From Leucoraja ocellata (Eukaryota), in assembly GCA_036785375.1 (NCBI GenBank), contig JAWMAR010000008.1:6200001-6264000 (forward strand): DNA of 64,000 nucleotides, given 5' to 3'. The position numbers and the translations under genes were made by a program. Under the pieces are notes generated by a model. It did not search any database. It was not told the origin of the DNA and worked only from the letters and a program-made list of their open reading frames with translations. Shown here piece after piece: positions 1 to 64,000 of the stretch (position 1 is its first letter; each line of letters starts with the position of its first letter).

Positions 1-415
1 TACCTTGCATATGAATTGATGCATTTCCAAATACGCCACTTGGTGAAAATAGCAAAATACTCATAAAAATCTCTGCAGTAATCGGGATAGCATTATTTTT
101 GCTAACATTGATCAACGCGCTGTTGCATTCTGATATGACAAAGCTGTACAATAATAAAGACTAAAGTTCTCATCAAGACAAACATTTGACAACTCAATTC
201 AGTCTCCAGCTTATTACATAACAATTTTTATATTGCATACATTCTAAAATTATATTCTATGAAATTATGCCTTTAAACATGGTAAAGGAAAATAAAGTCA
301 AAGTGGAACCTAAAGGACTTCTAGTACAGGTGCACAACCTTTTATCCGAAGATCCAAATAACGAAAACCTCTGAATAGCGACATTTTTTCGGTCCTTGAA
401 GAAAGGTCCTTGAAA

Positions 416-2136
416 ACGTTCACCGAGGGCGGCCCGCAGAGGTGACAGCGGAACCTCCGGTCGGTCCTCGAAGAAAGGGGAACTAAATCCCCATTCATAA
501 AAGAGAAGGTGAGGGTATATTGCGCGGGAGGGTTAATAATTGACAATATGCTGCTACCTGCCAGCTGAGTTAAAAAGTTCCCACGGCAGACTCACGATAC
601 ACAGTGTATCGTGAGTCTTGCGTGGGAACTTTTTAACTCAGCGTGCAGGCAGCAGTAGATTGTCGCTCCCTTCAGTTTCACCCCACCTACACCCCTCTGC
701 TTCCCGGCCATGTGTGTGACCCCTTCCCTCCCCTCTCCAGCTCCTCGCTCATTGCACCGGCGCGGGGGCTTTGTACTGTCTTCACGTCGCGATGTTAGCA
801 GCACAGTGCCAGTCACCGGAAACATCAGGACCAACGGAACACCGACCCCCAGGCCCACTGCAAGCACGGAGATCCCAGATCAGCAACTCCAGCCCAGCCC
901 CGTTCCAACTCCAGAGGAACACGCTCCCCGTACGGGCAGAAGCTGATGGTGTGCAAGGGGTACGTCTTGTTCTTGGGGTCGCGCAGCTCAGGCTGTGGGC
1001 GAACTGCCACTTGTCGCCATAGCGGCCCATCGGGGAGCGGATTCCTCTGGAGTTGGAGGGGGAGGGGGGTATTGTGCTGTTTGATCGCCCCCTACTATTC
1101 CAGGGACAGGGAGACAGGACGTTCACCGAGGGCGGCCCGCAGAGGTGGCAGCGGAACCTCCAGTCGGCCCTCGAAGAAAGGGGAACTAAATCCCCATCCA
1201 TAAAAGAGAAGGTGAGCGTATATTGCGCGGGAGGGTTAATAATTGACAATCTGCTGCTACCTGCCCGCTGAGTTAAAAAGTTCCCACGGTAGACTCACGA
1301 TACACAATGTATCGTGAGTCTTGCCTGGGAACTTTTTAACTCAGCGTGCAGGCAGCAGTAGATTGTCGCTCCCTTCAGTTTCACCCCACCTACACCCCTC
1401 TGGTTCCCGGCCATGTGTGTGACCCCTTCCCTCCCCTCTCCAGTTCCCTGCTCATTGCACCGGCGCGGGGGCTTTGTACTGTCTTCACGTCGGCGATGGC
1501 TGCAGGCCAGTGCAGTCACCGGAGACGTCAGGACCAATTGGACGTCGACCACCAGGCCCACCGCAAGCACGGAGAACCCAGAGACCCACAGCCAACAGCA
1601 GCCCAGCCCAGCCCCGCTCCAACTACAGGGGAACCTGGGTTGCGGATGACGGGGCGCAGCTCGGGGCGTCGTAGGGGCCCATCGGGGAGCGGGTTCCTGT
1701 TGGTCCTGACGTCTCCGGCCACCTGCTATCCTCCGGGAACTGTACCGCCCTTGCAGGAGAGTGGCGTTGTTTGCAGTTGCAGAGGGAGGGGGCAAGGGCG
1801 GTACAGTTCCCAGTCTCAGCTCCCGTCCAGGGGGGTGGCCGGAGACGTCAGGACCAACGGGCCAGCGACCCCCAGGCCCACTGCAAGCACGGAGATCCCA
1901 GAGACCCACAGCCAGCAGCAACTCCAGCCCAGCCCCGCTCCAACTCCAGAGGAACACGTAGGGGCAGAAGCTGATGGTGTGCAAGGTGTTCTTGGGGTGG
2001 CGCAGCTCGGGCTGTTGGGCAAACTGCCACTTGTCGCCGTAGCGGCCCATCGGGGAGAGGATTCCTCTGGAGTTGGAGGGGGAGGGGGGTATTGTGCTGT
2101 TTGATCGCCCCCTGCTATCCCAGGGACAGGGAGACA
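416..2136 (+). repeat. Internal tandem duplication of the transposon interior (copy 1 416-1116, copy 2 1119-2136)
   Basis: Both copies start ACGTTCACCGAGGGCGGCCCGCAGAGG and end CAGGGACAGGGAGACA. Copy 2 has an extra ~320-bp sub-repeat. Confidence 0.9.
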
Positions 2137-2254
2137 CAGTGGCTTTTTAGACTGGTGGGCAATCACTTCCAAAGTTCTGCCCACACAGTCAGTACACCTC
2201 TCCTACACTGCATTTCATACAAACATTTATTCTGCAAGAAAAAACGACATTGAA

Positions 2255-2346
2255 GACTCAAACTCGCGACCGAGTAACTGCCGGGATCAAGGCGCAAACT
2301 CGCGACCTTGCGGATATGAGCCGAACACTCTACCACTGAGCCAGCC
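2255..2346 (-). pseudogene. tRNA(Met, CAT)-like fragment or SINE head inside the DNA transposon
   Basis: Minus strand GGCTGGCTCAGTGGTAGAG (A-box/D-arm), TTCGG-CTCATAT-CCG anticodon arm, and T-arm-like GGTCGCGAGTTTG present twice. No intact acceptor stem. Confidence 0.55.
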
Positions 2347-2726
2347 ATTAAAATCTACGCTAAAAAATTTCCATTCCGAAGACCGACAAATTCTGAATTA
2401 CGAAAAGTGTCTGGTCCCAAGGCTTTCGGATAAAAGGTTGTGCACCTGTAATAATATTCACTGTGAATTGAATTCCTTCTGCTTCGCCATATTTTAAGTA
2501 GTTTTAAAATGTAATAGTCAAGCGCTGAACCATTTTCGGGAATTGAACTAAATGACCAACATTTAGTAGTCATGTTTACTTTCATTTATAAGCATAAAAA
2601 ACAGCTTAACTCTTAAATCCCATTTTTATCTTATCAGAAAAATGCTAATTATGATAGGTTGTATATTACATATTTAGCATCATTTCATGTCTTCATGTAT
2701 TGTTTCAGTATGATTTCCAAATTCAT

Positions 2727-2904
2727 GTGTAAGAAGAAACTGCAGATGCTGGTTTAAACCGAAGATATACAAAAAGCTGTAGTATTTCAGCGGGACAGGC
2801 AGCATCTCTTCAGAAGGGTCTCGACCCGAAACGTCACCCATTCCTTCTCTCCAGAAATGCTGCCTGGCCTGCTGAGTTACTCCAGCATTTTGTGATCTAC
2901 CTTC
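2727..2904. mobile_element. Penelope-type palindromic terminal unit with hammerhead remnant
   Basis: Inverted arms CAGCGGGACAGGCAGCAT / ATGCTGCCTGGCCTGCTG around GAAGGGTCTCGACCCGAAACGTC (2813-2835). Confidence 0.7.
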
Positions 2905-3116
2905 AAGTACATCCTCAGATGTTGTGGGAAACTAGGGAGGAAATTGTGGAGGTCTTTGAGGAGATATTGCCATCTTTTGCCACTAGTGAAGTTCCAGATG
3001 GCTGGAGGGTGGCTGATGTATCATTATTTAATAAGAACAACTAACCCAATATACCAACGATCAGTATGGACAAGGTGGTCTAAGGGGCCTGTTTCATGCT
3101 GTACACCTCCATGACT
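2905..3116 (+). mobile_element. Degraded CR1/HER1 LINE fragment
   Basis: HPQMLWETREEI...EVPDGWRVA-like ORF2 relic joined to a CR1 3' tail (GGGCCTGTTTCATGCTGT). Confidence 0.65.
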
Positions 3117-3247
3117 ACTACAAAACCTCATCACCTGTGTAAATGATCCCTGCTGCGGGAGAAGAGATAAGAGAGAAATATCTTATCTCTTGAGATAAAT
3201 TTAAAAATGTCAGAAAAATATTAAGTATGTTTTTCTTTTTTTCATAG

Positions 3248-4456
3248 GAAGGCATCCTGACGTCATGGATTTTCTACAGTGACAATACGGCAGCACCATT
3301 GACTCTCTACAATGTCAAAGACTACAACCTGACAGTTAGCACACTGAATGATAAAGTCGTCTCTTCTACGCAGGACCCAGTTTGTCCCCTGATAATAGCA
3401 GAAGGTGAAGGATCAGGTGAATTTATCAGAGTGGAACTGGGCATCTGTGAACCCTGTAAAAAGACCAACCGCAAGAGTGTCTTGTTTGTGACACTTGTCA
3501 ATGTGAAGGTTCGCTTTGGGTTTGATGATGATTCAGAAGAAGACCTAGAAAATACCGGTGAAGATTATGCACCTGATGGAGTTCGATTTCAAAGCAATCC
3601 ATTTGGTCCTAAACCAAAAGAGAAAGATCGGTTTGATTTCATGCCAGACACTTCTTCAACTGGTGACCGCGAGGAAAGGGTTATGTGGAAGAGTAGCACA
3701 ACTGTAAAGTCAGCTGTGGAAGAAAGGACTGACTCAAGGGCAGAACCAGGCAAGGGCATTGATGGCATGCAAGAAAATGGAGTACATTTTGATAACACAA
3801 GGATGCCCAGCTTACCTCTTGACATTGATGTCACAGATCTGCCAAAAGATCTCGCAGATCCTGATGATGAGTATGCCCCAACGCCACGGGGTCTAACTGA
3901 TTTGGAAATTGGAATGTATGCACTGTTAGGAGTCTTCTGCCTCGCAATACTGGTTTTTCTAATAAACTGCATTGTATTTGTCCTCAAGTACAGGCACAAA
4001 CGTATTCCCCCAGAGGGTCAAGCCAGCATGGATCACTCTCACCACTGGGTTTTTCTAGGCAATGGACAACCTCTTCGTACCCAGGCTGACCTCTCGCCTC
4101 AACCTGAAAGTCCTGGCAACCCCTTGGAAAATATCCAAACTTGCTGCCACAATGATCATCAGAGCAGTGGCAGCTCACAGACAAGTGTGCAAAGTCAAGT
4201 GCACAGCAGAGCTGATGGATCATCTGGGAGCTCAGTTATGGAACACAGCGAGGATCCACTACACTCTCCCACCTCCAAGCGCAAAAGGGTCAAGTTTACC
4301 ACTTTTGCCACGTTGCCGTCTGAAGAGCTTGGCATAGCTTACAACTGCATACCAATAGCCGATGAGGAAGACATTGAGTGGGTCTGCCAGGATATGGGTC
4401 TCAGAGACCCAGAGGAACTACACAACTACATTCAAAGAATAAAGGAGATTGCCTAG
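3248..4456 (+). CDS. TMEM132E: TMEM132E terminal coding exon (end of last Ig-like domain, stalk, TM helix, cytoplasmic tail)
   Basis: Acceptor TTTTTCTTTTTTTCATAG|GAA at 3247/3248, in frame with ORF 3299-4456. LTDLEIGMYALLGVFCLAILVFLINCIVFVLKYRHKRIPPEGQASMDHSHHWVFLGNGQPLR, SGSSQTSVQSQVH, SPTSKRKRVKFTTF and C-terminal LHNY..RIKEIA* match TMEM132E as I recall it. Upstream exons lie outside the window. Confidence 0.95.
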   Translation, partial: EGILTSWIFYSDNTAAPLTLYNVKDYNLTVSTLNDKVVSSTQDPVCPLIIAEGEGSGEFIRVELGICEPCKKTNRKSVLFVTLVNVKVRFGFDDDSEEDLENTGEDYAPDGVRFQSNPFGPKPKEKDRFDFMPDTSSTGDREERVMWKSSTTVKSAVEERTDSRAEPGKGIDGMQENGVHFDNTRMPSLPLDIDVTDLPKDLADPDDEYAPTPRGLTDLEIGMYALLGVFCLAILVFLINCIVFVLKYRHKRIPPEGQASMDHSHHWVFLGNGQPLRTQADLSPQPESPGNPLENIQTCCHNDHQSSGSSQTSVQSQVHSRADGSSGSSVMEHSEDPLHSPTSKRKRVKFTTFATLPSEELGIAYNCIPIADEEDIEWVCQDMGLRDPEELHNYIQRIKEIA

Positions 4457-7108
4457 TCTGCTGCTGCTTTTCTTTGCTGCATTTATAGCTGCCAGATATT
4501 TGCCACGTATAGTTTTTTGTTTGGTCCACAGAAGGAAGCTGCAGTACGTGGAGACTGGGTGAACATAAAAGTGCTCTAACAATATTTGTGGTCAAATGAG
4601 TACTGGTAATGCTGCAATATTTAAAATAGGTTTGCAGTGAGAAGCTGATCAAACCTTTTGCAAAGAATACTCTTTGCTGAAACACCATTGACAAATCACA
4701 GTTGATGAAAGACAGACTCTATTATAATGAAATAAACATGACTGGTTTAGCACAGGGGCATAGTGTTTGCTCATAATCAAAAGAAGCATGCTGGAATCGC
4801 TCTGTGTAGGTGACGGTGAAATGGGACAACATTGGCATCTTATTTTTAAGACTCCAGTAGGCTGAAAACAACAGAGAGTTGCATATTCTGCACAACAAGG
4901 AGTTGTTTTAAGATGTAAAACAGTCCTTGTAGTTGATAGATATGACAGAACAAGTATGGTAAGACCCTTACCAAATTGAATGCATCAGACAAAACTGGTA
5001 TTGAAACTAAGTGGCAAATGTTGATTTAAAAAATATATATATTTTAATCGCAATTTGAGTCCACAGTCAATTCTGAAAGTTGGCAATGTCTATTTCATTC
5101 ACGTTTCGGTCTCATTATTTGCATTAATAAAAGCTGTTGAAGCAAGAGCATGGCACAAATTGCAGTGTTACTACTGGTTGTGAGAAAGCTGATACATGAA
5201 TGATTAATTAATGTTGAAAAGAAAAGGTTTCTCTGTTTATGGGAAACAAATAATGTGATATTGTTCTCTGTGAAGTGTGATAGCAGCAATCTGATCATTT
5301 TGTCATTGGCCTCATTATATATTCATTTTAATTTAATATGCATATTTATAAAGCAATCTATTGGAATGCTCGAGCAGAAATGTCCAGATATGCTCTTTTC
5401 TAATTAATCACAGCAGGAATCAATTGTGCTCAAATTTAAAACAAAACAAAAATCTTAATTTGCAGGGACTGGGAATCTGTGATTTTATTCAAAAAACAAC
5501 AGTGACACGGTCAAACTGAAAATTATGACTTTCAATGGTTTTTTTAAAATATTTTTTTGAGAAAGCTAGCAGCTATTTTAAATGTGAGAGGCATTGACAG
5601 AAAGCAAACCAAAATCCATTGGCTTTTGTAAATTGCCAAAGGAAAATTTGACTCAAATTGGTCATTGAACATAGAGTATACTTGTGAGGTATTGAAATGA
5701 CCTTCCTAATCAGTGAAACTGCAGCAAGAAGTAATGTGGCGATACCGATGTTGGTTGTAGACCAATAGAATGTGATGTTTGATTCATTAGATCTGCTGTG
5801 AAATGGGAATGTGATGAAAGATGATTATCAGGTTTTGATAAATTAATGATAAACGAAGGAAAACATTTCCACTGTGTACCTATCTTGTTAAATCTCCTGA
5901 AAAAAGCCTGCAAAAGGATATTGCAGGTTTAAACAATCATAGATTCACGGGGATGGGGTGATTTAGGTGTATTTCATCTTGATGGAATGATATCTATATG
6001 TATATATGAATTTCTATACAATTAAACCAAACCACAACGTTAAGAAAGATCCTAGTTAAGTTTCTCTCTGTCTTGCAGCTTTCACTAGGCCTTTAAGTAA
6101 ACAATTTTCATTATAAATTGATATTTCTGATGACTGAAGTGAATTTGAAGCCTCAGTCAGCAGTCAATAAACTTCACAAAAGAAATCCACCAGACAGATA
6201 TTTCTGACTGTATGCTGACTGACAACTCACAATCCTCCTGCTCATTAAAATGAACAGTGAAGGAACAATGGCTGGCAAAATCACACGCCTAAAATCTCAG
6301 TTTAGCTTAACCCAACAGCATGGATAAACTACAACCGTATTCATACAACATTTTAGAACATGGTGCAACCTCATGGCTTAAAATGCACAACCACTTATCA
6401 ATTTAACAATGTTCCTATAATCGTTTTCCAAAAGCATGAATATTGCTCCAATATTGAACCAAAATTTTGACTTCCGTCTTTGGGCAATTATCTTGCAGTT
6501 GCTTCAAGAATGCATTCCAATGATTTTGTAATAACAAAAAGGTCAAGAATACTTCAGCTGTACATTTTATGCACAGTTTTCTGACATTAGTCTGCTGCGC
6601 CCAGCAATTCCCTTCTCCATCATCTTATTCTTCTGCCATCATTGCTAGGTTTTTATAACTCCTACAAATTTTGCCACCTTGCTACTTCCATTCCTGCCTT
6701 TACAAAGATTCATTAAACTTAGCTTTTTAAATGTGCCTTTGACTAACTTTCCTAAATTATCCACCTCTTTCCACTGTGAAGCTCCTTGGGGGTTTTGCTA
6801 TATTTAATGCAAATTCCAGGTTATTATTGCTTGCCTTGAAATTGAAAAATTACAAGGTTTGTGTATAGCACACTATTTATATAATTGTTCCAAATATGGA
6901 GAGATTATGGCGAAATTCAAGGTGTGTTTAACATTTTTGGTTTATAAAGTTCTTGCGACAAGTGCACAAAAGTAATCTTCATCTATAGTGTTTGTCTAGC
7001 ATGATTGAAATTTAGAACTGTAAAGAAAATAATAAAGTTGGAGTAAACATCTAGGCCCTGTTATTACCCAGATGATGCTAGTTAATGCACATTTTACATT
7101 TTCATGTA

Positions 7109-8717
7109 CAGTGCCCTCCATAATGTTTGGGACAAAGACTCATCATTTATTCATTTGCCTCTGTAATCCACAATTTGACATTTGTAATAGAAAAAATAAC
7201 ATGTGGTTAAAGTGCACATTGTCAGATTTAAATAAAAGCCATTTTTATACATTTTTGTTTCAACATGTAGAAATTACAGCAGTGTTTATACATAGTCCCC
7301 CCATTTCAAGGCACCATAATGTTTGGGACACAGCAATGTCATGTAAATGAAAGTAGTCATGTTTAGTATTTTGTTGCATATCCTTTGCATGCAATGACGG
7401 CTTGAAGTCTGCGATTCATGGACATCACCAGTTGCTGGGTGTCTTCTCTGGTGATGCTCTGCCAGGCCTGTATTACAACCATCTTTAGCTTATGCCTGTT
7501 TTGGGGCCTACTTCCCTCCAGTTTTCTCTTCAGCATATACAAGGCATGCTCAATTGGGTTCAGATCGGGTGATTGACTTGCCAACTCAAGAATTTACAAT
7601 TTTTTAGCTTTGAAAAACTCCTTTGTTGCTTTAGCAGTATGTTTGGGATAATTGTCTTGCTGGAGAATGAACCGCTGGCCAATGTGTTTTGAGGCATTTG
7701 TTTGTACTTGAGCAGATAGGGTGTCTATACACTTCAGAATTCATTATGCTATTACCATTAGCAGTTGTATCATCAATGAAGATTAATGAGCCAGTACCTT
7801 CAGCAGCCATACATGCACAGGCCATGACCACAGATGAGGTGATATGCTTTGTATCTTGGGCGGTTCCTTCTCTCCTCCATACTTTGCTCTTGCCATCACT
7901 CTAATCTTCGTCTCATCTGTCCGCAAGACCTTTTTCCTGAACTGTGGTTGCTCTTTTAAGTACTTCTCTGCAACTGTAACCTGGCCATCCTATTTTTGCA
8001 GCTAACCAGTGGTTTGCACCTTGCAGTGTAGCCTCTGTATTTCTGTTCATGAAGTCTTCTGCAGACAGTGTTCATTGACAAATCCACACCTGACTCCAGA
8101 AGAGTATTTCTGATCTGTCGGACTGGTGCTTGGGGATTTTTCTTTATTATGGAGCGAATTCTTCCATCATCAGCTGTTGACGTCTTTCTTGGCCTGCCAG
8201 TCTCTTTGTGATTAGTAGGCTCACCAGTGCTCTCTTTCTTCTTAATGATGTTCCAAACAGTTGATTTTGGTAAGCCTAAGGTTTGGCTGATGTCTAACAA
8301 TTTTATTCTTGTTTCTCAGTCTCATAATGGCTTCTTTGACATTCATTAGCACAACTTTGACAAACAGCAATAAACGTTTCCAAAGGTGATGGAAAAACTG
8401 GAGGAAATACTGAGAGAAATGCTGAAAGCTCTCATATACCTGAATTAAGGAGGCATTTAAACACACCTGGGCAATTACAAACACATGTGAAGCCATATGT
8501 CCCAAACATTATGGTGCCCTGAAATGTGGGACTATGCATAAACACAGCTGTAATATCTACATGATGAAACCAAAATGTATAAAAATACCCTTTAATAAAA
8601 TCTGACAATGTGCACTTTAACCACATGTAATTTTTTCTATTACAAATCTCAAATTGTGGAGTACAGAGACAAATAAATAAAATATGTGTCTTTGTCCCAA
8701 ACATTATGGGGGCACTG
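7109..8717 (-). mobile_element. Full-length Tc1-family (IR/DR type) DNA transposon, 1609 bp
   Basis: TA|CAGTGCCCTCCATAATGTTTGGGACA...TGTCCCAAACATTATGGGGGCACTG|TA. ~220-bp TIRs, each with two CATAATGTTTGGGACA direct repeats. Confidence 0.95.
7363..8360 (-). pseudogene. Frameshifted Tc1 DDE transposase
   Basis: Split ORFs: HTH (ISQTLGLPKSTVWNIIKK), GRPRKT, MVMACACMAAEGTGSLIFID, SQSPDLNPIEH. Several frameshifts. Confidence 0.9.
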
Positions 8718-10250
8718 TATGTTTTCATAATTTTTGCCAGTATTACAAAGTCAATGTGTTCATTGTGTAAAATAATTAAAGTATCACATTATCAAAAATA
8801 CTTTTTTGGTTTCTGTTACAATTTAAAGTTATTTTTGCACGTTTTGGAGGGAGCATGATTAGAAACCAGCAAAGCTTATTTCCTTGTCAGCTGTAGATGT
8901 GACGTGAGAAAATCTGTCCAAACCATGTTGGTGAGAGCAGTTTCTGTTCACCTGATAGATTATAGCCCCCCAGAAAATAAAATTTGTTGGTAATAATTCT
9001 ACAACTGCTTTAGAGTGTGTGTCAAAGTGAAAGGCAGTAAGTATTTCTGCCCTTGATTACTTTCCACCAGAAAATCCAAGTATGGGTTGAGTGGAAAATC
9101 AGATTTCATTTATATATTTCTGTAATGTGTACTTTCCTTTCAGTGTAAACATTTACTTCCTTCTATCCATTGCATCCCTTAAATCTCCTTCTAGCCTCAA
9201 ATAGCCACTTTCCAGTGACGATCCCCCACCCTCATATGAAATCCATCTTTCTCTTCAGGGAGAAATCAGTCTTTGCCAGAAAACTCCTACACAAAATGTG
9301 TAGATTAACAATCACTTGGTGTCATTGTTTACTTTACCTTTATTTTGCCTCTGTGGCAATGTGATCGAATATAGATATCTAAAAATTTTCCAAGTTTAGC
9401 CTATCTTTTTTAGTGTAATTTGTACAGAATACTCAGCTGCATGCTTTGTATACCATGTTCTAAAAATCCATATTGGTACATACCTTCTACTCATCTTTTT
9501 AACTCTCTTAAATTAGATGCTTTCTTACTTTAATGATTGTATTCATATTTATCAAATAAATATTCAATGATCCATTATATACTGCAAGCCTCCTCATCTC
9601 TCATAGAATCCTGGATATTTTTTGTCAATGTCTCCCCTCTTCTAGTTCTAGTTGAACTATTGAATGTGTTGTCTCATTAGCCTATATAGACGTCTGTTTG
9701 GAACAAGGCTGTTGGAATATTTACTTGCAGCATTAGGAATTAAGCACTGCTACAGGTGATACATCTATATAACTTTCCAGGTTTAAGATAAATTGAAAAA
9801 TCTTCCGTGTATCAGCTTTCAACAAAGTAACCAATGAGACGACATAATGTTATCAAATTAATGAATGGTGCACAAGTAAAATTTAGACCAACTCTTTATA
9901 CAAGATGTATAGTATACAGTAACATAAGTTAATTTTAATCATGTTACATCCTTAATACAGTCTAATCAGTACTTCTGTTCTCCTTGTCTTGGTCTTGCTT
10001 TAGTGTAAGAATGCATCATAGACTGCTAATATTCATTCTACTTGCTTGTCCAAACCAACTGCGAATTCTTGAAAAAAATCTGTTTCTCTTTTCTAAATCT
10101 ATTTCTTGATCATTTTACTTGGTTGACATTTTTTTTATAATGTGCTAATTCTGATTCTAATTCAAATACTGTTCAGATAAAACAATAATTTAGTTCCTCA
10201 TCTACCCTATAGCATTAGGCTTATTAAACTGATTTTTTTTCAATTTAAAC

Positions 10251-10360
10251 CATAAGACATGGGAGCAGAATTAGGTCAGTCGACCTGCTCTGCCATTCAA
10301 TCGTGACTGATCTTATTTTCCCTCTCAACCCCATTCTCCTGCCTTCTCATAACCTTTGAC
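10251..10360 (-). mobile_element. CR1/HER1 3' tail fragment
   Basis: GGAGCAGAATTAGG...CCATTCAATCGTGACTGATC...CCCCATTCTCCTGCCTTCTC. Confidence 0.6.
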
Positions 10361-10855
10361 GTCATTTGGTTTAGTTGCTCCAAGATCATTAAAAAAAAAA
10401 TAGTATAATTTTCTGCACAATACTCTTCAGCATTTGCATTGCTCAGAAGATATTTAATGTAACAGTATCACATTAATAAACCACTTTACTGGTATGCAAG
10501 CTGCATCTGGTCCTGGTTTGCGCATAGTATTCAATGTGATTACCTGGCTGAACAGATCACTGATCAGAGTTTACTACAGTAAATGTTTGAATGAAAACAC
10601 CAATTGAAATCATCTTAAAGAAAATGAAAATGTATAATGCAAAGAAATTTACTAAAATTGAGCTGTATGCAGTTTCGTGGCAGTTTGATTCATGACTGCA
10701 GAACTGTTCATGACATAAAAGAAGTGGTGCATGGAGCAAGAAAACGAAAGGATTCCTCAAATTGGTAACTAAGCATAAAATCATAATTCATGTGGAAACC
10801 TTGAATTTATTTATGCAGTGCCCGAGTGGATAGAGCTCTTAATGAGCAGGGTTCT

Positions 10856-11625
10856 CTATAGAGACACAGCATTGTAACAGGCCTTTCGGCATAATCCATT
10901 CATGCAGACCAAAATGCCCATGTAAGCTAGTTCCATTTGTGCACGTTTAACCCATATCCCTTTGAACGTACTTTATCCATGAACAAACAAAATATATTTT
11001 TAATGTTATAGAACCTGCCTCAACGACATTCTCTGACAGCTCCTTCCATATACGTATCACTCTCTGTGTGAAAAAGCTGCTCCCTAGTTTACTTCTAAAT
11101 CTTTAAACTCTCACCTTAAACCTATGTCCTCTAGTTCTTGATATCCTCACCCTTGGGAAAAATAGTGTGTACGTTCATCTCTCCCTATAACTGTCCCTTG
11201 AGACCTGGCAACATCTTTGTAAACCTTTACAGTACAACAGTACAGAATGACCAAAACTGAACACAATACTCCAAATGCGGCCTGACCAACGTCTTGTACA
11301 ATGGCAACATAACATCCCAATTTCTTTATAATGCCATTACTGATGAAAGCATGGGTGCTAAAAACCACTTCAACACTTTGTCTTCAATTAACTTTCATGT
11401 TTTGTACCTCTCCAGTCCCTCATCTACATTACACCCCAGATCCCTACTGCTAACAGTGAAAATCTTACCCTGGTTTGACTTACCAAAATTCAACACCTTG
11501 CATCTAATTGAATCCATTTAACATTCATCGGCCCACTTACTATCAAGATCCTGAGGTATTTCTTCATACGCTTCTTCACTGTACGTGATATCATCTATTT
11601 TAGCGTCACCTGCAAACTTACCCTA
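10856..11625 (-). mobile_element. Degraded CR1/HER1 LINE 3' portion
   Basis: Minus-strand [14 protein letters not shown]-like motif, GHRFKVR motif and CR1 tail. Confidence 0.8.
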
Positions 11626-12545
11626 CATGTTCTATCAGGCATCATAGTGTCAGAGTTGGAGCAAGGGCAAGCATAAGTTCTGTCAGCGCTCTGTCCCCTT
11701 CTACAAAAAACCTGAAGATCTCACTGCAAACCACAATGGTTCAGGTGTGGGCTATTCCTCTAAGAAACATGAACTGGCCGTTCGTTCCCAGTCAAGCACC
11801 ACATTTTCTCTTGAACACGTGCTTCAATTTTGCAGCAATTATGTTCATTGGCTTTTGAGTGAAGAATTACATCATTACTCATGTCCAGATAACTCCACGT
11901 ATTATGCACATGCGGATATCTATATTTTTGATGAACTATTGCTTTGATTATAATTATTTACATCCATAATAATTCAGAATATTGATATTTCATGGAATGC
12001 AAAATAGCAGCCAAAGGCAGTTTCCCTGTGATGAATTCCCCCCCAAAAAACTGGAGGACAAAATCAGGTTTATCATTAATGATTGGAAAATAATGTTATG
12101 GGCTCTGGATTAGAAAGCATAGTGCTGAGAATAATTAACACCTTTGATGAAAATGTAACCTAACATCCACAATAAAATGTAGAAAACTAAACCTTAATGC
12201 AAAAAACGGGAAGAAAGTGCATTTCAGATAAAGATGTGCAAAGGACCATTATTAACTTGAAAAAATCAGGTTTAATCAAAGAATTAAATGACAAAATTGA
12301 TCCTCTCCTGAGTTCAAATTAGTTTTGATTGAGGAAAATAAAGGCAGAGCGAACTGTTTCCATCTAGTTATATGCATGTTGTTCAGGAAAGGCTTAAATG
12401 TAAAACATGTGTAACATTTTGACTTCTTGGATTGCTTAAGTGCCCATTGTAAGAAACTAATAGGCCACTTGCTTAAATAATTATCTTCATCAGTTTATTT
12501 TGAATCATGAAATAGAAATAAACTCTCTTGACTTGACTTGACTTG

Positions 12546-12631
12546 GGTCCCAAAGCAAAACGTCCTCTGTCCATTCCCTCCATAGTTAATGCCTGACCCA
12601 CTAAGTTCCTCCAGGACTTTGTGCTTTGCTC
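12546..12631 (+). mobile_element. Degraded Penelope-type terminal unit
   Basis: AAAACGTC...TGCCTGACCCACTAAGTTCCTCCAG, homologous to the other copies. Confidence 0.5.
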
Positions 12632-13030
12632 TGATCCTACAAGGGTTTTCCCTTAACTGTATTAAGATAGAAACACAAAGTTTGCAGTGTTGGGTGTGGT
12701 CATAACGCAGTGCTGGCTGCCAGTCACCCTGGATTATTTCATCATAGTGTATGTTTAGGTATTTCAGTTGGTATTGAGCTTCATGTTTCCTTTGCCAATT
12801 TTGGGATTATCTGAAAAGTAAAATTAGCCCCCTTTGTGAATGAGCTGCAATTATAAACTGGGCATTCACATAGCTCAATGGTACAATTAAATATTTTATT
12901 CCAGTTTCCTTTAGGAATTAGGAACCTGTGTGTGCATCAGCCATTTGCCATGTCTTCTTTAAACGGAGGTGCACAGATACCATAAGTGTAACTAGAGCAC
13001 CTCTATGGAAGGATGAATAAGATGAATAAA

Positions 13031-13290
13031 GAACATGGCACAGGAACAGACCCTGCAGCCCACAAGATCTGTGCAGATGATGATGCCAGTTTAAACTTCA
13101 CATCTTCCTGCACATGGTCTAGATCCCTCAATTTCCTGCTAGCTCACGTGTCTGTTTGAATGCCTCTATGGCATATTTGCATCCACCATTTCCAGACACC
13201 TCCTACTATCTGTGTAAAGCAACTTGCCCTGTAACCTGTATTAAATATGTTATCTCAACTTAAAACTATTCCCTCTGGTACTTAACATTT
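13031..13290 (-). mobile_element. Degraded CR1 3' tail
   Basis: GGCACAGGAACAGACCCTGCAGCCCAC...TCTGTGTAAAGCAACTTGCCC. Confidence 0.55.
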
Positions 13291-13330
13291 CAGCTCTGTT
13301 CTTATGGCTTCCATTTCTTTAAATGATCTT

Positions 13331-13650
13331 GTGGCACAATGGCACAGCTATTAGTGGCAGAGAGCTAAGTTCAATTCTGACCTCAAATGCTGTCTGTATG
13401 AAGTTTGCACGTTCTCCTGGTGACCATGTGAATTTACTCTGGATGCACTAGTTTCCTCCAACATCTCAAAGGCATGTGGGTAGATAAGTAAACTGGCCAG
13501 TGTAAATTGGCGCGCGTGTGTGGGTGACTAATATAATCTGTTGAGTTAATGAGAATATGGGAAGAATATAAGGGGAGTAATACAGGATTAATGTAAATAT
13601 GTGATTCATGATCAACTTGTGCCGTGGGGTTTTATACATGCTATATCTAT
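13331..13650 (+). mobile_element. Degraded HE1/V-SINE
   Basis: V-domain TGCTGTCTGTATGAAGTTTGCACGTTCTCCTGGTGACC. Confidence 0.65.
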
Positions 13651-14423
13651 CTTAAGATTGTTAAAACCCTGCCTTTGGTAGCAACATTTTGTACAGTGAC
13701 ACCAACAAAAGAGAAATATTGGTGCAATGGTTTGTTAAGTGCTGAGAAAAGTAGGCATTTAAAGTGAAGAGATTCTAATAACAATTTCCTTTATAATTGT
13801 AAACTGTTCTATGAGTGCCAAATCACCCATGAATCAGGAAATTGCATGCAGACCCTTCATATCCCTTGTCATTTTTAGTTGAACTCCTGCCATCTTTGAA
13901 ATTGCCTACTATTACTCACACCAGGATCACCTGAATGTAATGATCAGCGCAATTGGCAGAGATTAATACATTTAATAAATAAATTACGAATAAAATTAAT
14001 TTCATAGACTGTCATATTCAATCTCCGCCACCTTCTGGCATGTTTAAAACAAAACTTGGTCCAATAAAGTTTAAATGAAAGATCCTCATAAATAATGTGT
14101 AGAATTCTATATAATAACAGTGCGATTGTTGAGATATTACTTCCTATCACAAGATAGATGTCATCCCTTGAATTTTGGCATTGTTCCCAAATATATACAG
14201 GTTATATTATTTTCCGTGGAAAAACTTGCACCAATCACAATTCAGCCTTATATACTCTAATATTGAAAATATTTGAGACATTACTCACTGCAACAAAAAG
14301 CTACAATATAAAACTACTCCATGAATTGAAGGAAGATTTTATTGTAAGTACAGATTCCTCTTTTCATTGTAAGGTTCATAAAATTACTGTTCACACTTGT
14401 CATGTTATTACATTCAGTTATGT

Positions 14424-15240
14424 TTCAGTTTAGTTTATTGTCACGTTTACCGAGGTACAGTGGAAAGCTTTTTGTTGCATGCTAACCAGTCAGCAGAAAG
14501 ACAATGCATTGATTACAATCGATCCATTTACAGTGTATAACGTTTAGTGCAAGGTAAAGCCAGCAAAGTCTGATCAAGGATAGTCCAAGGGTCATCAAAG
14601 AAGTAGATAGTAGCTCAGCACTGCTCTTAGATTGTGGTAGGATGATTCATTTGCCTGATAACAGCTGGGAAGAAACTGTTCCTGAATCTGGTGGTGTGCG
14701 TTTTCACACTTCTATACCTTTTGGCTGTAGAAGTTGGTAAAAGTTGTGGACATGCCGAACTTCCTAATCCTTCCAAGGAAATAGTAGTGTTGGTGTGCGT
14801 TCTTGGTCGTTACTTCAATATGGGTGATCTAGTTGAAGTTGTTGGTGATATTGACTCCTATAACGGCATTTCGTTTGGACCTCAAGGGGTCCAAATGACA
14901 ATTAAATGTATCTTGTATCTCTTGTATCTTGTATCTATGAATTTGAAGTTTTCAGCCATCAATGCAAACTGGGGTATGTGTACCACTTCGCTTCCTGAAG
15001 TTGATCATTATCTCCTTTGTCTTGCTGACATTGTGAAAAAGGTTGTTGCCTCGACCCGAGGTTCTCAGTCTCTTGCATTCCGTCTCATCATAATTTGATA
15101 TCCTGCCCACAATGGCGGTGTCATCTGCAAATTTGAAAATGGAATTAGATTTGTCTGTCACAGTCATGGGTGTATAAGGAGTAAAGAAGGGGACTGAGAA
15201 TGCAGACTTGCGAAGTTAAGGATTATCGTGGATGATGGCC
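14424..15240 (-). mobile_element. Rex1/Babar LINE 3' fragment (internally deleted)
   Basis: RT motif KFADDTAIVGRIS and NVSKTKEIMINFRK (ORF 14952-15167); GACAATAAACTAAAC tail. Confidence 0.85.
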
Positions 15241-16129
15241 TAATCATCTAAAATAAAAGCACTGTCTTTTGTACCAGCAATGGCACAAATAGCAAAATAA
15301 AAATGTTGGCACATCCTGTTCATAAATGATGAGAAAAGTAAGTAAAGAATTTAGATTTCTAAAAACCTTTATACCTTCATACTGCTTTCATACCTTCATA
15401 CAATTCCAAGCATGATTTATAACATGTATGTCAGCCATGAATCAGGAAATGGTACATTTTAATGAAGCTCCTGGCAGCTTTGAACAATGATAATTACACT
15501 CATTCATCCCACCTGGGCATTTAGTGATGGACATAGTTGACCGAGATTAATATATTGATATATTTGTTTAAATATTTTAACATGTTTTCAAACCATTGAT
15601 TAATAAATTCGATTTAAGAAATGTATTTTTCTCATGCATGGAAAACATTGCTCCCTACCAAAAAGAAAACTCCCATCTGTGCAAAGGTCCTCCATGAATT
15701 GAAGAAGTGTTTTACAAGAAAATATACCATTTCATTGTGAGGTTCATGAAGATACCACCATGCGAGCAATGTGTTTAAATTTGGTGACGTCCATTATTTT
15801 AACAGCACGTATTCATTCTCTGACTTGTGCTTTAGCATAAATGATGAAATGGTAGATTATATTTCTCTCAGGATGAAGCAAGCCAGATGGTCTTTCTCGT
15901 ATATGTTCATATTATTGTGCATACGATTAATTTGAATAACTCAAAATCAGATTCTAATCTGAAACTCATTCATAGATATTCTTATTCTATTTAAGATATA
16001 TTGGCATGCCTTTTACAGCATTCCATTTTTTACCTCAATTTATTACTCAATGCATAACCTACAGTTCACAGTTATAAGCCCATAACTTGTTCTCCATTTT
16101 TATTTAAATTATCTTAAACTTTTGAGTAT

Positions 16130-16465
16130 ATTCCAAGCATGTAATTCACCAAACATCAAAAATGATTAAGATTCTAGCCTGTAAGATCCCTTATTCTGTA
16201 TATAGATTATTAAGTCAATCGATTCCAGCCAGTAATTCACTCTGGGGATCCATTCTTCTGTATATAAACCATCTGAACTGCTTGATTAAATCCCTTCCTG
16301 TAATTCACTTAGAGGATCTATTATTCAATATATTTCAACTATTTGGGATGCTTGATTAGTTTCTAGCCTGTAATTCACTCATGGAATCCTTTATTCTATA
16401 TATAAACATTTGAACCGTTTAATTAGATTTCAGCCTGCATCTCACTCTTGGGATCTATTATTTGC
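16130..16465. repeat. Degenerate minisatellite, ~68-70 bp period, ~5 copies
   Basis: Recurring (TT)CYAGCCTGTAATTCACTC...GGATC...TTATTCT at about 16131, 16170, 16221, 16289, 16359, 16427. Confidence 0.7.
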
Positions 16466-17360
16466 TACATCTTAAGTGCAGTTACAATATTCTTGCCATT
16501 GCAGCATCATAAAAATAACCATTGCAAAGGACAAGCTAAAAGAAAATATTTACAATTTGTCTTTCATATGCTATTTTAATTATATTTGTAATTGAAAAGA
16601 TGAATCTAAAGACAGCAACAAAATTGAACATCTTGAATTTCATCCATTTTTCCACATTCACCCCCTTTCAAAGACTAAGTGCTTAACTAATACCCACGGA
16701 ATATAATTTTCAGAAATAAATGTCAATACATAAATGTATGAATGCAATTACAAACACAGGTTTAGGCAATTACTTGACTTCAAGTGCCACTGTGGAATAT
16801 GTTCTTTAATAAACCAAACACAAAAGATATTTCATTTCAAGTGATAAAGGTTATCCTTCTAGCTGTATTATCCCAGCGCTCCTTACAGTCCAGAAATCTC
16901 TCATTCTCTTCAGTCAAAATGTAACCTTCACAGACAGCCTGTATGTGGTGGCATCTTCAACCCTGCACTTTAACCATTGATTTTTCTTCGATGTTTTTCT
17001 AATTAGATCTGGAATAAAAGTTAAAACTATTTTAAAAATCAGTGCAGAACTTTCTGTGCATAAACTGTATGAAATGAACAGATGCAGTGTCTATGGAAAT
17101 ACAATTATTTACTTCTAAGATAGTCAATTCTGTAAATACTGAACACTATAACATTTGGGTCATAAAACATTAGGATTATCGGTGATTAGCTTCTTTCCTT
17201 GTATTAACTAAGTGTGCATCCATTAAATAAACACAAAATCTAGGATTCTAAATAGCTTTTCGTAAAGATAAAGCGAACAGGTAGCACCAAAACAATGCCA
17301 CACAATACAGCTACATAAAACTTTATAGTCTTACATGATAGTCTCAAATGTAAAGTACTG

Positions 17361-17845
17361 CAGTGCCATCCATAATGTTTGGGACAAAGTCCCATCATTT
17401 ATTTATTTGCCTCTGCACCCCACAATTTGAGATTTGTAATAGAAAAAAAAATCACATGTGGTTAAAGTGCACATTGTCAGATTTTAATAAATGATATTTT
17501 TATACATTTTGGTTTCACTATGTAGAAATTACAGCAGTGTTTATACTTAGATCCCTCCATTTCAGGGCACCATAATGTTTGGGACACAGCAATGTAAATG
17601 AAAATAGTCATGTTTAGTATTTTGTTGCATATCCTTTGCATGCAATGACTGCTTGAAGTCTGCAATGCACGGACATCACCAGTTGCTGGGTGTCTTATCT
17701 GGTGATGCTCTGCCAGGCCTGTATTGCAGCCATCCTTAGCTTATGCTTGTTTTGGGGGCTAGTCCTCTTCAGTTTTCTCTTCAGCATATAAAAGGTATGC
17801 TCAATTGGGTTCAGATTGGGTGATTGACTTGGCCACTCAAGAATT
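17361..17845 (-). mobile_element. Truncated second copy of the same Tc1 family (one TIR plus transposase C-terminus)
   Basis: Colinear with 7109-~7594; encodes WPSQSPNLNPIEH on the minus strand. Confidence 0.9.
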
Positions 17846-19229
17846 GGAGCATTTCACCATGTCCAAGAATGTTTCACATGCCTTGAATTTTGCATTGATT
17901 TTTATCACAAATATCGCTGGCCATTCAACATCATTGTAGCATGTTGGACAAAATATAAACTTTCAGTGTTCTTCCTATAAAATTATTGCTCTGTTTTTTT
18001 CCCATGGTAATGTTAATACACTGGCTGCACAGTGGGCCACTGTTTATCTAGATGAGAGTGGTGTCATCTAGCTACACACTAAGTCCAAATACCGGCAGCC
18101 TAACAGCCATGTGTAGCTTGGTTTCTGCCCATTTCCTTGGTTTGTGTAATACTAATGAGACTCAGACTTTGCAGAAAGAAAGGGAAACCCCAAGCATAAA
18201 CGGTATTAAAAAAATGTTGCAATTACTATATTGTGGAATATTAAAACAAAGCTCAGCTAGACCAAGCTAGAAACAGATATGTGAAAAGGCAATGTTTTAC
18301 ATAAAATTGCAGCCCCATCTTATTTAGCATTGTTTCAAATAAACATTTCATAAAACTGATCAAAATACAATGTAATATTTGTATTATATGTTGGGCATTT
18401 CGTTGGCTCATTCTCTAAATGGCAATGGTGTGCATTCAGATTTTTGGTATTCTTCAACAATCCCTCAGGGTTTGCTTTCACTGATTCTCTGGATCCTGAA
18501 GTGACTGATGAGGGTGCTCTGAGCACCATTGATTCTTCCACAGAGGAAGGACAGATGGGTTCTTTGGGTAGTGGTGAACTCCTTCCGTTTAGGCTCGAGA
18601 TCCGTGTGCTTATGAGAAATGTACTCAAACTTCTCAATGCCATCCCAAAAGCTCCTCCCTCAACCATACTGTAGTTCTTAACATTGACTGAGCCTATTGG
18701 AAGTAACCTCAAGAATATTTTGAAATGAGCTTGTAGATTTAATTATGCATGCCGACAAATACAAAATACAAATAATTAATAGTATTACTTTTATATTTCC
18801 TTATAACATAGGAGGCCATATACTCATCAAAGCTATGCCAACAGAGCAATCCCATCCCCCACTGATTTTCCTTGTGTTCTCCCTACAATTCTATCAACAT
18901 CCTCCACTTTCTAACATTCACCTACACACCGAGGGTGATTTACAATGGACGCAGGTCAGGATTGAACCTAGTCACTGGGGCTGTGAGGCAGCAACTCTAT
19001 TAGCTGTGCTAAGGTGAGTCACTACCCCAGAGATACAGAACAGTGACAAATGATTATAACTACAATCTTTCAGCTTCTCCATCCTTGATCTCGGGAGATA
19101 ATACAAGTAGAAATGCGACATAATACAGAATTAATGTTCCAATGTTCAATGGAAGCACTTTCAGACGTGTTGATTAACAGATATTCAAATGTCTTGATGT
19201 GAACCAATGCACAAGGAAAAAAGACCCTT

Positions 19230-19600
19230 ATCATTTTATAATTTCCCTTCTTGTGGTGAGACTTCAAACGCTCATCAACTACTCCTGCCGTCACCTTCCA
19301 CCATAACACAAACAGCATGCCTGATAAGGAGGCCTGATAACTTCCAAGAGGAAGAGAGTACATACTATGCTGAAGCAGATGCATATCAACATCCTTGGTG
19401 CATTGTATGACCTGCCTGATAGATCGCAAAAGCTGTCTAGGAACACGGAGGTGCTCATGCGGAACCAGGAGCAATTTATTTGAAAATGACAGGCACATTT
19501 ATGCCAGCTGGCACTGCATTATCAAGGCTGATATAACTGATTTCTGTTTTCATTGGAAACATGGGTGGAGGCCATTTAAATTACTCGTGATTCTTGATGT
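19230..19600 (+). mobile_element. Highly degraded Gypsy-like pol (RNase H/integrase) relic
   Basis: Short motifs in the expected order: RLQTLINY (cf. RLQRxxL), MLKQMHINILG (cf. LxxIHxxHLG), W...AD...WK. Confidence 0.35.
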
Positions 19601-19840
19601 TTATATGACAGAAAACTTTTTATTGACCAAGAGTCCTCTGCCTCTCCAGTCAAAGGTCGGCTAATTCAAACCCCTGTAGCCAATGCTGTTAGTTGGGAGC
19701 AGATTGCTGCCTATCAGGAGAACTCGGATGCCTCATGCAGGAGTAGACAGCATCGGGACCTGTCCATTGGTTATGGTTGCTTTTACATGTGTGGATCACA
19801 GCAGTTGTGCAGCATATAACTCATTTTGACTAACTCCCAA

Positions 19841-19910
19841 CCCGAAACGTCACCCATTTTTTCTATCATGAGATGCTGCCTGTCCTGCTGAGTTACTCCA
19901 GCATTTTGTG
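19841..19910 (+). mobile_element. Penelope-type terminal fragment
   Basis: CCCGAAACGTCACCC...GAGATGCTGCCTGTCCTGCTGAGTTACTCCAGCATTTTGTG. Confidence 0.65.
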
Positions 19911-20085
19911 ACTAATCTATTGGAGTTCTTTGAGGATGTATCTACTAGATTACATGAGAGGAAGCAATGGATGTGGTGTATTTGGATTTTAAGAAGGTGT
20001 TCATTAAGCTCCCAGCCAGTAAGTTGGTGAACCAGGGTTAAAGTGCATGGCATTGGTGGATAATATAACAATGGGTTAAGAAATG
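19908..20085 (+). mobile_element. CR1 RT fragment
   Basis: TNLLEFFEDVST...MDVVYLDF-KVF. Confidence 0.75.
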
Positions 20086-20390
20086 TGCACTTGAGCAACT
20101 AACTATGGACTTCCATAAGGTGAGACTATGCTACATCTTTTTTTACACTAATAAATACCTGATAGGTTGAATGGTCACCTTCAATGAGCAAGTGACTCAC
20201 CTCCTGGCTTCCCCAAATTCCTCAATTTAGTGGAATTAGTGTAATGACAACAACATGCAAGAGCCTTAACATCATCTAGAATAAATTAGCCCACGAGTGA
20301 GTATTGCATTCTCCAGTATAACATAAACTGCATCCACAAATAGCACAGTAGGTCTCATCTTCAAAATGGTCTGTTTGCCAAGACTATTTT

Positions 20391-20732
20391 AATAATAATT
20401 AATAATAATAATGGATGGGATTTATATAGCGCCTTTCTAATACTCAAGGCGCTTTACATCGCATTATTCATTCACTCCTCAGTCACACTCGGTGGTGGTG
20501 AGCTACTTCTGTAGCCACAGCTGCCCTGGGACAGACTGATGGAAGCGTGGCTGCTAATCTGCGCCTACGGCCCCTCCGACCACCACCAGTCACTCACATT
20601 CACACGCAGGCAGAGGTGGGTGAAGTGTTTTGCCCAAGGACACAACGACAGTATGCACTCCAAGCGGGATTCGAACCGGCTACCTTCCGGTTGCCAGCCG
20701 AACACTTAGCCCATTGCGCCATCTGTCGTCCC
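20391..20732 (-). mobile_element. Young tRNA-derived SINE with L2-type tail, resembling teleost AFC/CORE SINEs
   Basis: A box TGGCGCAATGG, B box GGTTCGAATCC, CORE-like GTGTCCTTGGGCAAAACACTT, tail GTAAAGCGCCTTGAG...AAAGGCGCTATATAAAT plus (ATT)n. CpGs retained. Confidence 0.9.
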
Positions 20733-21054
20733 TGTAGAGTCGATTGGAATATGGGTGTGTGGTCGCACAGTGGGATGACACCAAATTCAGGTCAAAGATG
20801 CATGTACTTATAACCGGATGTGGCATCCTGGTAACGGTAGACAACTGGTGGCCTTTGTTTACACTTAACAGAATGAGGTCTTGGTTTATTGACCTGAGGA
20901 ATCAGGTCAACTAGATACTAGACTCTGCTGTATGTGAATTAATACTCACAGGTGGTAGGCACAAGGTTGGTTACCAACTTGCATATACAAACATTAGCTC
21001 CTGCAAACATGCAAATGCACAATCATACATGCATGCATACATATGCACACACTT

Positions 21055-21190
21055 AGACAATAGACAATAGGTGCAGGAGTAGGCCATTCGGCCCTTCGAG
21101 CTAACACCGCCATTCAATGTGATCATGGCTGATCATTCCCAATCTGTTCCTGCCTTCTCCCCATATCCCCTGACTCTGCTATCTTTAGGA
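21055..21190 (-). mobile_element. CR1/HER1 3' tail
   Basis: AGACAATAGACAATAGGTGCAGGAGTAGGCCATTCGGCCC, the same tail as 31900-31965. Confidence 0.8.
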
Positions 21191-24139
21191 GCTTTAACTT
21201 GTGACATACACATATGCCCTGAATACCTGTTCCTTATTGCCTCTCACCCACCTCCAAAATCTTTCTGTCCATAGTCCCAACTACACACTGGTCTCGCAAA
21301 CCAGGCCACACACCCAGCCCTTTCTCTAGCCACGTACCTGGCCACATTCCCAGCCCACAAATCCACCCACGTTCCCAACAGCTTCTCTTTTGTGAGTCAT
21401 CTTTTGCCAAAATTCACCAATTCCTTCAATTAAGTTCACCTCAGTCTTTGGGTGATTGAAGAAAAGCGTATTTGAAGATCAAAACTCATGATATTCAGAG
21501 CAAAACTGATCTGTGCCTAATACTGATTTACAATTGGAGATTGAATTGTATAACTATAAATTACCCTCTATAATTCTCTATCCCCAAATATCCATGCTGA
21601 GCCAAAATATATTGGTTTTCATTTGAAATTTTAAACTGACTTGGCCTCAGTAGCGTTTCGATAAAAGTATACTCTACTTGTGAAGAATTGCCTTCTAATA
21701 TCATCGAAGAATGACCAGGCCCTACCTTTAGTGCAGTGCCCACCCACACCATCACTCTCCTACCAGCAAAATCAGTAACTTTCGTATTCGCAATTTATCC
21801 TGTACATCATTAACTTAGAAACACGGACAAATGATTTGACTCTTAACATCTATATAATTGTTCTAAAGAGTGCACACAGGACTTTCCAGGAAAAGCCTTA
21901 AGTAAAACAGGCATCAAACCTGATAAGACTGTTATTTTTGTCTTAATTAGTGCTAATCTAATTAAAAATCCTTGGTTGAATCAATTATACACTGTCTACA
22001 TTACTCAATAAGGTTACTTAAAGACTGACTACATTAATTTAGGAGTACTTAATACTAATGACAAAGAACAGCCAGGAAAGTTTTTCTATACCATTAACTT
22101 ACGTGGATTCATGAGCTCACTTAAACCTGGAACTGATGGAAGATATTCAGTGTATGTATTAGCAACATAACGTGCTGGCTTGAGGGATGATCTAAAATAT
22201 ACTCAGCTATGAAAAGCACCATATAATTTCCAAAAAGATAAATTGGCCGCTTTTTTTATTGATGAGAAGCAAATTGAATAGCACCAAAATAAAAGAGAGA
22301 TTCTCTGCATGAATGATAATGAAACAAATGCAAAAACAAAAAATGGCTGGATGGGTTTGCACAATGGCTCCTCAAGCATCTGAAGGAAAACAGAAAACCC
22401 ATGAGAGTGCCCAATCCCAAGCCGCCGTCCTTGATACTGCAATTCTAAAAAGACAATTGGCTCCAGTAACCAGAGCACAACACTCGCATACCCAATACCA
22501 GATTTGCAAGATATTACCAAATGCACAGGGAAAACAATTCATGGACGTTTCTAAATCTTTCTTGAGAAGGAAAAGGGGAAAAAAAAATTCCGACCAACAC
22601 ATGCACTGTTACACTTTATCTAAAGTGGGCCTCAGCTATGAATGTGCCTGAAAGCCTTAACCCTTGTCTGCAATAAAACATGCATCAAGCTCACACGGAG
22701 TTTATGGTGCTTGTTGACCAGTTTCTTGGCCACCTTTGCAGAGTGAATGGAAAGCATGTACAGTTCCAAAGGATCTTCTTTCTCAAGCAACTAGTCAATT
22801 CCAATGTTTCACGGTGAATCAGCTGAACACCAGGTATTACTTTATCAATAACATCTGTAGCTGTGCTTATTCCTTAGTATTCAAAGTGGAATCATTCATT
22901 CCGACCAAGTGGAATAGTTAAGGATCCTTACTGACAAGTGCTGTGATTGAAGTGTAAACAACAAAAAAATCAATATCAGCGATGTAATTGGCAATCAGCC
23001 TGCTCACAAAGGCTGGAAACTGGGATTGCTTGCCGTACAGCTACATAACAGCAGATTGTGCAGCTGGGTTGCTGTGCTAAATAATCCAACGCTGATTTCT
23101 GAAGAGACTGTTGCCAAGAGCCAGCAGCCTGAGAGACTCTGTGCTGAACAGGTATCTTGGCATATCAGCATTGTCACATGCATAAGTAATGCTAAATGCA
23201 AAGCTGATGGCAAACTCAACAACTCAGCGAGCAAAATATTTTGACACATTCATCTTTATTGACCAATTCTGAAATGCCTATCAGTAGAATCTTGATGCTG
23301 TCTGCACCATGATATGACAAAGGAATAAAGAGCAGACTAATCTGGAAAGAGCCCCATCCATTGATCCATTCCACTCAGGATATGAAGAATCATTAACGCT
23401 CATTTTGCTAAATGAACTAGATTTCTACCTGGTAGCATAGCCTCAATAATAGTACAAGATGTTAGAGTCATACGGCACAGAAACAGGCTCTTGAGACCAC
23501 TGATTCTGTGTTGACAAGCCCAAGGAGCAATTTACAGAGGCCAGTTACCCACGAACCCACGCATCATTAGGACATGGAAGAAAACCAGAGCATCCGGAGG
23601 AAAACTATACAGTCATAAGGAAAACCTGCAGACTCTACACAGACTATACTGAAGTCAGGGCGGAACTCGTAATATCCACAAATGATTTCCAGTTTTGGTC
23701 TCCACAATGGCTTGGGATCAAGGGAGGACCACATCTGTTATGCTATCTCTGAGTGATGTGGGAATTGAGCCCCCGATGGAAGTAAGAGAAGGGAGAAGAT
23801 TGATAGATCACCACACCTTCAGAGAAACAGGTAATGTTGCAGTTCCAGGACATCAAGTTCACTTTTCCCACACAACTTGCACAGCTCTGAAAATTACAAT
23901 CCTTGATGGTGAGAAATGGAAACATCTACATGATCGTGTCCTCTCCAATCTACCATGGCACGTGGACTTCTCAATGATAGTACCTATGAGAGTGATCACA
24001 GTGCTGTTCCTTGAAAGATAAAGTCTCATCTCTATGCCTTGTTGTGTAACGCTATAATTGTGTTAAATGGAATAGACACCAGACTGATTCTGTGGCTCAA
24101 AACTAGTCATTCATGTAGCACAACAAGGACAGATTTCCC

Positions 24140-24600
24140 CTTGTCCTCATCTTTCTCTCCACCAGCCTTCGTATCCAACACATCATCCTACATTTCCGTC
24201 ACTTCTAACGTGATTCTACCACTAAGCACATCTTCCCATTTCCCCTTCTTTCTGCCTTCCACAGAGACTGCTCCTTCTGCAACTTCATGGTTCACTCATC
24301 CCTTCCCACCCAAACCATCCCATTCCCAAGTACTTTTCCGTGCAATCGCAGGAGATGAAACACCTGTTCTTATACCTTCCTCCTTTCCTCCATCCAGAAA
24401 CTCCAACAGTCGTTGCAGGTAAGACAGAGGTTCACATGCACTTCCTCTAACCTCATCTACTGCATCAGGTGTTCGATGTGGACTCCTATCCAAGACCAAG
24501 CACAGACTTGGCGATTGTTTTGCTGAACACTTACGCTCAGTCCACCAAGGTCTACTGGATCACCTGGTTCCAACTACTTTAACTCCCCTTCCCATTCCAA
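24140..24600 (+). mobile_element. Penelope-like element fragment with decayed GIY-YIG endonuclease
   Basis: Reads TFPCNRRR-NTC...QVRQRFTCTSSNLIYCIRC..CGLL...TKHRLGDCFAEHLRSV...NYFNSPSHS, with stops and frameshifts. Confidence 0.85.
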
Positions 24601-26244
24601 AAACAGCCACTGGTTGTTGAGGAACTACTCGAGGCTCTGTCCTAGGCACAATTTGTTCTCAACTCGTAAGCAAATGAAAGAGCTCGTACTTGCATGCAGC
24701 AAGATCGATACAACAAAGAAAACCACTACATCTTATAAGGTTTTGAGCCTTTCCTGCTCCTTTGTTATCGAGGCTAACAAGCAACCACTTGTTAGGAGTG
24801 TTACTTCCAGTTTGCTCCATGTTGTCATTTGCACCACGACACTGTTGCTGTTGTTGTTCAGGCGAACAAGACACCAGTCCAGCCAATTAATGTCCTCAAC
24901 TCGCATCCAGCACCGCAGCAACATAAGGCCTGATCTTCCCAACCCTAGGCCTCACTCTCCTGCACAACTGTACCCCACCTCCACCCCTCCGTCCGCACCA
25001 CTTTATCAGTGGAACCATCATTTTTGGTAGCAGTTGCTAAAATGATGCATGGTGCATGGCTCCCACCAACATCGCTACCCCTTTATAAGACAGCACCAGG
25101 CATCTCCACAGGACCACACTCGAGATGCACAAGCTCGAGATGGAAGGGTGTCATGTGTTGCATTTGCATGGTGTCTGATTGTTTTTAACTCTAACGTACC
25201 TCTTCTCGCCTGAGAAAGGAACAAAATAACCACAAGAAAAAATATTCAAACCGGAGGACGGATTTGGCAGCTAGTAAATCAGGTGCTTTAAAACCATGCA
25301 TGTTTTTTGTCTCTGAAGGATTCAGCATCAGGCTATCTCCCTGCAGGGACAGTGTTGAAATACTGCAGCAGAATATTCCATCAGGGGAGGCAGCAGACAG
25401 CTGTAAGGTACCTCTTGGGAAACAGCCACTGGTCAGGTGGATCACCACTGGTCCTATGTTACTCATCTCAAAACAGCTGGTTCTGAGAAGACAGACAAGA
25501 GCAAAATGATTGTGCTCGAAGGCATCATTGTAATTTACAGAAAGTAGATTAAATAACTGCTTCCATTTGGCAAACATTCTGCAACACTACATCATACAGA
25601 GCAAGGAACATCAGATTCGATCATTATAATTGAACATCAAGTTCGATCAGTTGTCTGTTTAATTAATTGATCTCAGCGAGCTCAGGAAAAATAATCCATT
25701 GGTCAGATTTTGCTTCTCTGTTTCTTCTTGTGCAGTCACCTGCTGAAATGTGTTCATGTTTAAACATCAAATAAGTCCAGGGCTTCCATCACTCAGCTGA
25801 GATGCCAGCCTTTTCGAATAACCTCCCAACTCGTTATGTAATGAATAGCAAGGTTAAAGAGCGCATATTACCTGGAAAATCTTGTAAATCCTCAGGAAAG
25901 AAGAAATTAAAATAAAGGAAAGCTGAAGGAAACTCAACTGAACTCAACTCCTATACTTTATATTTCTAACTCTATCCCCACGCTTCCAGACATCACCACA
26001 ATGCCCCAAGCATAATCCCTCAAACTACATTTAACAATCTGCCGGCAAGCAGCTAGCTAAAATGGAAATAATTTATGGGAACGTCAACTGATTTCAACTG
26101 GTCTCACACTGCCTTAGGGTAGACAAAGGAAAAAATAATCAATTGGTCTTCCAACATTGATTTTCCTGTCTGAGATGAGCATAGCATTAGGTTAAATGGG
26201 TGTACTGATAAGTCGGTATAACTCAGCTTGGAAACAGTATGTGT

Positions 26245-26400
26245 AAGACCATTCAGCCCATTGGGTCTGTTCCGGTATTCGATCATGGTTTGTCTATTTT
26301 TCCCTCTCAAACCTATTCTCCTGCCTTCTCCCCGTAACCTTTGACAATCTTACTAATCAAGAAACTAACAATCTCTGCTTTAAATATACCCAATGACTTA
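26245..26400 (-). mobile_element. CR1 3' tail fragment
   Basis: CCATTCAGCCC...GATCATGG...ATTCTCCTGCCTTCTCCCCGTAACC. Confidence 0.65.
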
Positions 26401-27106
26401 TTGATGATTGGCATTGTGTTTAGGGAACACAATTCCTTTTAACTTAAACATGAAGCTGTCTCTATCTCTTACAAACCATTTCTTCCTTAACTCGTAACTT
26501 TGATTTACTGTCACTCACTGTTGCCCAAGATCCTTGGTTGGGTTGTAGGCTCCAGGTTACAGAAGATGCAAGTAATATCACAAGAAACAAACTAATTGGA
26601 AGAAAAAATTACAAGCAGAAACACCTTAGTCGGGCAACATCTATAGAATGAGAAACTGGTTTAGGCATCTTATTGTCACATGAGATCCAGTGAAATAGTT
26701 TGTTTTGCATGCTGTGTAATCAAATTGGATAATAGTGTGCATAAATGCAATCAAGCCAAACATAAGTACAATAGATAGATCAATGGGGAAGTACCAGTCC
26801 CAGAGACAAAATCTCCATCTTCCCTGACTGAGAACGAACCTGATCTGCAGCTCTTAAAGGTGGCAAAACATAATCACTAGGCCATCAGGGAAACCGCGAT
26901 AACTTTTTATCAATGTCATTTAACGTAAAACCTGTAACCGAGCAATTTGCCTGTATCTTCTCAAAGCATTGTACTGGGACCATGGCGCTGAGTGAGATAG
27001 GGAGTTGTGATTAAGGCTTCAGTTTATGAGTTTGCGAACGCAGTCCAGGAGAGTTTTGCGCTGTTAGAAATTAAATATTTTGGATGAGGCCTAATTTTCT
27101 TTCGCA

Positions 27107-27438
27107 AGCAGCACGATGTTGCAGCGGTAGAATTGCTGTCTTGCAGCATTTGCAGAGCCAGAGACCCGGGTTCGATCCTGACTACGGGTGCTGTCTGTCT
27201 GGAGTTTGTACGTCTCCCCGTGACCGCGTGGGTTTTCTCCGAAATCTTCGGTTTCCTCCGACACTCTAAAGCTGTACAGGTTTGTAGGTTAATTGGCTTG
27301 GGATTGTATACTTGGTATAAGTGTAAATTGTCCCCAGTGTATGTAGGGTAGTGTTAATGTGCAGAGATCGCCGATTGGTGCGGACCCGGTGGGCTGAAGG
27401 GCCTGTTTCTGCGCTCTATCTCTAAACTAAACTAAACT
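27107..27438 (+). mobile_element. HE1/V-SINE
   Basis: tRNA head (GGTTCGATCC), V-domain GGAGTTTGTACGTCTCCCCGTGACCGCGTGGGTTTTCTCC, CR1-like tail plus (CTAAA)n. Confidence 0.9.
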
Positions 27439-27494
27439 GAAAAAGGTATTTCAAAAGATTCCAGATCACTCAATCAAAGTGCAGAGGAATATCT

Positions 27495-27680
27495 ACCCAT
27501 CTGCACTTGTCTTGCTAGCTCTTGTCGCACCGCATCCTCCCACCTCTTTATACTGGCTACCTCCCTCTACTCTTTCAGTCAAGGTGAGGGGTGTCGAACT
27601 GAAACATTAACTGTAACACCCTTCCACAGACGCTGTCTTAACCATTGGGTTCCTCCAGTTGCTCCACTGTTTTTGCTGCA
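27495..27680 (+). mobile_element. Degraded Penelope 3' region
   Basis: TTTCAGTCAAGGTGAGGGGTGTCGAACTGAAAC...GACGCTG...GTTCCTCCAG. Confidence 0.45.
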
Positions 27681-28254
27681 GAGTTTATACCTTCCTTGAT
27701 TTTTATCCCTCAAACCACAAGAAGATGAGTTATCACCATCACACTGCTGATGTGGACCTTACTACAACAAATTATTTGCCACTTTCCCTACTTCACAACA
27801 GTCACCATATTTCCAAATTACTTAATGAACTGTAAAACATTTTAGAACATACTGTTGTGGGACAAGATGGCGTGAAAGATTCTTTGTAGTTTGGCTTGGT
27901 TCCTACTTTTAGGCCAAATAAATCTTTCTTAGTTATTCCCGTGGGATTAGTCACTGGCTCTAAAATTCATATGGGAGTTAAATCCCAAAACATCTTCAGA
28001 GGTGCTAAAGGGAATATGGGATCTTACATTCAATGCTTTGTTCTAAACATCTGCACAGTGCCCGGCATATGTCACATCTCCAGAAGCTACTTGGATACAG
28101 TATATTCCGGGATTGGAATTAATGGCTTGGGCCCGACTGTGTAATCAATAACGTTCCATCAAAGTAGGTCAGCATGCTCAGCTCGTTACTGCCTTTGGGA
28201 TAGCCGTGCATGGACATGTTTTTGTCACTCTGCTACGAAAAATGCCATTAAGCT

Positions 28255-28560
28255 GAAAAGAGTGTTGTGAAGGTTTATGCAGATGTTGCCAGAATTTGAG
28301 GACCTGAACTACAGAGAGAGGTTGGGCAGATGAGGTATTTAATCCTTGGAGTGCAGTAGGCTGACAGAGGAATGTATATAAAATCATGAGTGGAATGCAC
28401 CAGGATATGGGAATGAAGAACCAGAGGCCATATGTTTAAGGTGAGAAGGGAAAGATTTAACAGGTACCTGAGGGGCAGCACAGTGGTGTAGCTAGTAAAG
28501 CTGCTGCCTCATTGCACTAGAGACCCGGGTTCAATCCTGATCTCAGGTGCTGTTTGTGTG
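28255..28560 (+). mobile_element. CR1 fragment fused to an HE1/V-SINE head
   Basis: CR1 (GHMFKVRRERF) to ~28477, then SINE head GGGGCAGCACAGTGG...GGTTCAATCC. Confidence 0.7.
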
Positions 28561-28679
28561 GGGGTGGGGGCAGTCTGAGCAATGACTAACTATGCCCATT
28601 ATGCCTGTTATCTTTCAACCAGATTTATTTTATAGCCATTTGGATCCAGTTGCTAAAAGACACAATGTGAATTTTGCAT

Positions 28680-28762
28680 TCGAAACCCTTCTTCACCCAC
28701 TGAGTTTCTCCAGCATTTTTGTCTACCTTCGATTTTCCGGCATCTGCAGTTCCTTCTTAAAC
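28680..28762. mobile_element. Collapsed Penelope-type terminal unit
   Basis: CGAAACCCTTCTTCA joined to CTGAGTTTCTCCAGCATTTTTGTCTACC...GCATCTGCAGTTCCTTCTTAAAC. Confidence 0.6.
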
Positions 28763-28866
28763 CTCAATTTTGCATTGCCACATTTAGGAGTATGGAGAGT
28801 ATTTCTGGCATCTCACCTGAACTTTATTGTAACTGGGTAGGAGAGGGGTAGTAAAGGTTTAGTTTG

Positions 28867-29028
28867 TGTAGTGTATTTTGGGTACTTGGAACTGACTCAA
28901 AAGAACCCTCAGATACAGGTGTAAACTAACCAGCTTCTTTATTGTAGGATGCCACCATGAGTCTCCTCTAGCGCAGGCGTCCCCTCGCACAAGACATAAC
29001 ATATGCTAATTACATTATATACATTACA
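28867..29028 (-). mobile_element. Solo LTR, 162 bp
   Basis: TG...CA ends, inverted termini TGTAGTGTAT/ATACATTACA, 5-bp TSD GTTTG (28862-28866, 29029-29033), AATAAA on the minus strand. Confidence 0.8.
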
Positions 29029-29841
29029 GTTTGCGTTGCAGCTTCATTAGGATTCATCTAATCTTTAGGTATGTCTTAGCACAGCTGGCAGAGCTGTTGT
29101 CTCATAACTCCAGTTACTTTCTCCCTTTGAATGTGCATGTTTCCTCAGGTTCTTCTTTTTCCTCCAATGTGATAAAGATATGTGGGGTCATGGGTTGGTG
29201 ACCATAAATTTTGTAGATTTTTGGAAGAATGTGGGGACAGTAAAATGGGATTAGGAAAATAATGAGTATAAATGGTGTTTAATGCTGTGGATTAATTGGT
29301 CTGAAAAGACTCTTCCATGTCCTGTCATGATTTTCTCAATTGGCCTCATGCTGTCCTCTGTGTAGTTTCATTGATGAGTTGGGAGATTGGCTGAGGTTGC
29401 TTTAGTTAACTCTGTTTGCTCCACTAGATCACTGGCCTAAGGACAACGACAGTCAGAACCAGGTACAATAACCTTCTCATCTTATGCGCACCTTCTCATT
29501 TAAATACACTCACAGCCCCACTGGGAGCGACTGAATTTCCAACCACTAATGATTATTGTGTAACTCACCATTCCACTCCAACTGAAGTTCGCTGAAGGAG
29601 AGCAGTCTAGAGTTTAATTCCAAAGCATACAAAGCCTTTATAGACAGCCATCGGAGCATTGGAAGAATTTCAAGTGATGTACTTTGAGATGCTACATCAT
29701 ATGTTTAATTTGTAAAACCACTCTAAAGCTTGTCAGTACTTTATCTTTCTGACATATTTTGGTAATTATAACTCAAGATCAGTCACATTTTTGTGTTCTG
29801 TTCATGCAAACCAAATTTATTTTGCTTTTGTCAGCATGTGA

Positions 29842-29995
29842 TCATAGAGTTGCAGTGTAATACAGCTTGGAAACTGGCCCCTTGGCCCAACTCATCCATG
29901 CAAAGCAAGATGCTGATCTAAGCTAATCCCATTTGCCTACATTAGGACCATATCCCTCTCAACCTTTCTTATCCATGTACCTGTCCACATGCCTT
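29842..29995 (-). mobile_element. CR1 3' tail
   Basis: GGAAACTGGCCCTTGGCCCAAC...ATCCATGTACCTGTCC. Confidence 0.65.
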
Positions 29996-31255
29996 CTAAT
30001 TGTGTTCTTGTTCCTGCCACAACCAGGTTCTTTATGTCTTGCAAGCGTGCAGTACCAGTCCTGAGCTGTTGGGCTGTACATGGTTATGTACAATCCCAAA
30101 GGGCCACCATTCTGAAAGTCTGTTGCCAAATTTTTTTTTTTCAGTATTCATTAATGGAGTTCTGCGCAACAGAACGCTATTCCCTTTATGATGAACCTTA
30201 ACACATATTTCAAAACTATGCCCACTGAGTCATATTGATTCACCGGTCTGTCAACCCCAGAGAACTGATATCTGGGATATGGATATTATCCTAGATATTC
30301 ATCACGGTGTTAGCACAGGTGGGAAAAATTGAGCGCCACATACAGATTAAATCACAATAATATCTATTGTTACATTACAGCTTTGTTTAATTTTGATGAG
30401 GGAGTAAAATGCAGTAAAAGCTTTGTAGAGTAAAGTCAAGGTCACTTTTATAAGAACATTACTGGCGACAATATTGGAGGAGCTAGTCATGGATTATAAT
30501 TATGATGGACCTGCGCCACTACAGAACCTTTAACAACCTTCCCCCTTTTACCTGTGGGTTTGGCCACTGACCTCTGCAGGCAATCCACACACATGCTGCA
30601 AAATATCTGCAAAATGACTCAGCATGAAGGATTCCATATAGTTATTAATATGGCAGAAGAAAAAAAAATCAGTAAAATTATTAATATTTTACTCTGCTGT
30701 TTCATGTACTGAGGCATACATTTTCAAATTGGTATCCCTGGCAAAAGGATCACGGAGGGAATACAGCTTCCAAAGCTCTTGCATTAAATGTTAATTTATT
30801 TACATTTCAAAGACAAATGCAAAAATCTATGTGGGTGAGAGGGTACTGCACAGTCAGAGTTATCTTTCCAAATAGATGTTAAATTTACTTTCTTAGGCAC
30901 GCAGAAAAATCCCTTGGTCCTATTTTGAGGAGAGGGAGAATCATTTAACACTAATGCAAGGACAATATTAATTCCTCAATCACCAACATTAAAACAGAAT
31001 AACCAGTCATTACTGCTCTGTGTTTCTGGTGACAACTCTGATCAGATATAGATCAGTTCTCCTCTAGATCAGAGGGTTGTCTAGGAGAATCCCAAGATAA
31101 AGAGCAATGCTTGTCAGCTCTTCATCTCTTGGAATTCCTCCCTCATATTCACCCTCTTGACTGCAGAAGAGAAGTTGCTGCAGGTGCAGCAACAATTCCC
31201 TTTGTGAGCATTCTGAACACCACTGAGGATGAAGACCCTCTTTGTGTTCTCCTTA

Positions 31256-31973
31256 TGCCCCTGTCCCACTGTACGAGGTAATTCACGAGTCCTCCCGAAT
31301 TTCCCCCTGATTCGAACTCGGAGAATGTCCGTAGCGGGTCCGTAGGAGTTCGTGGATGTCTCATAGCGGCTCATAATGCTAACGGCAGGTATAAAAAGTA
31401 AAAAAAAATGTCATCACGACGATTTTTTCACTCGTGGACATTTTTTACAGGGATGAAAAAACTTCATGAGTTACCGGATGTCCCGAGTACCTACCATCCT
31501 GGGATGTCAGGACTCTCATATGATGAAAGACTGGATAGACTCGGCTTGTACTAGCTAGAATTTAGAAGATTGAGGGGGGATCTTATAGAAACTTACAAAA
31601 TTCTTAAGAGGTTGGACAGGCTAGATGCAGGAAGATTGTTCCCGGTGTTGGGGAAGTCCAGAATAAGGGGTCACAGTTTAAGGATAAGGGGGAAATCTTT
31701 TAGGGCCGAGATGAGAAAAACATTTTTCACACAGAGAGTGGTGAATCTCTGGAATTCTCTGCCACAGAAGGAAGTTGAGGCCAGTTCATTGGCTATATTT
31801 AAGAGGGAGTTAGATGTGGCCCTTGTGGCTAAAGGGATCAGGGGGTATGGAGAGAAGGCAGGTACAGGATACTGAGTTGGATGATCAGCCATGATCATAT
31901 TGAATGGTGGTGCAGGCGCGAAGGGCCGAATGGCCTACGCCTGCACCTAATTTCTATGTTTCTATGTTAGCGT
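31256..31973. mobile_element. PIF/Harbinger-type MITE, interrupted by CR1 and truncated on the right
   Basis: TTA|TGCCCCTGTCCCACT start, CpG-rich palindromic interior; TACCTACC|GTTAGCGT is split by the CR1 insert. Confidence 0.75.
31496..31965 (+). mobile_element. Young 5'-truncated CR1/HER1 LINE
   Basis: ORF 31570-31875 RGDLIETYKIL...RGHSLRIRG...FFTQRVVNLWNSLP; tail GGGCCGAATGGCCT...(TTCTATGT)n. Confidence 0.95.
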
Positions 31974-32679
31974 AACCCTCTGATCTAGAGTAATTTTTAG
32001 TGCGTTATACTAGTTCATAGGATTCAACGGCAGTTCACCATTCTCTAGCTCAGCAACTAATTTAGGATCAATTAATTTTTCACAAAATGGTACATTAAAG
32101 TATTGAATATTTACAGGATTCTTAATTCATATTCAGGCAGAAAGAACAAATTACGGTTGGCCATCACCCCCAAGGCTCCAAAGAAGGATTCCACTGCTAC
32201 TGCAGTGTGTATCTGCCAAGGGCTTAACCTGTGGACATGAATTAAGAAAGTGAGGTTGGGGAAAGTCCAGTTCACAATGTAGGAAACGGGTCCAGTAATT
32301 GACCTGATCAAGAATGGCCTCTAGTGATGCTCAAGGGCACACACTGCATTGAATGGGATCATTGAGCTAGTAAACCTGCTTCCTCACAGCTCTAGCAACC
32401 TGGATTAGAACCCAACCTCTGTTGCTGGCTGCATGGTGTTGCATATGTCTTGTGAATGTTCACATATACCACACCTTATCTATTCTGCTAATTGCAATCT
32501 CAGACAACTCGTAATACATTTGTACCTTTCATACATCCATGTTGGTTTGACCAATACAATTATTATCCTCTAAGTGTCCTGTTACACTTCATTATTAATA
32601 CTTCCTAGCAATTTCATTCTATTGCTATCAGAGTAATCAGTCTACTGCTCTCCCCCCCCCCCCCCCCCACATTCACTAT

Positions 32680-33350
32680 CAACAATACTACCGTAATAAC
32701 TGTGGAGTCATTTTAGTTCCTTGGAACCATCATCTCCACGGACCTAAAATGGAAAGCCACCATCGACTCCACAGTCATAAAAGCCCAGCAGAGGATGTAC
32801 TTCCTGCGGCAGCTGAGAAAACACAATCTGCCACAGGCAATGATGGTCTAGTTTTATACAGCCATCATAGAGTCTGTCCTCACCTTCTCCATCATGGTTT
32901 GGTTTGGCTCAGCCGCCAAGCATGACATCCGGAGGCTGCAGCGCATCACTCGATCAGCCAAGAAGATTATTGGCTGCAACCTTCCCCCCGTTGATGAACT
33001 GTACACTGCAAGGGCCAGGAAGTGAGTGGGTAAGATCATCTCTGGCCCCTCTGACCCTGGCCACAAACTCTATGAAGTACTTCTCTCTGGGAGGCAACTC
33101 AAAGCCACCACAGCCAGACATAAAAACAGTTTTTTTTCCACGAGCAGTAGCTCTACTCAACAGCCAAAAATCTGTAACCACCTTTTGCTCTGGTATTTTA
33201 TTTTATTCTTCACATATTTAAATTATAATGTTTTATTTTTAATTGTCTACTGTATATATCACATTGTTATCCTTGCAAGCAAAACACCAAGGCAAATTCC
33301 TTGTATGCATACATATTTGGCTAATAAAATTTGTTCAATTCAATATTCAA
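32680..33350 (+). mobile_element. Rex1/Babar LINE 3' fragment
   Basis: KAQQRMYFLRQLRKHNLP...FYTAIIESVLTFSIMVWFG...LQRITRSAKKIIG; AATAAA plus (TTCAA)n tail. Confidence 0.9.
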
Positions 33351-33954
33351 TTTTAGCTCTCTCCTTTCTTAAATAGTTCCCTGAAATTTGGTGCTTTCCA
33401 ATATATGAGAACTAGTTTAAAAACAGTGCAATTTTGGAAGATGACGTCTGATGCTTCCATTATCTCAATAGCCACCTTTTTCAAAAGGTGCAGGTTGTTA
33501 CATTCTAGGAAATTATGTGGCTTTGGTCTAATTAATTCCTCCAATACTATGCATATTATTTATTTGAACCTCCTGTTCACTCGAAGCCTGTGGTTATCAC
33601 ATTTTTCCAAGAGGCTTTCTGTGTTTTCTTCCATGAAGACACACACAAAATCTTTGTTAATTTGCTAATACCCCAACATAACATCTGCTAATCTTTTCCT
33701 TTTAACATATTTATAGAAGCTTTTACAGTCTATTTCTCATTAAGCTCCTCCTACATCTAACTTTTGCTTTCATTATTAATATCTGGTCCACCTTGACTGA
33801 TTTTCCAAATGTCCCCAACACTCAAGCTGACTATCTTTGGCAATAATATAAATAGTATTCTTTTGGTGGATCACTTTCTCATTTAATTTTATGCCCTACA
33901 AACCTTGTTTAGTGTTTAAGACATGTTTTCAGAAAGGAGTGTGTTAATGCAATC

Positions 33955-34095
33955 AATAAAAAGAGATATTTTAGCTAGGTGCATGGATATGCAAGGAATG
34001 GAGTTAGAGGTATCACATATATGCAGAAGGCTTCATGTTAGGCACATACACTATGGGCCGAGGGGTCTATTCCTGTGCTGTACTGTTCTATGTTC
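33955..34095 (+). mobile_element. CR1 3' tail
   Basis: GGGCCGAGGGGTCTATTCCTGTGCTGTACTGTTCTATGTTC. Confidence 0.65.
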
Positions 34096-36699
34096 CAAAG
34101 CTTTATATGCAGGGACTGATGTGTTGCTGACAGCTCTGCTGTGCAGTGAATGTAGCCACGGACCGTAGCCCTTTAGCAGTCCTTTCACATTAATAAAATG
34201 CCCCTCTGCACATTCTGAAGAGATTGGGTGAGTGTCGCAGCACACAATGCTGAGCTGTGGGGCACAGGGCTGCGCCCTATCCAACATGGTGGGCCTTTGT
34301 TGAGGACTGATAGCAACTGCTCCATGTGTGGACAGTCTGCCCAGGGTTCTACAGTCTGTCTCGTCATCATAGAGGGTGTGGAACTTGCTGCTACACGTTG
34401 GGCTGAGTGATGATGGATGATGGATGAAAAACAGGCCGGGAAAAAGGTGTGGGCTAGATGGATCTGGCCACCGATCAACAACGACATCAGTGGTCAACGC
34501 AAGAAAGGACAATGACCTCACGCTCATGGTGAACTTATATTAACAAAGGAAAGTTTACACTTTTGAACGTTTATTCTCAATTTGTGTAAAAAAAAATGAA
34601 CAATGGAACTGTTCTTACAGTTCATACTGGCTCCATTGTTAATTAATTGTCTCCATTAAAAACAAATTGAGAATAAAAGTAAATTGAGAGTAAAAGTTCA
34701 AAAGTGTAAACATTGGGGGTTGGCTCTAGATTTACCGGCACAAAGGGGATAAGCTGATCTAAATTCAAATATAATTGTGAACCCAAAGTTATATCATCAC
34801 TCTCCCTCTGTGAACACGACACCAACAATCCCTGTGCTTTATCTTGGGCCATGTCCAGTAAATGGCCTTTCCTTGTCCCATGATATCTATGACAGGGAAA
34901 CTCTGCCCTCGATGGACATCTGACGTTCTCTCATTAAGACATTTTGTGAGGGTTTCCCCACTGCCACATCTACTAAGGTACAACAGGATAGTCACGTGAT
35001 TCCAGATGTCCAAGTTGGCCGTGTCTACGTGGGTTGGAGAAATTAGGGACAGGATATCACAGTCTAAAATCCATGATAGGGTGTGGTAACCCACAGTGAA
35101 TGATGGAGAGGTCCAGTAAACAAAGTGATCCATTCTTTGACCCTGCACTGGTTTAAAAAGCAGCTGGAATTCAAGCGGGATTAGAACACTGTTGTAGCAA
35201 GACACACAGCCCCATTGAAAAGGCTTCTCACTTAGAGTGCAGGAGTAAACCATTGTGTGCTGTGCATTGTTGCTCTCAGCATGCAGACATTGGCCTGTCA
35301 ATAGTTTAAGGCAATTGAAAGGATCTTCCAGTAAACAGCTCAGGGATATATTTATGCAGTGATCCATGAAGGAACTATGCAGCTGGGTAATAGAGATCGT
35401 GTTCATAGACCATTCAAAATCTGCAATTCAAAGCAACCAGCAGTAAATGAAAGCACTGTAACCCAGAAAACAGCAAACATGTCATAGAGCATAAAAAAGA
35501 CAAGCGGTTTCAAGAATGTCAATTGAATACCATTCAAGAAGGTAAAATAAGCCCATATAAAATGCAACTGGTCAATTGTTTTATGACTTGCTCATTAAAC
35601 TATCGTAGAGTTTAGCGGATGAGCCCTTTTTGGGGCTCATTGGCCATGAAATGGAGGTTATGAGTTCAAGTTGCACTGCATTTGTGAGCCCAGTACAGAC
35701 CTTTAGGACTTTGAACATGTCATAAATGCTGCCTTTCAAACTGACCCACTGTCTACCAGTCCGGCAGATGCAAAGGACACTGTGACATTATTCTGATTAA
35801 ATCAGCAAAGCAAAAACAAAATATTGTACCTGGTTATTTTCACGCAGTTTGATTGTGAGGCCAAGACATCAATCCGTTTCAGACGTATGGCAGAAGAGAT
35901 TCTGATCGCTGTGAGGATCCTACAAAAGATTATTTTGTGCATTCTCCATCCAGATCTTAGCAGGTCTGAGTCCAAAACATAAAAGGTGTTTTGTGATTCT
36001 CAATTACCATCACATTTAAGAATTCTATACAGGGCTTTTGACCCATTATGTAACGGTTCACTGAACTGCGTTATTAGTTTAAATATCAATGCATCTTCTA
36101 TGACATTTTTAATGGTAAGTTGGAGAGTATGTTGTTTTATGATAACAGGAGAATCATACTCTCTCATTTAAAATATATTATTTCACGAAATGGGAAACCG
36201 TTTGACCTGACGTGTCCTTTAAAGGTGATTTGCTGTATATGGAAACCAAGTGGAATATAACACTGTTGGTGTGAAGCTTATTGGCAGAAGGTTGATTGAC
36301 TGACTTCGATTTTAGTAGTTTCGAATTTCGTGAACACGTGACACGTTTATAGAATATTTGCCATCTAGCGCAGTATTCCAGTGCCAAAGTCCCAGGATAT
36401 TATGATTGGCAACATAAGTCATGCTGTCATATTCTGGAACTTTTAGACCTTCTCCACATTGCTTGCAGCAAAATTGTTAGAATTTAATTAACAAAGCTTC
36501 ACTTCATTAAAATGAATGGTGATGGCTAATTCCCTGAGTTGACACTTGTGTTGTTAGCAAAATGGCACTGGACGATAAGGAGAATGAAGATTCGTGGAAT
36601 GCAATGTCTGCAGAGTGCACATCAAGAGATAAGGACAATGGTGTAGCTTAATCTTTAATGATTTAAATCAATTATATTAATTTAACTGTAAAGGATCAC

Positions 36700-37176
36700 A
36701 TAAAGGTATATAAAATCATAAGACACATAGATGAAGTGAATGGTCACGGCCTTTTTCCCAAGGTAGGAGAATCTAAAATGAGAGGGCATAGGTTTAAGGT
36801 GAGAGGGAAAAGATATAAAAGGGACCCGAATGGAAACTTTATCACACAGATGGCGATGGATGAATGAATGAATACTTTATTATCACATGTGACAAGTCAC
36901 AGTGAAATTCTTTGTTTGCATACCCAAGGTATGTAACAGTCGCCCCACAAAGTTTGCCGACAGAGGGGTGTATGGAACAAACTGCAAGAGGAAGCTGCAG
37001 AGTCCAGAACAATTAAATGTTTAAAATAGATTTACTCAGGTACATGCATTGTAAAAGTTTAGACAAATAGTGGCAAATAATGTAAGCAAATGGGATTAGC
37101 TCAGATTGACTTTTTGTTCAGCATGGACAAGTTGGGCTGAAGGATCTGTTTTCACGTTGAATAACGCTATAACTCT
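36700..37176 (+). mobile_element. CR1 3' fragment with a nested Rex-like tail (~36860-36960, minus)
   Basis: VYKIIR...RGHRFKVRG; TGAA repeat followed by TTTATTATCACATGT insert. Confidence 0.7.
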
Positions 37177-37229
37177 AAAAACTAAATTAAAGGCAGGTAT
37201 GGCAGGGCAGACAATCTGTTATAGTTGAA

Positions 37230-38810
37230 GGAAGCCGTTGTTATCCCTGGTGACCACATCTGCGGCAAATGTCTGCAGTCCTGGTAACTTTGGCTCAAAG
37301 TGAAGATTTGGGCACTGCATTTGATTTCAAATTAAAGGAAGCAATGAAACTTAGGTTAAACATATCAAAACTGTTCACTCAAGAAGGACAGAAGAGTGCG
37401 ACAATGAGTGGGGCAGGCATAAAGCTGCAGAAAGTAGATTTGGAGAAACCTTGTTAGTCCAACAAATGCAAGGTCCTTGCTGCTTGTTTAGTTAAGAGCT
37501 GAGACGGAAGGGGCGAGGGGGGGGGGGGGGGGGGGGGGCATGACCAATCTGACCACATACTGTGGTACAGGGAGTCATCAAGCTGAGTGAATGAAAAGGG
37601 ATGAATTAGTGATGGGGGGGGGGATAATATACTTAGGGGGAATAAGTACTATTCTCAGCATTTGCTCGCATGTATGAAAGTCAGTATAAAGTGCCTAGGG
37701 CTAGCATTAGGTGTGTTCCCCCAGGTCTCCTCTTGCAGAGGAACTTTAAGTGGAAATTAAAGATCCATTTGTCATGGTCTGCATGGGAGCTGCATAAAAA
37801 AAGTTTAAGACAGAAGTTCTGGTGAAGGAGAATGAGCAATTAGGATCAAAGTTAAAAGCAAAATTGCTGGGGTAATAATCTCTGAATAATAAACTGAGCC
37901 ATGGGCAAATTGGCATAGGGTGAATGAGATCAGAGGGTTGAATGTGTGGTTTATGGAGTGGTGTAGGAAAAGTAGATTTTAATTCATTTGGATCACGTTG
38001 TGGCCACATCACTAGAAACTAGATGTCATGATAGTCCTCAAGAATGAGTGATGAACAGCAGAAAACAATAAAATAACTAGAAAATGATTTAAGGGAAAAG
38101 GACACAAAGTGCTGGAGTAACTCAGCAGGTCAGGCAGCATCTCTGCTGATGTTTCAGGTGGGGAGCCTTCTTCAGACTCCATCTAAAATCCAAATAAGGA
38201 TCCAGAGCCAAAACGTCGCCTATCCATGTTGCCCAGAGATGCTGCCTGACCCTCTGAGTTACTCCAGTACTTTGTGTCCTTTTGGTTATAAACCTGCATC
38301 TTCAGTTCCTTTCTACAATTATGGAGACGGTACAGATGAAGGGAAATTTAGAAAGTTAAAGATAAAGGAAAGTTAATAATAAGGGTAATGAGTAATGATA
38401 ACCAGAGTCCATTAGGAAATGATTTGGGATAGAACATGCAAGTATATTTTCATTTGGAATCAGAGCAGGGATAAACTGTGCAAAGACAAATCTCAAGGTT
38501 CTTCATCTGAATGCATTTTGAATGCCTGCAACATTTACAACAAGGTAAGTGAATTAATGGGACAAATGGAAATAAATGGGTAGCCATTAATAGCCATTAA
38601 CAGAGACATGATTGCAAATTGTCCAAGGTTGGGACCTAAATATTCCAAGATAGTTAACCTTCAGAATAGATCGACAATAAAGAATGAGAATGGCCCTGAT
38701 GGTGAAAAGTAGGACGAAGGCAGGAGGGAGGCAGGAGAGAGGTGATCTTAGCTGTGAAAATCAAGGAATAGAATCTGTCGAGGGTGGAGCTAGGAAAGAT
38801 CAAGGAGATG
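37230..38810 (+). mobile_element. Degraded CR1 5' region (ORF1 and APE endonuclease start)
   Basis: HLNA...NKVSELMGQMEING...AI..T-LQ..QGWDLNIP relic at 38500-38650. The upstream part resembles CR1 ORF1. Confidence 0.55.
38096..38317. mobile_element. Palindromic Penelope-type unit with two head-to-head hammerhead remnants
   Basis: 50-bp inverted arms 38096-38145 / 38234-38283; centre CCTTCTTCAGAC ... AAAACGTCGCC. Confidence 0.75.
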
Positions 38811-40624
38811 AAAAGCATGGGCAGAAGCAAATATTACCATGTTTTTTATTTAATTCATTCAACGGATGAGGACTTTGCAGACTGGGTCAGCATTGAGGGA
38901 TTCATCCCTATTTGTACTTTAGAAGGTGGTGGTGAGCTATTTTCCTGAACTGCTGCTTACTTTAAAGTATAGGTTAGGAAGGAATTTCCAGAATTGTGAC
39001 CCAGAATTTTGTGTAAGGAACGCTGTATTTGCTATTGAGGGAGTCAACGCACAGGTTCCTGAGAAGGTGATTTTGCTGTATGAGGACCAACCTCAGACCA
39101 TCAAAGTGGAGATGATTCAAGAGAATTGTACTTTGCAGTGGTAGCTAATTGTTGGTGATCACACTTGATGCCAGAGATAACAGATTTTGTAGATGATGGA
39201 AGAGGTCACTGCAGACATGCTGGAAGAGGTCAGAAAGCAGACGTTCCTGATGCAATGTTGTGATTGACACTAATTCACCTAGAAATCACCACAAACATGA
39301 TCTTCTGTGGGTGAAATCGATCTTGGATCACATAGTGCTTTAAGAAACAGCTTTCAAATTACTCGGCTAATGTCTTTTATCAGAAGCTAAAACTACTATA
39401 TCCATTTATGAAGTCTGCTTGTACAAATAACATTCAAAGTCTGCCATCTGCCCAGTTTTTATTCCCACCATGCCATAATATTAATATAGGATTTTGCTAA
39501 AACACCAGCATCGCAACGTTACTTACTAATTCCGTGTTGCTTCTTGCAAACTTGGAGTTTATGAGAATTCAACAGCAATAGTTCATGAGAAACGTTTTGG
39601 AAAGTTAGACTAAGAGCTGCAGTCTTTTGGCTTCAGCTTCCACCAGGGTAACCCTGAAATTAACCCTACTGTTTGAGCATTAATCGATCGTGTTTGTTTC
39701 AAGTTTTGCCTCTGCTCCACCATTGTATCACTGTCATTCTTATACAGCGCATGAGAATCAATAGCAGCATCAGCATTTATTGCCATCCGTAAATGTGTTT
39801 TAGCCTGAGTCATCTTCTGGAGTCCCTGATAGTCAGATGTGTAGGGTGTTCCATGGTCAGATTCCAGAACATTGACCCAGAGATGAATAAGGAATGCTGT
39901 TACGTATCCAGATCAATAGAGCTGTCTCTTTGTGATGGTGGTAATATTTCCATCTGCCTGCTAATGTCTTTAAGTGGTGGAGATCAGATGACTTCACTAT
40001 GGAATAACATAATAAACATGGCCAAGGAAAGGAAGCTGAGTCCAGAAAAGGTCATTCATTATTTACTTGGAGGGGTGACATTTTATACAGGGTGGCGCCT
40101 CACACGAAGAATATGGTTTCTCAGAGAGTTGTGTAGAGAAAATCGCATCCTTCAGTATTCTGTGCACTTGCTCCAAAAGTAACTGCCTAGCAATCAATTA
40201 CCAGCCAAATACAGGGAGAATGGATGCAATTTTGATGTTGACTGTGACTCAAATCAAGTGTGCTCCTAAGATGTGCACACATTACTCAATACAGAGTACT
40301 GTTCGTTTCTGAAGGTCAGAACATTGTGTAGTGGGTGAAAGATTGTTGTGAAATAAGATGTCATTTCCCAGTTCTCTGCCAAGTTCAATGTTGAGCCCTG
40401 TACTTGAATCCCATCTATATTACTAAAAGTCTGATCTTGACCGATTTCCGAGAGAACGCCGCCACCTACGACCGTCATTTTTGGCCACCTCACTCAGAGA
40501 CCCCCTCCGTCTTCCTGGACCAGAGGATTTTTCCCATTGATGAAAAATCAGAATGTTTCATATTAATGTTTTTAAAAAATTCCCCATTCTCTCTGCTGCC
40601 CCCGCTGGCGGCAGGGAGAGGGAC

Positions 40625-40739
40625 TATAAAACCCGGAAGTGAAGTGCCTCACTCAGTCTCTGCCAGACCCAGGAAGCGAGAGGGTCACGGCTCTCTGAGC
40701 TGCGAATAACACTGAACACACGTCTACTCCACGGTGAGT
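40625..40739 (+). promoter_or_regulatory. Candidate Pol II core promoter, 79-nt first exon and splice donor
   Basis: TATAAAA 40625-40631, CCGGAAGT 40633-40640, Inr-like TCAGTC with A at 40655 (TATA at -30), donor ACG|GTGAGT at 40733/40734. Confidence 0.5.
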
Positions 40740-40759
40740 CCCCTCGATACGGCTGTAAA

Positions 40760-40930
40760 GTGGCTGCAGCCCAATTGTTTGCCTCGCCTTTTTAAAAAGT
40801 TTGTGTTTAGGAAATGAATTTTGTTTGTCAGGTGGCTGCAGACCAATTGTTTGTCTCGCCTTTTTAAAAAGTTTGTGTTCACAAAATGAATTTTGTTTGT
40901 CAGGTGGCTGCAGACCAATTGTTTGCCTTG
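40760..40930 (+). repeat. 72-bp tandem repeat, ~2.4 copies
   Basis: Units start GTGGCTGCAG at 40760, 40832 and 40904. Confidence 0.9.
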
Positions 40931-41058
40931 GCTTGGCTTTTAAAATCGTTGCAACAGTTGGATGCCAGCCCAAGAATTCATACGGCCCACAATGCCTATA
41001 CTAGCCCTCTGGAAACCAGTACCTTTGGCCCGCAACACCCACACTAGCGCAACAGACA

Positions 41059-41084
<26 letters not shown>

Positions 41085-41089
<5 letters not shown>

Positions 41090-41259
41090 CCCAAGGTTTC
41101 CATGCGGTTCCCAGAGGTTTTTGTTAGTCTCCCTACCTGCTCCCACTACCTGCAACCTCCGGCAACCACCTGCAACCTCAGGGAACCGCAAGGAAACCTT
41201 GGGTGGGGTGCAAAGTCTCCAGAGGTTTCTGTTCAGGTTTCCTAAGTGGGACAGGGGCA
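41085..41259. mobile_element. PIF/Harbinger-type MITE lacking its left terminus
   Basis: Ends AGTGGGACAGGGGCA|TTA; internal inverted CCCCACCCAAGGTTTCC / GGAAACCTTGGGTGGGG. Confidence 0.75.
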
Positions 41260-41262
41260 TTA

Positions 41263-41450
41263 GCATACTTATATTCCCCATCACTGATCTTGCTGTCCTC
41301 CAAGTCCTTCTCCTCAGTGAATAAAGATGAAAAGTATTTGTTTAGTACCTTCCCTACATCCTCCAACTCCAAACATAGATTCCCTCCTTTATACTTGAGT
41401 GGTCCTAACTTTTCCTCGGTCACCCCATATCCCCTTAGGATTTTTTAAAA
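41263..41450 (-). mobile_element. CR1 ORF2 fragment
   Basis: GPLKYKGGNLCLE...VLNKYFSSLFTEEKD. Confidence 0.75.
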
Positions 41451-41539
41451 TCCGATTGTTAATAAGTATTTAAGAAGAAAGCAGTAAGATACACTGGTCA
41501 TTGATCAGGATCAGGAATCTAGACTGCACCTATCTAATC

Positions 41540-41760
41540 AGAGCAAAGAAACAAACTGCTGAAGGAACTCATTGGGTTGAACAGCAGCTGTAGAGGCAAA
41601 GCAATTGTTGATATTCCAAGTCAGTCCTGATGCAGGTTTCTGATGAACCCAAAATATCTATAATTCCTTTCCCTTCAAGGAAGCTGCTTTAACCCACTGA
41701 GTTTCTTCAGCAATTTGGCTTTGCTCCAAAGTACGGCATCTGTAGTTTATTTGCCTCCTT
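41540..41760. mobile_element. Old palindromic Penelope-type unit
   Basis: CTGCTGAAGGAACTCATTGGGTT / AACCCACTGAGTTTCTTCAGCA inverted arms. Confidence 0.55.
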
Positions 41761-42439
41761 CCCAATTGTCAGTCCTGGCAAAGTTCAGCTTAATCAGAAC
41801 AAATACATTTCTGAAGCAGATTTACATCGCTGAAAACAATCCCGTCTCATCACCAGGTCGTAGTGATCCAGAAAATTAATATCCCGAGAGTAGCTTTTTT
41901 CCAGAAATAGACAACCTTTCGAAAGCAGATGCACTCTGACTTTACAGACTCAGGCGTCTGATAGTCAGAATAATAAACCCCTCTTAAGCTATTAAACTGT
42001 ATTTTTAAACAGCTGAATTGATCTGAATCTTTCCACTTACTTCCATGCCTGAGTACATTCATCCATTTAGATTAAAAATTAAAACATCTTTCCCTTAACA
42101 ATTTTCTTCAATCCTCTTTGAGAACAAAAGTGTGACTGAGACTCGGTAATATTAATAGGATTTAATTGCCCTAAGGAAGTTCATTTACATTCCATAGCAA
42201 TTGTTTTCAATCTTTGCTCCCAAGCCAAGGTGAAAAACAGCACCAGGAATTCTCATAACGATGGAACTCCAGTGGGAGCGGGAGGCCAGGTGGTTTGCAG
42301 GCCAGAAGTTACCAGGCTGCATTTTAACTAATAATGAAGTTTTGTGTTCTGTGCCAGATCAGTTTCCTCCCTGATATGATCATGTAAAGTTGGCATCTAA
42401 CTCAGCTCATCCATTTCCTTTATCACCAGTACAGTGTTA

Positions 42440-42812
42440 GGGCGTCACGGTGGCACAGCAGTAGAGTTGCTGCTCTACAGCGCCAGACTCCCGGGTTCAA
42501 TCCTGACCACAGGTGCTGTCTGTACGGATTTTTACATTCTCCCCGTGACATGTGTGGGTTTTCTCCAAGATTTTCGGTTTCCTCCCACACTCCAAAAGCA
42601 TACAGGTTTGCAGGGTAATTGGCTTGGTAAAAATGTAAAAATTGTTCCTAGTGTGTGTAGGATAGTGTTAATGTGTGGGGATCACTGGTCAGTGTGGACT
42701 CGGTGGGCCGAAGGGCCCTGTTTCTGTGCTGTATCTCTAAACTAAACTAAACTAAACTAAACTAAACTAAACTAAACTAAACTAAACTAAACTAAACTAA
42801 ACTAAACTAAAC
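42440..42812 (+). mobile_element. HE1/V-SINE with expanded (CTAAA)15 tail
   Basis: GGTGGCACAGCAGTAGAG, GGTTCAATCC, V-domain, tail repeat 42737-42811. Confidence 0.9.
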
Positions 42813-42999
42813 CAGCACTATATGGCTGTGATATTTAACCACAGCAGAAACCTGCCAAGTGCACTCACTACCAGCATCACCTTTCAAACCCGGCAGATGC
42901 CTTGGGTAATGCCAAGAGCACCCCAGTCACTCCCTCATCGAGGACAAGTCTCACCTCAGTCACTCCCTCTTCTCGACTCTTCCACCAGAGGTAAAGAAA

Positions 43000-43303
43000 T
43001 TTGAAAACACAAATCTCCAGATTCAGCGAAGGTTTCCTAGCTGTTATCAGACAACTGTACAGTCTTCTCACCAGTTAGAGTGTGGTTCTGACCTCCCATC
43101 TACCTCATTTGAGATCTTTAACTAAATATAAATGGACTTTATTGGACTTTATTTTGCACTAAACATTATACCCTTCATCATGTATCTGTACACTGTGGAT
43201 GACTTGATTGTAAACATGAAAAGTATTTCCGCTGACTGATAGAACGCATAAAAAGCTGTTCACTATCTCGGTACATTGGACAATAATAAACGGAATTAAA
43301 CTA
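43000..43303 (+). mobile_element. Rex1-like 3' tail
   Basis: Reverse complement of the tail at 14424-14680 (CAGCTGTTATCAG...CTCGGTACA...ACAATAATAAAC). Confidence 0.7.
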
Positions 43304-44949
43304 AAGATCACTGCTACCTGCAAAATCACATCTTTGGCCATGATTATGGTGGTGTCGATGTCACTCTTCCTTCATCATTGGGTTAAAATCCTGGAGCTTG
43401 TTTCCTGCAGTATCATGGGAGGACCTTGTAATAACCAGAAACTGTCAGTGAACACAGGCCCTGGACAGTAGAAATTTGCATGGTGCAACATCAGACCTCC
43501 AGGCCTATTCATCTTGTTTTGCAACCTCTTACAAGACAAAGCATATCTCTTCTCTTTGGTGAAAGAGCTGGCCTGCTGTGAATTGGACACTGCTGTCAGC
43601 CAGACTTAAAGCATCAGTGGGCAAATGGCATAAGAAACATAATCACTTTAGCAATGTCAGGCATCAACTCTACATTTCTCCTCAAAGAAGCTGCTTAGCC
43701 AACTGACCATCCCTGGGTTATAAGTGCCGACTTATGGTCAGTCCTACATATGAACAATTTCCATAATATTATTAAATTCCAAATTCTGAAGTACATGTAT
43801 TCATTTGTTCCTACAAGCTGCAGAAATCAAATCCTTTCTCTCTCCATTATTAATACTTGCTCATTTTTATCAGTCCTATGTGCCTTTGATGGCATTCATT
43901 GCAATACTGTGGAGATATGGTTACCATATCGAATGATTTTTGTATATTTTCCAACTTTTAGAGAAAATTGACACGAGCATCTGTTAGAAACAAAACCTGT
44001 TCATTCTCCAGGGAATTCTACAATCCTTGCATTTTTTGTTTTCAATTTGGATGTTCAGCGTCTGCAGTAATTTTCTTTTATATTAATTATGTATTAAATT
44101 TCTTAAAAGATAATGAATTATTGATTGGAATTCCATCTTTGATGCAGATTTCCAAGAACAGTTACTCAGGTTGTCTACGTGTTCCAACCACACCTCACTC
44201 ACCCCACGATGGGTGTGATTTACTACCTGCTCAGAAGATGAGATTTGGAACTTTGCTTGGTTATCTTTGGAGATCCAGGAGCTTTCTTCATGTTGTCTAA
44301 TGATAGATGGAATACACAATGGAACAGCTCCATAGAGCTAGATAACCATTGCCAACATCAATCTCTTGGCTTTGCAAGCAAGCTATCCCAGGTATTTCAT
44401 CACAGCCCTTTCCTGAAGTTGTGTCATTTATTCTCCTCTCCAAAGTTCTCCAATTTACTTCCATCTCTGTAGTTCCCTCTTGAAATGTTTTTAAATCTGC
44501 GTTCTTCACCTCTTCAGGCATGCTGTTCAAACCATTGCTCTCTTTCTTCCCAAATGCCGTCTGTGGTGGAATTTGCATAGTGGAGAAAAAGAGCAAGTTT
44601 CTAGAGAAGGTTTAATGCACAGACATTTACTTAGATATGACAAAAATAATACATAATCTCATTCCACATTGTACTATGTTTCCTGAACTTCAAACAATTT
44701 ATTTCCTATAAGTATGCATTAAGGAATTCAAGGAAAAAAGGCAGTTGAATGTTGGCTTATTACAGTACAGTGAACATAATAGTTATATGGCATGACAAAT
44801 GGTCCTTCAGTTCATTTAATCTGTACTAGTAATACAATACTACACTAGTCCTATTTTGTGTGTGTGGTGTGTGTCCCCCCCCCCCCCCCCCCTCCTCCCA
44901 TCCCATATCCCAATAAGCTCTTCCCAGATTTTACCACTGATGTAAACAC

Positions 44950-45125
44950 TGACCAATTTTTAGTGGCCTATTAACCCATCAACCTGTACATCTTTGTGAC
45001 GCGGGAGGAAACAGGAGCACCCAGTCACAGGAGGAATTGCAATGTCTACATCAACAGCACGAGAAGCCAAGCTTGAACCCGGGTCCCTGGAGCTGTGAGG
45101 CAGCAGCTCTCATAGCTGTGCTACT
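44950..45125 (-). mobile_element. Degraded HE1/V-SINE
   Basis: GGGAGGAAACAGGAGCACCC...TTGAACCCGGGTCCCTGGAGCTGTGAGGCAGC. Confidence 0.65.
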
Positions 45126-45559
45126 ATGCTCGGCATCGTTCCATGTTAGATCATTGCCTTTTCTTCAATATGAAATGAATCTGTTCCATCTGCTGCTGAA
45201 ATGGGTATCGATGCAGGAACAATGATGAATATTCCCAAAGCAGATCAATGGAGGGGATTAGATAAGTGATAAATTACAAAGTTATAAATTATTTAGAGAA
45301 AGTAAGTCAATTCTTCTACCATTTGCAATAATGCTCAGACCAGCTGTTGATGAATCTCATTCATTCCACTGATATATGAGCCAAACTCATAGAGGTAACA
45401 GTCACTTCTGTTTTTTGGCTCCAGGAGAATCCTTCTTCACAGTAGAAGATAAGAAAGAAAACAACTTTGCGGTATAAAACCCTTTGAGGCTGCTTTGTCG
45501 ATCAATAAGATCAAGTGATCGTGTACCTCATCTGATCCTGCCATTTGCTGATTCCCTCT

Positions 45560-46400
45560 GTGCCAGAGACTATAAAATATTTAAATATTTAACAGCATCC
45601 ATAGCCCTCTGAGACAGAGCCATGCAAGGATTTATGTGCCCGCGTAATTTTTTTACCGTTCACTGTCCTACAGGGTTAACTTCTTTCTCTGAGACCGTGG
45701 CCCCTGGTTCTAGATTCTAGATCTACCCAGTCCACATATGTTACTATCATCCTACGTTTACAAAACTCCAAAGTTAATCAACAGTTCCTCATCCCAAGAA
45801 TAAATCTGGTGGACTCACATTACACTGATTTCAACAGGTGCAGACTCCAAAACTGCACACAGTCTTCCAAATAAGGTTTCACTCAAGCCTCATACGATCT
45901 CACGAAAGTGCCTTCCCACAATAAAGGCCATTTGCCTTCTGAATAGCTTGCTGCATGTTTACTCACAGAAAACAGAACACAGAGGACCCTGTATACACCA
46001 ATATTTTCTAGTCTTCCCCAATTTGAAATGTATTCTATTTTTGCTTCATCTCCCTACATTATGTACCATCCTCCATTCACTTGCCCACTCCTTATGCCTG
46101 CCCAGATAACCATGCAGATGCTTTGTATCCTTCTAACTTCCCTTCCCTCCTAGCTTTATCAGCAACAACTTCAATATAAAGATTGAGTAAGATATCTGTT
46201 TGTTTATAAATGGCGAGTAACCGACGTTGAATATTGATCCGCAAAAGTTAGTCAGCTTAAAAATAACTAACTTATTCCTACTCTCTGGGTTATGCACTTT
46301 AACAAATCCTTTATTTCTATACCTAGACACGTTGCACCCACCTACTTGGACATGGCTTCATGTAACAACCTTTGATACTTTAAACCCTTTTGAAAATCCA
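45560..46400 (-). mobile_element. Highly degraded CR1
   Basis: GTGGCCCCTGGTTCTAG and CCAAAACTGCACACAGTCTTCCAAAT (LE.CVQFW) motifs. Confidence 0.5.
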
Positions 46401-46826
46401 GATATCCTACATATACTGTAATGGTTCCACATTATCTGTTTTGATGGTTCCATTCTCAAAATACAGTTCTTCCTTTATGAAGCCACAGCATAATTCTATC
46501 TTCCATTACCATGTCCCCAGTGATGAGCTCCTGGCTCTTTCTGACAATTGTTGTTAGCTTAACTAATCCTTTTTCTCTCTCTTCCCTTAAGTTATATTGC
46601 CGTATTAGCTTCCTTTCAATCACGGGGAACTATTCGAAGAGAGGGAATTCTGAAGATTCATCTCTGATATGTAAAGATGGAAAAAGAGTCAAATGGCTGT
46701 GTAGTGATTAAGTTATTGGGCTACCCGTCAGAATATGAAGTATGATTTCAAGTCCCACTATGTCACTCGGGAATTTAAATTCAAAGAATTAAATAAATCA
46801 GAAATGTTGGGGTAAGCAATGGTGAG

Positions 46827-47120
46827 GTTGGCATAGCTTCTTGAGCTTCTACATTCACAGCCTCAGCAATCTGGTTTGATTTTGCCTCTGGTGATGCCCT
46901 TGTAGAGTTTGCATGTTCTTCTTGTTGGTTTCACCCAGATGCTCCAGCTTCCTTCCACGTCCCAAAGAATTATAGGTTTGTAGGATAATTGATCCCTATA
47001 AATTGCCTCTAATGCATAGGTAAAGGAGTGGAGTGAAAAGAATGTGAGGAGATCAAAATGGGATTAGATAACATGAGTGTAAACAGGTCAGCACTGATTC
47101 AGAGGGTCAAACGGACTGAG
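46827..47120 (+). mobile_element. Degraded HE1/V-SINE
   Basis: GAGTTTGCATGTTCT...CCAGCTTCCTTCCACGTCCCAAAG. Confidence 0.6.
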
Positions 47121-48299
47121 TGGCAAAGACGCTGATTATTGCAATGGTCCTTTGGATCCTCGGACCTGAGGTGAAGCATATTGAACAACTGTTCAGCAAC
47201 CAACTGTCACAGGTCCAATCATGCCATTTCTTTGAGCTGCAGGTAGATCTCTGCATCTTCTGCAACTCTACTTGTTTGGACCACTGGTTGAGATCCTGAC
47301 ACAGGATTACCCAGACAAAACAGACATGCTTCCTCACATTTAATGGTTCGTAATTGGATGATCTTCGGAGCCCTTTGGGATGAGGAATCAGTTCTGACAT
47401 TGACGCGGATCTCAGTGAAGGTTTGGGAACACTCAGATCGTCGGACATTCTGCTGAGACTCTGTCAATGGAACAACTTTGAAATGGTGGTGTGGTTTAAT
47501 CTAAGCATCCCACTTAACATAATTTGAGTAAATTCTGTCATTAGCTCGGATTCCTGACTATAAACGTCACTGCAAATTACAGACAATATGCCAAAGCGTC
47601 GATTTTATTACCAATTACAAGTACTGAAACATAAATCTAAACGTGCATACTTGCAACCTCATTATGTGCCAAGGATGAAAAGGTGATCAATCTTATACCC
47701 GCCAATGGTATCAGCATTATGCATCGTGGAGAATGTTATCTGACCAAAGAACCTAGGCTTTCCTCCTTTTAGGTTTCTCTATGCAATTATTTTCCTTCCT
47801 TCTCCACCTCTATTGGCCATCTGCATTAGAATACCATCTGAAAATTCATAGCTTTTAAACACTCACAAAACAACTAGATGTTACTAGTCCTCTGAAACTG
47901 TGCTAGTTAAAGCCCCACCTCCCAAGTTGCATTCACTGAGATCTGTAACTTCAAATACAACTTCACTCTTGCCTTGATTGCTTTGATCATAAAGGTCAGC
48001 ATCATCCTTTCGACAGAGACTGTGACCTCTGGCTTTAGTATCCTGGGCGTGAGGAAACACCCTCTCTGCACCCAACCCGTCAAGCTGTGCAAGAATTCTT
48101 AAGTTTCAATAAAGCTTCCTATCATTCTTCTGAGTTGTTGAGAACACATGACTACCTTCATTTAATCTTTCATATGGCAAACCCACTATTTCCAAAACCT
48201 TTACTTTACTCCCATTAAGGTAAGGAGAGGCTTTTTTGAGGCAAGGCTATTTTAGACCAAAAGTCTACATCCAAATGTGGTCTCATTAAGGTCCTAGAA

Positions 48300-48932
48300 C
48301 ACTATGGGAAGCTGGATAAGAAATTGCAGGCTGAGATATCCGAATCATCACTAGGCATGGCTGAGATGCCAGAAGACTGAAGGGTGGCTAGTGTTGTAGC
48401 TTTATTTAAGAAGTAACCTGAAGCGTTGATGAGGGCAAAGTCATGGACATTGTCTATATGAACTTCAGCCGGGCTTTTATGAGCCGATAAGCATGGTAGA
48501 CTGTTCTACATCACATGGAATCCAAGAAGAGCTTGCCAACTGGATAGGGAATTGGCTTCATGGAAGGAAGCAGAGGATGATGGTGGAAGGTTGTTTTTTA
48601 GACTGGAGGTCTGTGGTTAGTGGTGTGCCTCAGGGATCGGTGCTGTGCCCATTGCTGCTTGAGGTGCACATCAATGATTTGGATGAGAGTGTAGAAGGCA
48701 TGATTTGTAAGTTTGCAGTTGGCATTAAAGTGGGCGGTATTGTAGATAGTGAAGATGGTTATCAAAAATCACAACAGGATCCTGACCGGTTAGGCAAGTG
48801 GGCTGCAGATTGGTTAACGGAGTTTAATGCAGATCAGTGTGAGGTTTTGCAGTTTGGGAAGTCAAACCAAGGCAGGACCTTCATAGTAGATAAAAGGCCC
48901 TGGGGAACGTTGTAGAGCAGAGGGATCTAGGA
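48300..48932 (+). mobile_element. CR1 RT fragment
   Basis: ORF 48493-48915: WIGNWLHGRKQR...SGVPQGSVL...INDLD...KFA. Confidence 0.9.
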
Positions 48933-48939
48933 GGAGGAG

Positions 48940-49030
48940 ACACAGGACAGAACGGTCAGTATGGGAATGGGAAAGGGAGTTAAAGTGGTTAGCAACCGGG
49001 AGATCCAGTAGGCCCTGGCAGACTGAGTGT
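48940..49030 (-). mobile_element. Penelope GIY-YIG C-terminal fragment
   Basis: Minus strand ...LPVANHFNSLSHSHTD, homologous to 24540-24600. Confidence 0.65.
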
Positions 49031-50239
49031 ATTAAGAATTTTATGTAACTGTGTACACATATACTAATGGGCTAAAGATGTAGCAGATATATTGCAATGT
49101 GTGCACTGATTTAATGCTGCGTTGAAGTCATTGGGCATCTGTGATTTAAAATGTGCTCTTCTATAAATTATTCAGTAATGTAATCTTGATATCTCAGTCC
49201 TTGCCATGCAGATCTATGAGCATTACTGATCCTTAGTTTTGATATAATGCCAAAATTTAAAAGTGACATTCTGTGTGCAATTAAGTAAAAAACAGTTTTG
49301 TGTACCCACGACTTGTAAACGGTTATACATTAATGTAGGTAATTCATTATTTAGAAAGAAAAGTGACTTTAATATTCACAATTTAATTGTTTATTCGATA
49401 TAAAGAACTAATTCATGTAAAGCTAACATAGTTCTGCAGATTTCATTTGCCTCAAAGTGTTTGAACAAATGTCAGAGATAATTAAGCAAATAATATATTT
49501 TTAAGAAAACATTTTTTTTAGTTTGGCATAACCTCTCCAGAAGATAAACTAAATGTCTACGGCAACATTTAGGCAAAAATTATCCAACTGCCACAATGAT
49601 AAATGGAACAGAATGTGTTAGAAAATGAAATGCTTCAGAACTGTCTTCCAACCATATCTGGTGATCAATTATATTCTTAATCACTGTCTACTTCTTTACG
49701 AAGTTGCAAAGTAGGCAGAAATTCAATTTCTTCCAAGAATTTTCTAAATGGATGTCAAGACCCTGCTAAAACTATACTTGGAATTCAAATATAGCATGTG
49801 TGGATGGGATTTTACTGGATATTTCTGAAACACAATGATCCACAAATGGGATGAAGATATTGTAAGGTTTATTGCAGTCAGTGGGGTAATCTCCCTGAAG
49901 CATGGTCATGAAGTGAAGCATGTCAATGTGACCACAATCACTACTCAATGACTGGTGAAAGCGATGCTGAAATTCGTCTCTGTTTGGGAAGTATTTAAAT
50001 TAAGGATTGGTCACAGCGATGAGAAAGTGTCTAAATGGGGCAGAGCATGAAGAAATTTCACAGTAAATAAGTGACAGCCAGAAACTTTGTACTGGCTACT
50101 AATAAATCTTATTTTTTCAGTATAGAATGCTTTTCATGTGTTAGCATTTTGTAGGTGTGCCTTGATTTGGCACAACAGAGTGACGGGCAGACCCAAGTAA
50201 TTTATACAGTGCATAGTGCCATGGTTAAAAGGAGAGAAG

Positions 50240-50400
50240 GCTGTACAGGCCAAGTCAATGGATATTTTTAGGGCTGAGATAGATGGATTCATGATTAGTA
50301 TGGGTGTCTGGAGTTATGGGGAGAAAGTAGATCAACCATGATTGAATGGCAGAGTAGACTTGTGGGGCTGAGTGCCCTAATTTTGCTCCTATCACTTATG
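50240..50400 (+). mobile_element. CR1 3' tail
   Basis: GGCCAAGTCAATGGATATTTTTAGGGCTGAGATAGAT...TTGCTCCTATCAC. Confidence 0.7.
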
Positions 50401-50567
50401 ATAATGAAATGCAGTTGATTGTGTATCAGCCAAAATATGCTCATTGTCTCGCTGTTTGTTCATGGGAGTTTCTTTTGTACAAATTGATTGGTATTTTGCT
50501 ACTTAACAACAATGTGTTTGTTTCAAAGGTGCTTCAATGACTATAAAGTTATTTAAGATATCCTTAT

Positions 50568-50673
50568 AAGGTACACAAAAATGCTGGAGAAACTCAGCGG
50601 GTGCAGCAGCATATATGGAGCGAGGGAAATAGGCAACGTTTCGGGCCAAAACCTTTCTTCAGACCTTCTTCAG
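50568..50673 (-). mobile_element. Short Penelope-type unit nested in an old SINE tail
   Basis: Homologous to 55623-55716 in the opposite orientation. Confidence 0.75.
50632..50665 (-). ncRNA. Minimal type I hammerhead ribozyme motif (one stem II mismatch)
   Basis: Minus strand GGU-CUGAAGA-A-AGGUUUUGGCCC-GAAA-CG-UU-GCC. Confidence 0.55.
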
Positions 50674-51209
50674 TTGTGAAAAGCGCAGTGCAAATACTCA
50701 ATCATTTGCCACCTAAACAAAGATTATAATAAATTAAACAGATTGAACAAAAATTAATCACTTTAACAGAATGCTAATCCAGCAGTTTAAAACCCGAGGG
50801 TGCACATTTCAGCAGATTTGTGACAATATCAGGCGATTACATTAAAGAGCAACTATCTCTGGAGGGAACACAACCATATAATTTCACTAATTTAATTGGC
50901 AAAATAGGAAAATCCCCTTTTAATTTAAGAGCTAGATGTTCACCAGTCATACAAAACAACCAGGACCTAATTAGAGACAAGGCAAGCATTCATGGGAAAA
51001 TGGTATCTTTATAATGGGTCAAAACTGTGTCTGATGTAAAGAGGAGAGTGTTCTCGATATATCCCTGAACACATTTGATGAAACCCATCAACGGGAAACA
51101 ATCAATAATCTTTCACTGTCTCTGGAATTGTGTATTGTTGCAACGGCCAGCCAGAAACGGTGCAGCTATAGTGGAGCGCTTTTTCTCTGATTCATACACG
51201 CTCCTACTG

Positions 51210-51410
51210 CAACACAAAACAAACAGTTGGAGGAACTCAACGAGCCAGGCAGCATCTGTGGAGGGAAATGGACAATTGGCTTTTAAGATGAAGGGTTCCA
51301 ATCTAAAACATTTGCTGTCCATTTCCCTCCAGAGAAGCTGCCTGACCCGCTGAGTTCCTCCAGCAGTTTGCTTCAGCTCCAGATTCCGACATCGCACTCT
51401 CTTGTGTCTC
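51210..51410. mobile_element. Palindromic Penelope-type unit
   Basis: Inverted TGGAGGAACTCA...CAGGCAGC...TGGAGGGAAATGGACA / TGTCCATTTCCCTCCA...GCTGCCTG...TGAGTTCCTCCA. Confidence 0.7.
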
Positions 51411-53541
51411 TCCCACTGCAGCTCGCTTCTGGCAGTGCACGACCGTGAAGTGGCTTTCCATAATTATGTTCCATTAATGGTGTGTTTTCAAGGCAGTAAG
51501 TTAACTGCAGTTTGGCCTCGTGGGGTGAATAGCTTTTATATTCTCAGATCCTTTTACAACATGAGTGAAGTTGCATTAGGGATCAAAGATCCCATGTGAA
51601 CACAGTTGAGAGGCAGTATATGCCTGCATCAGCTGAAAAGCATGACATTGCATCTAACTCACCTTTATGACCATGCCCCCCCTCATCAATCTATTTCTAC
51701 CTTTATACCCTGTGACTGAAACTTACAGCTCTTGTAGTTGTTCGTCATTTCATTGCACGGATTTCCCCCAAAATATATTTCAGTTCCTTTCGAATCTCTG
51801 CTGGTGTGAAGTTCTCCTTTTGTGATTCTGGACTTCCAATTTCTTTAGAGCAATGTTGTCGATAAAATAATTTGAGCTAACAGGATAAACATTCTGTCAA
51901 TGCTGTCAAAGAACAAATGTTGAAATGCTCAGCAAGTCAGACACCATCTGTTGAGAGATGACACATGACAATATTCTTGCTGCAGACTGTATTTCATCTC
52001 CAAATATTTTTAATCGAGTCTCTGCACATGTAGGTTGCCATGCTGCTTGCTCCCTGCAGCATTTTAGGTTTTAAATTAATTTATTTGAAATCTAAAAAAC
52101 ACGCAGAGATTAATGATCACATCACAAGCTGGTACTCTAACCAACAGTTCTTATCCTCTCATTTCAGGAATGTTCGGAGATACACTGTACAGCTTGTATA
52201 GTCAATATATATCCATGCAAACTAATTTCAGAACTTGGTGATTACTTATTCCTAACATTATTGGGATGCAATTTGGATTTGCAAATCCTGTTAATCATAT
52301 ATATTTTTAGTTTAGGAAAAGGACTGCCATTTTAATAAATGTGGTTAATGCTTTATTAAATATGTCTTAACAAAACAAAATCTGGCAGAAAAATGTCAGT
52401 TGAATGCAGAATGCCAGACATAATTTAATAGTAATTTAATAGTCATTCGCTTGTGTCATCAATAGCAATAATTATTACAGAGACTAATAATTATTAATCT
52501 CTGTAATATAACGGAGACTAATCCTTCGGTGAGTTTAAAGTACTTCAGAATGAGAAAATCCTTTTACAGATGCAAATTCTTCCCTTTCCCTTTTTCAAAT
52601 CAACATTCCTTGTAGAATGATAATACATAATATCAAAGCACTTTCGAAACAAGTAATATTAACAAACACTGGTTCTAAGGGCAAAGCAATCTGACCAAGA
52701 AAAAAATCCTATGGTAACTAATGCTCTTTCACTCTGCAAGAAACCAGTACATCATCAGGAATAACAAGCCATTTCCATTGTAGCAAATTATTCATGTAAT
52801 TTCTGAATTATTCAGTAATTCCCAATAATTACTACATGTAAACCCATTTGATTATAGTATCCTTCAGCTGTGGTCATTGTGATTAATAGCTACTATATGT
52901 TAATTATCTATGTCTAATGTTTCCATTCTCCCAAGGAAACAGAAACACTTTTGCAAATTGAAGGTAATCTCTCATGACAATTTAATCTGAAATGAAATGA
53001 TTAGACTAGCGACACATTAACAAATGTAGTTACTATTGAATTGTGCAAATATTTCAGAAATACAATTGCGAAAGCTGTCTTGGTGTCACATATCTGCTTT
53101 TGAAGTGTCTCCGCCTTAAAGATAACAAAAGGTGTTTTGTAAGATCCTAAAATTGTATTGTTATTTATATTGCATTGTCTTTGTTATTGCCACAAAATAA
53201 AACGTCTTCTTGGTAGACCAGGGAACATCGTTAAAATCGGGTTGAAATCTAAAATGAAAATGGTGTGATGACAGGAGTTGTTTAAATAATTGACAGTGCA
53301 AAAATAAACGACTTTCGGGAACCAAGAATGAGCATTATAAGTCAGCAACTAAAGCACAGTGATTTGTTTCACAAAGCAATTGCAACAAAACCAACAACAA
53401 AAAAAATCTATCAACCATTGAAACAGGAGAATTAAAAAAATAACGGGTTGTGACAATGAACACCTTGAACAGTCAGTCAACCACTGGTAATTTTCGGGCT
53501 GGAAGGAATGGAAGGAATTAACTGCATCTTTCTTAGGTTTT

Positions 53542-53659
53542 GTGTGGGAAGGAACTGCAGATGCTGGTTTAATCCGAAGATGGTCATAAAAAGTTGGAGT
53601 AACTCAGCAGCATCTCTGGCAAGAAGGAATGGGTGAAGTTTCAGGTCGAGACCCTTCTT
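53542..53659 (-). mobile_element. Short Penelope-type unit with TSD
   Basis: TTCTTAGGTTTT duplicated at 53530-53541 and 53655-53666, overlapping the element end. Confidence 0.75.
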
Positions 53660-54116
53660 AGGTTTTATTTTGCCTCGAGCTTCAATACTTTTTATGGTCC
53701 AGAGGCAATATGATTATTTCCTGCAGCAAGTTTATACATAAAAAAAAGAAGCTTTTCCCAGGGCATTTACTTCCTATAGAAAATGGCAGCAAGTTTTTTT
53801 TTGTGGTGCTGCTTTGTTTCTCGACTTGAATTGGAATGATGTGCAGTCATTGTGACTGGCTCTTGAAAGTTTGGATGTGGTTCACAAATATTCAGCTGAA
53901 AAATGCGATCATCAAAAGTGGCGCACTATCCACCATATCATCAGTTACACTCAAGTAGATCACCAATGCAAACAATCTACCAAAACCAACTCCCTTCCTC
54001 ATTATTTCCCCAAGTTCTTTAACCAGCATAGGATTTGAACCCTGATGCCTCTGAAACATCAATATCAAGGATAATCCTGTTACTTATTTTCCACATTTCA
54101 CAAAGATCTCTATTTA

Positions 54117-54699
54117 AGGGCCTGTCCCACTTTGGCGATTTTTTTCGGCAAATGCCAGCGACTGTCACAGTCTTAGCAGGTTGCCGAAAAACCGGCAACT
54201 GGACCCCCCTGTGACAATGTCTACGACAACCTACCACCTGGTCGATGTCAAACTACGGCAAGCTACCGACAACCGGCGACCCATTGGGACGTCCACCTAC
54301 AGCGATCGACGACCACACAGGCGACAACCTACGACACCCGCGACAAGCTGTGACAAGCAACGACACTGTCGGCGACAACTGAATACAGCTGAAGACAATT
54401 TAGTCGCCAGTTGACGTAGGTAACCGCCAACGGAGTTCACCTACGTCAGCACCCAGTGACAACCAACATCACCTGGTGACAACCTACGACAGCACCTTCA
54501 ACAGGAGGACAAGCCACGTCAAGCACACAGTCGCCGAAAAGTTTCAAACATTTCAAAATCCAGCAGCGACCAGAAAAACATTACGACTCTTTAGGCGACG
54601 AGGACACTAACGACCATACAGGCGTCACCGCGGGGCCATGTGGCAACAGCCTACTCACCTGTAGTCGCCGAAAAAAATCGCCTAAGTGAGACAGGGGCT
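54117..54699. mobile_element. PIF/Harbinger-type MITE, 583 bp
   Basis: TTA|AGGGCCTGTCCCACTT...AAGTGAGACAGGGGCT|TTA; CGAC/GTCG-rich interior. Confidence 0.85.
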
Positions 54700-55622
54700 T
54701 TAGCAAACATTATCCAATCCAAACACCAGGGCCATCTACACCTACAATGTATTAGTAAATATCTAGGTATGACAAATCTGTCATCTTAGCCAACTCCATC
54801 TCCTTTTCCAAACCAGCCTTACAATAATCTGACTCCAGAAATAGTCCATTATGATAAGGCAATGCATTGAGGTTCTGTTCCTCCTGATATGAATGCTTTT
54901 CTATTCCTTTTGTTGTGGCCCGAAGAGAAAACGGATTGCTCTAATAACAAGTTTCTCTTAATATTGTTTCCGCACACCTACTACATGGTAGCTCATATGA
55001 TGCTGCTGATTACTCTCTTCACCAGTGGCTGCAATTATTTGCAACACAGCAACATCTCGCTATGCTTGGTCTGTTCATTAGCTTCACTATCCTGCATGTC
55101 CTCTTATAGCTTTTGACAACAATATCTGCAATTTGCTCATCATGAATCAAAAAGGATTGTTTTCCAGAGACTACACATCCAATCTCATTGTGTTGTTCTC
55201 CTATGGAAGGCGAGTTTGTGCTGCAAAGATACACATTGTTGATCCAGTCAGCAATGATATCTCCTGCACAGTCTTTTCCCTGTCATATATGCTCCCAGGC
55301 CATACTCGGTAGTACTGTAACATGTTATGTTGTCAGATCTTGTTGCTTTTACAAACATTCTTCCTCATTCACATGCAAAGTCCTGATGTTCACATGGAGG
55401 TTCTTCATTTCCAGTTAAAAATCATTGCTTTGCTTTTCCTACTGGAGGAGTATAACTTACTTGTCCTTACGTGTTCTGTAGCTTGCCACTTAGACAGTCA
55501 ACGGATGACTGATCTTCTGTTGTTGCAGTTTAGCTTTTATTTCAAACTGTACTACAATCTTTACACCATTCTGTTGTTCTGCATTTGTTGCTATATTTAT
55601 TACATGGTTACGTTGTATCTAA

Positions 55623-55716
55623 GAAGAAGGGTTTCGGCCCGAAACGTTGCCTATTTCCTTCGCTCCATAGATGCTGCTGCACCCGCTGAGTTTCTCCAGC
55701 TTTTTTGTGTAACCTT
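55623..55716 (+). mobile_element. Short Penelope-type unit nested in a Rex-like tail
   Basis: GAAGAAGGGTTTCGGCCCGAAACGTTGCC...CTGAGTTTCTCCAGC. Confidence 0.75.
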
Positions 55717-56155
55717 GCACACTGTTTACTTTGTGAGCTTCATCTGAACAAGGAATTTCATTGCACTCTGGCGTCCATGACAATAAACTATTCTGAATTG
55801 GAATCTGACTATATATTAGCTATGAATGCATTCACCTAATGAAGTAAAGCTTTGCTCACATTTCAGGTCAAGTTCAGCAAATGTATGTCCCTGTAATCCA
55901 TCACCTCTGACATAATTTTTGTTGCTTCGCTTTATTCATAGGCCTGTGTTTTGTTGGCAGAACCAGATATAATTGCCAACTTCTTATCGATTTCAGGGAA
56001 GTGTTGAAAGGGTGACTTCTTGAACTGCTGTGATCTATTAGATGTAAGGTCCACTACAGGTAGCATAGACTAAGACTTTTGCCAAAAACAATGTCCTAGT
56101 TCAGACAGTGCATGAGTCATGCTACATTATCTAGTGTATGTAAATGTGTGATATA

Positions 56156-56432
56156 TTAGATTAGATTTGTTTATTGTCATTCAGACCTTTTGGTCTGAAC
56201 GAAATTTTGTTTCCCTGCAGTCATATATATAATAAAAAATTACAAAAACACACAATCAACACAAATTTAACATCCACCACAGTGAGTTCACCAAACACCT
56301 CCTCACTGTGGTGGAAGGCAAAATCTTAAAGTCTCTGTCTCTTCCCTCTTTGTTCTCCATCTGCGCCGAGGCGATCCAGGCTCCAGATGTTGTGACCCCA
56401 CCGGGTGATGGTAAATCCCGCGGCTCAACCGT
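56156..56432 (-). mobile_element. Short non-LTR element with Rex/RTE-like tail
   Basis: Minus-strand tail TTCAGACC-AAAA-GGTCTGAA stem-loop, AATAAA, (TCTAA)n; 14-bp inverted repeat 56273-56286 / 56302-56315. Confidence 0.6.
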
Positions 56433-57550
56433 GCTCAACCTCGAATATAAAGATGAAGATGCACATGTGGTGGAATTGAAGAGAATAGCGTAAACAAAAT
56501 ATAGATTCTTTACCAGTTCTCCACTTCTCTTGATTGATCATATTATACCCAATTCTACATCCACTTAGAATAAAAAATGCACACATAAATTACAAATTAA
56601 CGATGGAAAAGAAAAGCAAGGACTTTGCTTGAAGGGAAAAAAGGAACTTTCAGTGAAGCAAAACTCAACTGTGGACTGAACACCTTGGTTCCTGAGAGAT
56701 TACTTTGGAGTAGGAATGGCAACATTTCTGCAGTGAAGACCAAGGCCTTGTCGTGTAAGTAAATTTATGAAGAATGTCACTAATGATAGCCAATGGCACA
56801 TTGGCTGTTAACAGGAGAGTTCATCTTACGCCAATCCTTTGGCTTGATGGACATTTCCAATTTCATGGATGCTAGTGGTGGCTCATTAATCTAATGTTGA
56901 ACTTGGAGACTCCTTGACAGGGATGGTGGTGGGTAGTGTAGGAGCTGGTGCACCATTGCTGCCATTTGTGCTGGGCACCATATTCCCAGTGAAGTGACTT
57001 GGGGCCCTTGGTGCTACTACTGAGTGTTCCTTCTCCAGTTCGAACAGTCATGGGTCAAGGAATCTTACAGCTCTCACATTTTTATGAAGGTCTTGAGTAC
57101 ATTCTTGAAGTGTTTCTGCTGATCTCTTGTGTGCCAGAGCTCCGTGAAGCTTGTGTGCTTGGTATCACGGATGCAAAATGGTGTGGCTTGCCTATATAAA
57201 TAAGCTGTGAATGAAGTAGGGCCTCAGCGCTGAGGATATTAACCAAGGAGAGAGCACTGACATTGTTCAATGATTTCACCAATGGATTTGGAGAGACAGC
57301 TTCGGTGATGTTTCTCCAGTGCCATAAGAAAGTTTGTTGATCTGAAATGTTAATTGCAATGTCACAGATATTGCATGACTGCTGAGGAATTCCAGCATAT
57401 TCAATTTTAACTCAAAAAATAGGTGGTAGAGGAAAGGTTGATTGTGATGTTAGAACTCCCAACACATCAAACAGCATGGAAAGTGCATTGGGAAAGATGC
57501 CACAGTTACAGAGGGTCTATAAAATGGGTACTGGTACAGTGGAAACTTTA

Positions 57551-57788
57551 AGAGCCTGTCCCACTTTCACGACCCAATTCACGACCTCTGCCGAGTTTGC
57601 CCTTGACTCATACTTGCAGCATGGTTGTCACGAGGTCGTAGGAGGTCATAGGTAGGTCGTAGGTAGGTTGTGATGCTAGTCGTAGGTACTTGTGGCATCA
57701 AGTAGGTCGGGGCGTTTTTTCAACATGATGAAAAATATCCACGAGTAAAAAAGGTTGTGAATTAGGTCGTGAAAGTGGGACAGGCCCT
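57551..57788. mobile_element. PIF/Harbinger-type MITE, 238 bp
   Basis: TTA|AGAGCCTGTCCCACTTTCACGACC...GGTCGTGAAAGTGGGACAGGCCCT|TTA. Confidence 0.9.
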
Positions 57789-58394
57789 TTAACAGCCTTG
57801 AAGGGAATAGCATCAGAAGAAAATTGAATTGTTACTCAGACTCAAGCTGGTTACATTGACAGCCTTGGTCTAAATATCCATACATGAACATTTCAGCTCC
57901 TTTATGAAATGTGTGGAATAGTTGAACACTCCAGTCATAAGAGTGAAGATATACCGGTACATAGCGATGCTGTATATGAGCACAAAGAAGCAGTTCCATT
58001 AACTCAAATAGGTTCAGAAGCATGCGGTACATTAGCAACTCTTCTAATGCCACTGAGAACAAAATATATTTCTCTTACTGAAGGATTGCAAAAGGTTTCA
58101 GGATCACTTTAATCTGAAACCCTAAGGAATTACAGAGAGCTACAGATTTTGAATTAAAAAGAAGTCAGGTGAGACGGTCAGTGAGTGCCTTGTCTCGTTG
58201 AAGGATTTGTCTCAGTATTGCAGCTTTGGCACTTTCGCAGGCTGTGCATTGCCTGAAAAGTGTGTTTGCGTGTTGGTTAATGAATGGATTCACTGAAGTT
58301 ATTAAACATGCAGAAACTCACATTTTATCTTGCATGCTGAACTGTATCATCTGTGGATGAGGAGTTTAGTTCAATGCAACGCCTGGGAGCGGGT

Positions 58395-58767
58395 GCCGAA
58401 GAGGTTTATCAGAGTGCACCTGGATTGGTGGTATTAGCAATAAGGAGAGGTTGGACAAACTTGAATTGCTTTGTATGGAGCGTCGGAAGTTGAGTGGAGG
58501 CTAGAATGGTAAGATTTAAGGGAAATTTGCAGGACAAGGTTTTACACAGAGATTGGTGGATGTCTGTAACTCATTGTTGGGGTGACTGTTGAAGCAGGTA
58601 CAATCATGGCATTTAAGAGGCTTTTCGATAAGCACATGAATATGCATGGAATGCAGGGATCTGGATCACATGCAGGTAGTGGAGATTCACTTAGTACATC
58701 TTCAGCACAGGCATTGAGGGCCGAAGGGTCTGTCCCTGTGCTAAATTGTTCAATGTTCTATGTTCTG
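58395..58767 (+). mobile_element. CR1 3' fragment
   Basis: VEAGTIMAFKRLFDKHM; tail GGGCCGAAGGGTCTGTCCCTGTGCT...TTCTATGTTCT. Confidence 0.75.
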
Positions 58768-60764
58768 TGCCTTAGCAAGACTGGAGATTTTCTGGTATCC
58801 ATCAAGCACCTCATGAAGTCACGGCCTGCGTAGGACGTTGAGCTCCCGAATCCATCTCATCTGAATACTGAAAACTGGGAGCGCACCAAGCTGAGATAAT
58901 GCTTTAGTTAAAGGGTTTTTTACTGTAACATCAATGTCTTGCATGATGCATCTGCCACCCTTGCTGCTCAGGAAAACAGAAACTGCATTGTGTTTGCCTC
59001 TGCTGCCTCCGTTTGCTGTGTTTTTGTACAAATCACACCAGAGTTGCTTGCTGTGATCTCTGCCCATTGATCATCCCACACCATGCTGTGGCGTGGGCAG
59101 GGAACATGTCAGGACAGACCAGCACGAGGTCCAGACACCTCCAAACATTGGGGGAGGGGCCACACAGCAATCTCCCGGGAGATTGTGGGAGATTACTGTG
59201 CGGCCCTCCCCCAATGCTTTTCCCCACCTCTGTGGCAGACTTTTAGATAGCTGTCTGTGGCTGGCATGGGGGAAATATTCTGACACATTTCTGAATACTG
59301 ATGATGCAAAATCTGCAATCTCCTCATGCCAGGTACTGCACAGGTCCCTATTTAATGCACGATTCATATGCAAACGTTTGTAGAATTTATTCATTATATT
59401 TTTGCCCAAATTCACACATTTTAGTGCGGTATCCGATGAACCTTATGTTTAGTAACCAAAAGTGGGGGAATTACAACTTCCAGGAAAGTATGTATTAAAA
59501 TGGGTAATCAGAGAAGTTTTGGGATATGACTGGAGAATTCAAGGTGGTGAAGAAGGGGGAGGCTGACAAGAGTTCACAAAATATCAAAATTAGAAAAACT
59601 CAGGAGTGCTTTGCCAGACTTAGGTGTGTTTGCAGAAACACAGAGGGGAGTCTTCAAGGCAATTTAAACATATGTGAGAATTTTTGATTTGAGGCATCAA
59701 ATGATCAAGTGACATAGACCAAGAAGAACGTGGATGATGGATAAGCAGAATTCTGTGCAGCTTATGTGACCATCAGAAGATTAATCCACCCATTACAGAT
59801 GGGAGAATCTACCGTATGTACACTGTAACAGACATTTGAAAGGTGACACTTACAAAGGTGGTTAATGGCCCGTAAAGTTCTCTGAAAATGTTAAGAAAAT
59901 ACAAGTGAGGAGGTTGTTAACGACTTAATCGAAGAAGGAGTGAAACCTCAGCATTGATTGATCACAGGATTCAGAGACAGATTTGTTTTAGAAAAATATT
60001 GGTGACAATTAAACCTCTGAAATAAATGTTACCAGCAGTTGGAACCAAATCAGCAGGAGATAAGGAACAATACCATAACATTAATATTCTCTCCACTTCA
60101 CAAAATAACTGCTCCAATAAATTGGGAAGTGACTAGCTAGTTGTAACGTGATACGATAGTAAACTGCAAGCAGTGAATGCTTCTCTTTTAACTTGGCAGT
60201 TACGAGTTTGAATAGAGTTAAGTATATTTTTCATCAGTTGCCGTGATGTGACTCTACTATAAGTGTGTACAACATGCAATGCTGACACCAGGAGAAATCA
60301 TGAACATGGTATGAATCAGTTCATTACCAGGCTACCTGTTTCAGCTCCCTTCACAAAAAACTTGGAAACCTCACTGTACTTTCCATTTGCCTTCAACAGC
60401 ATGAGGCATTAGGTTCACTCTGAGACATCTCCTGCAGCATCTCAGGCTGCACAACCAGACAGAGGAGCTGGCTGCTACTATGGTATTGTAAGTTAATCAG
60501 AAGCCTAGGTCAAGACAGAGAAATCCCTATATGACGAGGCTTGGTCATGAGACCACCCAGAACCACATAGAAGGTAAGGCCCTTGAATGAAGTAGGAGTA
60601 ATCATTTATCTAACTGATTGGCTCAGTGTGAAGTGAAGGTGATACTATCACAACCAATAATCCAGCTGCAACAGGAAATTTGTCAGACGTGAACTGGTCT
60701 ATTGATGTGGCACCATCTCAGGGAGAACGTAAGAGACAGGAGGGTGATGGTCCTGGGTTTGTGC

Positions 60765-61480
60765 AGGCAAAACCTTCTCACTAATTTGATGAAGTATTTT
60801 GAGAAGCTAACTAAGATGGAACAAACAGTTGAAATTGTGTATATGGACTTTATTAAGTCATTTGACAAACCTGATAGGATGGCCCAGAAGATCCAGACAC
60901 AGGGGATCCAAGACCTAGTGGTTAATTGGTTCCTAAATTGGCTTGGTGATAGGAGGCAGAGGGTAATGGTTGTAAGAAGTCTGTGACCAGTGGTATTGCA
61001 GGGTTAGGTGTCGTGAACTTTGTTTATGTGAAGATAGACACAAAATGCTGGAGTAACTCAGCGGGTCAGGCAGCATCTCTGGAGAGAAGGAATGGGCGAT
61101 GTTTTGGGTCAAGACCCTTCTTCCATGCTGTTTGTGATATTTATTACCTTTGTTATGAATTTCAAAAATATGTTTAGTAAATTTGAAGATGGCGTGGAAT
61201 TTGGTGGTGTTGTGAGTAGAGAGGGAGTCTGCTGCGGCAGGATATAGATCAGATGGAATTGAGAGGTACATTAACGGATGTAATTTAATCCTGACAAGTG
61301 TGAGACGATGCATATAGGAAACTAGAATCGGGGTAGAATATATACTGTAAATGGTATAGAGCTGAGGGATATTGATGAACATAAATAGGATGGTGAAGTG
61401 GGCATGTGGCATACTTGCCTTCATAGGTTGAGGCATAGAATATAAAAGGGACAAATTTGCAAATCATGGTTAGTTCATGG
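60765..61480 (+). mobile_element. CR1 RT fragment with a nested Penelope-type unit (61030-61123, minus)
   Basis: LTNLMKYFE...VYMDFIKSFDK...WFLNWLGDRRQRVMV. Confidence 0.8.
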
Positions 61481-62516
61481 TAAGTTCTGATAGAATCCAA
61501 TAGGGTTCACCTCAGGTTTTGCCAGAGAGTATAAACTATTTTGACTTTGCAGTTCAGAGTTTGAATAGTTATGTATTCACCAGTTGCCAGCGATGTGACT
61601 AATGTAAGTGTGAACAATATGCAGAATGCTGGCAACAGGAGAAATCACAAACATGGTCATGAATCAGCTCATTACCAGGCTATCTGTTTCAGCTCACAAA
61701 CAAACTGGGAGATCTCACGGTACTTTCCGTTTGCCCAAACAGTAATTGTAAGATTTTGCTATTTTTCAATGAGTCAATGGCATTTTAATGTCACATGTAC
61801 CTAGGCACATGAGGAATTCCTTTTTGCATATAATTCACTAATAATCTTACAATATGTAGGCAAAGTACATTAAGTACAAGAGTGTAGGAATCGAAGAGTA
61901 CACTGAAAATATTCAAAAGTCGCCATGTTTCCGACCCTGTTTTGTATTAATCAAGTCGAAAGTTTAAAAAAAATTAGACTCTTATCAGCCATAAACGCTC
62001 CTTGGCCTGGCTAAATCCCAAGTACATCCCAAATGCAATGGGCCATTGCATTGCTCAGCTGTAATTATGTGAATTTAGAAGTGTAAAACTGCAAGCAGGG
62101 AATGAGATTAACAAATTTCAGCTCCTGTGCCTGGTGAAATCTGGCAATTTACTAATTTAATGGCTGGATGCTTTAAACTGAAGGCGCGGTACAAAATAAG
62201 ACAATTATTGTTATCTGAAGAGGAGGGTGAAAGCTGTAACCTTAATTTAACTTGGAAGGCAAATTAAGGATTTTAGCAAATTGGAATGAATGACGGTTGA
62301 GTGTGCATTGAGTGTGCGATGTATAAATGCGACGTGCTTGGCTCCTGTGTGTTTGTCAGTTCCTGATTAACTCCTTTGATGCTACAGGTTCTGTACAAAC
62401 AACATTGCAGGTCATAATTATTCCAAAGGGACGATCCTTACTGTGGGAAAACTCAAGGACTTCAGAACAGTCACAGGGGTCCAGAATACATCTTAACCAG
62501 AAATTAAAATGGTCTT

Positions 62517-62634
62517 GTGTAGGAAAGAACTGCAGAGGATAGACACAAAATGCTGGAGTAACTCAGCGGGACAGACAGCATCTCTGGAGAGAAGGAATGA
62601 GTGATGCTTTGCGTCGAGACTCTTCTTCAGACTG
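62517..62634 (-). mobile_element. Short Penelope-type unit with 11-bp TSD
   Basis: AAAATGGTCTT at 62506-62516 and 62635-62645; the unit starts CAGTCTGAAGA on the minus strand. Confidence 0.8.
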
Positions 62635-62804
62635 AAAATGGTCTTATTGTGAACGGTGGCTTTATTTTCCAGTTATCTTGGTGACTAACATATAGTTATC
62701 TATAACAAGGAAATGTGAAAGGAAATGTCCTCCATCCTTGTAAAACTAGTTAAAATTGACAATGCCATCCGGGTTTATGGGCAGCATGTGACAATACCCC
62801 TTCT

Positions 62805-63004
62805 CCAAAATTCTGGGTGCTTCAGTTTCCTCCCACATCCCAAAGATGTGTGGGTTTGTAGGCCTCTCTAAATTGCCGCTAATGTGTAGGGCATGGGATA
62901 ACATAGAACTAATGTGAATGGGTGATCGATGGTCGGCGTGGACATGGTAGTCTGAAGGGTCTGTTTCATGCTATACCTATCAATCTTTCAATCAATCAAT
63001 CAAT
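62805..63004 (+). mobile_element. 3' half of an HE1/V-SINE with (TCAA)n tail
   Basis: GTTTCCTCCCACATCCCAAAGATGTG...CTGAAGGGTCTGTTTCATGCT. Confidence 0.7.
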
Positions 63005-64000
63005 TTGATCACATTACATTTCTTTTCTTTCTCATATCATGCAGTTGTATTTAGGCTTGCTACAGTCACCCTCTAGATCATTGAGTGTTTTCTCATTTGG
63101 GGTATTGGCCTCCATTCATACAGATAACCACAGGTAAGACAGCAAGGGCAGATCATCTACAGATGATCAATTAATGGGTAGAGGTGAACTTCCATCTCCC
63201 TGGCTCTCGTTCCCTTTGTAACACATTTTTTACATTCACTGCCAGATGGCCAGTACCCTGTGTCTAACACAATGCTACTATTTAACTCGCTGCCTGTTCT
63301 CTCACACCAATGCACTCTCCTGTTTATCCATCCTCTATATGGCATAGTACTGTTTTCTCTGCCACCTGCTCTCTATCACGACGCACGTGGCTGGGGCAGA
63401 GGAATAGGGAAATACCTTGCCACACTTGCCAACAAAAACAGTACTGTTGCCAGAGTAGTAAGATGCCTTTTGGCACAGATTGCCAGCAGCTGTACGAAGG
63501 GACATCTGTCCTGAACCGATGTAGTCCAATTCAGCTGTTCTATTGCAGCTCCTTGGCTTCTCTTTGATCTTCACCATGCAAGGTCCATCAGTTTTAATTG
63601 ATGTGATGGGTTTTGGAACTGAATCTTCTGCAATAGCATGGATACTCAAAATCAGCTCCAGAGGGGAAGATGTAGCAGAAGGTGCCATCACAGTTCAAAT
63701 ACTCAGCACCTACAAAGCAATATAGCAGTTCTGATAACATCAAATGTACTTTTGTGCATTGTGGGCTTGCACTCAACTAAAATGTGACAATTAAGCTTTA
63801 GAGATAAATGTGGGATTAAAAAGCGAGTTAATAAATAGGTTTTAGCCTTAAAGGAAGAGAGAGAGGCAGAAAGTAGAAATGGGAATAATATGTTAAACAC
63901 AGAGCACGAAGCTGATATTTACAATTGATTTAATTCAATAAATTTAATATCCAACTTCAGAATGTGATGTAATAATTTTTTATATTTATTGTTAATTCCA

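Follow-up and report, generated by a model that had tools for sequence, protein, structure and literature searches.

Short hammerhead-bearing units in Leucoraja ocellata as stub insertions of an autonomous Penelope-like element with a Neptune-type linker

What are the short hammerhead-like units that recur throughout the 64,000-nucleotide stretch of the Leucoraja ocellata genome analysed here (the window; GCA_036785375.1, contig JAWMAR010000008.1, positions 6,200,001 to 6,264,000 of the forward strand)? The original prediction, made from the letters of the window, regarded them as a very abundant and possibly non-autonomous Penelope-type family organised around a minimal hammerhead ribozyme. 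Our data leave very little doubt that they are pLTR stub insertions of an autonomous Penelope-like retrotransposon with a Neptune-type linker. All 13 unit positions listed beforehand are genuine: a profile made from genomic copies finds 17 arms at E<1e-6 (Table 1), and a profile made from the window copies gives 21 matches in the window at E<1, the reversed window yielding 1 weak match (E 0.99). The expected density of about one unit per 5 kb was also right (13 units in 64 kb, one per 4.9 kb). Head-to-head pairs make up 4 of the 13 units, the remaining ones are solo, and target-site duplications of 11-12 bp surround 3 of the solo units. Every copy had been described as defective in its core, and indeed none of the 17 arms combines CUGAnGA, the four stem II pairs and GAAACGU. 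Part of these defects is 5' truncation and not decay, the unit at 55623 being 100% identical to the young element apart from the missing C3-U4.

Table 1. Stub insertions in the window (window positions; A and B, subfamilies)
Feature	Position	Strand	Details
Head-to-head pair of pLTR stubs, subfamily A	2726..2917	.	
Minus arm of 2726..2917	2726-2813	-	spans about +46 to long tail end
Plus arm of 2726..2917	2810-2902	+	CUGAAGA damaged
Old pLTR stub	12545..12633	+	~70% identity; start inside stem II
pLTR stub A	19837..19915	+	start inside stem II; 7-bp repeat at each end
Old pLTR stub	27586..27661	+	~63% identity
pLTR stub B	28688..28760	+	without hammerhead (start about +53); long tail; 11-bp target-site duplication at 28670 and 28766
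Head-to-head pair, subfamily A	38080..38317	.	
Minus arm of 38080..38317		-	CUGAAGA kept; stem II broken; internal deletion
Old head-to-head pair	41524..41748	.	identity 64-69%
pLTR stub B	50568..50664	-	94% identity; start at -2; closest to an intact hammerhead (C3 at 50662); G10.1 to A breaks pair 10.1-11.1
Old head-to-head pair	51219..51381	.	identity 73-78%
pLTR stub A	53541..53659	-	start at +3; long tail; 12-bp target-site duplication at 53530 and 53655
Young pLTR stub B	55623..55715	+	truncated inside core (no C3-U4); short 3' end
pLTR stub A	61031..61123	-	start at +2; G12 and G16.2 lost by CpG-type change
pLTR stub A	62515..62635	-	start at -4; long tail; stem II and GAAA damaged; 11-bp target-site duplication at 62506 and 62635

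The Penelope origin was borne out by a full-length element (locus L141), in which the units are joined to an ORF for RT and GIY-YIG. It consists of a pLTR, a stop-to-stop frame of 1241 aa (1217 aa from the ATG) and a second pLTR, and it matches two Pfam families, RVT_1 with an E of 8e-5 and GIY-YIG with one of 0.012, neither match reaching its Pfam cut-off. The two domains follow each other in this order in L091 as well, again below the cut-offs, and GIY-YIG lies above its cut-off in L094. A single ORF with RT plus GIY-YIG at the C terminus is the arrangement of endonuclease-bearing Penelope-like elements (PLEs). Between the RT and the endonuclease, L141-L143 carry a zinc-finger-like linker, C-x4-C-x2-C, as described for Neptune and common to Nematis also (PMC8557442), and the sequence of this linker suggests an assignment to the Neptune clade. 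The description of that clade agrees with our element in the RT, the C-x(2-5)-C-x2-C linker, the C-terminal GIY-YIG, the partial tandems, the inverted 5'-truncated copy and the optional 30-40 bp tail, whereas the ORF of 1217 aa with its long proline-rich region before the RT is unlike it (PMC8557442).

The unit lies on both sides of the ORF in L141, L143 and the tandem L153, as pLTRs derived from partial tandems. Long copies share 92-99% identity, and in 19 of 20 long loci the unit is found about 120 nt past the stop codon; conversely, the ORF end lies upstream in 32 of 92 distinct copies with an intact core. About 165 nt separate C3 from the first ATG, which thereby lies past the tail. The loci initially chosen by the linker region were 5'-truncated and fell short of the element start. 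Two short ORF fragments of L032 had no Pfam match; the 1217-aa protein had none in a PDB sequence search at E<=0.01, and its only NCBIfam match was a weak one to a group I intron endonuclease (E 0.15). A literature search on skates and sharks, with subscription papers and Repbase/Dfam outside its scope, returned no paper describing the family. The element and the motif are of a known kind, and the element itself is a further member.

The core consensus proposed for the ribozyme (CUGAAGA-A-stem II-GAAACGU) proved correct, and its great abundance was confirmed: core, stem II and ACGU are intact in 89,153 genomic copies (control 0), the 41-nt core of subfamily A has 3,020 exact matches in the genome (control 0), and a loose core has 173,934 (control 859). 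Our genomic sample of 800 kb in 80 stretches contains 396 arms, and stubs cover about 4.6% of it. The bases before C3 had to be corrected from (C/G)(A/G)GU to (U/C)CAGU. The GGU form derives from flanking DNA, and stem I is therefore limited to 2 contiguous pairs, in subfamily A as well as B, in place of a helix I of 4-5 bp. The intact copies support the predicted hammerhead, which is minimal and of type I, has one nucleotide inserted after A9 and carries the palindrome ACGU in the place of stem III (predicted self-duplex -3.1 to -4.1 kcal/mol); the pair G10.1-C11.1 is present alongside the CUGAnGA...GAAA...UH core.

This motif is the minimal hammerhead already described in 2014 for metazoan PLEs (Cervera and de la Pena 2014, PMC4209133). 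Common to both are the type-I core, the extra nucleotide after A9, G10.1-C11.1, the palindromic 15.2-16.2, the position in the pLTR, the occurrence mostly as single dispersed copies tied to truncated PLEs, and the nearby opposite-strand pairs; fish Neptune elements are among its reported carriers. Stem II of 4 bp and stem I of 2 bp contrast with 7-8 and 4-5 bp in Schistosoma, and helix I of D. virilis has 2 bp (PMC4209133). The number of intact cores, about 89,000-174,000, compares with about 4,000 in coelacanth and 9,000 in Xenopus, counts made with different search methods (PMC4209133). Two supplement files of that paper contain no shark or skate term.

One could argue that the likeness to a hammerhead is a product of chance or a vestige, without catalytic role even in the master elements. 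None of the 12 matches (E<=10) in an Rfam scan of the window belongs to the hammerhead family, stem I has 2 bp, and the probability of stem II is <=0.01 in 11 of 12 predicted folds; the ribozyme-like fold is 3.5-9.4 kcal/mol less favourable than the best one, and prediction gives preference to a competing hairpin. Compensatory change, which the original prediction had named as a test, was not found within the genome: the pair 10.3-11.3, the sole pair counted genome-wide, is G-C in 89,153 copies, A-U in 187, A.C in 3,181 and G.U in 2,693, the double change exceeding the 96 expected under independence by a gap that mixed ages could explain. Each stem pair shows <=2 double changes among 118 subfamily A copies. 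Since the copies descend from few masters, the test has low power. The subfamilies differ in stem II only by one-sided U-A to U-G changes, and pair-breaking changes are as common as pair-keeping ones. Stem II thus displays no compensatory change beyond decay, and the decay is neutral-looking. Per-site conservation of the core bases in dead copies pointed in opposite directions in the two subfamilies, with 0.075 against a median of 0.119 in subfamily A and 0.040 against 0.029 in subfamily B, the core sites being mostly A residues. However, the four traits given in PMC4209133 are matched by every conserved base of the core, by the added nucleotide, by G10.1-C11.1 and by the palindrome, and the core is unchanged between subfamilies with strongly diverged UTRs. 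Moreover, the Anolis motif cleaves only with protein (PMC11167929). We therefore consider chance or vestige unlikely. The hammerhead would rather be kept in master elements, where its cleavage would be weak and would require either a dimer or the protein of the element, and it would be a passenger in the stubs. Simple motif counts would overstate the number of working ribozymes.

The ends of the stubs indicate how they may have been made. The 3' ends of 340 arms are bimodal, near +93 and +130. Of the copies running past the tail, 27 of 30 end at +187..+299, in the ORF start, and thus the pLTR-ORF junction serves as template. As 5' ends are common at -5..-1 before C3 (99 of 340 arms) and rare at the cleavage site at +28 (1 of 340), the retrotransposed RNA appears to be mostly uncleaved; in the young subfamily B, a start at the cut site was seen in 2 of the 100 copies listed, with one flank occurring twice. 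Judging from these genomic ends, cleaved RNA would rarely be the template. Starts at the cut site are slightly in excess: in a total of about 87,700 they number 382, compared with 246 one base further on and 162 at the base after that. This class is small and confounded, palindromic junctions or short deletions accounting for about half of 100 listed members.

A similar pattern is known from the Anolis Poseidon element PAc (Frangieh et al. 2024, PMC11167929). PAc has two 3' ends about 36 nt apart, and our 3' ends parallel its two start sites and tail; no sign of cleaved RNA as template is reported there, and our genomic ends agree with its in vitro finding that insertion does not depend on cleavage. 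In contrast, the PAc ORF starts inside the hammerhead, and a 5' pile-up such as ours is not described in the parts of the paper covered here. We find it likely that reverse transcription is primed by the element protein within RNA of the uncleaved element, at a point about 95 or 130 nt downstream of the hammerhead core, and that synthesis would end prematurely, most frequently at a boundary immediately ahead of C3, a candidate transcription start. Internal priming with extension of both target strands, as the Anolis element suggests, would yield head-to-head pairs; such a neighbour accompanies 136 of the 340 arms.

The stubs could also be a self-propagating, SINE-like or retrozyme-like family copied from short masters, possibly via ribozyme-cut circular RNA. 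They are vastly more numerous than bodies, 396 arms comparing with 66 protein matches that come from 28 of the 80 stretches, and they share common end points and have target-site duplications of their own. However, both subfamilies have ORF-linked counterparts, and 91 nt of the window unit at 55623 are identical to the 3' pLTR of L141. The ends lie off the cut site, and the 5' flanks are unrelated, the one pair that recurs (in 5 of 80 stretches) being part of a larger repeat common to them. Tandem retrozymes of pLTR origin have been reported in vertebrates, one chondrichthyan included, and such non-LTR retrozymes (bioRxiv 10.64898/2026.07.22.740005) resemble our units in being short, hammerhead-bearing, pLTR-derived and often monomeric. 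Yet retrozymes are tandem units with intact hammerheads, whereas those of the window are dispersed or head-to-head and broken, with no tandem units each carrying an intact hammerhead. A distinct non-autonomous family is not supported, since the units are the ends of autonomous elements with young open ORFs. Self-propagation is in our opinion very improbable; the stubs were most probably made by the parent's protein and are unlikely to copy themselves.

What sets the boundary before C3? Arms without an inverted neighbour start at -6..0 in 64 of 204 cases, with flanks of background composition (4 of 64 pyrimidine-rich), and 44 of the first 100 listed copies of young subfamily B start at -7..0 (hand count). 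With an unknown upstream UTR, alignment alone makes ends accumulate at -6..0 (59 of 300, where 17 would be expected), an artefact that the flank composition and the subfamily B listing address, although not for every copy. The boundary has close to an even chance of being a transcription start. Its TCAGTCT fits an initiator. Penelope of D. virilis has an internal promoter and start site within the pLTR, and a rotifer pLTR carries the Inr-like TCACT. The spread of the ends over six bases counts against a single start. A G derived from a cap is not in excess, with 23 of 100 against about 28 expected (hand count) and 6 of 12 in a second count (p 0.09); none of 8 full-body copies starts at the pile-up, and of the 13 junction copies extending to C3 only 3 end at the boundary. 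No RNA run was among the sequencing runs listed. In contigs of four related runs, whose kind we guessed, the most frequent of the listed loose ends falls on C3 of L084, a locus with a mismatch at -1 that favours stops there; such contigs cannot show starts or cleavage.

With the same origin of the stubs, the pile-up may instead come from junctions or stalling at TCAG-T-CTGA, an interrupted palindrome that has its centre at -1. Either cDNAs or RNAs would pair there two by two, or the RT would leave a protein-bound hammerhead, and short microhomologies would spread the ends. Pairs joined through the palindrome were observed, a cofolding prediction pairs two RNAs at it, and the ends centre near -1/-2 once chance matches are allowed for; the missing cap G and the palindromes described at pLTR 5' ends of rotifer PLEs fit as well. 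This account is a real possibility that we nevertheless doubt, since the pile-up is equally strong without an inverted arm and a one-base loop is impossible within one strand. One could also read the UTR, which is rich in pyrimidines and has CAG at its end, as a 3' splice site, with splicing removing the UTR and altering stem I. A pyrimidine tract and CAG stand immediately 5' of UCUGAAGA in all subfamilies, and an intron of D. virilis ends at helix I (PMC4209133). However, the copies have no common upstream exon, the flanks are of background composition, no CAG/UCUGAAGA joint occurs among 15 of 125 joints listed in contigs of the related runs, and the donor-like site at the stop codon, if used, leaves stem I no longer. 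Splicing is thus decidedly unlikely.

Returning to a transcription start, we tentatively suggest that the commonest insertion might be a complete cDNA of the first 95-135 nt of uncleaved mRNA, begun at either of two internal priming sites and extended as far as an initiator that lies three bases ahead of the core. If true, over a million stubs would map the start and the priming sites of a Neptune element in vivo, the head-to-head pairs would be two such cDNAs joined at their ends, and the ribozyme with its 2-bp stem I would be switched off in the templates. Being young, and having open ORFs and insertion ends in very great number, the element is a resource that makes two questions testable, namely the role of the hammerhead in PLEs and the origin of pLTRs and inverted ends. 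In the sampled pairs, a word of 7 or more nt is common to the outer ends in 12 of 39, against 3.9% of shuffled pairs. As a separate observation on the pairs, two sub-threshold Rfam miRNA matches in the window correspond to the hairpin of the pair at 51219..51381.

The units of the window are real and belong to a kind that is already known. One is present at all 13 places where the sequence alone had suggested it, and a scan with a profile built from genomic copies resolves 17 arms within these 13 units, 4 of which are head-to-head pairs; with a profile built from window copies, the reversed window gave a single match (E 0.99). The original observation that every copy carries a core defect also holds, as in none of the 17 arms are the core and all four stem II pairs intact together, and the hammerhead family was absent from the Rfam scan of the window. 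Two subfamilies of the pseudo-LTR (pLTR) are distinguished: A has stem II GGGU/ACCC and a predicted cut after GUC, B has GGGU/GCCC and a predicted cut after GUU or GUC.

Upstream of the unit, longer copies carry a pyrimidine-rich UTR of 100-190 nt and then the end of an ORF, and searching the genome with that ORF recovered copies matching RT and GIY-YIG. Locus L141 is complete, with a pLTR on both sides of a 1241-aa stop-to-stop frame (1217 aa counted from the first ATG), and locus L153 is a tandem; the distance from stop codon to unit is fixed in 19 of 20 long loci, and long copies are 92-99% identical. Because longer copies join the ORF, L141 is complete and one window unit is identical to its pLTR, the units are the ends of an autonomous Penelope-like element (PLE), and the proposal of a non-autonomous family is not borne out. 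The linker between the PLE domains reads C-x4-C-x2-C, a motif type given for Neptune and Nematis elements in excerpts of PMC8557442, and the putative assignment of the element to the Neptune clade follows this linker. Between an N-terminal part of ~160 aa and the RT region, the L141 ORF also contains ~350 aa rich in proline, in which short internal repeats vary in number.

The 3.44-Gb assembly in which the window sits (contig C8, positions 6200001-6264000) contains 3,020 exact matches to the 41-nt subfamily A core, 89,153 to the pattern of core, stem II and ACGU, and 173,934 to a loose core pattern, compared with 859 for the reversed pattern. Eighty 10-kb stretches, sampled at the same fixed coordinate of each of contigs C1-C80 (800,000 bases), yielded 42 intact cores and 396 arms at E<0.01 against 0 in the reversed control. 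The arms cover 36,468 of the sampled bases, and their number extrapolates to ~1.7 million arms genome-wide; the genomic counts may be too high since the assembly likely holds duplicated haplotypes. Many loci, among them L001/L002, L009/L010, L023/L024 and L050/L052, are doubled with identical flanks on one contig, which suggests retained haplotypes or segmental duplication. In 5 of the 80 stretches (L161, L213, L214, L224, L225) one head-to-head pair with the same diagnostic changes lies inside a larger GC-rich repeat and is amplified as its cargo.

Insertion anatomy was analysed for 340 of the 359 arms at E<1e-5, the other 19 being near stretch ends or without overlapping alignment; a head-to-head neighbour accompanies 136 of them. 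With C3 of the hammerhead core as 0, the predicted cut falls between +27 and +28. The 3' ends fall into two groups, near +93 and near +130, in agreement with the optional PLE tail (excerpts of PMC8557442 and PMC3846280) and with the two priming sites of an Anolis element (excerpts of PMC11167929). An outer-end word of at least 7 bases is common to both arms in 12 of 39 pairs, compared with 3.9% of shuffled pairs, and 11-12 bp duplications flank three solo window units; therefore the units are single insertions rather than leftovers of recombination.

Starts at the cut site are rare, thus cleaved RNA is a minor template at most. Five of the 340 arms start at +26..+30, one of them at +28, and of ~87,700 genome-wide, 382 start at +28, 246 at +29 and 162 at +30; by hand count, a palindromic junction or a short deletion accounts for about half of the 100 listed +28 starts. 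Among the first subfamily B copies listed, 97 of 100 cross the cut site, 2 begin there (one flank twice) and 1 begins at +24. This agrees with the Anolis element, for which excerpts of PMC11167929 report that ribozyme mutants had no effect on insertion and that reads never ended at the cut.

The 5' ends pile up at -5..-1 (99 of 340 arms), with 33 more starting between -60 and -6; by hand count, 44 of the first 100 listed copies of the young subfamily B start at -7..0 and 56 have the UTR. In simulations with a known UTR the aligner yields no excess of ends there (17/300 vs 17.4 expected), but with an unknown UTR it piles up ends by itself (59/300). Most pile-up copies are real, because a UTR-like flank occurs in just 4 of 64 solo ones. 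The literature searches listed no paper that describes this family or a pile-up of 5' ends at the core, and the supplements of bioRxiv 10.64898/2026.07.22.740005 may list families of this species.

We tentatively read the boundary as a transcription start, with somewhat less than even confidence. The TCAGTCT found there fits an initiator. According to excerpts, D. virilis Penelope starts its transcription inside the pLTR, from an internal promoter (PMC2377424), and a rotifer pLTR carries an Inr-like TCACT (PMC3846280). Of 30 copies running past the tail, 27 end within the first part of the ORF (+187..+299), therefore the pLTR-ORF junction serves as template. However, the ends spread across six bases and show no extra cap-derived G, none of the 8 full-body copies stops at the boundary, and among the junction copies that extend to C3 it is 3 of 13, all of which counts against a start. 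Pairs are seen joined through an interrupted palindrome at the same site, a somewhat less likely source of the pile-up; the boundary is by its sequence also a possible splice acceptor, an explanation we consider quite improbable.

Four traits of minimal hammerheads in excerpts of PMC4209133 include an extra base after A9, G10.1-C11.1 and a palindrome; these three are present in our element, but covariation is absent. Genome-wide, pair 10.3-11.3 is G-C in 89,153 copies, A.C in 3,181, G.U in 2,693 and A-U in 187, the last against 96 expected by independent change, a gap that could be explained by mixed copy ages. Pair-breaking changes here are as common as pair-keeping ones. Stem I has two contiguous pairs. 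Nearest-neighbour folding, with tertiary contacts and protein outside the model, favours a competing hairpin: stem II is predicted with a probability of <=0.01 in 11 of 12 folds, the remaining fold reaching 0.24, and the ribozyme-like fold is 3.5-9.4 kcal/mol costlier. The core is unchanged between subfamilies despite strongly differing UTRs, which suggests that the putative ribozyme core may be under constraint in master elements.

Coordinates of features in the window and in the parent element L141
Location	Position	Strand	Feature
Window	416-2140		GC-rich repeat, duplicated, ~700-bp spacing; no Pfam match
Window	542-664, 1245-1367		near-perfect hairpin in each repeat copy, 60-bp arms
Window	2726-2917		head-to-head pair
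Window	3248-4456	+	open frame of 402 aa; Pfam matches to the sixth Ig domain (E 7e-21) and the C-terminus (E 7e-33) of TMEM132
Window	24122-24619	+	decayed older PLE ORF fragment (linker, GIY-YIG), 51% identity to L141 protein, E 2e-37; no pLTR match after it
Window	55624-55714		unit matching the L141 pLTR
Window	13352, 27153, 28490, 32365, 42456, 46924, 62818		second dispersed family
Window	48433-48915, 7115-8712, 17370-17845		LINE-type RT fragment (RVT_1 E 4e-4) and other repeated/inverted fragments
L141	2617-2710		pLTR
L141	2780-6430		PLE ORF
L141	6551-6643		pLTR

The TMEM132-matching frame is likely the last exon of the gene, and the 2726-2917 pair lies ~330 nt upstream of it. The second dispersed family appears to resemble the HE1/V-SINE of sharks and rays, and the hairpin arm of the GC-rich repeat weakly resembles the pLTR.
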